Shown here: positions 1 to 64,000 of the stretch, in pieces
How positions within the stretch are numbered: position 1 is the stretch's first letter
How the letters are laid out: the number at the start of each line of letters is the position of its first letter
Source of the DNA: Asterias rubens
Lineage: Eukaryota
Direction: 5' to 3'
Length of the DNA: 64,000 bases
Assembly: GCF_902459465.1 (NCBI RefSeq)
Contig: NC_047070.1
Span: 1,922,001 to 1,986,000 of the forward strand
The notes under the pieces: model-generated
Told to the model about the DNA's origin: nothing
The model's database searches: none
The model's input: the letters and a program-made list of their open reading frames with translations, nothing else
Translations under genes and position numbers: made by a program

Positions 1-2096
1 GTTCATGTACTTAAACATGCTGAAAAAGTACACCCTGCATAACAAGAGGCAAAGGTACAACATTTGGGATTATATAGTTTCTCATGAGAATATATATTTT
101 TTGGGAGAAAAATTGTCTACAGAAAAACCACCCCTGTTTTGCAATGGTTGGTTCTGATTGGTTCATTGACACTGCCTTTCTAGCTGGGCACACACCACTG
201 GAGTGGAGGATAGCTCCAGGGTAAGGTGGCCTCGAGGGGACATCAACAAATGGACAGAACGTGGTTTCGGTTCAATGCATGGTGACTTGAGAGAGAAAAG
301 GTAGGATTTCTTCTTGAGGAGTTTGTGAGTCAAGATAAAGCCTGAGTGAGATTAATCGAAACTGTTGATCATTTCAAACAACTGTTGAGCACATCTGTTG
401 GTTAAACAGATTTAGTGAGTCGACAAAAATAATATCCCCATTTTATTAAAAATGTAAAACAGAATGAAAAGGATGTACAGTTGTTGCATGGAAATTTCAA
501 ACCTCCATGGTACATGTATTGCAATGTATTGCAACTATTTTTTGCAAAAAAAATAACAAGAACCTTTTGATAGATGGAAATTTACATCAGGGATAAAGAA
601 CATTAGATTTGTTTTTGTCAGCCATAATACATTAATGTGTGTTAGCACTGTATACTCAGTTCTTTCCTGGTCTCTCTAAAAAAATCACAGGGCATGCTAC
701 TTGGGTGGGATTCAAACTCTCGACCTTTTGGATGTTAAACAAATGCAAAATGCAAAGAGCACTTCCATTAGACAATCTTGAAAGTCGCACCAATGCCAAG
801 ACCAGAGGCAAGGACCAGAGGCAAGCAACAGAGGACATGGCCTCCTTGGACTCTGTGTAATTACAGGCCTGTTTTAGAGAATTGTATAAATTCTCAGACT
901 TGGTTTTTCCGTCGTCAGCATGGTCAAGTAGATTAAACCTAAACTATCAACACAGCATTGACTGATTCGTTTCCATTGCAGAAAACTTCACAATCTATCA
1001 CAATTTTTTTTTTACAGAGATAGAAATCTGTAAAATTTTACCTTAATTTTCTGCAACACTCTGTTGTCAAGCAAAACACTAAAATAAAAATGAATAGTAT
1101 TACAAAAAATATTTTTCCGAAACTGGAAATTGATCCCCCAGACATCCCACATGTTAATTTTAACATTTCATGTTTCCATGAAAATGGCAAATCAAGCAGA
1201 AAAACATCTGTAGAGTTTACCCCTAGGTGGGAGTAGTAGTAGACTGTCTAGTATCTAGACTTCTCAATTGATCAAACAAGACAACAAGCCTTGAAAGGTT
1301 CTGGTTTGTACTCATGTCTTGTACTTCATCTAACAGCCTATTTATCTTATCATACGTACATCATTTTACAGGCCTCAAATTAACCCATGGCACACCCACA
1401 TTGATTGCCATGATGCTCTGTGCTTTTGCTGTGGTACCCTTTGCCTCATAGAAGTGCCCCTTACTGGAGCAAAGTTCCTGAGTTTTATGAGCACTGAATA
1501 TTAAGAAACAACATTTAAAGATTAAACAAAGTAAATTATTCGATTTTATTCACTGAGTTCACATCATTGTATTAAGAGAAAGAGAATACATGTCTAGTAG
1601 GCTTACAAAATACGCTGTTATGATCTCTTTTGGCCACCATCATAATTTATTGATACTTATTGACACTATTACACAGCGTAATAGCAGGGACGTCGGACAG
1701 ACATGTAAGAGTAATTGGCTGTAAAGGGCCAAGGAGTGAGGCCTCGTCTACAGGCCAAGCAGTGAACTTGCCCAGTTAGCCATTTCAAATACCACGATAC
1801 TTGATTGGGCAGAATTCTGACATGGGAAGATTTTAAACCTAGACAAGTGCAGGAGACCACTTTACCATGGTTATTCTATGCACCCAAATGAGAAGTACAA
1901 GATGGCCAAATGAGAATGAAGTATCCTTCATACATTCAACATAGGGTGCCATTTACAAAAGAGAAAGTGCCTTGGTGCCCTTGCTTGCCCTTCCAATAAT
2001 GAAGCATACATGCCTGGTTCTCCCTTGACTATAAACTCGTGTATCGAGTTTTGTTTATAGGTTTTCATTTCTCATGTTTCTAGCGACTTACAAACA

Positions 2097-2459
2097 TTAA
2101 AGCCATTGGACCCTTTCGGTAAACAGTATTGTCCAAGGCCCACACTTTGTGTATCACAACTTATATATAAAATAACAAACCTGTGCAAATTTAATGCAAT
2201 CGGTCATCGGAGTCGGGAGAAAATAATAGGAAAACCCACCTTTGTATCTGCACGTTTTGCCGTGTCATGACATGGGTTTAAAATAAATTTGTAATTCTCG
2301 ATATCGAGAATTGATATTGTTTTACTGTTTTTTTTTTTAAGTAAAGCATTTCATGGAATAATATTTCAAGAGAAGTCTTTCACCAAACCCTGTAAGTTAT
2401 TTGTAAATCTGTGAACTTTTATTTTTTTTTTCTGTACCGAAAGGGTCCAATGGCTTTAA
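2097..2459. mobile_element. TTAA-flanked MITE, Kolobok-like (subfamily AGCCATTGGAC)
   Basis: TTAA|AGCCATTGGACCCTTTCGG…GAAAGGGTCCAATGGCT|TTAA; a second, 5'-truncated copy at ~8315-8667. Confidence 0.8.
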
Positions 2460-4615
2460 GACTCCATATTTTCAAAATTCATGCAATTTATCAAGAAGAT
2501 TATATATGACAAATATCATTCAAGTTAGAAACATCATGACTTTTTTCAAATTTAAAAAATGAAAGCAAAAGCACTTCAGATCTTAGAAAAGATCTTGTTT
2601 AAATCTTACTTGTATCCTGTCTGCACAGAGTGAACAAGTAAGCACATTTCCTTTCCTGTTCATTGTGTGTCTAAAATAAACTAAGTTTACCAACAAAGAA
2701 ATTATATTTTTCTAAATAATTTGGTGAAGTACCCTTTTTTCATATTAAAATAGATAGTTTGCATTCCTCTTTAGATGTTAGTTCTACGTGAATGTCCTTA
2801 TCAACTGAGCACCAGACATTAGCTTCATCAAATAAGTCAACATGTCCCTCAATTCATGTGAAAATTCATTTTAAAATCATCTAGGTTTTTGTTGGTTTGG
2901 ATGTTTTTTCCTTCTTCACTCATACAACATAGTGAAGAATGTTCCTTCATTGAATTCTGCTAACCAACTAGCAGAACAGACTTCTCCCCACATCTCAAAA
3001 TTAAACGGGCAAAGAGAACACGTTCACATAAATTAATTTTATTCCACTGGAAATTGAAAGCCTGGTTTAAGGATTTTACCCGTGGCAAGGTTTTACTGAT
3101 AGTAATTTTTAACAAAAGACTCCGAGTATAAAAGCAAGGGAAAATTTCCCCCACTGACAATATATTAGCAGCATACCACAAAAGAGCTTCCCTAGCTGAG
3201 TGGCGACTCTGTACTGTGGCTGTTAAGTTATCATGCACGCTGTAGAAGATGACCTTGAACTGTTGGGGCCGCTCCTATGCTAACATCTTTTAGACTGTCT
3301 TAAGACTGTCAGACAGTGGGTGTGTGAATACGGATTAGGCTTGATTTCCTTCTGATTAAACCCTGGAAGAAGAAGTAAAACCTTCTACTTCTTCGTGACT
3401 TCCAACGATATTTAGTCAGATCTTTAAACATTTATGAGATATGGAGGGGATGCTTTGATGCACAAGAGTAAATTAACCATTTGTGGTTTTGTTTCGCATG
3501 ATGGGTATAAAGGAAATACACTGACACTAATTTCTGGAAGTAAACTAATGAACAATTCACTTAGAGCCACGAAAGAGTGACTGGGAGTAAAGATTCCCCG
3601 AGCATGATCTTTGAAAATGTTTATGCACTTTAAGAAAACGATGTACTTGGAGTTCATGTACTCTCCTTTATAGTGTGTGATTGTTTGATTAGTATGGTTC
3701 AATAACATGAACTTTTCATTCCATAAAACCCTTGATCTTTATGCTAGAAGTTTTTATGGTGATCAGAATTGTACCAACGGGTCATTAACTATGCATTTGA
3801 TGACGTTTCTTCTAATGACTCAGATGAGGTGTAAGAAATGAACTGGAAAACCAGTGTTCAAAGTAATTGAGGTACATCTATACTTTCTATGGATGGTCAA
3901 TTAAATAGAAAGTCCGAGATTGAAAATGGTGTCTTAAGGATGACCAGACACCCAGACTACTTTTTGGCTCACACGTTGAATGTAATGTCTTGTCTTCTGT
4001 ATCAAGAGTCTTGTGCCAGTGTAGCTTCCTGTCGTACCCAATGTTTGTCGGTCCTGTTGTTTGTGAGTCTGTTGTTGTTTTTTAGTTTGTTTGGAGTTTT
4101 TCTTCAAGCTTTACTTACCAAACAGTCCAGTCCCATACCCTCACACATTAATCCATATTGCTACGTATTGCTTTTTTTTCATAGTCAATACTTGGCTATC
4201 TGTCTGTCCTGTTGTTTGTGTGTCTGTCTGTTGTGGGTTTTTTGTCTTAGTTTGTTTGTTTGTTTGTTTATTTGTTTGTTTATCGGGGTGTTTGTCGGTT
4301 TGACTGTTTGTTTGGATGTTTTCTACAAGCTTCTGCTTATCAAAACAGCCCCATACCCTATTGCAGTTATTTATACTACTACTTTATTGCTTACTCCACA
4401 TGCACAACTTGTCATTATTTTTCATAAAAGTATGGAAACAATTCCTTGTTATTGTTCATTGCCCAAATGTTTATTGCTTTTAAATATTGTATTGAATATA
4501 ATTTATATTGTCACAATTTGGCCATTGGCTACAAATTCAATTTTAATAAACCAGCTATAAAATATAATAAAAAGAAACAAATGTGTATCTGAATCTCTGA
4601 AAGTAGTGATCCTAT

Positions 4616-5965
4616 GGATTCTGAGGTAGCATTTGATCATCGCCATTTCATTCAGGGAGTGGATTCTGAGGTAGCATTTGATCATCGCCATTTCATTCAG
4701 GGAGTGGATTCTGAGGTAGCATTTGACCATCGCCATTTCATTCAGGGAGTGGATTCTGAGATAGCATTTGATCATCGCCATTTCATTCAGGGAGTGGATT
4801 CTGAGGTAGCATTTGACCATCGCCATTTCATTCAGGGAGTGGATTCTGAGGTAGCATTTGACCATCGCCATTTCATTCAGGGAGTGGATTCTGAGGTAGC
4901 ATTTGATCATCGCCATTTCATTCAGGGAGTGGATTCTGAGGTAGCATTTGACCATCGCCATTTCATTCAGGGAGTGGATTCTGAGGTAGCATTTGACCAT
5001 CGCCATTTCATTCAGGGAGTGGATTCTGAGGTAGCATTTGACCATCGCCATTTCATTCAGGGAGTGGATTCTGAGGTAGCATTTGACCATCTCCATTTCA
5101 TTCGGGGAGTGGATTCTGAGGTAGCATTTGACCATCGCCATTTCATTCAGGGAGTGGATTCTGAGGTAGCATTTGACCATCGCCATTTCATTCAGGGAGT
5201 GGATTCTGAGGTAGCATTTGACCATCGCCATTTCATTCAGGGAGTGGATTCTGAGGTAGCATTTGACCATCGCCATTTCATTCAGGGAGTGGATTCTGAG
5301 GTAGCATTTGACCATCGCCATTTCATTCAGGGAGTGGATTCTGAGGTAGCATTTGACCATCGCCATTTCATTCAGGGAGTGGATTCTGAGGTAGCATTTG
5401 ACCATCGCCATTTCATTCAGGGAGTGGATTCTGAGGTAGCATTTGATCATCGCCATTTCATTCAGGGAGTGGATTCTGAGGTAGCATTTGACCATCGCCA
5501 TTTCATTCAGGGAGTGGATTCTGAGGTAGCATTTGACCATCGCCATTTCATTCAGGGAGTGGATTCTGAGGTAGCATTTGACCATCGCCATTTCATTCAG
5601 GGAGTGGATTCTGAGGTAGCATTTGACCATCGCCATTTCATTCAGGGAGTGGATTCTGAGGTAGCATTTGACCATCGCCATTTCATTCAGGGAGTGGATT
5701 CTGAGGTAGCATTTGACCATCGCCATTTCATTCAGGGAGTGGATTCTGAGGTAGCATTTGACCATCGCCATTTCATTCAGGGAGTGGATTCTGAGGTAGC
5801 ATTTGACCATCGCCATTTCATTCGGGGAGTGGATTCTGAGGTAGCATTTGACCATCGCCATTTCATTCAGGGAGTGGATTCTGAGGTAGCATTTGACCAT
5901 CGCCATTTCATTCAGGGAGTGGATTCTGAGGTAGCATTTGACCATCGCCATTTCATTCGGGGAGT
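4616..5965. repeat. 45-bp minisatellite, 30 copies (GGATTCTGAGGTAGCATTTGACCATCGCCATTTCATTCAGGGAGT)
   Basis: Head-to-tail, no spacers; 1350 bp equals 30 units; only a few point variants. Confidence 0.98.
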
Positions 5966-6281
5966 ACATTGCCTCTGTTTCTACTTTCCCTGTACTGTCA
6001 GCTCGAATAACTCGTCCTTTTCCTTCTAGTAAACGAGTCTCATTTATCACTGATATTCACTTCAGTTCCTTCTAAACCCCAATCCTCCCCCGCACGCTAT
6101 GTTGTTGCTTCTAACAAAATCAGGAAAGGAGTATTTTTAGTAACAGTCGAAGGCTGTATCGTTGGGGAGAGTATGTTCTAAATTTCCACGGATTGGCTCT
6201 TGGCTTTTTTTCCAAGGGGTGTAACATTGGTTGACTGTGATTGGTTTGGAATCATTCCTGCATGTGTGAAGTCTATACCTT

Positions 6282-6657
6282 TTAAAGGGAAGGTACACGT
6301 TTGGTTATTACTCAAAACAAATATTCACTTAAAAACTGCCTTGGAAACGAGCATTGGAGAGCTGTTGATAGTATAAAACATTGTGAGAAACGGCTCCCTC
6401 TGAAGTAGCATAGATTTTGAAATAGAGTTAATTTCTCACTAAAATAATAAAAGACTTCTAGCTAGAAGTCTTTTATTCCTATCTGAAAGCACACAAATTC
6501 GTCCAACAAGGGTGTTTTTCTTTCATCATTTTCTCCCGACTCCGATGATCAATTGAGCTCAAATTTACACAGGTTTGTTATTTTATGCATATAATGGGAG
6601 ATACCAAGTGAGAACACTGGTCTTTGACAATTACCAATAGTGTACCTTCCCTTTTAA
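6282..6657. mobile_element. TTAA-flanked MITE, Kolobok-like (subfamily AGGGAAGGTACAC)
   Basis: Terminal inverted repeats (TIRs) plus TTAA on both sides; sister copy at 27183-27558. Confidence 0.8.
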
Positions 6658-6870
6658 AGCCAAGAATCAAACTACATGTACACTGAACATGTACATGTTG
6701 TTGACCACTGGGGTTATAAAGCAGTGAACATGACGCCATGTTCACCATGGTTCAGAGAATAATGAACTCCAGGGTGAACAGGAAGACTGCTCCATTGAAT
6801 CAATTCTCAGTGTTTTTCTTCAGAAGAGACTGAGGTCGATTTCTCAGAGATACATGTAGCCCTATAACAG

Positions 6871-7083
6871 GGGTCGATTTCACAAAGAGTTAGGACTAGT
6901 CCTAGGAGATATTAAAACGTATGGCTAGTCCTAACTTGAGATAAGACTAGTCTTAACTCTTTGTGAAATCCACAGCAGGACTCTTAACGAGTTATTATAA
7001 CTTAAGGCTTAAATCCTACATGTAAGTTAGGACGAGTTAACCTTGAAATAAGACTAGTCTTAAACTCTTTGTGAAATCCACAG
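6871..7083. mobile_element. Harbinger-like MITE (GGGTCGATTTCACAAAGAG TIR, CWG target), internally duplicated
   Basis: CAG|GGGTCGATTTCACAAAG…CTTTGTGAAATCCA; related copies at ~16105-16280 and ~54013-54153. Confidence 0.7.
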
Positions 7084-7696
7084 CAGGACTCTTGCAATAT
7101 GAGAAATGATTCATACGCATAAATCATTTCTCTGATTCAAATGTTTTGGAGTGAAAATATCTTAACCACTACTTCGTGGAAAGGGAAGCCTTTCTCAAAA
7201 TAGTTAACGTGGAAAGGGAAGCCTTTCTCAAAATAGTTAAATACTTTCAACAGCTGCAGTTATTCTATTCAAGTATTTTGTTTATGGTCATTAGTTTTAT
7301 TATTCTATGATCAAACCTTTGAAGCATAAATAACAGACAAGTTTGATTTGAATAAGAAATGTGACATGGTCTATACAAACTGGAATGTCTACTGGTGGTT
7401 TGGACAATCAGTCAGAATAATTTCTGGCACACACCATGATGAGGAAATCCTGTCTTCATTTATTTTCATTTTCTTGTCACGCAACGCAACAAGATATTTA
7501 GCATATTGTGAACACAAAAAAACATAAATAAGACAAGATTCAAATCTCTTCTCAAAACTTTTATTATGTCAAAGCTTTTTCAAGGAGTCATTTTTGTGTG
7601 TCTGTTTTCTTTCGTTTTGTTTTATGGTTTTACTGCGCATTGAACAACCAGCAGGGTGGATATGTGTCCATTAAAAGTCTTTATTGCTATTATTTA

Positions 7697-8103
7697 TTAA
7701 AGGAACACGTTGCCTTGGATCGGACGAGTTGGTCTATAAAAAGCGTTTATAACCGTTTGTTATAAAATGCATATGGTTGGAAAGATGTTTTAAAAGTAGA
7801 ATACAATGATCCACACAAATTTGCCTCGAAATTGCGTGGTTTTCCTTTTACTTTGCGAACTAACACGGTCGGCCATTTATGGGAGTCAAACTTATACGGG
7901 AGTCAAAAATTTGACTCCCATAAATGGCCGCCCGTGGTAGTCGACGAGGTAAAAGGAAAACCGTGCAATTTCGAGGCGTGTTTGTGTGGATCATTGTATT
8001 CTACTTTTACAACATCTTTCTACCCATATGCATTTTATTAAAAATGGTTACAAACGCCTTTCAAAGACCAACTCGACCGATCCAAGGCAACAGGTTCCTT
8101 TAA
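7697..8103. mobile_element. TTAA-flanked, largely palindromic (foldback-like) MITE
   Basis: TTAA|AGGAACACGTTGCCTTGGATCGG…CCGATCCAAGGCAACAGGTTCCT|TTAA, with inverted symmetry continuing to the centre (~7890-7910). Confidence 0.85.
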
Positions 8104-9166
8104 GATGGTTCTCATGAGTTGCAAGAAAGAGATATTGTGAGTCAAAATGGAATGTCTTTATCTCGGAAATTGTAAACATTCTCTGATCACATTTAGCATC
8201 AGAGTCTCTCCACCTGCGCACTGGCGTCCCCACATGGAACAAACTCTTTCCAGAAGACCGCCAGTCTGACTCAATGATGAATTTAAAAAAACTGTTAAAA
8301 ACAATCGCACAACATCGGTAAACAGTATTGTCCAAAGGCCCACACTTTGTGTATCACAACTTATATATAAAATAACAAACCTGTGAAAATTTAGGCTCAA
8401 TCGGTCATCGGAGTCGTGAGAAAATAACCGGAAAACCCACCCTTGTTTCCGCACGTTACGCCGTGTCATGACATGTGTTTAAAATAAATCTGTTATTCTT
8501 GATATCGAGAATTGAAAATTGTTTTAATGTTTTCTCAAAAAGTAAAGCATTTCATGAAATAATATTTCAAGGGAAGTCTTTCACCATTACCTTCTGTAAA
8601 CCCTGTTATTTGTAAATCTGTGAACTTTCAATTTTTGTTCTGTTCAGAAAGTGTCCAGTGGCTTTAAAGACTGAACTGTTCAGAGCTCATTTATTTGTTT
8701 ATTGTTTCATCTTTATTTGTTCTGCGCCTTGATCTAGTGTCTAGGATATGTGTGCTTTATAAGAACTTTGTATTATTATTATTATTGGAGAAAAATTTGA
8801 AACTGTTTCAGCGAACATTTCAAACAATTCTTACTTATGGACAAAACATGGACAAAAATGTTGTACCACTCCTATCAAATGCTTGTAAAACCACAAATGA
8901 AATGATGTGAAACTAACAAACAATTTGTTTTCATTTGTCCCTTTCTAATTTGATGAAATGCCAATCTGTACTGTGCATTTGTTCCGGGCCATCTCTCAGC
9001 CAAAAGAGGCACATGTATACAGGTTCATATAACGCAATCATTTAGCAATCATAAATGATATAGACAAAATATATTTTTTAATGAACATGAACAAAAACTT
9101 AAAATTTGCTGTCATTCATTTTGATTTATATTTGGGACATAGAAACCAGAAGAAGAAAAACTTCAC

Positions 9167-9355
9167 TAAAGCCCGGTTCATACTTCCTGCGAATGCGAAG
9201 CGAATATGATGTCACAAATTCGCACAAATAATTCGCAGCAGTTGAACTCTGCTCGACTCACTTGCGAATATCGCTGCGAAAGGAGGGTTGTGGCGTCAAA
9301 TTCACGTCAAACTCACGTCGCATTCGCATTCGCAGGAAGTATGAACCGGGCTTTA
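9167..9355. mobile_element. Palindromic MITE (AAGCCCGGTTCATACTTCCTGCGAATGCG TIR)
   Basis: Long TIR; further copies at ~36829-37051, ~37860-38035 (partial) and ~56410-56607. Confidence 0.85.
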
Positions 9356-10305
9356 GGCCTAGTAGATTTAGTACAGAAGTGGTTTGTTACACAGCAGTGG
9401 TAAATATATTTCTAAATGAACATGAACAAAAATTTAAAACTGGTTGTCATTCATTTTGATTTATATTTGGGACATTGAAACCAGAAAAAAACCTTGACTA
9501 AAGCCTCGTAGATTTAGTATAGAATCGGTTTGTTGCACAGCAGTGGTAAATGCAAATGTACAATCAGTGTTATTCCAAACAACACTGAACCACTAATAAC
9601 GATTTGTAGGTGCGCAGCATACGTAACGAACCCCCCGATTCAATAGCTTGGTCTCCAGGCACAAAACACTGCTTGAATGTGTAAATTAATTGGGTCCGTG
9701 ACTAGGTCTCCAGTCATTCCAATATCAGCCTATTTGATGGTAACAATGTGTTGAGCTGTATACCAAACACCATAATGCATAACCCATGCTGAATGCATAC
9801 ATGTACTATACACACTTCTATTGCCATATTTGACAAATGAATATTTTCCCCTTTTCACGTTATTGTCCCCCTCAGGCCGCTTTGAGTGGTATTCTAAAAC
9901 ATCATCATCAGTTCAAAATGCTAGAATAAAAGGTCACACTTCGAGGCTTGTGAAAACGCCAGAGACCGGCATCCAAACCGGCGTGTAGATTCACCTTTGA
10001 CCTCATTCATTTTACATAGAGATACGCAGTCAAATTCTATTGTGGACTTGACAGCAGTGTACTGTTTGGGCAGCTAGCTCATGTCACTGCACGTTTATCA
10101 AATGGTCATTGTATCCAATGGAATTACTGGATCTAGCGCCAGGGACCTGTCTTTATCCTTGCAGATAAAGACAGAGGCCCAGTCTAGAATAAAGGTTGAC
10201 AGCTCGATTTGAAAATGTATTCTTGGTATTCAAAAGCAGAACTTATGTATAAGAAAATCGGAGATGTAACACACTTTTACACAACAAAATCATTCTAGTG
10301 GACAG

Positions 10306-10482
10306 CAGGCTTGTACGCTTCATTTTTTGAGTAGGGCAAGGGTACAAGGCAGTTTCTCCTTGATGAAGGGCACCCTATGATTAAAGTGTAAATTTCTACA
10401 GGAGCATTCCAAGGGCATCTAGGTAATGATCAGGGGGCATGGAGGCAATTACCTCTGTTGCCTCCAAGAATTACCAGGCCTG
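10306..10482. mobile_element. CAGGCCTG-ended ~175-bp MITE family (agggcaagggcaccaaggc core)
   Basis: Full copies at 36094-36270, 39929-40090, 48169-48353, 48410-48579 and 51499-51673. Partial copies at about 1368, 1920, 18490, 20755, 22150, 29385, 31465, 39545, 41140, 51334 and 55596. No consistent TSD seen; superfamily unresolved. Confidence 0.8.
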
Positions 10483-13400
10483 GGGCAGAATAACCTTATA
10501 TCCAGTATAGTGTTCTAACCATCTTGCGCCATATAATCCACTTGAACGATTTCACATTTCCAAAAATCTTTGTTGTATTTACATTTGATTATACTAGATT
10601 GATTTATTGGTCCACAAGTATTCTTAATACCAAACAACGAACAAGAAAAGAAAATTCACTTTACGAAATCCGTTTCTAAAAGAAACTAATTTATCAGGAG
10701 CTACATTGCCTTCCGAAATGCAAAATCAGATTTGAATAGAAATTTCAACAAACCACTGAAATGTATCATTTAAGAATCAAGACGAGAGCGGATTGGAGAA
10801 TATATCCGTCCATGACTACGCAGGACGGACAAAAACAACGCAAAAAAAAACAGACACTGCACAAAATGTTGGTAAAACATTACACAAAGCTTACATATCG
10901 TATGGAACACAATACATTATTGGTTTCAGGCAACCAGCTCAACTTGTTACAAAATGTAGTATTGCAATATAGGAATACGGCACCAAGTAATACAAATTCT
11001 CTGCGGTGCCCAAGGGTTAACAATGAGTCCCTCGGTATTTTATAACAACTGTCATCAAATATCTCTCAGCATATTGTTGTAAAATTGTGCCTTCAGACCA
11101 TTCCATGTCATATCCAGCGCTTCACGCCAATCTAACACTAAAATCATCCGCATAAGTTCGTTTACGCCTAACCCCCTTTAATAATAAAAAAATTAGCAAC
11201 CAAAATTTGAAAACAGATATTTTCCCCACGAAGCGATTTGCAAAGGGGGAAAGAAATGGGTACTGTAGCAATTCTGTTTGCAATATGTGAGCCATAAATT
11301 ATGAACTTTATATGAGGGCCCCGAAGCAAAGATAATGCGGCGGCCATCACTGGCCTAGGTTCCTGTCATAGGAGAGCACCAAGCTAGATCTTGTTGCGCA
11401 TCGCTAATTTTATTTCTTTGTAAAAGGAGATGGGAGAGAGAAGCAAAGATGACCTGGGGAGAAATAACACGACGCACCGGCTGACTGCAGATGGGGAGGG
11501 TGGTCACCGTCAAACATGATACCGGGCATCTTTATTGATGGTAACATCCGAATAAACAGATAGGGTGAACTGTCCGATGCTTCGACTACTCGATGATTCA
11601 CCCAGATACCATCATCATTCCAAAGCATTTTGGCTGTTGAATTTAGGTACACTCCCCAAGGACTTCTCTTCAAGTAAATGTGGGTGGTTTCTCGATAAAA
11701 TATAACCCACAACCAATCATGTGTTTAGCATAATCAACAACGATTCAATTCTTCAAACTTTGAATAGCAAAGTCTGACATTTCTAAAGCGTTTTAACCTC
11801 CAATTTCTAGGTGGGGGATTTAGGACATTTATTCCATGTTAATGTCTTGAGACAATTTGATGGCTTTGATGAAATAATTGACTTGAGGTAAAGACCGCGA
11901 TATGTGAGTAAATGTAGACATCAATCAGCTTTAATTTCTTCCGTATTTAACACAAGACTTTTCTACATTCATATGAACTCTTTACCAGACATTGACATAC
12001 TCAACCTTTTAAATTTGACATCTAGATTGATACTAAGTGCTGGTGTTCGGATAGTTCCAATCTTATTATATCAAGGAGAAGGATTTCACAGGATTTAAGA
12101 TTGTTTTAATTTATTTTTTCTAAATCAGAGGAAATATGTCAAGTCAACAGCCTGCAGTTTAAGTTCAACCTAATTATTTATTTGTTTGTATTTACTCATT
12201 TGTTTATATCAGTCACAACCTCTTGATTCTCACAACACACAACAAATTCAACACAGCGTCTACATAAGGCAGGTCAAAGGTCATATAAGAACACAAATAA
12301 CAACAGCATAAAAAGCACAGGTTTACTACAAATAAACTAAAAACAATGAAATGATGTCAAAATTAATCAAAAAAATGGTTCTGTACCTGAGGTGGAACAG
12401 AGTGCGTGTAACAGTGGATGCAATGTGCGGCCAACGCCTAGATGGGTGTGTTTGAGGAGGGCGTGTCTGTGTTTGTGGGCGTAGCTGAATACCAGTTGGG
12501 CGTGGCGTTCTCACTTCTCTCTGCTCGGCTATGGAGCAAGTGAAGGCCCTACAAAACCAAAACACATGCAAGGACACGAGGGGAAATAATGAAAACAATC
12601 AAGCAAAAAAAACATCAAAATGAAAGGAAAAGAACAACAAAATGAATAAAGTAGGAATGATTGATTGAAATTATAAAATACATCATTTGGCTTGGTCACA
12701 AACAATGTGGTGTATCACAAAATCCTTCGTAAGAGTTTTCCATATATTATATAATCAATTTCAGAATTGTTTTCCAAAAATTCAGCTTCTGGGAAGATTT
12801 GTTTGATCTTTTCTTCAAGTTATCAAAAAAATAGATTAGATAGTTTGGTCTATGGTTTGGTAAAATGTAAGTAACGTCAGCTATTGTCCATACATTTCAT
12901 AAAACACTAATAAAAGAGATTCTTCCGAAATATCTACTTTTTTTGTTTTTAATCATTGCTTTTTTGTGCTGTTTTTTTTTTTCTTTTTTTTTTTACAAAT
13001 TGAACCACCCATACACCAATGTGTGTTAAGCACTGTATACTCAGTACTTTCCAGACATATTACTCAAAATTGAAGTACATTAAAAAGAACCAAATATGAA
13101 ATCATGGAAGACATTACCCACTGGTTAAGTAACACCAGTGTGATCACTTTAAAAAATATCAAACTTAAAAATGATTATATTGCGATTGGCATATTATTAC
13201 GGAGTTATCTTCGATGTCATACATGTATACTGGTAAATCTGTCACGGTTGAGTTAACGTCGTCAATGGTGAAGATATTTCAGGGTCTGGTCCCAGCCTGT
13301 TCATCAGACCACTGGTGGGCAAAAAAAACCTAGGCCATAAGAAAATAATCCACTGTTTCTCGTCTCATACAGGGTGTCATGTCTAGAGCTGGATTTTCTT

Positions 13401-13786
13401 TTTCTTTTTGAATCATGTACAGTACATGTTTTGATTTTAATCATAAGAGGACATGTACGTACACCCATGTTAGAAAAAGCATCTTTTTTCAACCTGAAAT
13501 TTGTGATTAATATATAAACTTCAAAAACAAGTCTTTATACAAAATTGTTTACACAGAAATTAAAAAAAACGAAGATTCTTTCAAGTGAGTACAGAAACAT
13601 TGTGAATATTTTTTCTTGTGTGGTCTTAAAAAAGTGGGTCATAATTTTTTCAAGAATGCATGATGTCGCCCACTGGGTTTTAATCTTAGCAAGCCGTTGA
13701 TTTTTCACGTACCATGTAGCTGAGGTTTCGCCTGGTCTCTGCGCAATCTCTACACAGTAGTTCCGACCACCAGACTCATTAACACA

Positions 13787-14173
13787 TTAAAGACACTGGA
13801 CACTATTGGTAATCGTCAAAAACCAGTCTTCTCACTTTGTGTATCTCAACATTAACATAAAATAATAAACCTGTGAAAATCTGAGCTCAATCGGTCATCG
13901 AAGTTGGGAGATAATAATGAAAGATAAAAACACCCTTGTCACACGAAGTTGTGTGCTTTTAGATGGTTGATTTCGAGACCTCAAATTCTAAATCTGAGAT
14001 CTTGAAATCAATTTCCTGGAAAATTACTTCTTTCTTGAAAAGTATGTCACTTCAGAGGGAGCCATTTCTCACAATGTTTTATACTACCAACCTCTCCCCA
14101 TTACTCGTTACCTAGTGAGGTCTTACGCTAACAATTATTTTGAGTAATTACCAATAGTGTCCACTGCCTTATA
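13787..14173. mobile_element. TTAA-flanked ~350-400 bp MITE, main family (AGGCAGTGGACACTATTGGTAATT TIR)
   Basis: TIRs and a shared internal sequence (aaacctgtgaaaatttgagctcaat…gagggagccgtttctcacaatg). Confidence 0.85.
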
Positions 14174-15887
14174 GGAAGTGTTGGGTATTCTAACACTTGC
14201 TGCTTAACATTTTGAAGTCAATTGGCAGCTGCTTGCCAAATTCCATTAATTCTGGGCAGACGCTCTAGTTTGTTTTGTAACAATTCAAAAGGTTCAATGA
14301 TAAATGTGTTCAACCACTTCGCCTGTTAAATAAACAGTACACAACCATATCTACTTGGCTGTAGAAGGTTGCAATATGCAAAATACTAATGAGGCCATGT
14401 AAAACTAAATTTGCATAACAATAAGTCATTATCTTTTAAAGCTATTCTCACACTACCTACAAATAATGAATAAAAATTTAACAGAAAAACCAATACCAAA
14501 GTTGGAACCGAGGAGCGCAAATTTAAATCGCAATCAGCCAAAATACTTTCGTCTACCAAACTCTCTGCTTGTGAGCGAGAGTAATTTAAGCATGGCCGTC
14601 ATGAAGAAACATTGACTAATCTGCAAGAGTAACTTTAGGACCAAAGCGGCCCACTTCCTTCAATAGACCACAATAAAGGCCTAATCATGGAGGAAGAAGT
14701 GTGGAACATGCTTCAATATACCACAACAAAGGCCTAACCATGGATGAACAAGTGTGGTACATGCTTCAGTAGACCACAACAAAAACAGAGGAACCATCTT
14801 GAGCTCAACACAAATCAATTGTTTTGGATTGAAACGCAAGAAACCAGGAGAATCGCCCAAGACTCCAGCTCCGGGTTGGGCTCCGCCATCATTTTTAGAG
14901 CAGTGTAAATTTTTGCACAATGTGTTCTAAATATCAAACGAAGCCCATAGCCGTGACGGAGCACAACCCAAGGTTTTGATACAACCCCATACAATTGTTG
15001 CCACCAGTAACGGCCTCACGCCAACCATGGACGTTGGTTCAGTCAACAAGAAACAGGAAACCAGTATGGCATCTATTCGTTAAAATAATCACCACAAGAC
15101 TTCTCATTAATCCACCAAATCCTTGGAAGACATAAAAAAAGACGATGAGAAATAATGAGTAGCATTGAATCCATAGAAACCATTTTCCATTCTAGAAAAC
15201 AACCATGATCACTAATTAGCGTCAACATCCAATCCTTGAATTATGAAGAAGAAGAAAAAAAGGGGGGAAAAAGTCCAATGAAAAAATGCATCAAGCCCAT
15301 GGTTCCAGACAGCAGGAAACAACACAATGGCTAATTTACAGATCAGAGACCAGATCCTCCCAACCTTAATACAGCAGCGTCATCATCCACCAAAGAAGGA
15401 TACACGATATTAATAACCAATCCTCAACATCGCATCCTTGGCTAGGACCAGTACAAGCAAACAATGTTGAGAAAAATTAAGAGGCTGACTGGCTTTTTTT
15501 TTATTCCAGCGAGCGGTCAAGGCCGTCGACCAATCAGACATGCTTCCTCGCCTTCATGTACTGAGTCACAATCACCAAGTGACTATAAATAATTATACTT
15601 CTATGTTTCCTGGGTTCCTTTGAGGCCTCCTCGCAAGGCCCTGGTTGATGATCCCAGCCTCTACAAAAGACAACTATCCATCTTGGAAGAAGCAAGTGGA
15701 TTTGATGACCCATTGAGTGAGAGGTTAACGTCGTTAGACAGTGGGATATACACCACTATGAAAATGATTTGGTTAGTTAGACATGGGCAATGGTATGGCT
15801 GAGCCTGGATTGGAGGGGAAAAGGGCGTGGCCCTATTATGGTGACATGGCTAGTTGGTGTTAGGGTTACACACGTGTTATCATCACA

Positions 15888-15889
<2 letters not shown>

Positions 15890-15923
<34 letters not shown>
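15890..15923. repeat. (ATT)n microsatellite
   Basis: Direct reading; similar tracts at ~30827-30857 and ~8771-8786. Confidence 0.9.
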
Positions 15924-17579
15924 CACACAGCAAACAGGCATGGCAAGAACAAATTAACCTATTGAAGTTCTGACTCAGAACGGAATAAATATAGTTCAAA
16001 ATGCTGGCTCATCCTTTTGGTTTTCTTAGAAATAAATGTTAAAAATTAACGAACTTCTCAATTGTAAATAAATATACATTTTTCCTGCACAATACCATGA
16101 GATAAATAGTTAAATGCCCTGCCGTCCTAACTCTTCCTAACTTAAGACTAATCTTAGGATTTAGGACGAGTCCGAACCCTGCACTGTAGCATGCGGCCCT
16201 TAAGATTAATCCTAAGTTAAGACGAGTTACTCGTCCAACTCGAGATAAGACGAGTCCTAACTCTTTGTGAAATCGGCCCCTGTATTAGGGGCCTTACAAG
16301 ACCTGTTCGTCTACCAAGCACGCAAAGACCAATGTTTTATTCCAATATGAGGTCGTTAACAAAAATGACCGCCTTTTTGAAACAATGACAATTTTCAACT
16401 GATTATTCAAAACAAAAATTTCAAAAAAAGAGTTTTTGCAAAAAAAAAGCTCAAGGCCTTTTCTTAGGGTAGTTAGCAACAAAATGGCTGCCTTTTTAAA
16501 GCAATGAAATTTGTTGTTTGATTATTCAAACAAAACTGTTCAGGACCTTTTCCTTGGACATGACACTGATTCAAAATTCCAGTCTATAGTCTACACGTCA
16601 ATCCTAAGTTACTATGGTTAATCACACTGTTAAAGTATTATGTTAAACACACACAATTATGTTAATCAACACAAATCAAAAGTTAAAAGACCTCGTTGAG
16701 ATACCTAGTAGGGCCCAAAGATAAATTACTGTAAAATTGAAACTAGTTGGACATCATGTGAAACCTTCACATATAAATGGCTTCCTTATGTTATAACAAC
16801 ATCTTAATTATAAGGTTCTCTAATGGGGTTTGAGGTATCAATGTATTTATTTGAGTGGGTAACACCACGAGTAAATATCTACTTGCTGGGTAGATTATGT
16901 TCTACAAGATTCTTCTAAACGTATCAAAACTTCTACTCTATTTAGACAAAAGACTAATTTTAGTGACAGCAATATTTGTGCTGAGGGGGGAGACTGAAAA
17001 TACTTCCGACAGTCAAAATAAACTTTGCAGTAAATTTTCCTATTTCAGTACTGAAACAACTTTCCCAGTGGATAATTTAATGACATTTTTATTTGTCAGT
17101 CTATCAGCGACGTATAAAAACGAACGGAGCCTTTTATTTTGGAGGCATGACCCAGCTTTGAGTATCGAATGATCGGACTCTTACAATCAAGCTTCTACCG
17201 TGAGCCCTAGAACCGTCGAGTCTTGCTAAGGAACTATGGTATCAATTTTTCATTGTGATGATATTTGCTTCTTTATCAGTGTTGGCACAAAGGGTGAGTC
17301 AATTTGAGAAAAGTCGTGGCCCCTGGCAAATATTGATTAAAAATGTACTTTCTATAGAGTTGTCCAGCGACCAAAAAAAAACACACAGTATCATTGGTGT
17401 GGGGACTTTTTTATCAAAAGGGGTTTCCAACAATGCTATTTAGTAACGGTTCTTGAACTCCTTAAGTTCCAAGAAATATGTCACTTGGCTGGGAATTCTT
17501 CTCTCTGAAGAAGATTATTATTTATACCAACTGATTAAATGTTTTTGTTTTGAGCTTTTAATACATGTTTGAAAAAGGT

Positions 17580-17930
17580 TTAAATACACTGGACACTATT
17601 GGTAATTGTCAAAGACCAGTCTTCTCACTTGGTGTATCTCAACATATGAATAAAATAACAAACCTGTGAAAATTTGAGCTCAATTGGTCGTCGAAGTTGC
17701 GAGATAATAATGAAAGAAAAAACATCCTTGTCACACAAAGTTGTGTGCTTTCAGATGCTTCTAGTTCTGAGGTCTCAAAATCAAATTCATGGAAACAAAC
17801 TTCTTTCTCAAAAACTATGTTACATCACAATGTTTTATAATACCAACAGCTCTCTGTTAACTCATTACCAAGTAAGGTTGTATGCTAATAATTATTTGAG
17901 TAATTACCAGTTAGTGTCCACTGCCTTTAA
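17580..17930. mobile_element. Main-family TTAA MITE copy
   Basis: Same TIR and internal sequence. Confidence 0.85.
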
Positions 17931-19910
17931 GCGGAATGACATTAATTTAATGACCGGTAAAAATCAAAAACTGGGAACCTTTTCCAAACAACTCGTCTCA
18001 GGCTTGCAACTCTTCAGCGGGAAAAAAAACCTCTGAAAATTATTTTTCTTTTGCTCTCGTCTTAGGCCCTTACATGCCTGTAGTATACGAGGAAGTTTTA
18101 GCTTATGGTTGTTTTTTTAAACTTTTTTTTTACTCGCAAGGAAGAAAATATCCTTTCTTGCTTTCATATTTTTGAAAATTAATGTTGGCTCTTTGCTATA
18201 TAGGAATTGTTTTCTATTTCTATCTATGTGTAGCTGATAATATTTACCAAAGCTTTATTATTAGTACTTATTTCTGGATTGATGCCAGTCCGGTATCTGA
18301 ATAACCTGAATCATTGTTCTACATATAGAAATAGGATTCTCGGAAACAGAGTGATGTATTTCTAATCATTGTCTATTTGGCTAGAGGGTGGCTTGTATGA
18401 TGTAAAGAAGTTAAGCCCATTTACTGGACTTAACATCATTAAGGGTTTCAAGTGAAATAATTGAAGGGGAAAAAAGTAAAATGGACAATATCTTGTAAGG
18501 CATGGTTAGGCAACGGAGAAAATTGCCTCATGCCCTTGGGCATTGCCTTGGTGCCCTGGGAAATGTTTCCTATATCAATGACAAACTACTTTGCCCTTAC
18601 AACTATCAGGCCTGCTCAGCAGGTGAAAAAGAACATGGACCAAACTGTAACTGTTTAAAATTGAGATTCTTTGAGGAAATCTTTTCAAACATTTTAACCA
18701 TTGCCTAAAGCTTGCTTGTAACTGTATGTATTATTTTGGTTTTACCCTGACACTAATATGTGTGTAAGCACTGTATGTATACTCGGGTTTTTTTCAATTT
18801 CTGTGAACAAATCTTAAGCATATTTCTCGAGTTGGATTCAAACTCAAGACCTTTGCAATTATAGAGCAGTGTCTTACCAACTTGGCCTTCAAGATTATTC
18901 GGTAGCTAGAGGCAGTTCAAATCCTATGCTTTAGCAGCGGGTACGTCAACCTTTAAATAGATGTTAAATTTCCACCGGGACAAAGAGTGTTTTTACCCTT
19001 ATACTGATGTGTGTATTAAAGCACTGTCTTCGAGTTCTGGGCAAAAAGAAAAAGAGTAATTTGGACCTTATTCACACAGTGGACATGAGATGAAAGCTAG
19101 TTTAGTCTGAAAAAGTGCAGACTGATCATTGAACTTTATTCCCTGTGGTACCAGGAGAAATTGGCGGGGAAAAAAACATCTTGAAAGTTCAGTGGGGAAG
19201 TATTTGAGGAGAACGTTTTGGACGTTAGCCAATCTATATTAAACATGACCTATTTCTGTTGTAGTTTGTTGACCAGTTATTGACCACTTTGGGAATATTG
19301 ACTGGACTGGTTTCAAACCTGGATTCTTGTGATCAGCAGAGGACATGATGAACTCAGACTTGAGACGAGGGAATGAGGTCTCTACGGTTAGTCTGGGGCG
19401 GATTGATCGTTACCACAGGCTGTATTAAAACGTGGGTGGAGTACCCATTTTGAGGACTCTTACCACCCACTGGACCCCAGTTTGCAAGGCCTTCAAGGTG
19501 CATCTCTCTGCACTCTCTGGGTGTTGACGCCCACATTCAATTTATAAATATGTTTTTACGAGATTTTGTTTTGTTTTTGCTTCCGTCTGGTGCAATTTGA
19601 TAGTTGTCTCCTGTGTAATAAAGGCTAAATAATTTTAGAGACAAATTCTGCAACTATATATATCTGCACATCCATGTTGCATGTGAAGCTCAATTTTCCC
19701 TATAGCGTTTTCCTGAAGACATCCTATCAAGTATTTAAGTTTTCCTGCTTAAGTAATAGATCACCAGCTAGTGTCATGTTTCAACCGATAATAGATTTTA
19801 TTTTATTTTCTTAAATTTGAAAATGGAAACAGAAATACTTCCGAAGATGCTGGGCACTTTGTTAATTAACAGGAAAGTATGAACTTTTAACAAGAGCTGT
19901 ATTGAGCTTC

Positions 19911-20292
19911 TTCAAGGCACTGGACACCATTGGTAATTACTCAAAATAATTATTAGCATAAAAACTTACTTGGTAACAAGCAATGGAGAGCTGTTGATAG
20001 TACAAAACATTGTGAGAAACGGCTCCCTTCGAAGCAATGTAGTTTTCGAGAAAGAAGTAATTTCCCACGAATTTGATTTCAAGACCTCAGAATTTGATTT
20101 TGAGGTCCCGAAATCATTTGAAAACACACAACTTCGTGTGACAATGTTGTTTTTTCTTCCATTATTATCTCGCAACTTCGATGACCAATTGAGCTCAAAT
20201 TTCACAGGTTTGTTATTTTATGCATATGTTGAGATATACCATGTGAGAATAGTGGTCTTTGACAATTACCAAAGGTGTACAGTGTCTTTTAC
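19911..20292. mobile_element. Main-family TTAA MITE copy
   Basis: Same family; flanked by a 23-bp direct repeat. Confidence 0.8.
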
Positions 20293-20357
20293 AAGAGCTG
20301 TATTGAGCTTCTTAAAGCATCAACTGCTACCTATTAACTCCTTTAAGAGCCTGACAC

Positions 20358-20746
20358 TTAAAGGCAGTGTCCGACACTATTGGTAATTACTCAAAATAAT
20401 TATTTGCATAAAACCTTACTTGGTTACGAGTAATGGGGAGAGATTGTTAGTATAAAACCTTGTGAGAAACGGCTCTCTCTGAAGTAACGTAGTTTTCGAG
20501 AAAGAAGTAATTTTCCACAAATTTGATTTCAAGACCTCAGATTTAGAATTTGAGGTCTCAAAATCAAGCATCTGAAAGCACACAACTGCGTGTGACAAGG
20601 TTTTTTTTTTTTCATTATTATCTCGCAACTTTGACGACCAATTGAGCCCAAATTTTTTACAGGTTTGATATTTAATGCATTTGTTGAGATACAGCAAGTG
20701 AGAAGACTGGTTTTTGACAATTACCAATAGTGTCCACTGTCTTTAA
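20358..20746. mobile_element. Main-family TTAA MITE copy
   Basis: TTAA on both sides, TIRs. Confidence 0.85.
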
Positions 20747-21319
20747 AAGTGTCAGGCAGGAATTTCATCTTTGTAAAGGCAAGGCCATTGTAATTTTGCG
20801 AAAAGGACTTCAATTGGAAAATCTTAAAGCCAATTAGAAACTTTTGAAGGGGCACCTACAGTAGGCCAAGATGAGGGGTAACAGGGTCCATCCTTAAATC
20901 CTACACTTTTTAACATTTACCAGTGAGTTGACCGACCATTTGAACCACACTACTATACTGGTTGTGTTTGGTGGCACAACTGTGTACAGAACTAACTGTA
21001 TACAGCAAAAACCAACAGCAAACACCATGTTAACGCCCAAAATACACCATGGTCCAATCACAGATAGCTACTTGGCACAACAAAGTAGCTTAGCACAACA
21101 AAGTTATGCTTACCAGAATTAGGCTAGGCTATCAGCCAAAATACCATTTAGCATTTGTGACTGGTATCCTGATCATTTTTGGTTAGCAGACATTTTTCAG
21201 CACTATACACTTTGTGCTTTAAAAACAATTATTTTGTTGTTGCGCACACACTCGACAGCACAATACGCGCCAATAACAGGATGCATAGAAAGCAAGAATA
21301 ATCGTTTAGATGTGGGAGG

Positions 21320-21465
21320 AAAATCTGAAATGGGCAAAAAAACACGCAATCAAGTAGGGACTGTGAAAACCCAATCCTGTTCCACATGCAAGGCTCCGGT
21401 CTGATCGGGATTCGAACCGGGGTCCACAGAGATGAAAGGTACAGAAAGAAACCAATGAGCCAACC
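21320..21465 (-). mobile_element. tRNA-derived SINE fragment
   Basis: Reverse-oriented B-box (gggattcgaaccggggtcc); a similar fragment at ~50030-50090. Confidence 0.55.
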
Positions 21466-21982
21466 TGTGTCTTTAACTTTTCAAGTTCATGTCATTATCA
21501 TATCATGCTTGGGCAGCTTTAACAAGCTGGGTAATTAACAACTGCAAAGCTGATGCTTGCTAGATAAAACATGAGAGAGAAGGTCCTAGAAGACATGATA
21601 TGCCACCTGCTGGCTGACCTGCCAATTAGGTCTGACAACATGACAAGCTTTCTGCCTGTTAACCATGAATGATGAGATGTTACCACATTCATTTGGTTCA
21701 TTCATTTATAGTTCATTCGTTTGGTTTCTCATGGTTGAAGTACAGGGCCAAATTTTGTGCAAAAAATATTGCTTAACATTGTTTCTGCTAAGCACGACTA
21801 AGCAAGGTACCAGTTACATTTTGTATAATGTAAAATGGTATTTTAGCTGGTAACCTTATTCTGGTAAGCACGTTGTGCTTAGCAACTTTGTATGCTTAAG
21901 CCAAGCAGATCTAGGAAATTGGGCCCTGCCCTCCACATAACCCACTTCACCCACAGCAATTGCCATGGTGCCCGTGCTTTTG

Positions 21983-22140
21983 TAGACTTGTGGACAAGTC
22001 GTTAAATCGGCCCCACGCGCTGAGATAGTGCTCTCGCGAGATCACTACTCTCGCGCGAACTGATGGCTCCCCGATTTCGACTCCTCATAGAGTTCTATCT
22101 CAGAGCGTGGAACCGATTTAACGACTTGTCCACAAGTCTA
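21983..22140. mobile_element. Palindromic MITE with TA flanks
   Basis: TA|GACTTGTGGACAAGTCGTTAAATCGG…CCGATTTAACGACTTGTCCACAAGTC|TA. Confidence 0.85.
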
Positions 22141-25100
22141 GTGCTTTTACTGTGGCGCCCTTTGCAATACTTCATATGCAAATTTAAATTTTCCTCATAC
22201 AGAAGTGCCCCTCGACATGAGGAAAATTGCTGTACACCTTCAAGAATGTAATTCAAGACCTGTTACACGCGTACATGTCAAAACCTAAGAATATTGCCTC
22301 ACTAAATTGAGTTACTTGAAAGAAGGCTGCTGGTAAGTGTATCAAATACATGATCTTAACATTATGTATGAGAGTACATGTATGGTATGATTTGAGGTAT
22401 CAATATGTTTTTGGTTTGTGGTAACACCATGTGTGTATCTACTTGCCAGGTGTAGGTGTTAAAGATAGCCAACGTTTTGTAATTTTCGCTCAAACAGCCA
22501 AAACTTGTTACATGAGGAGAGCCAATTACATCAAACATTCAGAAAGACTACCCAATCCAACAAATTTAGGGAAAATACAAAAAAAGTAAATTAAAATGAA
22601 CAATTTTTTTAAAAATCTAAACACCAGCCCAAAACTAAGCCAAATAAAAGTTAACTACATGTATACTAAACTTCATTGTTTAAATTTAAATCTGAAGTTC
22701 ACTGGGAACAACACTGTGACACCTTGAAGCTAAACTTTCAGGTACGAACGATACCAGATATGAAATTGAAACATCACTGAATGAAAAGACAATTGGATAG
22801 TCTTTGGAAAGTTGGTTCCTCATTCATGAACATTTTGGTTTCATTGTAAAGCGATGTGAATGCTAGCAAACAGAGCGCAAAGGCATGGTATTCATTGTTG
22901 CCCAGCAAACATCAAGTGCCTTAAGTTGCTGAAAATTCCTAGCTTTGTAAACCTACTACATTTTATTATTTCAAAGATGCATTTCAAAGATGCAGGTGTA
23001 GACATGAGTTTGTAATTTTTTTGCAAATAATGAAAGAGACCCTTGTTGCACAAATGTGTGTTCACATGCATAATAAAAGGTTTCATGCCTGAAGTATTTT
23101 AATATTTGAGTGAGAAATAACCTCTTTCTCAAAAACTATGTTACTTTCAAAGGGAGCCGCTTCTAACAAATTGTATACTATCAACAGCTCCCTGTTGCTC
23201 GTTACCAAGTAAGTTTTTAAGCTAAAAATTACCTTGAGTAATTACCAATAGTGTCCAGTGCCTTTAACTGGTTCAGTGCCGCTTTTTGTTTGCATTTTGA
23301 ACCTTAAAACCCATACATGTTATCACAAGAGGGCATTAGCACTCAAGAAGTATTGACTTTGGGATGTACCAATGCAACACAAACCCACACGATACATTTT
23401 TGTTTGGGTAGGAAGACTTATTTGTTGTAGAGAATTTTGAAAACCTCAAAATGCTGAGTTTGGTAACCAATTTTTCCTATATACATTGTATGTATGATAA
23501 TGGCGTTTTCAGACTACGTAAAATAGATCATACATGTACGACCTTGGCACTGATAGAGTAAAGCAGCAAGCAATGTTCACGACAAAATTAGGCTTTGGTA
23601 TGTGTGGATTGAATGTGCATCTAATACATACCAGTACTGGTATGGTATGTACTCAGAGTACACTGTGAATATGCAGTGTACTTACCTTCAAATACGAGAG
23701 ACGCTTATATTACAGTTCACACGCTATTTCCATCCCCGCTCATCCTAAAATATGTTGTCTAATTTTTACACTTCCCTTCCATTTTGTTTTGATGTTCAAT
23801 TCTTTCTATTATAATAATGGACCCAGCATAGAACGTTTCCTGTTTTCCAACACATGTACAGCGGTTTATTACTTGTTTCCTTGCTTGGTCTATAAAGTTG
23901 CGCAAAAGTTTCAACAATACGGGAAACCGATTTGGGCAAACAGTTGGTTCAATCCTCCCTCATAAAGTTGTGGAAGGAAATATGTTGAGAGTAAAAAATT
24001 ATACACCCTTTGTTTACTGAAGTGTTGCTGACAGAGAAGAGTGGCAATAAAGTCAATGTGCTTTTAAACCAAAGCCTTCATGTGCGAAAGTGTGGTGACA
24101 TCAGAAAGGTCTTTTTAATTGCAGTGTTTCCTTTTTCTGAAACGCAACTTTCCTTTGTCGGATGTCGTAGCCATCTGTTGACTTGTATTAGAACATGGCC
24201 CATTGTTCAAGGTTGTTTTCTCACATTGTTTCATAGATATGAAAAAGTTCAGAAAAAAATGACTTGCTCCCCTCTCGATAACAGCATCAGTCCTCTACAA
24301 ATATACATTTTTTATTTTAAAAAAAATTATTTTACAGAATTGGTGGCAACCAATACATGAGATAACAAAACCTGTGAAATCTTGGGCTTAATCCATTGTG
24401 TGTGAGTCGGGAGAGAATAGTGAAAACCATGCACATTTTCAGCATGGTACCCTTAACACGTTGTCCTTAATTTTGGTTGTAATAATTAAGATCAACTGGT
24501 GCACTTTTTTATGTTTTCAGTTAAAGTTTTCTCCAATATGACAATATTTCAGACGGAAATATCACACAGAAACAAAATGGTTCAAGTATTAATTTCATAT
24601 CAGGCTTTCAGATTATTTTTTCCAGAGTTTTTTTTTTTTACCATAACCAGCCCTAATAATGGCCCACATATATAAACAGATCATAACACCCCAAAATGTT
24701 TAACAATGTCAAAACAACTTTTAAAGCTTCTATTATTTGGAGAAACAAGTGTGAGGATTTGAATCTTGAGAACAGCAAGGACTCAAACATGTTCCTAATG
24801 TTATCAATAAAAGGCTGCTACATGTATGTCGACGCTACTCCTAAATACATCATGGTACCGGTAAAACACTTCATTTGTAAAAACAACTTTCCTTTGTTTC
24901 GCTTTGTATAATAAAATTAACCAACAGGGAAATTAACACGGTATATACCGACCACAGAGTCGATTGAATGATATAAAAAAAAAAAATAAAAAAAAAAGGA
25001 AACTTGATCTTATCATTCTTTAGATTTAAATACCGTCGACTGATACAAAGTATTGTGTATCTCAAAGAGAAAGTACATAAGTAATAACCAATTAATCTGT

Positions 25101-25536
25101 AAACAAAGTGCAGTACAGGAACAATGCGGAACCAATAATCCGAACAAGGAATTGCTGGGGTTATAACGAGGTTTATGCAAATGAGTGATGGTTGTTAGGA
25201 TGACAATGGATGTGGGGGTGGGGGGGGGGGGGTCATGCATACACGATATCCAACGAAACAAAACCATGCCAATCAAACCATTCAACAGACTCAATGGGTA
25301 CATCGTCACAACTTGGTCAACATCGATAAATGAAGACTTTTTCCCTCCCCGCCGTATACAAAACAAAATGAGGCAAAAAAATGTGGATCAAGAATACAGT
25401 GGCAACAACAAAAACGAAATCAAGACATCGTGCCTACTCAGCCAAAGTCCATCGAGCCAACATCGACCAATCAAAAGCCCTAAACACCACTCAAAAGTGC
25501 AGTGGTCTCTGGGCATGCTCAGACACAATACGATAC

Positions 25537-25695
25537 CTGACCAACTATAGTTTCTTCAGTTCGACCAATCGCCTCGAGCCACCGCTCCCGCAGGACGGTG
25601 GGCCGCTTGGGCACGCGATAAAAATGGCGCGGGTCCTCGGTTCCTTTGTAGCGCGAACGAAACTTGCAATTAGGAAAACCGCATGTTGTCGGCAT
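25537..25695 (-). CDS. CTBP: First coding exon of a THAP-domain CtBP (N-terminal half of THAP zinc finger, 53 aa)
   Basis: Translates to MPTTCGFPNCKFRSRYKGTEDPRHFYRVPKRPTVLRERWLEAIGRTEETIVGQ, which has THAP hallmarks (CxxxxC, F..P, W) and closely matches my recollection of the C. elegans CTBP-1 N-terminus. Acceptor tctttttcttgtgtttacag at 25715-25716, in-frame TAG 18 nt before the ATG, donor CAG|GTATCG at 25536. It lies head-to-head with MAEA. THAP identity is high confidence; the CtBP assignment is inferred because the dehydrogenase exons are not in the window. Confidence 0.8.
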
Positions 25696-27182
25696 GACTT
25701 GAGGACAGTCCTACCTGTAAACACAAGAAAAAGACAGAAAAGAAAACAGATATTAAGTCTCCAGGATCAAAATTTGTCATTAAAAATTACCCTCTAGCAG
25801 ATTATTTTACCCTTTATCTGTGCACTGTATGTCCGTAATACATGTACATAGTTAACAAGCAAGACATCTTTAAGTAAACAGCCATTTTATTTATTAACCG
25901 TTGGGGTATTTTACCTCAAATTTAATTTCAACTTAAGGTTCAGGAAGTGGCAATTTTCCCCAACAAAACATCTACAAAAGGTGTGCCTGAGAGACAATTT
26001 CCCCTACCCCCTACCACCCCGCGTCCTCTCTACTCGATACACCACACCTAAAATATCAAGTCTCCTACCAAATACAATCCTTTTCATAAATATTGATTAC
26101 CAATGAGACTCCAAAAAGGGTCTCAATGAATATCAATAAGGAGACTAAATTAGGAAAAATGATACCATCGCAACAAAAATGATAAATAATACGAGTGGGG
26201 GACACAGCCCCACAAACAAGCCACGAGAGTTCATTGGTCTGTTTCAGTGTATCAAACTTCATCGACCAAGTATGGCCATTGCAGAACCCTATTCCAAGAT
26301 CAACATTATAAACTGTGGCACACCGCGGGCTAAAGATTCAAACTCAAAAGGAGATCGCAGTACGGCAAAATAGCTTTAGAAAAATGATACCTGGGGTAGT
26401 ACGATACCAAGTAACCATGGATATATAAAACTTATAAAAAGATAGTATTCCAGTGACTGTTTCACATTCAGGTGACAGCACTATTTTTCAATTGTTTATG
26501 GGTTCGTACAGCGAGGACAAGGTATGTATCCTCTTTTGATGGCCACACGTTTTTGCCTCTTTACTTCAGGCCAGACTGTTACAAAGCCACCGGCTCCAAG
26601 GACAAAAATCTATAGAAATTTTATTAGAGTAAGGGAGAGTGGATACTATGCTAGCCTGGGTTGCTAGGATTCTTCCTGGATGATCTGATGTTAAGGGTGT
26701 AGAGAGAGTATCCCAGGGTAGTGGTAGTTGGAATAATTCTGCAGGCCAAGGGGGAATTCACTTTTCCCTTGGGAGTTTGCATGGTATAATCACCAATGAA
26801 TAATGTAATATTGCCCCTCATTTGAGGGCTTTTTTTTTCCGAATCTTTTTCAAATTTTGTCCGAAAAAATGGGAAGACAATCAAGTTTGAATCATACTTT
26901 GGAAATTAAGTTGAATTTGAGACTTACTTTAACTGCTTAAAAAATCTCTGGACTTTATACCCAAAAAATATTTTTTTGTCAGATTCAATTTTAGCACAAT
27001 AATTCAATTGAACACTACCTAAGTACACTGAAGTTGTTTTGTGTATATATCCAGGCTATTTTGAGCAAATACATTTTGAAAATTTCAAACTTACGTATAA
27101 CTTGGGTGCTATCCTAGGAGATCACATTTTTTGAATGACAAGACGATTTTATTCATCTTTTAACAGTTGTACACAAGGTACT

Positions 27183-27558
27183 TTAAAGGGAAGGTACACG
27201 TTTGGTAACTACTCAAAACAAATATTAACTTAAAAAACTGACTTGGTAACGAGCATTGGAGAGCAGTTGATAGTATAAAACATTGTGGAAAACAACTCCC
27301 TCTGAAGTAACGTAGTTTTTGAGAAAGAGGTATTTTCTCACTAAAATAATAAAAGACTTCTAGCTAGAAGTCTTTTATACCCATCTGAAACACACAAATT
27401 CGTCTAACAAGGGTGTCTTTTGTTTCGACATTTTCTCGTAACTTTGATGACTGATTGAGCCCCAATTTTCACAGGTTTGTTATTTTATGCTCATGTTTGG
27501 ATACACCAAGTGAGAAGACTGGTCTTTGACAATTACCAATTGTGTGCCTTCCCTTTAA
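27183..27558. mobile_element. TTAA MITE (AGGGAAGGTACAC subfamily)
   Basis: TIRs plus TTAA; similar to 6282-6657. Confidence 0.85.
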
Positions 27559-29605
27559 GGCCTTACATAAAGATTACAACGCTAACTTGTGAACAAAATC
27601 TCTAGTAGCATTTTCTCTTTGTTACATCACCAGTAAACATTCGTTACATAAAAATAAATAAATAAAACAAAAAAATGGTTTTACCACCAAACAACTTGGC
27701 TGTTGAGTGTGAGAACGAAAAAACTTTCCAGTGAAAGTTTATATTAGACCTAATTTTTAAAATGGTTTTCTTTCGAAAAGTGTAAAAGACCAAACATGTT
27801 TGACTCTTTGGTGAGTGCATAGCTTGGAGGCACGTGACAGAATGTAAAGCCCTAACTACAATGTATTCCTTCCAATAACAACCATGCATGAATCCAGTTC
27901 AAATTGGAACACCACCAACGTAGAAAGGTGGTCAACACTAATATTGTGCTTAGCTTCTGAAAAGGACTCGTCTAACAAGCAAATGAATGGGTAATCACTG
28001 ACCCAAATATGTATTTGACACTGGATTAAACACATTCACAATGATGGTAATGAAGCGCAGAAGTTTCCATGGCTAAAGTTGGACTCTCAATATAAAAATG
28101 CATAATGGAATACCTTGAATGAATGAACCAGTTCCTCTGGAAGAATTGGTTCTTATGAATTTGTAAATTGGTGTTCTCCTTTTTCACCTGAAAGAGGTTA
28201 CTAGAGTAATGTATACATATTGTTAGGCAAGCAGTTCTTATATTATTCTGTATAGCTTGCATGTCTACAACAGATTTCAGTGGGGGCTTTTTGGGTCGCT
28301 AGGTGGCAGCCAACTTAACAAAGTAAATCCATTGTTCTCGGTAAAATGCGCACACTAAGAGATGCGTAAACAATGGAAATTCACCTGGTAAGTCTGCTGC
28401 CACCTAACGTTTTCAAAGTCTCACAAACTGATACTTATTGTTGGGCAAGGATGTCCTAGTAGTTTCTGTATACCTCATGAGTCTACAGATTTTAGACAAG
28501 AGTACAGTTACAGTAAAACATGGAGGTACACTATTAAGTTGTTGATTAACATCAATGTTGGCATGCATTTGCTGGATTATTGTAATACCTCATGGGCCAA
28601 CAAATTTTAGAGTACAGTTAATCTGTCCATCCATAGTAACACAATTGACAGTTTTCAAAGTATGAAAGAGTGTAGCCTTTTATGGCCTAAACAACCTGAA
28701 GTCTAAAGGGTGTTTTTTCTGTCGTTATTCTCTTGCAACTTCGATGACCCACTGAGTTCAAATGTTTACTTTATGCATGTGTTGAGATACACCAAGTGAG
28801 AATACTGGTCTTTGACAATTAACAAAGGTGTCCAGTGCCTTTGAAGTGAATGATTGTATATAATGTCTGCAGATTGTTGGTCAAATTCACGCACAATTCA
28901 AAACGCCCAGCAGAACCAGACCGATGTATCCACTTTCCACGAAAAGCTACAAAAAAGAGCACAGCGACAAGATTACATGAACTTTGCGGACCCGGACTAC
29001 CAATCCTTCCATGAGCTATGCTTCTAAAAACAGCACATGACAGGCAAGGGTACCAGTGGCATCCAATTATCATGATGTGCTTAGGGCAGAGAGGTCAGTA
29101 TTTCCTGTGGGGAGTTTTCAACTTCCCCGGTTTCCTTCCTGGCAAATAGGCCACTTCCACTGGGGTTCTAGGCCTGGGATGGTGGGGGGCTTCGAGTGAA
29201 AACACTTTCTAAAACCAAAGTACTGACATTTATGGAGACCACACCTCGCAGTGACATTTCTGAAATTTATACACCCAGGATCGAGTTAGTTGTTGTCTTT
29301 TTACATCTGGATTTGGAATGTGGAAGGTTTGGGAATTGGTATTTAAGTATTATTTAACCTCATGCTACACGCAACTTGCCTGTAATTTGATATTTGAGAG
29401 GGCAAGGCCAGTTTCAATTTGCAAAGGGCACTTCCATTGGAAAAACTTCAAGTATGGGAAATTTTTGAAGGGGCACCAAGGCCAAGCCAAGGGCAAGGAA
29501 GGCCGAGGCCTCTTTGTAATTCCATGCCTGACACAACATTCTATGATTGTTATTTGTAATTCCATGCCTGACACAACATTCTATGATTGTTATTTGTAAG
29601 ACCAG

Positions 29606-29764
29606 CCCCCGATTTCACGAAGCGCTGCGACGCGTCGCAAGTGCAAGTTGCGACCGGTTACACGTCGTAAGTTGCGATGCGTATGAAATCGTGTCTTAGG
29701 TCTGCGACGCATCGTAAACCCTACGATGCGTCGCTACTTGCAATGAGTTTCGTGAAATCGGGGG
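29606..29764. mobile_element. Harbinger-like MITE with perfect CAG target-site duplication (TSD)
   Basis: CAG|CCCCCGATTTCACGAA…TTCGTGAAATCGGGGG|CAG. Confidence 0.8.
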
Positions 29765-30149
29765 CAGGCCTGACACAACATTCTATGAATGTTATGATTA
29801 AGATTAATAACTAGTCATGAGACTTTACATATTATTATGGAATGCCCAGATATCCTCCACCTTCATACCCTTTCTATACTAAATTTGATCACAATATTTA
29901 TTACTGGTTAAGTTATCATAATAACATTCCACTGTGTCAAGTGGGGGTATCCTGCTGGAAAACATAGTCATTATTTCTTTCCATCTATTGTTCCACAGGG
30001 TACAGGAACTAAGAAACATTGGAAAATACAAACATTTTAAAATGATACAATGATTACACAAGACACAATGACAAAGTAAAACTTGCTGACAGTAACCTCC
30101 GCCCCCTTGTTGGATTACCAAGTGCGAACTAAATCATGATCGAGTGGAT

Positions 30150-30730
30150 CTGCTTAAAGTTCTGCCAGCAAACTACATACACATGTACATTGTACGCACA
30201 TTGTACATTGTCCTGACACTGGTCCCGGACCCACTATTGAGCCCCACCATTCCTGCCCCACCATTCCTGCCCCACCAACACTGCCCCACCAACACTGCCC
30301 CACCAACACTGCCCCAACGACACTGCCCAATAACCTCTACCCTACTACATTGTACTCAAACCCTATTGCCCTATCTGGACTCACTGACCAGCCCCACCAT
30401 TCCTGCCCCACCAACACTGCCCCAACACCACTGCCCAATCACCTACCCTACTACATTGTACTCAAACTATGCCACACTCTTGCCCTATCTGGACCCACTA
30501 TCAAGCCACACCATTCATGGCCCAACACTGTCTAATCACCTCAACCCTCCCTACTACGTTGTACTCAAACCCTGCTACATATTTTCCCTATCTGGGCCCA
30601 CTGTCCAGCCTCTACATTACTGGGCCACCAACACTGCCCCAACAGAACTGCCCCAACAACACTGCCCCAACAACACTGCCCCAACAACACTGCCCCAACA
30701 ACACTCTACCATACTGCTCAACTACATTGT
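30150..30730. repeat. C/A-rich composite tandem repeat (CCAACACTGCCC-type units inside larger degenerate units)
   Basis: Many ccaacactgccc(c)a units plus recurring ctacattgtactcaaac…gccctatctggac blocks. Confidence 0.8.
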
Positions 30731-30777
30731 AACTTCCCCCTCCTGGCCTTGCCCTCCCAAAAATTAAATTAAAGGCA

Positions 30778-30857
30778 TGTCTGCGCCTTGAACACCCAGC
30801 AGGGTGGATATGTGCGCATTACAAGTCTTATTATTATTATTATTATTATTATTATTT
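30778..30857 (+). mobile_element. Retroposon (L2/CR1-type) 3' tail ending in (TTA)n; also at ~7632-7697 and ~8722-8786
   Basis: Shared ctgcgccttgaaca.c.agcagggtggatatgtgcgc.tta.aagtc followed by (tta)n. Confidence 0.55.
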
Positions 30858-30911
30858 ATGTCCTCCACATAATACATGCCTGATACATGTAACTCACTGC
30901 CTCAATTGCCC

Positions 30912-30976
30912 CTGGCCAATACCTTGGTGCCCCTGGCCAATACCTTGGTGCCCCTGGTCAACACCTTGGTGCCCCT
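30912..30976. repeat. 21-bp tandem repeat x3 (CCCTGGCCAATACCTTGGTGC)
   Basis: Three adjacent copies; the sequence resembles the ccttggtgccc core of the CAGG-MITE family. Confidence 0.85.
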
Positions 30977-33900
30977 TAAAATGTTCCAATATAAATTTAG
31001 CAACATTAACATACACCTCCACACAGGTGATTTTGATTTCCTTCATAAAAATGTTAATAATCAAAATGACATAAACCAGAGAAATATAAAAAGCAAAGCT
31101 TTCTGCAATTAACAATAAATCATAATTTGACGACAACGCCACTTAATACAATGCACGACACTGTTGGGCCTGGCTATGAACCTTGTTTTTTCTCTGTCTC
31201 TCTTTTCCTGTTTTTCAATGCTGTAATACACACACCTACATTGTGCAGTAAACTGTGTGTTTTTTTTTTTGTTTTTTGGGGGGGGGGGGGTGCAAATTTA
31301 ATCTCCTAGATTATGCAAGTAGTACTTGAGATAAGAAAACAAAACAACTATATACATTAACATAAAATGTACATGAAGGTCAGTTATCCACCTCCATCTA
31401 TCAGTTTACTAAAAATAAAACATTCCTAAAAAATAATCACGAGATGGGCATGAAATTATAGAGCTGACCTGATATTGCCTTGGTGCCCTTGAAATGCCCC
31501 AGTAAGAATGTACAATTTCCTCATGTCATAGGGTGCCCTTTACAAAGGAGAAAATGCCTTGGTGCCCTTACCCTTTCAAACCCTGATAAAATACTTGGTA
31601 TGATAAATACATAGTAACACTGTGTCTAAATTAGCCGCTCCAATGTGGCTACGGCTTGATTCTCATGGTCTTGAAGCATAGAAGCACTATAGCAATAACC
31701 TTAGCAACAGCCACAGCTGTAGGCACCAACTCAGCCAGCCTAAATCGTAAAATACATAATTTTGCACAAAGTCTAAACAGACATTGTACTTGTTCATTGT
31801 CATGTCATACTTGTGTGTCGTCCTGCCTCAACAGTTCTTTGACACAGCTGTTTATTATCCATACTAAAAAAAATTTGTCAGGCAGGACTTGGGCAAACAT
31901 CACCAACTCTGCTAAGCTAACAGATTTTCTAAACAGAGAACAGATACCGGACCAATGTAACATGCAATTTGGGTATATTGTTTTAGACTGGTACTAAATT
32001 ATTTTCTGTAAGAACAGATAAATTGATTAAGTAACATTTCCTGCTCCATTTCAATGCTTGGTCCTGATACATTGTTAGGCAACTCATGCGAATTTATTGG
32101 TACACATGCAAGGTTTCCATTACCAGCTTAATTGAGTTGTTGCAGCGTCATCCCAACAGTCATACTGGTTAATTCAAGCTCCAAAAAACCAAGGGTTACC
32201 GGTGATAATCACACTCTGCATATGATGCTGCTTAAATACCTGTTTACAGGATTTGGTTGTGCAAATATAGCCACATCATTGACACACTGTATGCTACCCT
32301 TGCTTGTGACCCCAGCCCTCCATACAACAGAAAATTGTCAACCTGACACATGTGACTAGCCTTCCACTGGAAGACATGTACACACACACACACACACACT
32401 GCATATTAAAGGACCCCCAGCAAACAGGGTGTGGCTGTTCACTGGAGTGTACCGTTAGACCGTGTACTGTGCCGTGGAATTTGAGTAGTGCAGACTGTGT
32501 GTGTGGTGGTTCGCTTGTTATCTAGGTCTGAGCACGGTCTCAACACTGTACTTTGTACAGTGGTAATAGGAATCCAGTTCAATCCGTGACATTATGTCAA
32601 GGTTTTGTTGTACACAAGGAATTGTCTCCATGAATAAATGCAGCCAAACAAAATAATCTGGCAATGAAAGTGAAAAAAAAAATCAGAGAAACTAAGATTG
32701 TTTATATTAAGGGGGAAATGTTGTACAAACTGTGATCAGTAGGACCAACACATAATACAGTAAACATTAATAATGAGAATGTTCATTAATAAACTTTGCA
32801 TGGTAAGAAACCAACATAGCCAGCATGTTTACAGATTATGAAAATTGTATAAAAAGTTGTTTCAATCCCTGGGATTAAATAAAAAAAAAAAAAAAAAAAA
32901 ATAGTTGTTTTATATTTTTTTAAGGACATTAAAATGTACCCAGCCATACAGCGAACTGTTTTTGCAGAAGCATTAACCTTTTCATCATAATTAACAGAAG
33001 ACAGATTTGTAAAATTATTGATGTTAACAGTCCTAACAATCAACATTTTATAAACAGCAATGGTCTTAGCTTTGAATTGATGCAATTAGGTTATTGAAAG
33101 GCATACACAAGTAAGATAAATTACAACCAACAATGTTTGGTTTTAGCATTTAGGCTAACCATACACAATGTCATTCCTGTGAAAATAATGCACATAAAGA
33201 GGTTTTTCTTAAATACTTGTCCTCAAGTTGAAGAACACGTTGAAAAAAAAAAACCCACTGCATCTGCTTGCTACCCTCCATGAACATGAACTACGCCTTG
33301 CAGTGTTTAATCTTTCTTGATAATAATATTCCAAGATAGCTACACCTAGGTATGGTAGGCATGCAGTCACCATGACATCCACACCTCTTGTTGACAAGTG
33401 TACATACACGTAGTAGGTCCACACCAGCCACAGAGAAACGAAACAAACAACGGACATCGTTTCTTCAACATGGTTTACTATTTTATTTCTTTAAACCATT
33501 TCATCTGCAAAAATTGTAAGTGTTCTAAAGTATGACTAGAACATTTTAATCCCAATCTGGGACATGGTTCATAATAACATCCTCAAAATATACATGAAGG
33601 ACTGTATCGTGTAAGAAACAAGTGATTTTAAAACACACAAAAAATCCATTTAACTTTGAAAATCTGGCACCCCGGCGGTCTAGATAGCTCAGTTGGCTGA
33701 GCTCTGGCATTTTGATCCAGAAGTCAGAAGCTCAAGTCCCACTCAAGTCAATTTTTCTTTGTTCAACCACCCCCCCCCCCAAAAAAAAAGAATTATCACT
33801 TTAAATTTGTTACAAGTATATTTTAAACTCATAAGAAGCTGCCAACATTTACAATATTATATTTTGAAGATGTTTTCTTCAGCAACCTTGAGGTTTACAT

Positions 33901-33999
33901 AAAGTCTGATAAACGACAAACCAATTGTAAAAGTATGTTTAGTGTTCACCAACATCTCCCATGAGCCATGACTATCCATTCCTCTTTGCTAAACAGACC

Positions 34000-34383
34000 A
34001 TGAGATTTTGATACCTTTTGTAAGTTTTTGGCCATGAAATGAATCCCTACAGTGAATGAAGATGTATGCAATAAGTTTCAGCTTCATTATTAGTCGTCAA
34101 GTTTTTGAGAAAAAAAGAGCAAAAGTCATAGATCATTGTTTTAAGAAGAGTTGCTTATTACGTTGCACATGCTAAAATAATGTTCGTCTACTGATACAAA
34201 AACTATTTTTTGTGACAGTGGTTTACTCATTTCTCAAACGATACAGGCCTAACGCCCCAGCAAGTAACGTTTTAAGAGAAGCTTTCTACTTATAGTATCA
34301 TCATTATCTTTGAACAGTGTAAGTTTAATGTAAATCTGTGGACATTGTGTTTTGAGTCGTACAAAAAGTACCTTAACCCTTTA
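34000..34383. mobile_element. Second dispersed TTAA-type element family; sister copy at ~35662-36085
   Basis: Shared internal sequence (gaatccctac…gtgaatgaagatgtatg…gtcaagtttttgaga…aatgtaaatctgtgga); ends resemble TTAA(A/T)GGGTT.G.TAC. Confidence 0.65.
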
Positions 34384-34693
34384 ATGCAGTACATGTACTC
34401 TGTCATTGTTAAATTATCTTCAGAAACCGGTAAATGGTTGTACATCAATTGTTAAATTATAACACTGGACTCGGAAACAAACACAATTAAGCAACTCTGG
34501 AAAAGGTTGAGGTGCCTAGTTACTGCATGGTGAACACCTTGAAAGCATTTGTTAAGCTTTGTCAGTTACTAGGTAGAATGTAAATCATTGTACCACCGAA
34601 CTTCTATTACATGTTTGCTGTTTAAATCATCTACATGAACCGCCATGTTGTACTCAAATCCCACTCAAATCAATGCTACTCAAATCGAGGCTG

Positions 34694-34860
34694 GGGGCCT
34701 TTCTCAAACCTCAGCTTAGGATCCGGCTCCAGGCTCCTCGTACTGATGTTCCTGCGATTAGCGCTGCTCCAAAATGCAGGTTAAAGGCCACGCTACATAC
34801 GCAGCGCGCGGAGCCTAAGCCTGAGCCAGAGAGCCCTGGCCAAGGTTTGAGAAAGGCCCC
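34694..34860. mobile_element. GC-rich MITE (GGGGCCTTTCTCAAACCT TIR)
   Basis: 18-bp terminal inverted repeat. Confidence 0.75.
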
Positions 34861-37452
34861 ATGTGACAAATTCGACCAGTCCCTTTTTAGAGAATCAGCG
34901 TTCCAGATTGCTGCACAGCATAAAGTAGATAAGAAGACAATGGGTATGACCTCCTGAGGTCAACACATGTTGATGGATTATTCCTAAACACTAAACAGTG
35001 CCCCAGCACCTTACCACATGAACCAGCACAACATGTGCATGTTTACAAACCTATGTACAGTACAGGTGCATAAGAGTTGAGGAGCTGGAAGAACCAATGC
35101 TATGTATTTGATACACAGCGTTTACAGGCTAAAAAGTTAACCTTGAAGCAAGATTTGGTCAATACTGTTAGATACATAGAATAATAATACAGACAGTGTG
35201 TAATCTTCTGAGGGTAAGTAGAGTTGCAGGTAGTCCTTCTATTATTTTCAATCATCATGGGGAAAAACTAAACACAAGTGGCACACTATCCATTTGAAGT
35301 GACAATTTTATTTCAGAGATGTGTGGAGTTAAATTACTATAATTTTTACGGTGCCATTGTTCATAAACAACTGGCATTTTCAAGAGGGATTATATATTTA
35401 AGAGAGACTTCACGATACAACTTAAAAATAAACAATTTATCAACAACAGGGAAAAACTGACCTTTTCAAATGTCCCAGCAAGTCCAATCACCATCTTTTT
35501 TTGGGAGTATTTATAGGGCTAGTTCCTGTGTAAAATTTGTTTGTTTTGGGCAGGATAATTATCATTTCCTTTGCCTGCTCCTTAAATGGCATCATCTGAT
35601 AGCATCCGGTATTTTCAAGGCCAGACGTTAGGCTAAGTTGCCACTTACTGTTATCTCCTTCTTAATGGGTTTGATACCTTTTGTTTTTGGCAATGACATG
35701 AATCCCTACTCAGTGTGAATGAAGATGTATGTAACATAATCTATAGTTTCAGGTACTTTAGTTGTCAAGTTTTTGAGAGGAAAAAAAGTGAAAGTCACAG
35801 AGTGATGTTTTCAGGAGAGTCGCGTACACTTAAAATATGGTATTATTTTTTTATTACCAGTTATTGGTATTGTATTTGTACCAGTAATTGTAATAAATAT
35901 GTTCAGATTAAATGCTAAAATAATTTTCGTCTCCTGAGACAATAATTATTTTGTGACATTGTTTTGCCAATTTCTCAAAAAAACTCAGCACCTCAGCAAG
36001 TAATATTTCAAGGGAAGATGTCTACCATCATTATCTTTAGAATGTAAATTTAATGTAAATCTGTGGATATTGGGTTTTGTATCATACAAAAAGCAGGCCT
36101 GCATGCTTCGTTTTTGAAAGGGCAAGGGCATCAAGGCATTTCCTCCTCAGTAAAGGGCACCCTAAAAGGAAATTGTAAATTTCTACAGCACTGGAACATT
36201 TCGAGGACACCAAGGCAATGACCAGGGAGCATTGAGGCAAACGCCTTCGCTGCCTCCATGAAGTATCAGGATTGTATCATCTGAAAAAGTTCCCAACCCC
36301 TTTAATTTCAAATTCACTTATTCTCATCTGACGAATACTGAGCTGAGGTCAATTTCAAGAATCAAAGCTGTCTGTATCTTAATAAGAACAAAATGTACGG
36401 CAGCTAAGTGATGTCCACATACATCACAACAGCTAACTCCATTCTCATTTCCTTCTTGGACACCCAAGGTTGATCAATACAATCCAATTTCTCCTTCCAC
36501 TAATCAAACCTGATTGGCAATTCCTCAAACACACTTAGTAAACATCTTCACCTAGCTCCTTTGAATACATGCATAGTGAAAACACCGTCTCCAACAAGTC
36601 CGCAACACAAATTTAACTAATTCTGCAAAGTCTACTCAAGCTTGCAAGGAAAAAGGTTTAATTTTGTTGACAAGGTTGTTTTTTCCTTTTTTCCTTCTTC
36701 TTCTTTCCTATCCAAGGTTAAAAGGTGTCACTGGGTGTCCAAATTGCGCACTTACAGTTTTTACATGTATATTACAGAAAAAACAGGGTGTCTAAAAGAC
36801 ACCAAGACACTCCTCTGGCTAACTGGCTAAAGCCCGGTTCATACGCCTGCGAATGAGAATGCAAATTTTGACGTCACAGCCCTGTTTTTCGCTGCAAGAG
36901 TTTAACACATTTCAACTGTTGCAAATTATTTATTGCAAATTTGTGACGTCAAAATTTGCATTGCATTCAGCTCGGCTTGCATACGGCTCGTAATCGGCTC
37001 ACACTCGACTCGTATTCGGCTCGCATTCGCAGGAAGTATGAACCAAGCTTTAAAAAGACTGTTCCTATCCTTTTAGGGAGCCCATATTTGTTCTTAATTC
37101 ATCTTCTAAATATTTCCAATGGATGTGGTAGGATTTTCTTTCTTCTTTCCCCCTTTTTTTTTTGGGGGGGGAGGGATAATAATTCTCTATAATAATATTC
37201 CAATAACCTAATATGTACATGAGTGTTGTACAACCACGTATTCCCGAGGAAATAAGAGACCCCTTGCTTGAGTCTAGGCATCACACTCCATGGGGGTTGA
37301 ATAGGTTCAAGACTACACGGTCTGGGTCAAAGCATGGACCACCGAATGGTCAAACCTTAAACATGCTATAATTCATGACCATTTATGGCAAGTCCAATCA
37401 CATGGTTAAAATATCACCAGATTAACAAGGATTCTATTACAGGCTACACACT

Positions 37453-37838
37453 TTAAAGGCAGTGGACACTATTGGTAATTACTCAAAATAATTATTAGCA
37501 TAAAACCTTTCTTGTTGACGAGTAATGGGGAGAGGTTGATGGTATTAAACATTGTGAGAAACAGCTCCCTCTGAAGTGAGAAAGTTTTGAGAAAGAAGTA
37601 ATTTTCCACGAATTTGATTTCAAGACCTCAAGTTTAGAATTTGAGGTCTCAAAATCAACCATCTAAACGCAAACAACTTCGTGTGACAAGGGTGTTTTTT
37701 TCTTTCATTATTATCTCGCAACTTCGATGACCGATTGAGCTCAAATTTTCACAGGTTTGTTATTTTATGCATATGTTGAGATACACCAACTGTGAAGGCT
37801 AGTCCTTGACAATTACCAATAGTGTCCACTGCCTTTAA
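37453..37838. mobile_element. Main-family TTAA MITE copy
   Basis: TTAA|AGGCAGTGGACACTATTGGTAATT…AATTACCAATAGTGTCCACTGCCT|TTAA. Confidence 0.9.
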
Positions 37839-40800
37839 GAAGATTTAAATCTTGATATTTCAAATATTTAGAAGCGAAGTAAATTTGACGAAGTAAACTT
37901 GGCCGTTTTCACAGCGAATGTTTTGCAGCGAATTTCCCAGTAGTTGTCCACAACCCAACTGTTGCAAATTATTCGTTTAGAATTTGTGATGTCAAAATTT
38001 GCTTCGCATTCGCAGGAAGTATAAACCAGACTTTAGACACAAAGCAGTTCCAAGCTTCAAGCCAACAGTTGACTCCTTTTTCCCTTCTTCATTTCCAATG
38101 CAATTGTCCTGGTCCCTAAATGGCCAAATGAATGTGATTGATCCACATCCTGTGTAGCATATGAATTACTCATGCTTGGTCAAGCTTACACCACATGTAT
38201 AATGCTACCATTTATAGATGATGGGACACATGGCATAACATGTGAACCAAGTAACTCGGACGTCAAACGGATGCAGAAAATCAGCTCAGATGTCAATATC
38301 TCTGATTCCATGAAAATGCAATTTTAGCCACTCATAATCCTTTCAGATGCCTAGTCATGCACAGAGCATACACCCATCAACCAATAAACAACGCAGCTAA
38401 GCATTTAAAAGAAATTGCTTAGCAAAAGCTCATATCACATGGAAAGAAATATCCAGAGTAGGAACTGCTTATAGATCATGAGCGGGGCCTAATTCTATAG
38501 AACTGCTTAACTCATGTTGAAATATTTAAACTGCCAGCATCCATTTGTTCGTTTCCATTCAAACTATTTTCCTCTCTAAGGCCTATACGACAAAATTCTA
38601 ACAGATATTTTCTATTAACTTTGTTTTTAGTCACACTAGAATAATCCAGGCCAACTCAAGATTGTCTTTGAAGATACGGATGAACTGTTTCAAAGACAGT
38701 ACATTACGCAGGAAGATAAATCTTGGAAAATCTGAGAGGAATTCTTAGTTTTTTACCCCAGTAGGTAATCCTTCTGTTAAATGCCACAGATTGAAATCAA
38801 TGAGTTGCTACAAGCAGTTTTATACGATCTGTTACACGGTCATATCTACATGTGTAAAATTTTCACATTCAATCACAGAGTAATGCTGGTAGAAACTATT
38901 CCTTTCCTTGGTGTCTGACATCCATTTAGTAGAGCATCGTAAAATGCTCATTAAAACCAAATCCCTAATCCAGAGGGATTTTCCCCTGCAGTAAAGGAGT
39001 ACATGTATGGACTGATAGGCTGTTGGTAGCGTAAACAGTATCAGAATCACATGTACTGATTACTGAATGAACAGCGTATGTGCAGTACACACGAGTCTCT
39101 GTAACCTCTGGCTAAAACCCAAGCCATTCAAACCTCAATCATCGTAGACTGCCTTTTTTTTTTAAGATTCCCTTTTGATTATAATTTGTTTCCAAACTAC
39201 TCCTGGCGATTTGTTAAATGTGCCATCGACAAGTAATTTATGACAGAAAAGAAGTTCGTTCCAATGGGTAAAATGTCTAGCGAGGTCCTAACTCTGACAT
39301 AAATCAAATCAGTTACATATTTTGGAATCTTTGCTCTCGAGAGCAGAGGCCGCCTAAATCAGTCGAATATCAATGTCCCATACAAAGCAGTGTACATACT
39401 TTGGGTGAATTTTAAAAAGAATTAACCATACACCAATGGTTTGCCTGGTATCAGGCTTTTTATGAGCAAACAAACTAATTAAAAAGCAAGCATAAATCTA
39501 CAGAAATCAGACAGGATATCGTCAATATAGAATTTCACCTGTAAGAGGGCAAGGCCGTAGTTTTCATTTCGCAAAGGGCACTTCAATTAAAAAATCTTTA
39601 AGTCTATGGAGGGGACATTATGAAGGGGGCACCAAGGCCAAGAGGGAAATGGAGGCCAAGGCCTCTGACAATTCCAGGCCTGTACATTACATCAATACAT
39701 ACAGTTACCAGAATCCGTCTATCAAAATCCACTGCCAGCTATCCACTGTGGTAGTCTAGAATCTGATTTGATATCCCAATGACAAGCTTTGTATGCTTGG
39801 CTGCATACACCGACCAATCAAACTCTGAAGGAGGCATACAGGGGGAAGGGATTTGAAGGTTTTGGGAATTAAAATCATACAGATTTTCCAAATAAGGACA
39901 TTAAATTTTGTACGTATACAAACATTTACAGGCCTGTATGCTTTTTGAAAGGGCAAGGGCACCAAAGCATATTCTCTATTTTCTATGAGGAAATAGTAAA
40001 TTTCTCCTCGAGCATCTCTAGGGCACCAAGGCAAAGACCAGGGGGCATAAAAGCAATTGTCTTTGTTGCCTCTGTGAAGTAACAGGCCTGCATACATGTT
40101 TTGGTGCACTGCTTAAAAATTCAACGATGCAACATGTTTTTCTTTAAGATGTCCAGCCCGTTATTTTCAAGGCCTAAGAATCTCACCCTTTCACAAGAAT
40201 TAAGATGAAACCTTTCTGGTTCTAAATACATTGTAGAATCACAGGTGTTGCTGTGAGCCTGGTGCGTTGATTAGTGTGTTTGAAGTCATTTTGAAGTAAT
40301 TTTACTTGATTGTGAAATCGCTTTGGGCTAGGTGGAGACCCTGTTGTGCAATGAGTGCATTATGATTGTTTTCAGAATTTCAGAGCTGCCAATATTTTGC
40401 GTCTTGCAATCAGGGAGATATTTCAAATTACATTTTAACATAATTGGGAACAAGTTTTACAACCAGGGAGATTTTCAAATTTGCGTGTCTAGTCTATTTT
40501 CAAACTTCAAAATTACAACTCATGAAAGGTACGTTTTTACAGATTCAATTATTTTAAATTCACTTTAATCCTAGCTACCTCCCCTTAAATTTGTTTAAAT
40601 AAGATGTGCTCATTCATACTACATAGTTACAACAAACAAGTTGTTTTATTGATTGGGCCAGTCCACTGATTAGACTGCAGTGTGTGTGTGTGTAGAGACT
40701 CCTTGCATGTATGGTAGTGTGTATCTAACTTCCACCCATCGTTAATATTACCACCAGTACAGAAAAAGACCCTCTGCTCAATGAATGACTGACATATTGA

Positions 40801-42877
40801 ATCATTGTAAAATGCCAATTATTTCTTGGACTCTCCCCCCCCCCCCCGCCTTTCTCTGTTTTATTGTGAGTAACGATGGATGATAATGAATGAAGAGGCT
40901 AGTTTGTCTGATGTATGATCACAAATCCCACCGGTGGATTGGCCTCTGGATGATCGATGCTCAACCAACACGACAACAATTCCACTGGTTTGGGGAGAAT
41001 TTCAGTTCTTCTCTATATAATTATGTCACACTGACCATGGAGGAAAAAAAGACTGACCGGCATAAATTTCCATAAACAGGCATAAACCAATATGAAACAT
41101 TTCCATGTTTCTCTTTCCCAGAATAACAATGTTCTCAACAATATTAGACCTGTATGCTTCGTTTTAGAAAGGGAAAGGGCACCAAGGCATTTTTTCCTTG
41201 GTAATTATAAAATTTTCTAGCAGAGCATTTCAAAGACAGTGATCCGGAGGGCAAGAAGCAGTCTCTTTAGTATCAGATATGTAACACTTCAAATAAGAAG
41301 CAAGTTGTTGGTGTTGAAACAACATAACATTGAAATCATGAACAACAAAATAGGTGAACATTGTTAATTCTGGCTGGTAGCTCACTTCTAAAAGTAAAAC
41401 TTGATTTCACATTTCACGGCAAAGTTAATAATGGTTTTGTTTGGCTCAATTTAAAATGAGTAAAATTAATGGAGTGCAAAATGCTTTACACGTAGTCTCA
41501 CTGTAGAAGAATACAGGAAAATACTCATAAATGGTTGGTTAAAATAATATCAATCTCAAACTCGACAAACTGTTGACATCCTGGGGAAATGAAAATCGCA
41601 GTAATGACTGGGAACATTAGTTATTTTAAGTTTACTGTCTCACTTGTTTGCATTCAATTATTTTGTGGGTGGTGCTTGGGTTTTTTTTTCGAGTTGGGGG
41701 GGGGGGGGGGACACCGGACCAGGGATAACCAAGTGGTATGTGATTTATGTGCAATCAATTTTGTCTTGTTTCCATTCCAACCAATGAAAGGCAGTTTCCA
41801 AATTGGTGTCTGCGGCTATGGCTGCGGCTACAGCTGTTTCTCAGAATGTTGCAATGTGCATCCTATGCTTTATGGTCATCCGAAGCTAGCCACAGCCACT
41901 TTTTCAGACAACCAAACTGGGGATGGAAAGAGAAAATAAGATGATCACTTGTTATAAAAAATATCAGAGTCATGCTGGATCCGAAAAATCCCTTTAAAAG
42001 TGGTGGTCAGATATGGGAATTTTTCCAATTAAATCAATTAATAATTATATTTAATATAAAAAAACACTCGCCTACACCGCCAAAACATGGGCCTAACCAT
42101 CTCAATATAAATAGAATTAAGCAGCCCAATTATTACACAAAATTATTTTCAAAAATTTGACATTTATTTCATGTTACGAATGAAAATAACTGCTTTCACT
42201 TGTAACTTAAATAATTTTAAACAGTTTCAGTAGAATTAAGTAACCCAATGATTACCCAATTTTTATATAATAAATTTGACATTATTATTCCCATCATGCC
42301 CATGTCACCGTGTAAGAATAAAACTCAAGACATTTCGTCTTTTTACAGCTGATAAAAACAGATAAGGTTTCAACAACTTGGACTGTCTGCCACGAAAATA
42401 AAATCACATGTGCACTTATTTCAATAACACAACTCACATTTGGGGTCACAAGTGTAAATCCTGCCGATAAATAAACCAATGACGACGTGATTTACTCACG
42501 TCTTTGCTTTTATTTCATCTTAAAACAGTCTGTAAATATTTGGTATTTTATCTCAATTTATATTGAAATATTTCAAAATGCTTGAATATTAATAAGTATA
42601 CACCAAATCCACCCAAGGTCACGGTAATAAAATCAAATTTAAGTTTCTACATAGCGCAATCACTCTCGCCATGTTTAACGCACTTAACGCAAAAGCACCA
42701 CCCTCAAGTTTACGACCGCACAACATCACTCAACATTCTGCACAAACAACCATAATTATCATTAACTTTTGGTGGGGTCATAAAGCAATAAACCAATTGT
42801 GCTTCCTTGCTTACTAAGTACCTACAAAATGGCAAAAGACAACGGCCTGAGAGGGGACTGTAAATAGGAGAACATAC

Positions 42878-43210
42878 CTTGATCAATGGAGCCGAACAAA
42901 GAAACACCGTTGTCGAACGCCAACGGCCACACAGAGTGTGGTGTGGGGTTTATTTCGGGGGGGACACACAGGCAGCAAGAGAGCACCACGTTATGGGTTC
43001 TATATACCACACCAACAATCCTCGCCAACAACTACCACCGAACTCCCTCTCTGCTTCCGTCGATTTGCTGGACGACGACGGTCGAAACTGACTATCGTTC
43101 CGCTGAGGCACGGTCATGAATATTCCTCCACGGTCCCACGCATTCAAGTGGGTCAAAGCCACAGAGTGGTGGCCAAGAAAAAGCAAGAAAAACAGGAGGC
43201 CGGTGGAATA
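42878..43210 (-). other. Probable non-coding first (5' UTR) exon of the CtBP gene; 5' boundary uncertain
   Basis: CpG-rich tract ending in a strong minus-strand donor CAAG|GTATGT at 42877. No frame stays open across it. It sits at the near end of the region divergent from MAEA. Confidence 0.45.
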
Positions 43211-45870
43211 GAATTATTAACGTCACGTACAAATCCGCTGGTACTGCTACTAACTCATTTTTTATTCCAATCACATAGTGTGTGGAAAAGGTGCTGTGGT
43301 GGGATGTGTGTATTATGCATGCACTGTACGTGTTGAGGGGTTACACTTTACTACGGAGTTCGCGAGGGGACATTATTGGGAAATATATTATTATTTTTTT
43401 CAGCCATTTTTACCGAAAGGACAGTCTCATTTTGAGAAAATTATATACTTTTTTTATTTCATTAGGAATAAAGAAGTGGTGGTAGGATATAGAATTTGCC
43501 CAGCCATATCATAAAAGTATCCACAATCAGATTCAGAGAGCTAAAAAGTTGGTGGTAGAAGGTTACTGAAATACACCTGATTATTAAATAGGAGTTTATT
43601 TAAAAAAAAAAATTAGAGCAGATGTTTTGCTATAAATAATTTTTAATTTCCCCTTTTATCACATTTATGTCACATTGTGAGTTGGTATAATTTTTATTTG
43701 CAAGCCAAACATATTAACAGCTTCTCCTTATAGGGCAATTGGCTTTATGTTTGTTTGTTTGCTTGTTTGTTTTCGCAGTATAATTGTCAAATTCGATCAT
43801 TAAACTATAATTTACGCGTATTTTGTGTTTAACGAGGCATATCAAAATATTCCCGTTTACTTTGTGGTGCGCCGCTAAATTGAACTCGTGCTTGCCCCGC
43901 TAGTCAGTTTAGAACTTGGCGGTCAGAGGGGGCGTGGCCGTGATTGATGGATGGCATTGGTGTATTTGAATTAAACTATCAAGTCACTACTAAACGCAGC
44001 CAGCATCCCGCATTAATTTCATATTTCTAACTCTACCACCCCCCATATTGTCGGCACTTGGCCCCAAAGACTAACTGCCGCGCAAAGAATTTTAATGGCA
44101 AGGGAAAAAGCGCCGCACACGGCAGAGAATAAGTATATATTTTTCAGGATTAACTCATTTTTGCAAAAATTAAAACAAAGTTAACTTCTTCTCGAAGCAT
44201 TGGAGGAATATATTCTGTTATGAATTCTACTCCCAATGTCTGGGCACTCCGCCCAAAGATAAACTGACACGCAAAGGATTTTAATGGCAAGGTGAAAAGC
44301 GCCGCGCACGGCAGAGAATAGAAAGAAAGATACGAAGAACCAATTTTCTGAAACAAAGTTTACTTCTATTCGATCGAGGCACTGGATCATCGGATGAATC
44401 TACTGACTGTTTCTGGAGTACTCTTTGTCAAGGTGGAATTTCAGCTTTTGTATACCTCATTCTAATACCAAGTAATAAACCACAATGAAATCTGACTATG
44501 TTGGGTTAGAACAAAGACCCAAATTTGAATAGAGCGGGACTGAACCTGCATAACCGAACATAATTCCAGCATACCCAACATAATTCAAAATAATATTTAT
44601 ATGTCGCCTTTCGCGTGCAGAGTTCCTTATTTGGAACCAAAATAACTCCGAAAATATGGGCAAGTAATGAAATTAATGTAATATTATTGATGCCTTTTTC
44701 TAAGGTGAAAACTTTTGCAAGTTAAAAACGTGAAATGATGGGCTATAATAAATGCAGCATTGAGATGGGTGGGCAAATGGATGGATGTCGACTTGAATCT
44801 ATACGGAAGATAAGATACAGGGGAAAAAAGGTTGGTGTCCCAAAGAATTTTGCGATTGGACCCGACATTTCAATTTGAGTTTTACACTAAGATAAATGTT
44901 TAGTGGTGGCTGCGCATAATCTCTTAATGTAAAAGAGTGAAAAAGCACTCTTTGAAGAGCCATATGAAGGACAACTCTTTTTCGGCGAGTGGTCTTCCAC
45001 TCTTTTAGATTGAAGTTTGCATCTTTTTGAGTGATTTTTCACTCTGTCCTGGAGTGAAACCCCTCTAAAAGAGTGAAATAACCACCACTCTTTTTGAAGA
45101 GCCATAAAAAATGAGGGACAGCTCGAAATGTAAAGAGTGGTGTTTTTCACTCATTTACATTTAGAGAGTAGAGCGGCCAAGTAGTTGGGGACGATAGACA
45201 ATTCTTCTGCCATAAGAATACGTCCGTACAGACTCATTAAAGTAAGCAATCGTACAATTATTTGCATCGGGTTTTTACCCTTAGCATACTGCGCAGAGCC
45301 TATCTTCTCCGCTGAGTTCTGTGGGGGTGGAACAAAATTAATGTGGTCTAGTTGGTAAGACATCTGATCTAGAATGGCAAAGGTCATTGGTTCTTATCCC
45401 ACCCGAATAATTTTATAGATTATGTGATATCCTCCACACCCCCACAGAACTCGGAAAGTGTTAGACGGGTAAAACCAATATCAACCATTTTGTTGGCGGA
45501 GCTCGGAGCCGGCTATCTGCACCCAGGCCAGACAACAAACATTGCATGACCTTCCATTGGCCGTTTAATTATTTGAATAATAAATTTTATTTCAGACGTC
45601 TTTATAACATGATAGAAATCTTATATGCCTCCCCAGAGCTTGATAATAAAATGAGGGTGGGCTTAGTTGGGGGTCACATAAAAGACCGACAGGGCTACCA
45701 CGTGTTTTTGCGCGTTTTCGTAACTTTTCAAACTGTTTTGTCAGTATTTTATTTTGATCGGAAAGTGATTGTCTTTGAACGAGTTATTTATTTTGTGGCA
45801 CTTTTCATCTTAAAAAATTGACCCGCACCTGTCCAAACGGATTAAAAAGTGTCCACACACAACGCTCTCT
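43210..45870. promoter_or_regulatory. Divergent (bidirectional) CtBP/MAEA upstream region
   Basis: Lies between divergent 5' ends; contains a CRE-like ACGTCACGT (~43220), a GC box GGGGGCGTGGC (~43928) and a duplicated module at 44053/44243. Confidence 0.45.
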
Positions 45871-45970
45871 CTATAGCAGCAGCGCGCGCACGCAGCAGGC
45901 CGGCCGCCGAGCGAGATCTCGAGAGAGTCGCCGAGAGTGTGGACCAGACAGACATTAACTAAAATGGCGG
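45870..45970 (+). promoter_or_regulatory. MAEA CpG-rich proximal promoter / 5' UTR
   Basis: GC-rich patch with GCGCGCGCACGC (NRF1-like, ~45882), TCTCGAGA (45917-45924) and AAAATGGCGG (YY1-like) overlapping the ATG. Confidence 0.55.
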
Positions 45971-46002
45971 ATTTGAAGGCACTGGAACACGCAACACTGA
46001 AG
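45964..46002 (+). CDS. MAEA: MAEA exon 1 (MADLKALEHATLK)
   Basis: ATG in aaaATGgcgg, donor AAG|GTATTT, phase 0 into exon 2. Confidence 0.9.
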
Positions 46003-47102
46003 GTATTTCACAGGTTTATACAAAAACGACTGTAGTTTTTAAGAATATCTTGTGTGAAATCATTAAAAGAGTTGTTATTGACCATGTATACGATATTTCT
46101 CAGTGTTAATTTGTACACGAAGTCGGGCTAAACGTGGACGCAATTTCGTCGCCTACGCACATCAATTCGGATGTCACTTCGTCGTTGCAAACAGCTGATC
46201 GCAAATTGGACAAGCAAGCAATTCTCTGACTATGCTCTTTTACAATTACACAGGCCGGCTGCTATGTAATTTGTAGCCGCGCATACTCAGAACCCCAACC
46301 TAGTATTTAGTAGGCAGCAAAATCGTAGAGTCATCAATTTGTAAACTCGTCAATAGAAAGTCATTAAACTTGAGATTTAATCTGCTGCATTATTTTGTTG
46401 TTGTTTACATTTTTTGGGGCATGATGAATGTGGGTGTGTATGTATGCAGGGGGGGGGGGGGTCATGCATGACCCAATCGCATAAAAAATACTTTAAAATA
46501 ACATAAATAATTAATATATACAATGAGTATCAACAAAAGATTTGATATTTTTTATCCTTCCTGCTTCCTTCAGAGTCAGACATTTTCACACAAAAACTAT
46601 TTTTTAAGCATTCTTTCGTTTTCAATTTATCATGGCCCGATGGCTATAGTTCGTTTTTGTATGAGTTAGGGCAAGAAGTTGGGGCATGCACCAAATAAGG
46701 CATTTTTTGTTTAAAACTCATGTGAGGGCACCTCTAGCTCTACTAGAAATCAATGAATGATGAGGAAACGGGAGATTTGTATTTAAATGTTTCAAAGGGC
46801 TTCTTAGTGCATCCCAGATAATTTTCACCCCACTCCTAGAACTTTGAGGTTCATTCTGGTATTGTCGCCATGAGAGACGATAGCGGAACGAACATCATCT
46901 AGGAGTACGTTCATCCCAACCTCGCTAAATTGCTTCAGGCCTTCGACGAGTACCAGTGCACCAGCTTAGAAATAAAATGTTTTATCTATTTTTTTAAATA
47001 CCGAATAAAATCAAACACTTTTCTTATAAATTTAAATTTATGGCAGTTCTGAACTTTAAGACCTTGGATGTTCATAATTCTTTGTTTTTGTGTTTGTTTC
47101 AG

Positions 47103-47180
47103 GTGCCGTACGAAACTTTGAATAAAAAGTTCCGGAATTGCCAGAAGACCATTGACAGAGAAGTTTCCCATGTTATGCAG
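47103..47180 (+). CDS. MAEA: MAEA exon 2 (VPYETLNKKFRNCQKTIDREVSHVMQ)
   Basis: Acceptor tgtttgtttcag, donor CAG|GTATGT; contains the conserved VPYETLNK.FR..QK.IDRE motif of MAEA. Confidence 0.95.
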
Positions 47181-47409
47181 GTATGTGTATTCAGTTTGAA
47201 AATAAAAGTGTCTGTGGGATAAAGCAAATGATCAACAAATCATGATGGGTCAATGACATAAGTTTCTACAAAAGCTAATGCAGTTTTTTATGTAATTAGT
47301 TGGTCTTTAAGTGCTACCTTCCTTGGGTAAATGGTAGTGAAATGACAAACTTATTGACTGACCTTAAATGCAAGTCGCATGCGTAAGTGAATTCATTTGA
47401 ACAAATAAA

Positions 47410-47733
47410 ATAATTATTTAATAGCATAAAACCTTACTTGGTAACAAGTAATGGGGAGCTGTTGATAGTATAAAACATTGTGAGAAACGGCTCCCTCTGA
47501 AGTAACTTAGTTTTCGAGAAAGAAGTAATTTTCAACAAATTTGATTTTGAGACATAAGATATAGAATTTGAGGTCTCAAAATCAAGCATCAGAAAGCACA
47601 CAACTTCGTGTGACAACTTCGATGACCAATTGAGCTCAAATTTTCACAGGTTTGTTATTTTATGCATATGTTGAGATACATCAAGTGAGAAGACTGGTCT
47701 TGGACAATTACCAATAGTGTCCAACGTCTTTAA
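47410..47733. mobile_element. Main-family TTAA MITE, one end truncated (MAEA intron 2)
   Basis: Internal homology and right TIR plus TTAA. Other partial copies at ~23110-23267 and ~28705-28845. Confidence 0.8.
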
Positions 47734-47847
47734 GAGAGTAAAATGTGATTAAAATATGTTCCCTGATTGACACAAAAATTAGGTAAAATGAGCTAAAAGC
47801 CAATGGCAGTGAATTCAGAGATGTATCTATATTTGTTGTTGTTCTAG

Positions 47848-47955
47848 GTACACAATGAGTTGGAAAAATGTCTGGACAGTTCTTCAACTACCGTCGGGAC
47901 GGTCGTCAATATTCTTGATTCAATGGTGGATAAATTGAGTGCTCTAAAAAGAAAG
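47848..47955 (+). CDS. MAEA: MAEA exon 3 (VHNELEKCLDSSSTTVGTVVNILDSMVDKLSALKRK)
   Basis: Acceptor gttgttctag, donor AAG|GTACAA, 108 nt, frame continuous. Confidence 0.92.
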
Positions 47956-47966
47956 GTACAATCTTA

Positions 47967-48095
47967 GGCCGTGTCCGAAACGACGACTTCGGCTACAGCT
48001 ACGGCTAGATCGCGCGCGTCTGCCTATTCTTCAACACTGGTAGACGCGCTGATCTAGACGTAGCTGTGGCCGAAGTCGTCGTTTCGGACACGGCC
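47967..48095. mobile_element. Palindromic Harbinger/Tourist-like MITE with TTA TSD
   Basis: TTA|GGCCGTGTCCGAAACGACGACTTCGGC…GCCGAAGTCGTCGTTTCGGACACGGCC|TTA. Confidence 0.85.
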
Positions 48096-48692
48096 TTAGT
48101 TTTGTTAAAGATTAGTTATTTGTGTGGGTTGATGTCACAAATTGTTATCATACCAACTAAGAGTGGTCCAGACCTGATGCTTCACGGAGGCAACAAAGGC
48201 AATTGCCTCCATGCCCCATGGTCATTGCCTTGGTGCCCTTAGTCATTGCCTTGGTGCTCCAGTAGAAATTTACAATTTCCTCATAGGGTGCCCTTTACAA
48301 AGGACAAATGCCTTGGTGCCCATGCCCTTTCAAAAATGTAGCATACAGCCCTGGTGGTCTAGTGGTAAGACATTGGGGTGGTGGGGTTAAATCCCACTCG
48401 AGTAGTATACAGGCCTGATACTTCACAGAGGCAACGATGGCCTCCATGCCTCCTGGTCATTGCCTTGGTGCCCTTGAAATGCTCCAGTAGAAATTTACAA
48501 TTTCTTCATAGGGTGCCCTTTACCAAGGAGAAAATACCTTGGTGCCCTTGCCCTTTCAAAAACGAAGCATACAGGCCTGAGTATATCTGTGGATTTTTTT
48601 CCCACAGGACTTGAGAAACTTGCATGTTGGTAAAATCACAATAATAATAAAAATCACTGAGAATAGAACATGTAAACAATTTGTAATTTTAG

Positions 48693-48896
48693 GCAAATGA
48701 GGCAATAACCCAAGAAGAGGACAGTGCTCGAGTTGTAAAACGTCGTCTGGAACATCTAAAGGAATATGAAGGAGCAACAGGAGCCGCCCTGGCCCAGTGG
48801 AAGAAGAAACGAGTCGACCGTATGCTGGTGGAATATTTCCTACGAGCGGGTTACTATGAAACTGCAGTCAAGTGTGCGAGGCATTCTAATATAGAG
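48693..48896 (+). CDS. MAEA: MAEA exon 4, including LisH motif (…WKKKRVDRMLVEYFLRAGYYETAVKCARHSNIE)
   Basis: Acceptor gtaattttag, donor GAG|GTGAGA, 204 nt; LisH signature. Confidence 0.95.
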
Positions 48897-49114
48897 GTGA
48901 GACCTGCAGACCCTGTTGTTGTAGCCACGTTGGGCGGTGGTGGGCGGGCCTGCCAAAAACTAACAAGTGCGCTTAGTATACAGAAACATTGGATATTGAA
49001 GTTTTGAATTCTGAATACACTGTGTTGCCCAGATTTTGGGGCAATCCTCAGTCCAAAAGAATTAAATAAAACTTGATGTTGGTGTTTGATGGGTTACGGG
49101 TGGTCAGGGTTACT

Positions 49115-49514
49115 TTAAAGGCATGGACACCATTGGTAATTGTCAAAGACCAGTGTTCTCACTTATGTGTCAAAGACCAGGTGTATCTCCACATATGCAT
49201 AAAATAACAAACCTGTGAAAATTTGAGCTCAATTGGTCGTCGAAGTTGCGAGATAATAATGAAAGAAAAAACCCGCCTTGTCACACGAAGTTATGTGCTT
49301 TCAGATTCTTGATTTCGAGACCTCAAATTCTAAATCTGAGGTATCGAAATCAAATTCGTGGAAATTACTTCTTTCTCGAAAACCACGTTACTTCAGGGGG
49401 AGCCGTTTCTCACAATGTTTTATACTATCAACAGCTCCCCATTACTCGTTACCAAGGAAGTTTTTATGCTAATAATTATTTTGAGTAATTACCAATAGTG
49501 TCCACTGCCTTTAA
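49115..49514. mobile_element. Main-family TTAA MITE (MAEA intron 4)
   Basis: TIRs plus TTAA on both sides. Confidence 0.85.
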
Positions 49515-49767
49515 GTCCTGGGGATTGTGTTTCACATTTTCTTCCTAATATAGAGCTATTTCCAGTAGCTAAGGAGGTTGGACTCCGATTATGGTGGCAA
49601 ACCCAATCCCATGTTTTCTGGGCAGTCCTCAGTCCAACAGTGTTCGATGGGTGTTTCACGTTTCCAATATAGAGCTATTTCTGAGGTTTGACTCTGATTA
49701 TGGTGGTATTCCTTATCTCACATAAAGCATAATAAGATATCTGGACAGTCCTCTGACCAACAGAAAA
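49511..49767 (+). pseudogene. Two degenerate tandem copies of the MAEA exon-5 acceptor region (pseudo-exon fragments)
   Basis: aatatagagctatttc… occurs at ~49546 and ~49666 as well as in the real exon (49816); both copies lack the acceptor CAG. Confidence 0.75.
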
Positions 49768-49806
49768 TTAAGTCCTGATGATTGTGTTTTAAATTTTCTT
49801 CCTCAG

Positions 49807-49929
49807 GATCTCACCAATATAGAGCTATTTCTAGTAGCAAAAGAGGTAGAGGAGTCCTTATTAAGACGTGAAACCTCAGCATGCCTCAATTGGTGTCATG
49901 ACAACAAATCAAAACTTAGGAAAATCAAG
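49807..49929 (+). CDS. MAEA: MAEA exon 5, CTLH domain ([41 protein letters not shown])
   Basis: Acceptor ttttcttcctcag, donor AAG|GTAAGA, 123 nt. Confidence 0.95.
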
Positions 49930-50409
49930 GTAAGATAATAAAACAAAATGATTTACTAATTTTTGTTGTATGACCAGCCAAAAGCAGAATTAGGGTCAAC
50001 AACAGGTTGAATAGGAAACAAGAAGAAATGTTGAGTTTTTGATTTCGGAGGGAAACCAAATCAGGGGAAAAACCAGGGACTGTGAAAATAATAAGACAGT
50101 TTTTTTATTTATTTCTCAGCAAGAAGACACTGTACCCAACTGAAGCTTTCACATGTGACTTTAATTGTATCATTCTTTTTATATTGCCTAGAAAATCAGC
50201 ATTTACGCTGACTCAAAAACCAATCTATAACCCTACCTTTAAACAAAGAATACCTTAACTAAATGAGCAAAGTCTTTCAAAACAAAAGTGCCTTGACATA
50301 AACTAACGATGACATAAACTAATCTATAATCCTACCTTAAACCAAAGAATACCTCAACTCAAATGAGCACAGTCTTTAAAAACAAAAATGCCACATGTGT
50401 TGATTACAG

Positions 50410-50595
50410 AGCACGCTAGAGTTCAACCTACGAACACAAGAATTCATTGAGATGATCTTACTAAACAAGCGTCTAGAAGCAGTACGCCATGCTCGTAAGT
50501 TCTTCAGCTCGCTAGAAGGAGAGCAGCTATCTGAGGTTCAAAGGGTCATGGGTCTGTTAGCGTTTCCTGCTGATACTGATGTCTCACATTACAAG
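50410..50595 (+). CDS. MAEA: MAEA exon 6, CTLH/CRA region ([17 protein letters not shown]…[16 protein letters not shown])
   Basis: Acceptor tgattacag, donor AAG|GTAAGA, 186 nt. Confidence 0.95.
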
Positions 50596-51114
50596 GTAAG
50601 ACAAGGGAGGAGATAGTTACAGACTTTTATCTGGATTCAGATTTTCTTATAATGATAATAAAACTGCTTTTATATAGCGCCCTTAACCCCAAAAGCGTCC
50701 CGAGGCGCTTCACAGAGGTTAACAACTCAATCAAGTTAAGAAAAATACCGAACAATTTAAGAATGCTGTAGGAAATTACAAACGTCCTATAACAATAGTC
50801 AATGTTCTCGGTCAAATCTCTTGGTCATTAAGATGCTGTATTTTTCTCAAAGTAAAAAAAAGTCATACTCTTTGATCTACTTCTCTATCACTGCGGATAC
50901 TGTTCCCAAAAGCTCCTCCTAAGATCTGGATCTCAGTTTCAGTGTTTTTGGTCAGCTATAACTCATTCCTGTAAAGACTAATGATATGTTCACCCACAAA
51001 TAGTTTAGTATTCACAATAAACCTTATGCAAATGATGCCTGAGTGGGGCGGACTTGGCTAAAATTATTGGATGGTCGTAGCTAAATCTTAAAGTATCCAT
51101 TTTGTTTCTTGAAG

Positions 51115-51248
51115 GAATTATTGGACGGTCATCGCTGGCAGCAGATTGTTGATCAATTCCGAGAGGAGAACTACAAGTTATATCAACTAAATAACACACC
51201 CGTCCTAACTGTATCACTAGAGGCAGGACTAGCAGCTATGAAAACACC
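51115..51248 (+). CDS. MAEA: MAEA exon 7 (ELLDGHRWQQIVDQFREENYKLYQL…LEAGLAAMKTP)
   Basis: Acceptor tttgtttcttgaag, donor CC|GTATCC (phase 2), 134 nt. Confidence 0.93.
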
Positions 51249-51804
51249 GTATCCTTTTGTTTCAAACTTATAACTCATAAGTTCAACAGGCCTTTATGGC
51301 CGAGCAGTCTAGTTCAATGGACCCAAGCTCCGACAGGCCTGTATGTTTGTTTTTTGAAAGGGCAAAGGCACCAAGGCATTTTGACCTTTGTAAAGGGCAC
51401 CCTATGAGGAAAATGTAATATGATATCATAAAGTGAATGCATCCACACGGTAAAACGTCAACCCTCCTACTGTCTGGCCATCAGACTTCATCCACTGTCA
51501 GGCCTGTATCCTTCGTTTTTGAAAGGGCAAGGGCACCAAGGCATTTTGTCCTTTGTAAAGGGCACCCTATGAGGAAATTGTAAATTTCTACTGGAGCATT
51601 TCAAGGGCACCAAGGCAATGGCTAGGGGACATGGAGGCAATCGCCTTCACTGCCTCCGTGAAATATCAGCCCTAATCTGGTGTTGCCAGCAGCAGATTGT
51701 GGGTTCGATATTTGATTTATTTAACCAAAATCATGTCTCGTGAAAACCTATATGGAAACATTTTCAGTCAGTTAATTTCCTTAACAGTGATTTCCTTCTT
51801 CCAG

Positions 51805-51929
51805 GCAATGCTATAGTGAAAGTAACAAGAACGCCGACTGTCCTGTATGTAGTCAGAATTTGAATGAGTTGGCAAAGAATCTTCCTTATGCACACTGTGC
51901 TCAATCAAGACTGGTTTGCACGATATCAG
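51805..51929 (+). CDS. MAEA: MAEA exon 8, RING-like region ([42 protein letters not shown])
   Basis: Acceptor tttccttcttccag, donor CAG|GTAATG, 125 nt (phase 2 to phase 1). Confidence 0.95.
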
Positions 51930-51969
51930 GTAATGGAGCTTGCTGTAGAAATTCAGACATATACATATA

Positions 51970-52345
51970 GGTGGAAGTGTCGTGGCCAAGCAGTTAAAAA
52001 CACCAAATTTATACTCTGGTGTTTCTGATCAGCAGAGTGTGGGTTCGAGCCCCAGTCGTGACACGTGTGTCCCTAACCAAGACACTTAATAAACCATTGC
52101 TTCGCCTTTGCATGGGTCGTACAACCTTTGGTCCCGCGTGTTGTGTAAGACACCTAAAAGAGAAGGGGTTCGCCCCAGTGTTTCTGGCGGGATTGGCAGC
52201 ATATCGCGCCACATCACCTTGTGGACCATTACATGGTGCTAAGGATTAGGTCTCATAACTCAAACTCCGTCCCACTCACCTTGCAGTAAATACTTGGCAC
52301 TTTTTATCCTTTTTAAAAAAGGCGCTTTATAATTACGGTTATTAT
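51970..52345 (+). mobile_element. tRNA-derived SINE with (ATT)n tail (MAEA intron 8)
   Basis: A-box-like TGGCCAAGCAG, B-box GGTTCGAGCCC, body, then 3' aggcgctttataa…tattattat. Confidence 0.75.
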
Positions 52346-52376
52346 TATCGCTGCTAACACATATGATTTGAACTGC

Positions 52377-52555
52377 CTCCAGCCACCGGGCTTGCTCAGT
52401 GGTATTGTGGTTAGACACTGCTCTACCAATGCGAAGATCGTGGTTTGGATTCCCACCCGAGTGACTCGCCCATTTAAACCCACATGAGAGACTTGCCAAA
52501 GATTTTGTTCACAGAGTTTGGAAAAATACTGAGTGTACACACATTGGTGTAAGGA
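52377..52555 (+). mobile_element. Second tRNA-derived SINE family; reverse copies at ~627-740, ~18750-19030 and ~60205-60400
   Basis: tRNA-like head (gtggttagacactgctcta…ggattcccacc) and a shared aaaatactgagt.ta.acagtgctta.acaca tail. Confidence 0.7.
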
Positions 52556-53140
52556 TAAGGCCACATAAAAAAAAAAATTGTTGATCGTCCTTTTTTTTTG
52601 CGGATGGGGGAGGAATGGAGGTTTTTTAAATATTTTTTTTATTATTTTGTATAAAGTTTTGTTGACATGCCAAATATGAAATCAATGATAAAGAAATCAT
52701 CACAATCACTATAAAACAGAGGGTTTGTGTGTTTTTGATGTTTTCAATAGTTTTGTCAAACAAATTTAACTCCTAGATGACATTTTCTGTAAACTTTTCA
52801 AACAACTAAGCACAGTGTAGCCCAAGTAAATATTTGAAGAATTGTTCTTGCTTTGCCAACATGAATAAAAACCTTCTTTAAACATCTTTTCAAACCTGTA
52901 CATTTTGAAAAAAATATCAGCTGAAAAATCTGGGCAGGTTAAAGTATAAAGAGATATCCAGACATGGGGGAAAAAAAAGAAGAGAACCAAAATGGGGTTT
53001 GGGGGGGTTTTGAATGGTCGGGTGGGGAGGATCAACAATTTTTTTTTTATGTGGCCTAAAAGCACGCTATATTCCTTATTCCCGATGCGAAACTAACATC
53101 TAGATATTTATTTTGTTTTTGTGTTTTCTTCCTTGTCAAG

Positions 53141-53205
53141 GCAACATAATGAATGAGCACAATCCACCCATGATGCTTCCGAACGGCTATGTGTATGGTG
53201 AATGT
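53141..53205 (+). CDS. MAEA: MAEA exon 9 ([22 protein letters not shown])
   Basis: Acceptor ttttcttccttgtcaag, donor TGT|GTAAGT, 65 nt; [12 protein letters not shown] motif. Confidence 0.95.
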
Positions 53206-53543
53206 GTAAGTACCACAAACATTATATTTTATTTTAAATATTCGGACTTAACTCGATGTGCCCTCCCAGACCCCGCCATCAAATGGCATACATGTATTTC
53301 CAAATAAATAAAATAAAATTATGAATAATCAAAGTAGAGATGATAACATATTGTAGTACAGAACACTAGATTAATTTGAAAAAAGCATGAAACACCAAAC
53401 TGACACAAATATTAGGTCAAGATAATGACAATTGTACTCATAATAACTGTCTTACTTTCCAAATTCCTTTGACCAAATTGTTTCCTTCAACTATTGTTAC
53501 AATCAGTAATGACTCAAGACATTACTGTTGTTGTTGTTTACAG

Positions 53544-53645
53544 TCCCTAAAAAGCATGGCGATTGAAAACAATGGCATTGTCATCTGCCCAAAGACAAGA
53601 GACAAATTCACCGTGGACCAGATAGAGAAGGTATTTATTATGTGA
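53544..53645 (+). CDS. MAEA: MAEA exon 10 (SLKSMAIENNGIVICPKTRDKFTVDQIEKVFIM*)
   Basis: Acceptor gttgtttacag, ends with TGA; the EKV.IM C-terminus is typical of MAEA. The joined CDS is 1164 nt, giving 387 aa plus stop. Confidence 0.95.
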   Translation, partial: SLKSMAIENNGIVICPKTRDKFTVDQIEKVFIM

Positions 53646-55048
53646 GACATCAAAGGCAAGAATGAGATGCAAACAAAGAGCTGTCGTCAAACCTGAATCC
53701 CGCTTTACATTCCACCTACTAGGAAAAATAAACGCCACTTAGCAAAACACCCAACCAGTCACATGCCTTGTCACTTGGGCAACTTTTACAGGCAACTTGG
53801 AGGCAACCATGTTACAGTGATATAGAAAGGTTCGCGGTAACACCATGTAATGATAATCACTTATTGAGTTGGGGTGGTTCTGAAAAGAACCGTAGGTTTC
53901 AACTTGACGTTTCCATCAGTATGCTCTGATACAGGTTGCAAACAATGTCTTACGATCCCCCCAGAACAAAATTTGAAGATATTGCCTTAAACTGGTTGCC
54001 TGTAAATTGCCTGGGGTCGATTTCCTGAAGAGATAAGACTTGTCTTATCTGGAGTTAGGACCAGTAACTGGTCTTAACTTAGGACTAGTCCTGTCCCCAC
54101 GCATTGCTTATACCTAAGTAAAGAAAAAGAAGGGTTTTGTGAAATACACCCCTAGTGTGACATCACCCTAAGGCTTTGCTGGTAATGTGGTTATGCAAAC
54201 AGTTTTGTTTCTGCCTAGTATTTTTGTGTCTAAATAGAAACTTGAGCCCAGGAGCTATTATCGTGGGATGTATCTCAAATATCAAATGTCACAATATTGC
54301 TGCACAAATGTTCAAAACAAAAAGAACTGCTCTGCTTTGCACACTATACAGTGTTTTCAAATATTGGTAACAAATAGAATATCTGCTGACTTAGGAGGGA
54401 TTCGAACCCTACCTAGTATGCTGGCAATGCTCATTAATCAGTGTTTTTCTTTTCAAAATATGGAAATGGAATGTTTCATTTGGTGGGACTAGTTTGTGTA
54501 TTATGAAGGAAGACAAGACATTGCAAATTGATAGTAAATATATTGTACAAATGTTACATCATGCGCATTTGCTGACTGGTGAAAAGTGCCGATATACTTT
54601 GCAGAAACTATATCTAGCTGTTGAAAAGTATCCTAACTGGTTACAAAGTCACTTTGTTTAGTTGAGAACGATAAACTGTATGACACCAATCTGAAATCAC
54701 CTTTAGTTTAGCGCGATTAAAATCAACAATCTTAGTGTGGTCAAGAGGCATATTGAAGTCCACTTTTGTTAAAACAAGGTCGCTGGGACTGGTCAAATTA
54801 CCTCTTTGTAACAAGAAGGTTGTGATAAGAGGACAGCAAAACAAAGAAACACAAAGCAGAAATGAGATTCAGGTCTTAAGAATGTCCCCTTTTAAGTAGA
54901 ACGTCTTTATAGAGAGGGCTGGCTGTATGCGGAACAATCAAAATTCCCATAGATTGATCACCAACATGTATAACTTCCCTTTAAACATGTGAAATGGACA
55001 GTCAAGCTCTTACAAACCATTTGATAAAAGTTTTGTGGCAAGGCATAC

Positions 55049-55195
55049 AATAGGAGACTTTCCACGCTAGGCGGCAGCAGACATACCGGGTAAATTTCCA
55101 TTGTTTACGTAGTTCTGAACATGCGCATAATTCTGAGAACAATGGATTTACCCGGTAAGTCTGCTGCCCTCTATCGTCCCAGAAAGTCTCCCATT
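55049..55195. mobile_element. Palindromic ~145-bp MITE (AAT(G/A)GGAGACTT TIR); copies at 57239-57384 and ~28280-28425
   Basis: TIRs and a shared core ggcagcagacttacc.ggtaaa.ttccattgtt. Confidence 0.8.
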
Positions 55196-58024
55196 GTTAG
55201 ACGATATGCTTCTGTATTCTAAGCCAATCCAAATAAATCCAGATTGCCTGACAAGGAGCCTTCATGAAGGAAATAAAGTCCTAACTTGAAAACTTACTCA
55301 ATTATTGCTATTTACAGGACCGTTGTGAACAAGTAAAATATTTTACCAAACCCTTTTCATGATGGCTAACTATCAGTAAATAATGTATACTTGGGGTTCA
55401 AGGTATATAGGAAAATTAACATACTAAACAAATTAAAAGAAAACAATTTTTTTCTTCTTCAAGTCCTCACTCGAAGAAGGCTATTAAAAACTGGTTATAG
55501 TGAGAGATTGCAGCTTAAAGAGCAGACGATATTTATATTTATTCTGTAACAGCTTTGTGTAAAAATTCAGCACTAACCCAATAATCAGATGAGGCATTGA
55601 ATTTCATCTTGAAGAGGGCAAGGCCATTTTCATTTTGTTTACAAAATCTGAAAAGTCTATGGGAAACTTTGGAAGGGGCACCAAGGCCAAGACCAGGGGC
55701 AAGGAAGGCCATGGCCTCCGTGGCCTGGGTGTCATTTCAAGATAAAGGCAGCTCAAGACTTAGAAAGAAATGATTAATGTTAGAATATATTTACATGACT
55801 AATTTGTGGTTTGTTTATAACAGTTTCTTTGTTAAACCCCCATTTGAGAAAAGTGTTGATTTTTAGTTCCTTGTTTCTGATGTTCAAATTAAAACCGTCA
55901 ACATTTCTTTTGCTGAAATACTATTCAACAGAACAGTCATAAATTGTCCAACATTGTTTGTATGCAGATTTTATGCATTTTATTTGTAATTAATTTCTAC
56001 AAATGAAACATGTTCACTTAATTGCTTTTCGTTCCTGTCAACACTAACCAGTGACTAACAACAACACATTGTCATGCTTTGGCCGAGTTATTTTGTGCAT
56101 CCAAACACCTCAAACTTGAACTGTGCACTGTCTATCCCTCTGCCTAGAGTACAGGTGATGTTTGTCAAATTGGGCTTCAATGTTTTGACCTTCTTGTGAC
56201 AACTTAACTTAAAAGGCCCTTTTCCCATTTAACTATTTAACTTGCACTAATACTTCTGGTTGGCAAAATGGGGCGGATGGTGGCGATATACATAAATATT
56301 TGTGCGTCTGCCTTGGTCATACCCGTATGTTGTTTGCCAACCAATAGTGTCTGAACTTATGCCTGAACGTAATTATGTGAAAGACTACTTGCCCTTTTGA
56401 TTAAGCATTAAGCTCGGTTCATACTTACTGTGAATGCGATACAAACTTTGACGTCACAATTTCGCAACAAATAATTCTGAACAGTTAGCTCCTGTGAAAC
56501 ATTTGCTGCAAAACACTGCAATGTAGATAGATAGATACGTTTACGTTTATTCACATGTTAAAACTTTGCTTCACATTTGTATTCGCAGGAAGTATGAACC
56601 CGGCTTCACAGGCCTAACATACTTTTTAATTTTCATACATATTAACTTGTTAATTTTCATACATATTAACTTGTTAATTAAAAACCAATATTTTAAGCTA
56701 ATTATTTGCAATAAATGTATTCTATGTATTTTTATGGTTTAATTTCTTAAATAAGATGTCGTTAGATGTATAATGGAAGTTGAGAATGGTGTTGAAATTT
56801 AATCTTGCTCGACTCTGATATTTTGTTCCTTAGGTAGGCCCTATAGATGAAAACGTGTTCACAACCTTTCCACAGATAACCATTGTATCAATTTAAAAAC
56901 TATATCCTGATTTAATTAATCTTAAAACCCACCAAATCCGTACCTTAATGTTTCCAGAGTTTGATGGATTCCTAACTGCATAGCCTAACTACACAACATG
57001 CTCACAATAAATTAATTGATAGAGCCATTTTCAAAAGTTGCGAAGGACATTTCAAAAATCTGCTCAATCCCCCCCCCCCTTGTGTGACAAGTCTGCTGCT
57101 TGATCCAGTAATATGACATATTACTCTTATACATTACAATAGACCTTTAGCTTTAAGATTGACCCACTTCACCAAGACCTGCTAAAAACATGCATCGATT
57201 CATGCAAAGTCTTCTTCCCTAGTACCTACTGATCAGTCAATGGGAGACTTGAAAGTGCTAGGTGGCAGCGGACTTACCAGGTACATTTCCATTGTTTACG
57301 TAGTTCTGAGCTTGCGCACATTACGAGAACAATGGATTTTACCTGGTAAGTCTGCTGCCACCAAGCGTCCCAAAGTCTCCCATTACTGCTGAATTAGAAA
57401 CTGCACTTATAATCACCATTCCCTACTTACTGTGCAAGCATCGAATTTCTGCACTAGCTGTGCAAGCAAAGAATGCCTAGTAAACATGAGGTATGCACTA
57501 ACCCGTGAAATACGTTTGTCGTAAGTGTGGAATTTTCTGCGTCCGTATGCATCGATTATTTGCTTACGGTAAGCAGAGCCAAATAATTGGGCCCAATACA
57601 TGTTTAGGCCATTACCATTATGCCTCCATCTTGGTCGTGTTCCTCGTATCCAACAACCGTAATGATTGCTACTATACGTTGAACAGAAAAGAAATAGACT
57701 ATTTCTCCTTCCAGCCTTGATTCGGTTACATTGATTTGAATGGGGGAAAATTAAGATGGCCGCACCGGGATCAAGGTCTGTTTCAGGTCATAAGAAAAAA
57801 CAAAGATATAGCTCAGTGTTTTGTTTAAATACAACTGTTTATTAAATTTCACTCAAATCATTTTTGTATGTACAAATAAAATATTTCAAAGAATGGAAGT
57901 ATAATTTACAATTAAATAATGCGTTCTTAGAAATGCTGAAAGCAGGCAGACTCTTAAACAAAAGGGTTTGAATTTGTTCAGCCTCTGATGAGGATTAAAA
58001 ACCAAAAGTCATGGATACAACATC

Positions 58025-58416
58025 TTAAAGGCAGTGGACACTATTGGTAATTACTCAAAATAATTATTATCATAAAACCTTTCTTGGTTATGAGTAATGG
58101 GGAGAGGTTGATAGTATAAAACATTGTGAGAAACAGCTCCCTCTGAAGTGATTTCGAGACAGAAGTAATTTTCCACAAATTTGATTTTGAGACCTCAGAT
58201 TTAGCATTTGAGGTCTTGAAATTAAGCATCTGAAAGCACACAACTTCGTTAGACCATGGTGCGGCAAGGGTGTTTTTTTCTTTCATTAATATCTCGCAAC
58301 TTCATCGACCGATTGAGATCAAGTTTTCACAGGCTTGTTATTATATGCATATGTTGAGATACACCCACTGTGAAGACTAGTCTTAGACAATTACCAATAG
58401 TGTCCAGTGTCTTTAA
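58025..58416. mobile_element. Main-family TTAA MITE copy
   Basis: TIRs plus TTAA on both sides. Confidence 0.88.
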
Positions 58417-59795
58417 TAAAGCTACATAAGAAAGCTACTAAGAAAAATCATGCATTTGGATGAACGATTGTGTTCTCCATAAGAAATAAGACGTGTTCTT
58501 GCACGTATTATTCAATGATGTACTGCATTGGAGATCTAAGGAAGACATATTGAAGATAATACTTGGTATCCAAGAAATCTACTTAGCAGAAATTTCACAA
58601 AACGCTAAGATTGATCTTAAGCCGTGTATCAAGTTTAATTGCTAAGCAAAGTGTGATGTCACAAGACACATCACTATGGTGATATTGACAACACATCTTA
58701 AGATGAATCTTAGTGCGTCAAATGAAATAAGTTGTTTCACTTTCTTTAACCTACCAAAAGTATAAGTTATGAAAATAAAAAGTGCTAGCCACGCCATGAG
58801 CAAGAATGTGTTCCTTTTATGTCTATAGTTTGTTGAGTTATGACTTCATGTTAGTTTCTATTAAATATTTGTATTAAAGATAGAAAAAATCTGAATTCTT
58901 GGAAGAATCTGTGGAAAAAAAACTTATATTGTGACCTGCAAAGTAAATAGTTTTTGCTGAAAAGGTCTGTAAATTCGCAGTTTAGTTTGCATAGCAGTTC
59001 TATATTTTTACAGATATTTTATGTTTTGAAATAATATTCTTCATGCTTGATCATAGATAGCATACAATGAATTGAAAACTAATTGAAAAGATTTGTATTA
59101 GAAATAAACCCTACATAAATAATCCTTTGTAAATAAAATGCAATTAGGGAAGCCCTTTTCAGTGAGGTTAATGAATACAAATTGTTACGGAAGAACAAAC
59201 GTTGGGCTGTAACTGGTTACAAGGAAGCTGATTTGCAGATTTACTAAAGTTCCAAACTAACTTAAGCTCAAAAGAACTTATATTTGTACAAGTATCTGTA
59301 CCCCGAGTTGGATTGTTGGGTAAATCCAACTTCTAGTCTTGCATAGAGGGAAAACAGAACAGAAACTAACGTTTTTGTTATAACAAGTTGAGACGACAAG
59401 ACTACAAATTAACCACTGGCATCAAGGTTTTGGCCAGGATTTGGTAAATGTGTGTCAACGTTTTCTGGAAGTAAAAACTGGGTGGCCAAATTAGTCGCTT
59501 ACAATACACTTTTATGTAAATGATAAAACAGCGTGTCCAAATTTAAAACAGGGTGTCCAAAAAGCACCCAGACACCCCTCTGGCTAACACTATGATTAAG
59601 CATAGATTGAAATCCTTTGCTTATCGTTAAATGTTCACTAGGAATTGTGCTTTGACCATCAAACACAAAGTAGTAACCCCATTTCCCACCAGAATGTCCC
59701 CCGCGATACCTTTTGTTTAAGAACAACAATACCATTGTTTGACACTCACAAAATGGTGCTCCAACATCCCAAAGTTCCAGACTCTATTCATCAAT

Positions 59796-60122
59796 TTAAT
59801 ACGCTTTGTAAGAATACTTCCACGGGTTGGGTTTCAAGTGAGGTTCCTTACTCGAGACTAGAGTTTGTGTTTCCGTCCTGTAAGGCACATCGGGGGATCG
59901 AAACCAGTCCGTTGTCGTCGAATCCAGTTTCTGTTTTCCTTCTCTTGGCTCAGCATGCTGGCGAGGGAACCGACGTCTTGTGGGTGGTTCCCTGCATTGT
60001 CTACCAGTGAACGCATCTCCATAATTTGTGGAGCTTAAATCCTGATTTGGCAAGTCCCATGTGTAGAAGTTTTTAGATTCATGTTGTCTTTCATCGCCAT
60101 GGAAAAGACGCTTTCCGAGACT
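59796..60122 (-). CDS. TEX36: TEX36-like exon 4 (SLGKRLFHGDERQHESKNFYTW…TRRRFPRQH…NPWKYSYKAY*)
   Basis: Acceptor ctgtccacccttttag; LG.R…RQH.S.NF..W and RRFPR motifs; in frame with the track ORF 59796..60053. The joined CDS is 600 nt, giving 199 aa plus stop. Confidence 0.88.
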   Translation of the reverse strand, partial: SLGKRLFHGDERQHESKNFYTWDLPNQDLSSTNYGDAFTGRQCREPPTRRRFPRQHAEPREGKQKLDSTTTDWFRSPDVPYRTETQTLVSSKEPHLKPNPWKYSYKAY

Positions 60123-60524
60123 CTAAAAGGGTGGACAGAAAACAGTTGTTAAAAGATAAATTTAATTCAAAGAAGCTAAATATAATTTGTTTTCTTCTAC
60201 CCTCACACCGATGTATATTAAGAACTGACTCAGTACTTTCCCAAGTTTTGGGAAGAAAAAAAAAACACTTGGATGGGATTCAAACCCACAACCTTTGCAT
60301 TGCTAGAGCAGATGTCTTACCATTAGACCAGCGAGCTAGCACGATGGCTAGAGCCAATTTGAATTCTATGTTTTAGTAACTGGTAGTGTATGCAGTGCTT
60401 AACTACACATCAGTGTAAGGGTCAAAACAAATTATATTCTTTATCCCCCCAAGCAAAAATATAACATATAAAATAAAAAATAGGGTGCAAAATTAGTTCT
60501 TACTGAGCACCTCTTAGTTATCTG

Positions 60525-60723
60525 GGTCCAATTTCATAAAGCTGTTAAGCAGAAAATACTGCTAGACAAATTCTTTGCTAAGCAATAATTAAGTCACGCA
60601 CCAGCCACAACACCAAAATGCATTATAGTTTCGGCTGGTAACATGAATCTGCTAAGCAATACTATTCTGTGTTTAGCGATTGAGTTTTGTGTGCTTACAG
60701 TACAAGCTTTATGAAATTGTGCC
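60525..60723. mobile_element. Harbinger-like MITE with CTG TSD (TEX36 intron 3)
   Basis: CTG|GGTCCAATTTCATAAAGCT…AGCTTTATGAAATTGTGCC|CTG; a partial relative ends at ~21927. Confidence 0.75.
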
Positions 60724-60748
60724 CTGCACGGTTGTTTTATGTTCTTAC

Positions 60749-60829
60749 ATGTCCAAAGTAAACGCCATGATCTTGAAATGAATGTCTATTGTCGTGCACA
60801 GAGAAGGAGTTTTCCATGTCATAGGTCAT
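60749..60829 (-). CDS. TEX36: TEX36-like exon 3 with HDNR motif (MTYDMENSFSVHDNRHSFQDHGVYFGH)
   Basis: Acceptor cttgtattttttcag, donor CAT|GTAAGA; the FSVHDNRHS motif is diagnostic of the HDNR/TEX36 family. Confidence 0.9.
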
Positions 60830-61066
60830 CTGAAAAAATACAAGAATTATAACATCATTTATTCATATCACTCACATCACTGGAACAAAAGATAAAATTT
60901 GATATTTTTTATACATTTGTAAAGAGCATTGATTGAATGCTGTTAACATTTCTAGTTGATACCACCTTTGGTTGAAACGTTGTGAATACACCAAGAGATG
61001 TAACAGAAGAAAACAAACTGCGAAAAAGTGTTTTTTTGCATCACATTTGTTTTGATAAACACTGTT

Positions 61067-61451
61067 TTGAAAGACACTGGACACTATTGGTAATTGTCAA
61101 AGACCAGTCTTCTCACTTGCTGTATTTCAACAAATGCATAAAATAACAAACCTGTGAAAATTTGAGCTCAATCGGTCATCGAAGTTGCAAGATAATAATG
61201 AAGAAAAAACACCCTTGTCACATGAAGTTGTGAGCTTTCAGTGCTTGATTTTGAGACCTCAAAATCTAATTCTGAGGTTTGGAAAACAAATTTGTGGAAA
61301 ATTACTTCTTTCTTGAAAACTATGTTACTCCAGAGGGAGTTGTTTCTCACAATGTTTTATACTATCAACAGCTCCCCATTACTCGTTACCAAGTAAGGTT
61401 TTATGCTAATAATTATTTTGAGTAATTACCAATAGTGTCCACTGCGTTTAA
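61067..61451. mobile_element. Main-family TTAA MITE (TEX36 intron 2)
   Basis: TIRs, internal homology, right TTAA. Confidence 0.85.
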
Positions 61452-61892
61452 CCTACAATATAAACAGTATGTCATCTGTCACTGTATTTTATTGACAGGA
61501 ATTTTATCAGGAGTGTCATTCAGAAATGATACTTTGACCCCCTCAAATGTTTTTGTTTGTTCTTGTTGAACATTGGTCATGTGTTAAAGTTAAGCCTCAA
61601 GTACCAAGGGCATCAATCAAAATGGTGTGGAATTCAGTGATAAAAAGTAGTTTGTGCAAAACATGTTTGGTGGTGGTTCTACGAATACTTGAAAATGTTA
61701 AGCAAGGTTTTAGCACGAATTTGATAAGGGAGTTGAAATTTGCTGGAAATTTCAAAACTGTCTGTGCAAATCATTCACTTATAATAATTACAGATAAAAC
61801 AGGTTGTCCAAAAGACACACAGACACACCTCTGATGACCAACACTACATGTTTCATTGCAAGGTAAAGGAGAGAAGATTTCTAGTGAAAGGG

Positions 61893-62137
61893 AGGGAGGT
61901 TTAGCTGCACATTACGCGAGCAAAAAACGTGAACCTGAACGTCAGAAAATGGTGTCGTTTCTAGGTGACGTCACCACTTTGGGCTTATTTCATGCCCATG
62001 TATGATGTCTGCACACACGTACCTGACGTAAGGAAATGGTATTTTCACGTATGCTTAAAACGTGAGATTTTTACAACAAAATTTTCTGACATTCACGTTC
62101 ATGTTTTTGCTCGCAGAACGTGTGGCTAAACCTCCCT
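61893..62137. mobile_element. Palindromic MITE (AGGGAGGTTTAGC TIR), TEX36 intron 2
   Basis: Nested inverted repeats gcgagcaaaaaacgtgaac / gttcatgtttttgctcgc. Confidence 0.7.
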
Positions 62138-62177
62138 GATGACGTTGAAACTGCATCCAAAGTGTATTGTAACATAC

Positions 62178-62318
62178 CTCCATCTTTGTATTGAACTGTT
62201 CTGGAGGGGGTTTAGGGCGCTGGGGTTGTGTCTCCCGTAGTGTCGTGTTCAGCATATTTCCAGTACTAGTCATTGTGTCTCTCATCAATGGAGGATCAGA
62301 CCAGCCTCTGGTGCGGAA
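62178..62318 (-). CDS. TEX36: TEX36-like exon 2 (FRTRGWSDPPLMRDTM…PKPPPEQFNTKME)
   Basis: Acceptor ttttttcttttcag, donor GAG|GTATGT, 141 nt, phase 0-0. Confidence 0.85.
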
Positions 62319-62837
62319 CTGAAAAGAAAAAACATATTTGTAATACGTGTTATGAAAGCACCCCATTTAAATAGTTTACAAATTGAGAAAATACTCCTTT
62401 AAAAAAAAAAATAAAAATAAAATATAAACAAGAATTACAAACCCTCAGTTATAAATGCTAATTATGTCTGATAGTTTATGATCAACAATTGAGCTGATAT
62501 TATTATTATTATTGTTATTATTTATTTGGCCATTTCACAAAAAAAAATAACAATACATGTCGTAGTTGCAATAACGTAACCCTCCTGCCGACGACGACAG
62601 GACTCCGGGAGGATTACGTTACCTCAACTAACGTTGACAATATTGACACAGAACTCAAGTCTTGTGCTATTTGAAACAATATTTCAAATAATATTTATGC
62701 CTATTCAATTTGTTTATATTTTTAATCAGTCGTACTTTTTAAAATAATAATAGCCTATTATTAGGCCTATTTTGATAAAAATAATTTTTATTTTGAGAAG
62801 TTATTTAAACTTTAAAGAAACAAAAACACAAACTTAC

Positions 62838-62888
62838 CCATATTCCATCATTACTTGCTGACGGGGCACACTGCCTTGACTTCGGCAT
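62838..62888 (-). CDS. TEX36: TEX36-like exon 1 (MPKSRQCAPSASNDGIW)
   Basis: Donor TGG|GTAAGT; resembles the vertebrate TEX36 N-terminus (M.K.R…P…DG.W) as recalled. Confidence 0.8.
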
Positions 62889-63233
62889 AACCAAGCAAGA
62901 AGACACACCCAAGAAAGAAGAGTAAGTTTAGTTTGTTGTCACACTCAAAAAAGTTCCAAGATCGAGTCGAGAACGAAGTTCAATTCAATCCCAAACAACT
63001 GCTCGCCTCAGGTCGGAGTCAGAAAGCTCTTATATACTTTTTATCTCCACATCATATAGTTAGCTTGTAGACAAGATTTTGTTTACCGAAAGTGAATAAA
63101 TTGTTGTGATTGTCCAAATAAACACCCATCAACTTTCTTAACAATGTGCGCATAATGTTCAATGTTCGATGGATATTGCTCTCTGTATGTGTGTTGTTTT
63201 GATGTTGTTCAATGCACATTGCACGCCGCGTAT

Positions 63234-63247
63234 GTTGCCGAGGTAAT
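63234..63247. promoter_or_regulatory. Putative RFX X-box upstream of the TEX36-like gene
   Basis: GTTGCCGAGGTAAT is a near match to the X-box palindrome GTTGCCATGGCAAC, ~350 bp upstream of the ATG. Confidence 0.35.
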
Positions 63248-64000
63248 AGTCTGGCTACGGTCTAACCATTTACATGTTGTGGAAACATATCTTCCGGAAC
63301 CGGACTACTGTAACTTTTTTTTTCGGAGGGCGCCACCAACGTCCAATTAGATGAAACACCTGCTAGCTCAGGGGGGCGGGGGCAGGGGGGGGGGAATAAA
63401 TCGTTGATAATACATTTTGGTATGGTTTTTAAATAATGGTTTTTGAATACTTTGTTATTTTGACCATGCACAAAAGGGGGTGGAATGAAATTCTAATGCG
63501 TGCCTGAAGTCATGAATGATGCGTGAAGTCGGGAAAAGGTTTGTATTAGACCTAGCAACTAAAAAGTAAAATTAATGACATCATTTTTGCAAATGTAATT
63601 TTTTTTAAAAATGAGTACAGAGCAACAGTTAGTGGATTTAGGGTTGTCTATACGTTGTACAAACATTCCGTCCACCCACACATCGAAGTTTGAATCCACC
63701 TATAGGCCTAGTATAGGGCTAAATATAATCCACTGGAAAAACATTGAACGACCTTGTTAATACCTCAAGCAAATCGATATAATTCAATCCAAAATAATAA
63801 CATTACAACGGCTGTCCAGTGTTTACATTTAATATGAAAATCAATTAATTGAATTCGAACAAAAGAAAGCTATTATATTCTTCGAACTGAAACCCCTGCA
63901 CAACCTTCGTAAAACAAAAGCGCAAAATACGGACAGTGTTTTTTTCTTCTTCTAATGCTGTCATCATTTCACACGCTCTGCCGCCAGTGGTATTTATTAA

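What the first reader, a model, noticed from the sequence alone, without database searches (positions are those of the whole stretch)
25537..62888. CtBP(-)–MAEA(+)–TEX36(-) cluster may be the pre-duplication ancestor of the human CTBP1 and CTBP2 neighbourhoods
Seen in the sequence: a THAP-CtBP-type exon head-to-head with MAEA, followed by a convergent TEX36-like gene. From recalled knowledge (verify): human CTBP1 is head-to-head with MAEA at 4p16.3, and human CTBP2 is followed by TEX36 in the same orientation at 10q26. Inference: this locus keeps the ancestral three-gene block that split by reciprocal loss after vertebrate genome duplication (TEX36 lost beside CTBP1, MAEA lost beside CTBP2). 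The long CtBP introns fit a genomic-regulatory-block type constraint.
Basis: partly seen in the sequence, partly recalled or inferred. Interest (0 to 1): 0.8.

Follow-up and report, generated by a model that had tools for sequence, protein, structure and literature searches.

The report
Conserved CtBP–MAEA–TEX36 gene neighbourhood
In this sea-star genome the corepressor gene CtBP, the ubiquitin-ligase gene MAEA and the sperm-tail gene TEX36 sit side by side, and this looks like the arrangement from which the human CTBP1–MAEA and CTBP2–TEX36 neighbourhoods descend: a real but fairly ordinary case of conserved gene order.

Summary
The window is chromosome-scale contig C10 of a 417.6 Mb sea-star genome, probably Asterias.

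**The three genes**
- The first coding exon of a THAP-CtBP gene lies on the minus strand at 25537-25714. The rest of the gene lies 32-46 kb further left, outside the window.
- A complete 10-exon, 387-aa MAEA gene lies on the plus strand at 45964-53645.
- A 4-exon, 199-aa TEX36/HDNR gene lies on the minus strand at 62888-59796. Spliced contigs in public runs confirm its structure.

**What the comparisons show**
- CtBP and MAEA are head-to-head in amphioxus (about 1 kb apart) and in a teleost (about 6 kb apart). Published tables list CTBP1 and MAEA as neighbours in human. That pair is clearly ancestral to deuterostomes.
- The tail-to-tail MAEA/TEX36 pair is shared by two sea stars and a brittle star.
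- A mouse gene table lists Tex36 directly after Ctbp2.
- BCCIP, FAM53, TACC and UVSSA orthologues all lie on the same sea-star chromosome.

**Verdict**
The three-gene ancestral block with reciprocal loss is plausible (about 0.6). For TEX36 it rests on one invertebrate clade plus mammals, and I found no TEX36 in the 3.2 kb available after amphioxus MAEA. The regulatory-block (GRB) idea is not supported: between two sea stars only exons are conserved. This is a new example of a well-known kind and of modest interest. The only earlier scan note is on this same window.

The parts
1..25536 (-). Part of the 32-kb intron between THAP-CtBP coding exons 1 and 2. The intron continues left of the window to C10:1915477.
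   Evidence: tblastn of the THAP-CtBP proteins P0037 and P0089 puts the next exon at window -6523. ORFs here are only repeats and a minisatellite.
25537..25714 (-). First coding exon of THAP-CtBP: the N-terminal half of the C2CH THAP zinc finger, with the ATG at 25695
   Evidence: Splice signals. Pfam THAP E=1e-4. 77-94% identity to over 50 clusters, including annotated THAP-CtBP proteins. 93% identity to Acanthaster CtBP isoform X2.
25715..45963 (.). 20.2-kb divergent interval between the THAP exon and the MAEA start codon. It should hold the untranslated first exon or exons and the promoter of CtBP, which I did not locate.
   Evidence: An acceptor site directly upstream of the THAP exon implies an upstream exon. 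No Pfam-bearing ORFs. CpG-rich stretch just before the MAEA ATG.
45964..46002 (+). MAEA coding exon 1 (MADLKALEHATLK)
   Evidence: matches amphioxus and Acanthaster exon 1
47103..47180 (+). MAEA exon 2
   Evidence: 89% aa identity to amphioxus
47848..47955 (+). MAEA exon 3
48693..48896 (+). MAEA exon 4 (LisH region)
49807..49929 (+). MAEA exon 5 (start of CTLH)
   Evidence: Pfam CTLH
50410..50595 (+). MAEA exon 6 (CTLH)
   Evidence: Pfam CTLH 64 bits; human MAEA in PDB E=1.6e-22
51115..51248 (+). MAEA exon 7 (CTLH/CRA)
   Evidence: Pfam CTLH 29.5 bits
51805..51929 (+). MAEA exon 8 (start of the RING-like zinc finger, CPVC)
53141..53205 (+). MAEA exon 9
53544..53645 (+). MAEA exon 10 with stop codon
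58392..60122 (-). Last exon of the TEX36-like gene. The coding part is 60122-59796 including the stop codon. The rest is 3' UTR reaching at least 58392.
   Evidence: Pfam HDNR 35.9 bits. 96% aa identity to Asterias amurensis TEX36-like. Spliced contig X13 record 9.
60749..60829 (-). TEX36-like exon 3, carrying the HDNR motif
62178..62318 (-). TEX36-like exon 2
62838..63100 (-). TEX36-like exon 1. The ATG is at 62888 and the coding part is 62888-62838. The 5' UTR runs at least to 63100, the end of the stretch laid.

Best explanation
The window holds a conserved piece of gene order, not a molecular machine. A single pre-duplication CtBP gene is transcribed leftwards. Its first coding exon encodes half of an ancient THAP zinc finger. 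MAEA, a subunit of the CTLH ubiquitin ligase, is transcribed rightwards from a start 20 kb away. A TEX36/HDNR gene, reported in the literature as a sperm-flagellum microtubule inner protein, converges on the MAEA 3' end.

Shown: the divergent CtBP/MAEA pair is ancestral to deuterostomes and survives in vertebrates as CTBP1/MAEA.

Inferred (about 0.6):
- TEX36 was already linked to this pair before the vertebrate genome duplications.
- The CTBP1 copy of the block then lost TEX36 and the CTBP2 copy lost MAEA.
- That would leave TEX36 as the next gene upstream of CTBP2, beyond a large gene-poor interval.

Inferred and weaker:
- The CtBP/MAEA pair is most likely held together by divergent transcription from a shared or closely spaced promoter region, as in 5'-5' conserved microsyntenic pairs. 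Enhancers inside long introns are the less likely cause.
- TEX36 has probably stayed alongside passively, because it is close by.
For: **Gene identities**
- Searches identify the genes from single exons.
- The THAP-CtBP proteins P0037 and P0089 map colinearly across the locus.
- The full-length TEX36-like protein of the sister species scores 96.4 bits against HDNR.

**Expression of TEX36-like**
- Spliced contigs match all three junctions, including one from an RNA library.

**CtBP/MAEA head-to-head**
- Amphioxus L022: a 401-aa MAEA runs from 8959 down to 3261 on the minus strand, and THAP-CtBP starts at 10001 on the plus strand.
- Teleost L025: MAEA exon 1 starts at 4045 on the minus strand, and CtBP1 starts at 10001.
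- Human order is CTBP1-C4orf42-MAEA (PMC3132460).

**MAEA/TEX36 tail-to-tail**
- Acanthaster L033 and the brittle star Amphiura L032 both show it.

**Mammals**
- Mouse order is Zranb1-Ctbp2-Tex36-Mmp21 (PMC8621576).
- The human CTBP2 region includes TEX36 and EDRF1 (PMC6143271).

**Paralogy and macrosynteny**
- NKX1-1 and FAM53A lie near CTBP1; Nkx1-2 and Fam53b lie near Ctbp2.
- The single BCCIP, FAM53, TACC and UVSSA loci of this genome all lie on C10, which is 4.9% of the genome. The chance of 4 out of 4 is about 6e-6.

**Single CtBP in invertebrate deuterostomes**
- PMC9907507.
Against: - TEX36 linkage is documented in only one invertebrate clade (Asterozoa).
- An HMM of echinoderm TEX36 proteins found nothing in the 3.2 kb available downstream of amphioxus MAEA.
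- No MAEA lies within 10 kb upstream of CtBP in a hemichordate, a crinoid or an annelid, and none lies next to CtBP in a nematode or a cestode. The pair is therefore not universal, or the spacing is larger there.
- In mouse, Ctbp2 and Tex36 are about 0.6 Mb apart.
- NKX1 and FAM53 lie on opposite sides of CTBP1 and CTBP2 relative to gene direction, which requires at least one inversion.
- Gnathostomes had three CtBP paralogues (PMC9907507), so the loss history is more complex than a two-way split.
- The strands of human CTBP2 and TEX36 were not verified here.
- The CtBP promoter exon was not located, so a shared promoter in the sea star is not shown.
Confidence: 0.6

Rival explanations
1. Only the CtBP/MAEA pair is ancestral. 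TEX36 lay on the same ancestral chromosome. It came to sit next to MAEA in the sea-star and brittle-star lineage, and independently next to CTBP2 in vertebrates, through local rearrangements.
For: - There is no TEX36 signal in the 3.2 kb after amphioxus MAEA.
- Ctbp2 and Tex36 are 0.6 Mb apart in mouse.
- Strong macrosynteny raises the chance that any two genes of this linkage group end up near each other.
- The NKX1/FAM53 arrangement shows that inversions did happen around CTBP1 or CTBP2.
Against: - By my rough estimate, even within one linkage group of a few hundred genes, TEX36 becoming the immediate neighbour twice, on the same side of CtBP and (from memory) on the same strand, has a chance of about 0.5-2%.
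- The pair is stable across two echinoderm classes.
Confidence: 0.3
2. The block is a genomic regulatory block. CtBP enhancers sit in the introns of MAEA and in the long CtBP introns. This forbids breakpoints, and erosion of the MAEA copy beside CTBP2 created the CTBP2-TEX36 gene desert.
For: - Bystander erosion after the duplications is a documented source of gene deserts next to regulatory genes (PMC7530604).
- CtBP here has a 32-kb first coding intron.
- Mouse Ctbp2-Tex36 is a 0.6 Mb gene-poor interval.
Against: - In the Asterias-Acanthaster comparison of 25000-64000 against the 22-kb Acanthaster locus, matches fall on coding exons apart from two short repeat-like hits. No conserved non-coding blocks appear in MAEA introns or in the MAEA-TEX36 spacer.
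- In amphioxus the two genes are only about 1 kb apart and MAEA spans under 6 kb. That looks like a shared promoter, not a large regulatory landscape.
- Neither microsynteny paper names this pair in its main text.
Confidence: 0.15
3. The THAP exon belongs to a separate THAP gene and is not spliced to CtBP. CtBP and MAEA would then not be direct divergent neighbours here.
For: - No RNA read across the 32-kb intron was examined here.
- The exon is 32 kb from the next one.
Against: - The exon encodes only the first half of the C2CH finger. The missing half (LRICSCHF...) lies on the same strand, directly before the CtBP core exons.
- Annotated proteins of Acanthaster, Anneissia, Glandiceps, Branchiostoma, nematodes and flatworms join exactly these parts.
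- The donor phase fits.
Confidence: 0.03

Closest known systems
Conserved ancestral microsyntenic pairs (CAMPs) in 5'-5' orientation (Irimia et al. 2012, PMC3514665)
   Same: These are non-paralogous neighbouring genes kept adjacent and divergently transcribed across phyla. Here that is CtBP/MAEA in an echinoderm, a cephalochordate and vertebrates, with about 1 kb spacing in amphioxus.
   Different: I could not check whether this pair is already in the published lists, because the supplements are not held. It was not seen in the nematode, cestode or annelid loci. The sea-star promoter arrangement is not resolved.
Dismantling of ancient gene pairs after the vertebrate whole-genome duplications, with loss of the bystander gene and formation of a gene desert (Touceda-Suarez et al. 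2020, PMC7530604)
   Same: One duplicate (CTBP1) keeps the partner MAEA. The other (CTBP2) lacks it and is flanked by a large gene-poor interval.
   Different: A third gene, TEX36, would here be lost from the other copy, giving a reciprocal pattern. No relic exons or duplicated conserved elements have been shown. CtBP is a corepressor, not one of the DNA-binding developmental factors studied there.
THAP-domain CtBP corepressors (C. elegans CTBP-1; Nicholas et al. 2008, J Mol Biol, pmid 18005989, cited from reference lists only)
   Same: An N-terminal C2CH THAP finger is fused to the CtBP dehydrogenase core. The sea-star THAP exon is about 79% identical to the nematode one.
   Different: In the sea star the THAP finger is split over two exons 32 kb apart and is probably one of several alternative N-termini. 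The sea urchin and sea cucumber isoforms P0127 and P0125 start at other first exons.
Human 4p16.3 / 10q26 paralogous regions (FGFR3/FGFR2, TACC3/TACC2, CTBP1/CTBP2, NKX1-1/NKX1-2, FAM53A/FAM53B)
   Same: The sea-star orthologues of CtBP, TACC, FAM53, UVSSA and BCCIP share one chromosome, as expected for the unduplicated counterpart.
   Different: That paralogy is long known at chromosome scale (from my own knowledge). The new element is only the fine-scale three-gene order.

Membership tests
THAP-CtBP corepressor | N-terminal C2CH THAP zinc finger | tested here: met
   The exon at 25537-25714 matches Pfam THAP positions 1-43. The second half, with the C-x2-H (RICSCHF), is at C10:1915379-1915477.
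THAP-CtBP corepressor | CtBP dehydrogenase core with the RPLVALLDGRDC motif on the same strand, downstream | tested here: met
   PF02826 scores 122 bits at C10:1901570-1901866. Human and rat CtBP1 and CtBP2 are the top solved-structure hits, E about 1e-20. The locus is colinear with P0037 and P0089.
THAP-CtBP corepressor | Transcript evidence that the THAP exon is spliced to the CtBP exons in this genome | not tested
Support comes only from annotated orthologues.
MAEA (CTLH E3 ligase subunit) | LisH/CTLH/CRA region followed by a C-terminal RING-like finger, and best match to MAEA rather than RMND5 | tested here: met
   Pfam CTLH hits on three exons. The only solved-structure hits are MAEA. The full 387-aa open reading frame has canonical splice sites. 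Acanthaster and Amphiura products have the same length.
TEX36 / HDNR (PF15115) | Profile match above the curated cut-off, including the HDNR motif | tested here: met
   The last exon alone scores 35.9 bits against a 27-bit cut-off. The HDNR exon scores 23.1 bits. The A. amurensis protein, whose last exon is 96% identical to ours, scores 96.4 bits over profile positions 1-154. NCBI names the orthologues 'testis-expressed protein 36-like'.
TEX36 / HDNR (PF15115) | Single orthologue in the genome, and expressed | tested here: met
   It is the only HDNR locus in G000. Spliced contigs appear in four runs, one of them an RNA library.
TEX36 / HDNR (PF15115) | Testis or sperm-flagellum expression, or location inside axonemal microtubules | not testable with these tools
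   The literature reports sea urchin TEX36 as a sperm flagellar microtubule inner protein (PMC10973386). Tissue of the runs is not given. No solved chain matches. The language-model neighbours are ciliary inner proteins, which is only a lead.
Conserved ancestral microsyntenic pair (CtBP/MAEA) | Adjacency and orientation conserved across several phyla | tested here: met
   Seen in the sea star (this window), amphioxus and a teleost, with human adjacency from PMC3132460. Not seen within 10 kb in a hemichordate, a crinoid, an annelid, a nematode or a cestode.
Ancestral three-gene block with reciprocal loss after the duplications | All three genes linked in at least two independent unduplicated outgroups | tested here: inconclusive
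   Asterias, Acanthaster and Amphiura show it, but they form one clade. For amphioxus only 3.2 kb beyond MAEA was available, with no TEX36 hit.
Ancestral three-gene block with reciprocal loss after the duplications | The two vertebrate regions are paralogous and each keeps a complementary neighbour | tested here: met
   Literature tables give CTBP1-MAEA with NKX1-1 and FAM53A nearby, and Ctbp2-Tex36 with Nkx1-2 and Fam53b nearby. Sea-star macrosynteny on C10 agrees. Human strand orientation is from memory only.
Genomic regulatory block | Conserved non-coding elements of the regulatory gene inside the bystander gene | tested here: not met
   blastn of Asterias against Acanthaster over MAEA and TEX36 gives exon-only matches. 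The CtBP introns could not be compared.

The most novel reading that the evidence does not exclude
A three-gene block, CtBP(-) MAEA(+) TEX36(-), existed in the deuterostome ancestor. The vertebrate duplications resolved it by complementary losses. The several-hundred-kb gene-poor interval between CTBP2 and TEX36 would then be the eroded remnant of a second MAEA gene that still carries CtBP regulatory DNA. The locus would be a worked example of desert formation flanked by a retained marker gene.
Probability: 0.2. Interest if true: 0.45.

Novelty: new member of a known kind. Interest (0 to 1): 0.3.

Why it matters
- It gives a concrete, checkable pre-duplication reference for the CTBP1 and CTBP2 neighbourhoods. 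The most recent survey of CtBP evolution did not consider gene order (PMC9907507).
- It could help assign the three gnathostome CtBP paralogues by their neighbours.
- It also shows that the THAP first exon of CtBP is one of the most conserved parts of the gene across bilaterians.
- Conserved divergent gene pairs and differential loss after the duplications are both well described. The finding therefore adds an example, not a principle.

Tried and rejected
- **Homologue search with the last TEX36 exon.** It returned only a fragment, P0001, because the tool's length filter excluded the 199-aa proteins. A second search with P0001 found them.
- **No solved structure matches TEX36**.
- **Full-length MAEA proteins could not be retrieved.** No single exon is long enough for the length filter, and I did not type the spliced sequence. 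Amphioxus, hemichordate and sea urchin MAEA loci could therefore not be looked up from the MAEA side.
- **Acanthaster CtBP (P0089)** is not on record in the contig index.
- **HMM of six echinoderm TEX36 proteins** against six-frame ORFs of the amphioxus, hemichordate, crinoid, teleost, nematode and cestode loci found nothing.
- **tblastn of sea-star MAEA and TEX36** against the annelid, hemichordate and crinoid flanks found nothing.
- **UROS (HEM4)** was not detected in the genome by exon-wise search, so it gives no synteny information.
- **Supplementary tables** of the two microsynteny papers are not held, so prior listing of CtBP/MAEA could not be checked.
- **The teleost 'CtBP1 isoform X1' (P0149)** carries a THAP domain of a different type, not the ancient MPTTCGFPNCKF exon. 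I rejected it as evidence that vertebrates keep that exon.
- **Flank to the right of the window (60 kb).** It holds an LDLa/EGF mucin-like membrane gene, very large tandem arrays and an ORF that looks to me like a PC-esterase, but no EDRF1 or UVSSA. Microsynteny therefore does not extend further on that side.

Full report
**Where the window lies.** The window is G000:C10:1922001-1986000 of a 417.6 Mb genome in 150 contigs. It contains no N, has about 37% G+C and is rich in repeats. The genes found are intron-rich animal genes. The TEX36-like protein is 96% identical in its last exon to that of Asterias amurensis. Runs holding the sequence include starfish samples. The organism is therefore a sea star, most likely an Asterias species.

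**CtBP.**
- On the minus strand, 25537-25714 is a clean exon. It has a polypyrimidine tract and acceptor just upstream, an in-frame TAG at its start, the ATG at 25695, 53 codons (MPTTCGFPNCKF...EETIVGQ) and a CAG|gtatcg donor.
- It matches the first half of Pfam THAP.
- An exhaustive search of 1.84 billion representative proteins found 65 hits, 53 of them below 1e-10. Identity was typically 77-94% over all 53 residues.
- The long hits combine THAP with both 2-hydroxyacid dehydrogenase domains. They come from nematodes and flatworms, and some are named C-terminal-binding protein.
- A second search added annotated THAP-CtBP isoforms from Acanthaster, the crinoid Anneissia, the acorn worm Glandiceps, Branchiostoma and an annelid.
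- I fetched 50 kb to the left of the window. On the same strand lie the second half of the THAP finger (LRICSCHF...), the RPLVALLDGRDC exon and the dehydrogenase exons.
- The genome's best PF02826 hit is there too. The best solved-structure matches are CtBP1 and CtBP2.
- A nematode THAP-CtBP and the Acanthaster protein both map colinearly from window 25695 to C10:1901240. The Acanthaster protein is 89-98% identical.
- The acceptor in front of the THAP exon implies a further untranslated exon upstream, which I did not locate.

**MAEA.** Ten coding exons on the plus strand run from 45964 to 53645. All have GT-AG borders and they encode 387 residues. Three exons hit Pfam CTLH. A single 65-residue exon finds only human MAEA among solved structures, at E=1.6e-22. 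The start codon is 20.2 kb from the THAP exon and points away from it.

**TEX36.**
- The HDNR motif occurs once on the minus strand, at 60785-60796.
- The last exon alone passes the curated cut-off of Pfam HDNR.
- This is the only HDNR locus in the genome.
- Orthologues named 'testis-expressed protein 36-like' were recovered from Asterias amurensis, Acanthaster and the brittle star Amphiura. They score 81-100 bits over the profile from position 1.
- Mapping gives four coding exons and 199 residues.
- Contigs from four public runs, one of them a metatranscriptome, join 60122|60749, 60829|62178 and 62318|62838 exactly. They extend the last exon to 58392 and the first beyond 63100. The gene is therefore real, spliced and transcribed.
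- The literature reports sea urchin TEX36 as a microtubule inner protein of sperm flagella (PMC10973386). Mouse Tex36 is a four-exon, testis-enriched gene that is dispensable for fertility (PMC7401030).

**Gene order elsewhere: CtBP and MAEA.**
- In amphioxus, a 401-residue CTLH gene whose exons match sea-star MAEA one by one lies head-to-head with THAP-CtBP, about 1 kb away.
- In the teleost Lampris, MAEA exon 1 (MAVQETATQLSMALKVQEYPTLK) starts about 6 kb from the annotated start of CtBP1, on the opposite strand.
- A published table of human 4p16.3 lists SPON2, CTBP1, C4orf42, MAEA and KIAA1530 in that order (PMC3132460).
- No MAEA was found within 10 kb upstream of CtBP in Glandiceps, Anneissia or the annelid Lamellibrachia. 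None lies next to CtBP in a nematode or a cestode.
- The flank limit makes the first three uninformative. The last two are fast-rearranging genomes.

**Gene order elsewhere: TEX36.**
- In Acanthaster and in Amphiura the gene is followed, 4-10 kb downstream, by a convergent 387-residue CTLH gene, which tblastn confirms as MAEA.
- In mouse the listed order is Nkx1-2, Lhpp, Fam53b, Zranb1, Ctbp2, Tex36, Mmp21, Uros, Bccip (PMC8621576).
- A human study names TEX36 and EDRF1 as the other genes of the CTBP2 region (PMC6143271).
- An HMM built from six echinoderm TEX36 proteins found nothing in the 3.2 kb available after amphioxus MAEA.

**Chromosome-scale context.** The single loci for BCCIP, FAM53, TACC and UVSSA in this genome all lie on C10, at 20.37, 15.98, 4.55 and 4.51 Mb. 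C10 is 4.9% of the genome, so four out of four by chance is about 6e-6. Their human counterparts sit at 4p16.3 or 10q26 (TACC placement is from my own knowledge). C10 is thus the unduplicated counterpart of that known paralogous set. This makes common descent of the two human neighbourhoods certain at large scale. It also raises the background chance of any two of these genes being near each other.

**Reading.**
- The CtBP/MAEA divergent pair is ancestral to deuterostomes (about 0.95).
- That TEX36 belonged to the same block, and that the vertebrate copies lost TEX36 and MAEA reciprocally, is the simplest account of the data. TEX36 would otherwise have to become the immediate upstream neighbour of a CtBP gene twice, which I estimate at roughly 0.5-2% given the shared linkage group.
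- It still rests on one invertebrate clade plus mammals, so I give it about 0.6.
- NKX1 and FAM53 lie on opposite sides of CTBP1 and CTBP2, which implies an inversion. Gnathostomes had a third paralogue, CtBP1-like (PMC9907507). The history is therefore not a simple two-way split.

**Mechanism of conservation.**
Between Asterias and Acanthaster, the matches in the MAEA-TEX36 part fall on coding exons, apart from two short repeat-like hits.
- The 1-kb spacing in amphioxus points to a shared or closely spaced divergent promoter, the commonest class among published conserved pairs (PMC3514665).
- Bystander loss creating deserts is documented in general (PMC7530604), but not for this locus.

**Novelty.** Main-text searches did not turn up CtBP/MAEA/TEX36 microsynteny. 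The supplementary lists of conserved pairs could not be read. THAP-CtBP proteins have been known since Nicholas et al. 2008 (reference seen). The finding is a new, well-documented example of a known kind.

Noticed in passing
window 25537-25695 (-): The 53-residue THAP exon of CtBP is 77-94% identical across sea stars, nematodes, flatworms, an annelid, amphioxus and acorn worms. That is far more conserved than a typical THAP domain and suggests a fixed DNA target.
   Followed up: partly
P0032, P0033, P0034, P0036 (flatworm proteins): Trematode proteins of 570 to about 1060 residues begin with the same THAP exon but show no dehydrogenase domain in Pfam. Schistosoma japonicum P0111 and the cestode proteins still do. 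This suggests a strongly diverged or truncated CtBP core in flukes.
   Followed up: no
L025:10001-47648 (Lampris incognitus): The teleost 'CtBP1 isoform X1' starts with a THAP domain of a different sequence type (MTRSCCAINCTN...), not the ancient exon. It is either a lineage-specific first exon or an annotation fusion with a THAP gene lying between MAEA and CtBP1.
   Followed up: no
G000:C10:1915286-1915477 (window -6714 to -6523): The end of the second THAP exon (KQKKPKRPRMSVDRIVEG, followed by IRHP in the next exon) resembles the CtBP2-specific N-terminus of vertebrates as I remember it. If so, the vertebrate first exon would be a remnant of this exon. Not tested.
   Followed up: no
G000:C10 at 4.51, 4.55, 15.98 and 20.37 Mb: The UVSSA, TACC, FAM53 and BCCIP orthologues all lie on the same chromosome as the window. 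This is macrosynteny with human 4p16.3 and 10q26.
   Followed up: partly
window 57988-58578, 60155-60745 and 60943-61533: High-copy interspersed repeats, with contig depth thousands of times the background, lie inside the introns of the TEX36-like gene and just past the mapped end (58392) of its 3' UTR. A partial tRNA match at 60273-60330 (-) suggests a tRNA-derived SINE. The same repeat translations recur near 29400, 36100, 39900, 48200-48600, 51300-51650 and 55550-55760.
   Followed up: partly
window 4503-6050: A minisatellite of about 45-bp units, open in several frames, lies in the large CtBP intron.
   Followed up: no
L027-L028 (G000:C10:2001900-2008200): More than 6 kb of short-period tandem repeat (translating as TDAT / LQLM / SCSI runs) lies about 16 kb to the right of the window. 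It follows an LDLa/EGF/mucin-like membrane protein gene (L026). Acanthaster also has a gene with an LDL-receptor class A domain upstream of TEX36.
   Followed up: no
run X3 (seawater metatranscriptome), window 60059-62318: A spliced TEX36-like mRNA fragment of this sea star, or a close relative, is present in a seawater RNA sample, possibly from shed sperm or larvae.
   Followed up: no

What the first reader, a model, noticed from the sequence alone, without database searches (positions are those of the whole stretch)
25537..25714. Isolated THAP zinc-finger exon of a THAP-CtBP corepressor, invisible to the ORF track
The 53-codon exon is below the 60-aa ORF cutoff yet closely matches the recalled N-terminus of C. 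elegans CTBP-1. THAP-containing CtBPs are established for nematodes, echinoderms and cephalochordates and absent from vertebrate CtBPs. The THAP fold is split: its C-terminal half (expected LR(I/V)CSxHF) was not found in 1-25536, implying an intron over 25 kb or an exon I missed. Such a DNA-binding corepressor is easily mis-annotated as a separate gene.
Basis: partly seen in the sequence, partly recalled or inferred. Interest (0 to 1): 0.7.

Follow-up and report, generated by a model that had tools for sequence, protein, structure and literature searches.

The report
First exon of sea-star THAP-CtBP gene
This short stretch is the real first coding exon of a sea star's CtBP gene-silencing protein and supplies half of a DNA-gripping zinc finger, but the gene is already correctly annotated in public databases and belongs to a family described in 2008, so it is ordinary.

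Summary
Window 25537-25695 (minus strand) is a 53-codon exon. It starts at an ATG and ends at a GT donor. It is 83% identical to the solved THAP domain of C. elegans CtBP (PDB 2jm3, E 1e-28) and occurs once in the 417.6 Mb genome.

The missing second half of the zinc finger (LRICSCHF...) lies 32,059 bp downstream on the same strand, 6.5 kb beyond the window's start. Five CtBP dehydrogenase exons follow it. The resulting 7-exon GT-AG model (535 aa) is 100% identical to RefSeq XP_071793622.1, "C-terminal-binding protein 1-like isoform X1" of Asterias. It is 94% identical to the Acanthaster planci protein.

Contigs of two runs not recorded as RNA cover exactly 25537-25716. They run on past both ends into sequence not found nearby, so the exon is most likely transcribed and spliced on both sides. 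The letters of the joined partner were not shown.

Between two Asterias species the coding sequence differs at 14 of 1608 sites, all synonymous, and at 0 of 159 sites in this exon.

Annotated THAP-CtBP proteins also turned up in crinoids, urchins, sea cucumbers, hemichordates, amphioxus, an annelid, flatworms and nematodes. The scan did not report this before on other DNA. Interest is low.

The parts
25537..25695 (-). Coding part of the first coding exon: Met1-Gln53. It holds the first half of the THAP zinc finger, including zinc ligands Cys5 and Cys10 and the conserved Pro29 and Trp39.
   Evidence: Translation; 83% identity to PDB 2jm3 at E 1e-28; Pfam THAP profile positions 1-42; identical to residues 1-53 of RefSeq XP_071793622.1; 0/159 differences from the A. 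amurensis ortholog.
25696..25714 (-). 19-nt 5' untranslated part of the same exon, behind the AG acceptor at 25716-25715. It contains an in-frame TAG at 25713-25711.
   Evidence: Sequence. Contigs of runs X1 and X16 align exactly 25537-25716 and then continue 25-27 nt in letters not on the stretch, which points to an upstream 5'UTR exon. The 2-nt overlap fits an upstream exon ending in AG (table 8).
25535..25536 (-). GT splice donor of intron 1, phase 0 after codon 53.
   Evidence: Sequence. Both contigs end their match exactly at 25537, and the X16 contig runs on 26 nt further. At least 25 representative homologues from other genomes break at the same residue with a Val (GT read-through) codon.
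1..25534 (-). The part of intron 1 inside the window. The whole intron is 32,059 bp and ends at C10:1915478, 6.5 kb beyond window position 1. It holds a 45-bp minisatellite, dispersed repeats and a conserved, probably transcribed block at 11236-11797.
   Evidence: Gene model; colinear with the A. amurensis locus at about 94% identity; tandem repeat; held by RNA-like runs.

Best explanation
Window 25537-25714 (minus strand) is the first coding exon of the single CtBP gene of a sea star of the genus Asterias. It encodes residues 1-53 of a 535-aa THAP-CtBP protein. These residues form the first half of a C2CH THAP zinc finger and include two of the four zinc ligands (Cys5, Cys10). A 32-kb phase-0 intron separates this exon from exon 2. 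Exon 2 supplies the other two ligands (Cys57, His60), the rest of the THAP fold, and the basic MDKQKKPKRPRM stretch that is the normal N-terminus of THAP-less CtBPs. Five further exons encode the NAD-binding dehydrogenase-like CtBP core and a short C-terminal tail. By analogy with C. elegans CTBP-1a (inferred, not shown here), the complete finger lets the corepressor bind DNA directly instead of relying only on PXDLS-motif transcription factors. Because the finger is split by the intron, a transcript that reaches exon 2 without exon 1 in frame gives an ordinary CtBP that cannot bind DNA. The gene structure, the identity to RefSeq and the selection are shown. Transcription and splicing of the exon rest on contig shape in runs not recorded as RNA. 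DNA binding, and isoform switching in this species, are inferred.
For: The exon and its splice signals are in the sequence. It is 83% identical to 2jm3. The best 2-Hacid_dh_C exon in the genome lies 46 kb downstream on the same strand. A 7-exon all-GT-AG in-frame model has introns of 32059/2870/5965/1091/813/2053 bp. The model is identical over 535/535 residues to P0190 = XP_071793622.1, whose UniRef100 entry covers two Asterias species, and is 94% identical to the A. planci isoform X2. Pfam on the joined protein finds THAP at 33.5-37.4 bits (over the cut-off), 2-Hacid_dh at 95.6 and 2-Hacid_dh_C at 184.5; exon 2 alone scores nothing. Human CtBP1/2 match at E 1e-188 and 2jm3 matches over residues 1-86 at E 5e-44. 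The C2CH spacing is C5-x4-C10-x46-C57-x2-H60. Contigs of two runs show exon-shaped coverage that ends at both splice sites and runs on beyond them, with no depth in the flanking intron bins of X1. Against the A. amurensis ortholog the coding sequence has 14/1608 differences, all third-position and synonymous, and 0/159 in exon 1, while noncoding DNA is about 94% identical. Sea-cucumber contigs carry an uninterrupted 547-aa THAP-CtBP frame, so they look like cDNA. In C. elegans, CTBP-1a carries the THAP domain and CTBP-1b does not, and C5A/C10A mutations abolish rescue (bioRxiv 10.1101/2020.06.09.143248).
Against: The letters that follow the donor in the contigs were not displayed, so the exon 1-exon 2 junction was not read directly in this species. 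It rests on the identical RefSeq model and on orthologues. Run X1 is listed as 'RNA?' and X16 as '?', so their RNA nature is inferred from the shape of the coverage. Expression is low in the raw RNA runs sampled: depth 1-2 in X21, similar to the neighbouring intron bins, and none in X22. Exon 1 alone falls 0.3 bits short of the Pfam cut-off. DNA binding and target sequences are untested for any echinoderm.
Confidence: 0.93

Rival explanations
1. The exon is a remnant of a THAP-bearing transposase (P-element or THAP9-like) or one member of the large dispersed THAP family of this genome, and sits upstream of CtBP by accident.
For: The genome holds at least 124 other THAP-domain matches, many repeated. 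Echinoderm THAP families are reported as expanded and linked to transposable elements (PMC13228809).
Against: Only one copy of this sequence exists in 417.6 Mb. It matches the CtBP-type THAP at E 1e-28 but THAP11 only at E 0.45. It holds only half a finger, and the other half lies directly before the CtBP core. It has 0/159 substitutions between two species whose noncoding DNA differs by about 6%. It appears spliced on both sides in contigs.
Confidence: 0.01
2. The exon is real and spliced, but in this animal it is joined mainly to something other than the in-frame exon 2. Examples would be a non-productive isoform that ends after a 50-odd-residue half finger, or a separate small gene, so that the working CtBP is the THAP-less form.
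For: Sea-cucumber contigs from six assemblies join exon 1 to a 60-nt extension of exon 2 that carries two in-frame stops. RefSeq lists THAP-less isoforms starting at the internal Met in A. planci, S. purpuratus and A. japonicus, and an urchin isoform with another first exon plus exon 2. Depth on exon 1 in the raw RNA runs is low. The junction partner was not read here.
Against: The protein is perfectly conserved across the whole THAP region between Asterias species, and the first 77 residues are identical to A. planci. About 78% identity to nematode THAP domains over 86 residues is hard to explain without a translated, complete finger. In Asterias there is no AG within 157 nt upstream of the exon 2 acceptor, so the sea-cucumber alternative acceptor is not available. 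A full-length THAP-CtBP frame exists in sea-cucumber contigs.
Confidence: 0.05
3. The match is a chance open frame.
For: None beyond its short length.
Against: E 1e-28 to 2jm3; 53 representative proteins match at E <= 1e-10 in 1.84 billion.
Confidence: 0

Closest known systems
C. elegans CTBP-1a (THAP domain structure PDB 2jm3; Nicholas et al. 2008, J Mol Biol 375:1, PMID 18005989; the paper was not readable here and is cited from reference lists and from my memory)
   Same: An N-terminal C2CH THAP finger is fused to a CtBP dehydrogenase-like core. Identity is 83% over the 53 residues of this exon and E is 5e-44 over residues 1-86. The zinc ligands C5 and C10, whose mutation abolishes function in the worm, are the ones encoded by this exon. 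THAP-less isoforms come from the same locus.
   Different: The linker and C-terminal tail are unrelated. The sea-star protein keeps the canonical PELNG..YRY tail motif and is shorter (535 aa against about 700 or more). Here the finger is split by a 32-kb intron.
RefSeq XP_071793622.1, C-terminal-binding protein 1-like isoform X1 (Asterias amurensis; its UniRef100 entry is shared by two Asterias species)
   Same: Identical over all 535 residues to the model built from this genome. The locus is colinear and the coding span is of similar size (45.9 kb against 46.5 kb).
   Different: Noncoding DNA differs by about 6%, so the window's genome is a sister species (most likely A. rubens, judged from assembly size; my memory). 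The coding sequence has 14 synonymous differences.
Vertebrate CtBP1/CtBP2 and insect CtBP
   Same: The core matches human CtBP1/2 at E 1e-188. It shows the GLGRCG NAD motif and the R/E/H positions. Met98 of the sea-star protein begins MDKQKKPKRPRM, which parallels the insect N-terminus MDKRKM.PKRPRM.
   Different: No THAP domain was found in any arthropod or vertebrate CtBP listed. Vertebrates instead vary the N-terminus through RIBEYE (PMC9907507).

Membership tests
THAP zinc finger (Pfam PF05485) | C2CH signature C-x(2-4)-C-x(35-53)-C-x2-H | tested here: met
   C5-x4-C10-x46-C57-x2-H60 in the joined protein. The first two ligands are in this exon and the last two in exon 2.
THAP zinc finger (Pfam PF05485) | Score over Pfam's gathering cut-off (23.9 bits) | tested here: met
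   The exon alone scores 23.6 bits, just under. Residues 1-100 score 37.4 bits and the whole protein 33.5 bits. Exon 2 alone gives no hit.
THAP zinc finger (Pfam PF05485) | Other conserved positions: Pro after the FxR motif, Trp in the helix, Phe after CxxH, and a C-terminal AVPTIF-like box | tested here: met
   P29, W39 and F61 are invariant in the 15-species alignment, and the DVPVPDP box aligns with DIPVPDP of C. elegans. The match to 2jm3 covers residues 1-86.
THAP zinc finger (Pfam PF05485) | Zinc-dependent, sequence-specific DNA binding | not testable with these tools
   Inferred from C. elegans CTBP-1a and from memory of Nicholas 2008.
CtBP corepressor | D-2-hydroxyacid dehydrogenase fold with NAD(H) site (GxGxxG) and the Arg/Glu/His triad | tested here: met
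   PF00389 scores 95.6 bits and PF02826 184.5 bits. GLGRCG is at 290-295, SRGG at 374-377, HENEPF at 401-406 and CTPHC at 420-424, all aligned to human CtBP1/2. The roles of these residues are from established knowledge.
CtBP corepressor | Orthology to CtBP rather than to another 2-hydroxyacid dehydrogenase | tested here: met
   Human CtBP1/2 match at E 1e-188, while the next dehydrogenase family matches at 1e-46. This locus holds the top-scoring 2-Hacid_dh_C exon in the genome.
CtBP corepressor | PXDLS-binding cleft and the C-terminal tail motif PELNGxxYRY | tested here: met
   DVATVAF (156-162) and HEKVLNEA (172-179) are identical to human in the alignment. PPELNGSATYRY is present in the tail, a motif described in PMC9907507. 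Binding itself was not tested.
THAP-CtBP group (CTBP-1a type) | THAP finger and CtBP core in one reading frame of one gene | tested here: met
   The all-GT-AG in-frame model equals the RefSeq protein. The same architecture is annotated in three other sea-star or echinoderm classes and in hemichordates.
THAP-CtBP group (CTBP-1a type) | A transcript in this species that joins the THAP exon to the CtBP exons | tested here: inconclusive
   Contigs end exactly at both splice sites and run on 25-27 nt, but the letters were not listed. The junction is shown only in sea-cucumber contigs.

The most novel reading that the evidence does not exclude
The phase-0 intron that cuts the THAP finger between its two pairs of zinc ligands is an ancient bilaterian feature that serves as an isoform switch. 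The THAP-CtBP fusion predates the split of deuterostomes, spiralians and ecdysozoans and was lost in arthropods and vertebrates. Choice of first exon, or of the acceptor at exon 2, decides whether CtBP is made as a DNA-binding repressor or as a plain corepressor. The conserved, probably transcribed block at window 11236-11797 inside intron 1 might be part of that switch in sea stars.
Probability: 0.4. Interest if true: 0.35.

Novelty: already known. Interest (0 to 1): 0.15.

Why it matters
For this genome it matters little. The gene is correctly modelled in RefSeq, and THAP-bearing CtBPs have been a described group since 2008, with echinoderms reported among them (the phyla are from my memory of that paper, which I could not read). 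The case is a clean example of how a 53-codon exon behind a 32-kb intron escapes ORF-based reading.

It also has some wider use. The 2023 survey of CtBP evolution (PMC9907507) cites the THAP paper but does not treat the THAP domain. A 2026 sea-cucumber genome preprint (PMC13228809) states that a THAP gene with a dehydrogenase domain is absent from other sea cucumbers and the other species it analysed. The database hits here contradict that statement: Apostichopus XP_071827993, sea-cucumber contigs, sea stars, crinoids and an urchin all carry it. A short note on the true spread of THAP-CtBP and on the conserved intron position might therefore be useful, but it is incremental.

Tried and rejected
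- **Search inside the window.** A six-frame search of the window for [LVIM][RK][LVI]CxxHF found nothing. This was correct, because the second THAP half lies outside the window.
- **Representative-protein search with the 53-aa exon.** It returned mostly short ORF fragments from unassembled genomic contigs and nematode proteins. The animal's own protein was hidden because it clusters with THAP-less CtBPs at 50% identity. A word-based search with a nematode hit was needed to reach the echinoderm entries.
- **Nicholas et al. 2008.** The paper could not be read, so the 'nematodes, echinoderms, cephalochordates' statement is from my memory only.
- **Read laying (one call).** The loose-end letters at 25537 and 25716 were not among the rows shown, so the junction partner and the 5'UTR exon were not identified. 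No exon of matching depth was seen within 25717-30600.
- **CpG observed/expected scan for a promoter.** Uninformative.
- **Sea-cucumber 60-nt insert.** A search for it in the Asterias locus gave only chance matches. It is the tail of the sea-cucumber intron (an alternative acceptor), and Asterias has no AG within 157 nt of its exon 2 acceptor.
- **Structure and complex prediction.** Not run. A solved structure at 83% identity exists, and no binding claim is made.
- **Earlier findings near this place.** None.

Full report
**1. What is there**

On the minus strand, window 25695-25537 reads ATG plus 52 codons: MPTTCGFPNCKFRSRYKGTEDPRHFYRVPKRPTVLRERWLEAIGRTEETIVGQ. The next two bases are GT. An AG sits 19 nt before the ATG, at 25716-25715, behind a pyrimidine-rich run. 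An in-frame TAG lies at 25713-25711. The ATG-to-stop frame is 59 aa, so it was indeed hidden from a 60-aa ORF list.

The peptide matches one solved structure strongly. That structure is 2jm3, the THAP domain of C. elegans CtBP, at E 1.1e-28 with 44 of 53 residues identical. The next hit, THAP11, is at E 0.45. Pfam THAP covers only profile positions 1-42 of 87 and scores 23.6 bits against a cut-off of 23.9. That is what half a domain should give.

**2. Where the rest is**

The window is C10:1922001-1986000 of a 417.6 Mb assembly. The exon occurs once in that genome. The top-scoring 2-Hacid_dh_C exon in the genome lies at C10:1901570-1901866 on the same strand, 46 kb downstream.

I fetched C10:1872001-1922000 and read the minus-strand frames. 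Five CtBP core exons follow it.

All seven exons have AG acceptors and all six introns have GT donors, and the phases agree. The model is:
- exon 1: 1947695-1947537
- exon 2: 1915477-1915288
- exon 3: 1912417-1912245
- exon 4: 1906279-1906135
- exon 5: 1905043-1904837
- exon 6: 1904023-1903899
- exon 7: 1901845-1901237, ending in a stop
- introns: 32059, 2870, 5965, 1091, 813 and 2053 bp; product 535 aa

**3. Independent check of the model**

A word-based search seeded with a nematode THAP-CtBP, followed by cluster look-ups, returned P0190 = XP_071793622.1, [quoted passage not shown]. Its UniRef100 entry is shared by two Asterias species. My model is identical to it over 535 of 535 residues. 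It is 94% identical end to end to the Acanthaster planci isoform X2.

Earlier notes of this scan call the genome a sea star. The locus is colinear with the A. amurensis record CP134959.1 at about 94% noncoding identity. The window's animal is therefore a sister species. Judged from assembly size it is most likely A. rubens, but that is my memory and was not tested.

Pfam on the whole protein finds THAP (33.5 bits, or 37.4 on residues 1-100), 2-Hacid_dh and 2-Hacid_dh_C. Exon 2 alone finds nothing. Human CtBP1 and CtBP2 match at E 1e-188, and 2jm3 matches residues 1-86 at E 5e-44.

The zinc signature is C5-x4-C10-x46-C57-x2-H60. The NAD motif GLGRCG and the Arg/Glu/His positions are in place.

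**4. Transcription**

I used it on window 24700-30600, with two raw RNA runs and two contig runs that hold the exon.

Contigs of X1 (205 nt, depth 37) and X16 (233 nt, depth 23) align to exactly 25537-25716. They continue for 25-27 letters past these ends in sequence absent from the stretch: X16 at both ends, X1 only at the 25716 end because its record starts at 25537. The intron bins beside the exon have no depth in X1. This is the shape of a spliced internal exon. It also shows that an upstream 5'UTR exon exists further than 5 kb away.

X1 is listed as "RNA?" and X16 as "?", so their RNA nature is inferred from this coverage shape. The overhanging letters were not among the rows printed, so the partner of the donor was not read. 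Raw-read depth was low (1-2 in X21, similar to the neighbouring intron bins) or nil (X22).

**5. Selection**

Against the A. amurensis ortholog the coding sequence has 14 differences in 1608 nt. All are at third positions and all are synonymous. Exon 1 has none in 159 nt. A 351-nt perfect run surrounds the exon.

Across 15 species from sea stars to nematodes and flatworms, 40 columns of the first 81 residues are invariant. Identity to nematode THAP domains is about 74-79% over the first 86 residues, which is higher than the 59-63% found over the core or the whole protein in the two nematode comparisons made.

**6. How it most likely works**

In C. elegans the ctbp-1 locus gives CTBP-1a, with the THAP domain, and CTBP-1b, without it. 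Only 1a rescues a neuronal defect, and C5A/C10A mutations destroy that rescue (bioRxiv 10.1101/2020.06.09.143248). The two cysteines mutated there are the ones this exon encodes.

I infer that the sea-star protein is a corepressor that can dock on DNA through its own finger. The infer extends to the intron that splits the finger: it would make DNA binding optional.

Support comes from relatives:
- RefSeq lists THAP-less isoforms that start at the internal Met of exon 2, namely A. planci X4 and S. purpuratus X3. That Met begins MDKQKKPKRPRM, which mirrors the insect CtBP N-terminus.
- An urchin isoform has another first exon joined to exon 2 (P0119).
- Sea-cucumber contigs carry either an uninterrupted 547-aa THAP-CtBP frame or exon 1 joined to an acceptor 60 nt upstream of exon 2, which puts two stops between the finger halves.

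In Asterias that acceptor is not available, because there is no AG within 157 nt of exon 2. Whether and how Asterias makes a THAP-less form was not determined.

**7. Rivals**

A transposase or dispersed THAP remnant was a fair worry, since the genome has at least 124 other THAP matches. It is excluded by single copy, splicing, the half-domain layout and conservation. A chance frame is excluded by the E-values. The remaining open point is quantitative: how much of the gene's output carries the exon in frame.

**8. Comparison with what is known, and novelty**

THAP-bearing CtBPs were defined by Nicholas et al. 2008. I recall its abstract naming nematodes, echinoderms and cephalochordates, but the paper was not readable here.

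Annotated proteins with THAP plus both dehydrogenase domains were found in:
- sea stars
- crinoids
- a sea urchin
- sea cucumbers
- three hemichordates
- amphioxus
- the annelid Lamellibrachia
- nematodes of both major classes

Flatworm entries carry the same THAP N-terminus, with at most one of the two dehydrogenase domains flagged in the precomputed Pfam list. No arthropod or vertebrate protein with the THAP N-terminus appeared in these searches, and none from any other phylum.

Of the roughly 58 representative hits to the exon, 25 stop matching right after residue 53 and continue with Val, the read-through of a GT donor. The intron position is therefore widely shared.

This exon, this gene and this family are already known and already annotated. 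The only mildly fresh points are the breadth of the family and the shared intron position.

**9. Verdict**

Novelty is "already known" and interest is low.

Noticed in passing
window 11236-11797 (inside intron 1): A block of about 560 nt that is nearly identical between the two Asterias species (perfect runs of 376 and 183 nt against a 94% background). The RNA-like runs that hold exon 1 also hold 0.73-0.93 of its words, and true RNA runs of a relative hold 0.41. It is probably transcribed. Its strand, boundaries and role are unknown, and it has no obvious reading frame. It might be an alternative first exon, a non-coding RNA or an enhancer.
   Followed up: partly
L020:308-520 and L021:53-265 (sea-cucumber contigs, Logan): Six sea-cucumber contigs join THAP exon 1 to a 60-nt extension of exon 2. 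The extension ends ...TTTTCCAG, so it is an alternative acceptor, and it carries two in-frame stops between the two finger halves. Other sea-cucumber contigs (L018, L019) have the uninterrupted 547-aa frame. This may be a splice-level switch between DNA-binding and plain CtBP.
   Followed up: partly
C10:1915478-1915634 (outside the window, last 157 nt of intron 1): There is no AG dinucleotide for 157 nt upstream of the exon 2 acceptor, within a long pyrimidine-rich tract. Such AG-free zones usually go with a distant branch point.
   Followed up: no
window 4615-5965: A 45-bp minisatellite with 30 copies at 98% identity lies inside intron 1. It produces the two long artefactual ORFs (515 and 471 aa) on opposite strands in the ORF list.
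   Followed up: yes
window 27182-27558, also 6281-6643, 13787-14170, 17580-17931, 19910-20289, 20357-20747, 37452-37840, 47407-47733, 49113-49515, 58024-58417, 61066-61451: A dispersed repeat of about 380 nt has at least 11 copies in the window and more in the flank, at 70-90% identity. With the other repeats at 28246-29821, it draws very deep, polymorphic read and contig coverage, presumably from many genomic copies.
   Followed up: partly
P0109, P0216 (amphioxus RefSeq isoforms): Two amphioxus CtBP isoforms (Branchiostoma lanceolatum X1 and the B. floridae x B. japonicum hybrid X1) replace the first 18 or so residues, including both N-terminal cysteines, with unrelated sequence, yet keep the rest of the THAP domain. 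This is either a missed small exon or a real isoform with a disabled finger.
   Followed up: no
PMC13228809 (Holothuria glaberrima genome preprint): The preprint states that a THAP gene with a dehydrogenase domain is absent from other sea cucumbers and from the other species it analysed. Apostichopus japonicus XP_071827993 (P0197), sea-cucumber contigs (P0200) and all other echinoderm classes sampled here have it.
   Followed up: partly
window 28325-28383: Both raw RNA runs show about 50-110 reads that switch strand between 28325 and 28383 (table 5). This fits a short inverted repeat or hairpin inside one of the repeats upstream of exon 1.
   Followed up: no
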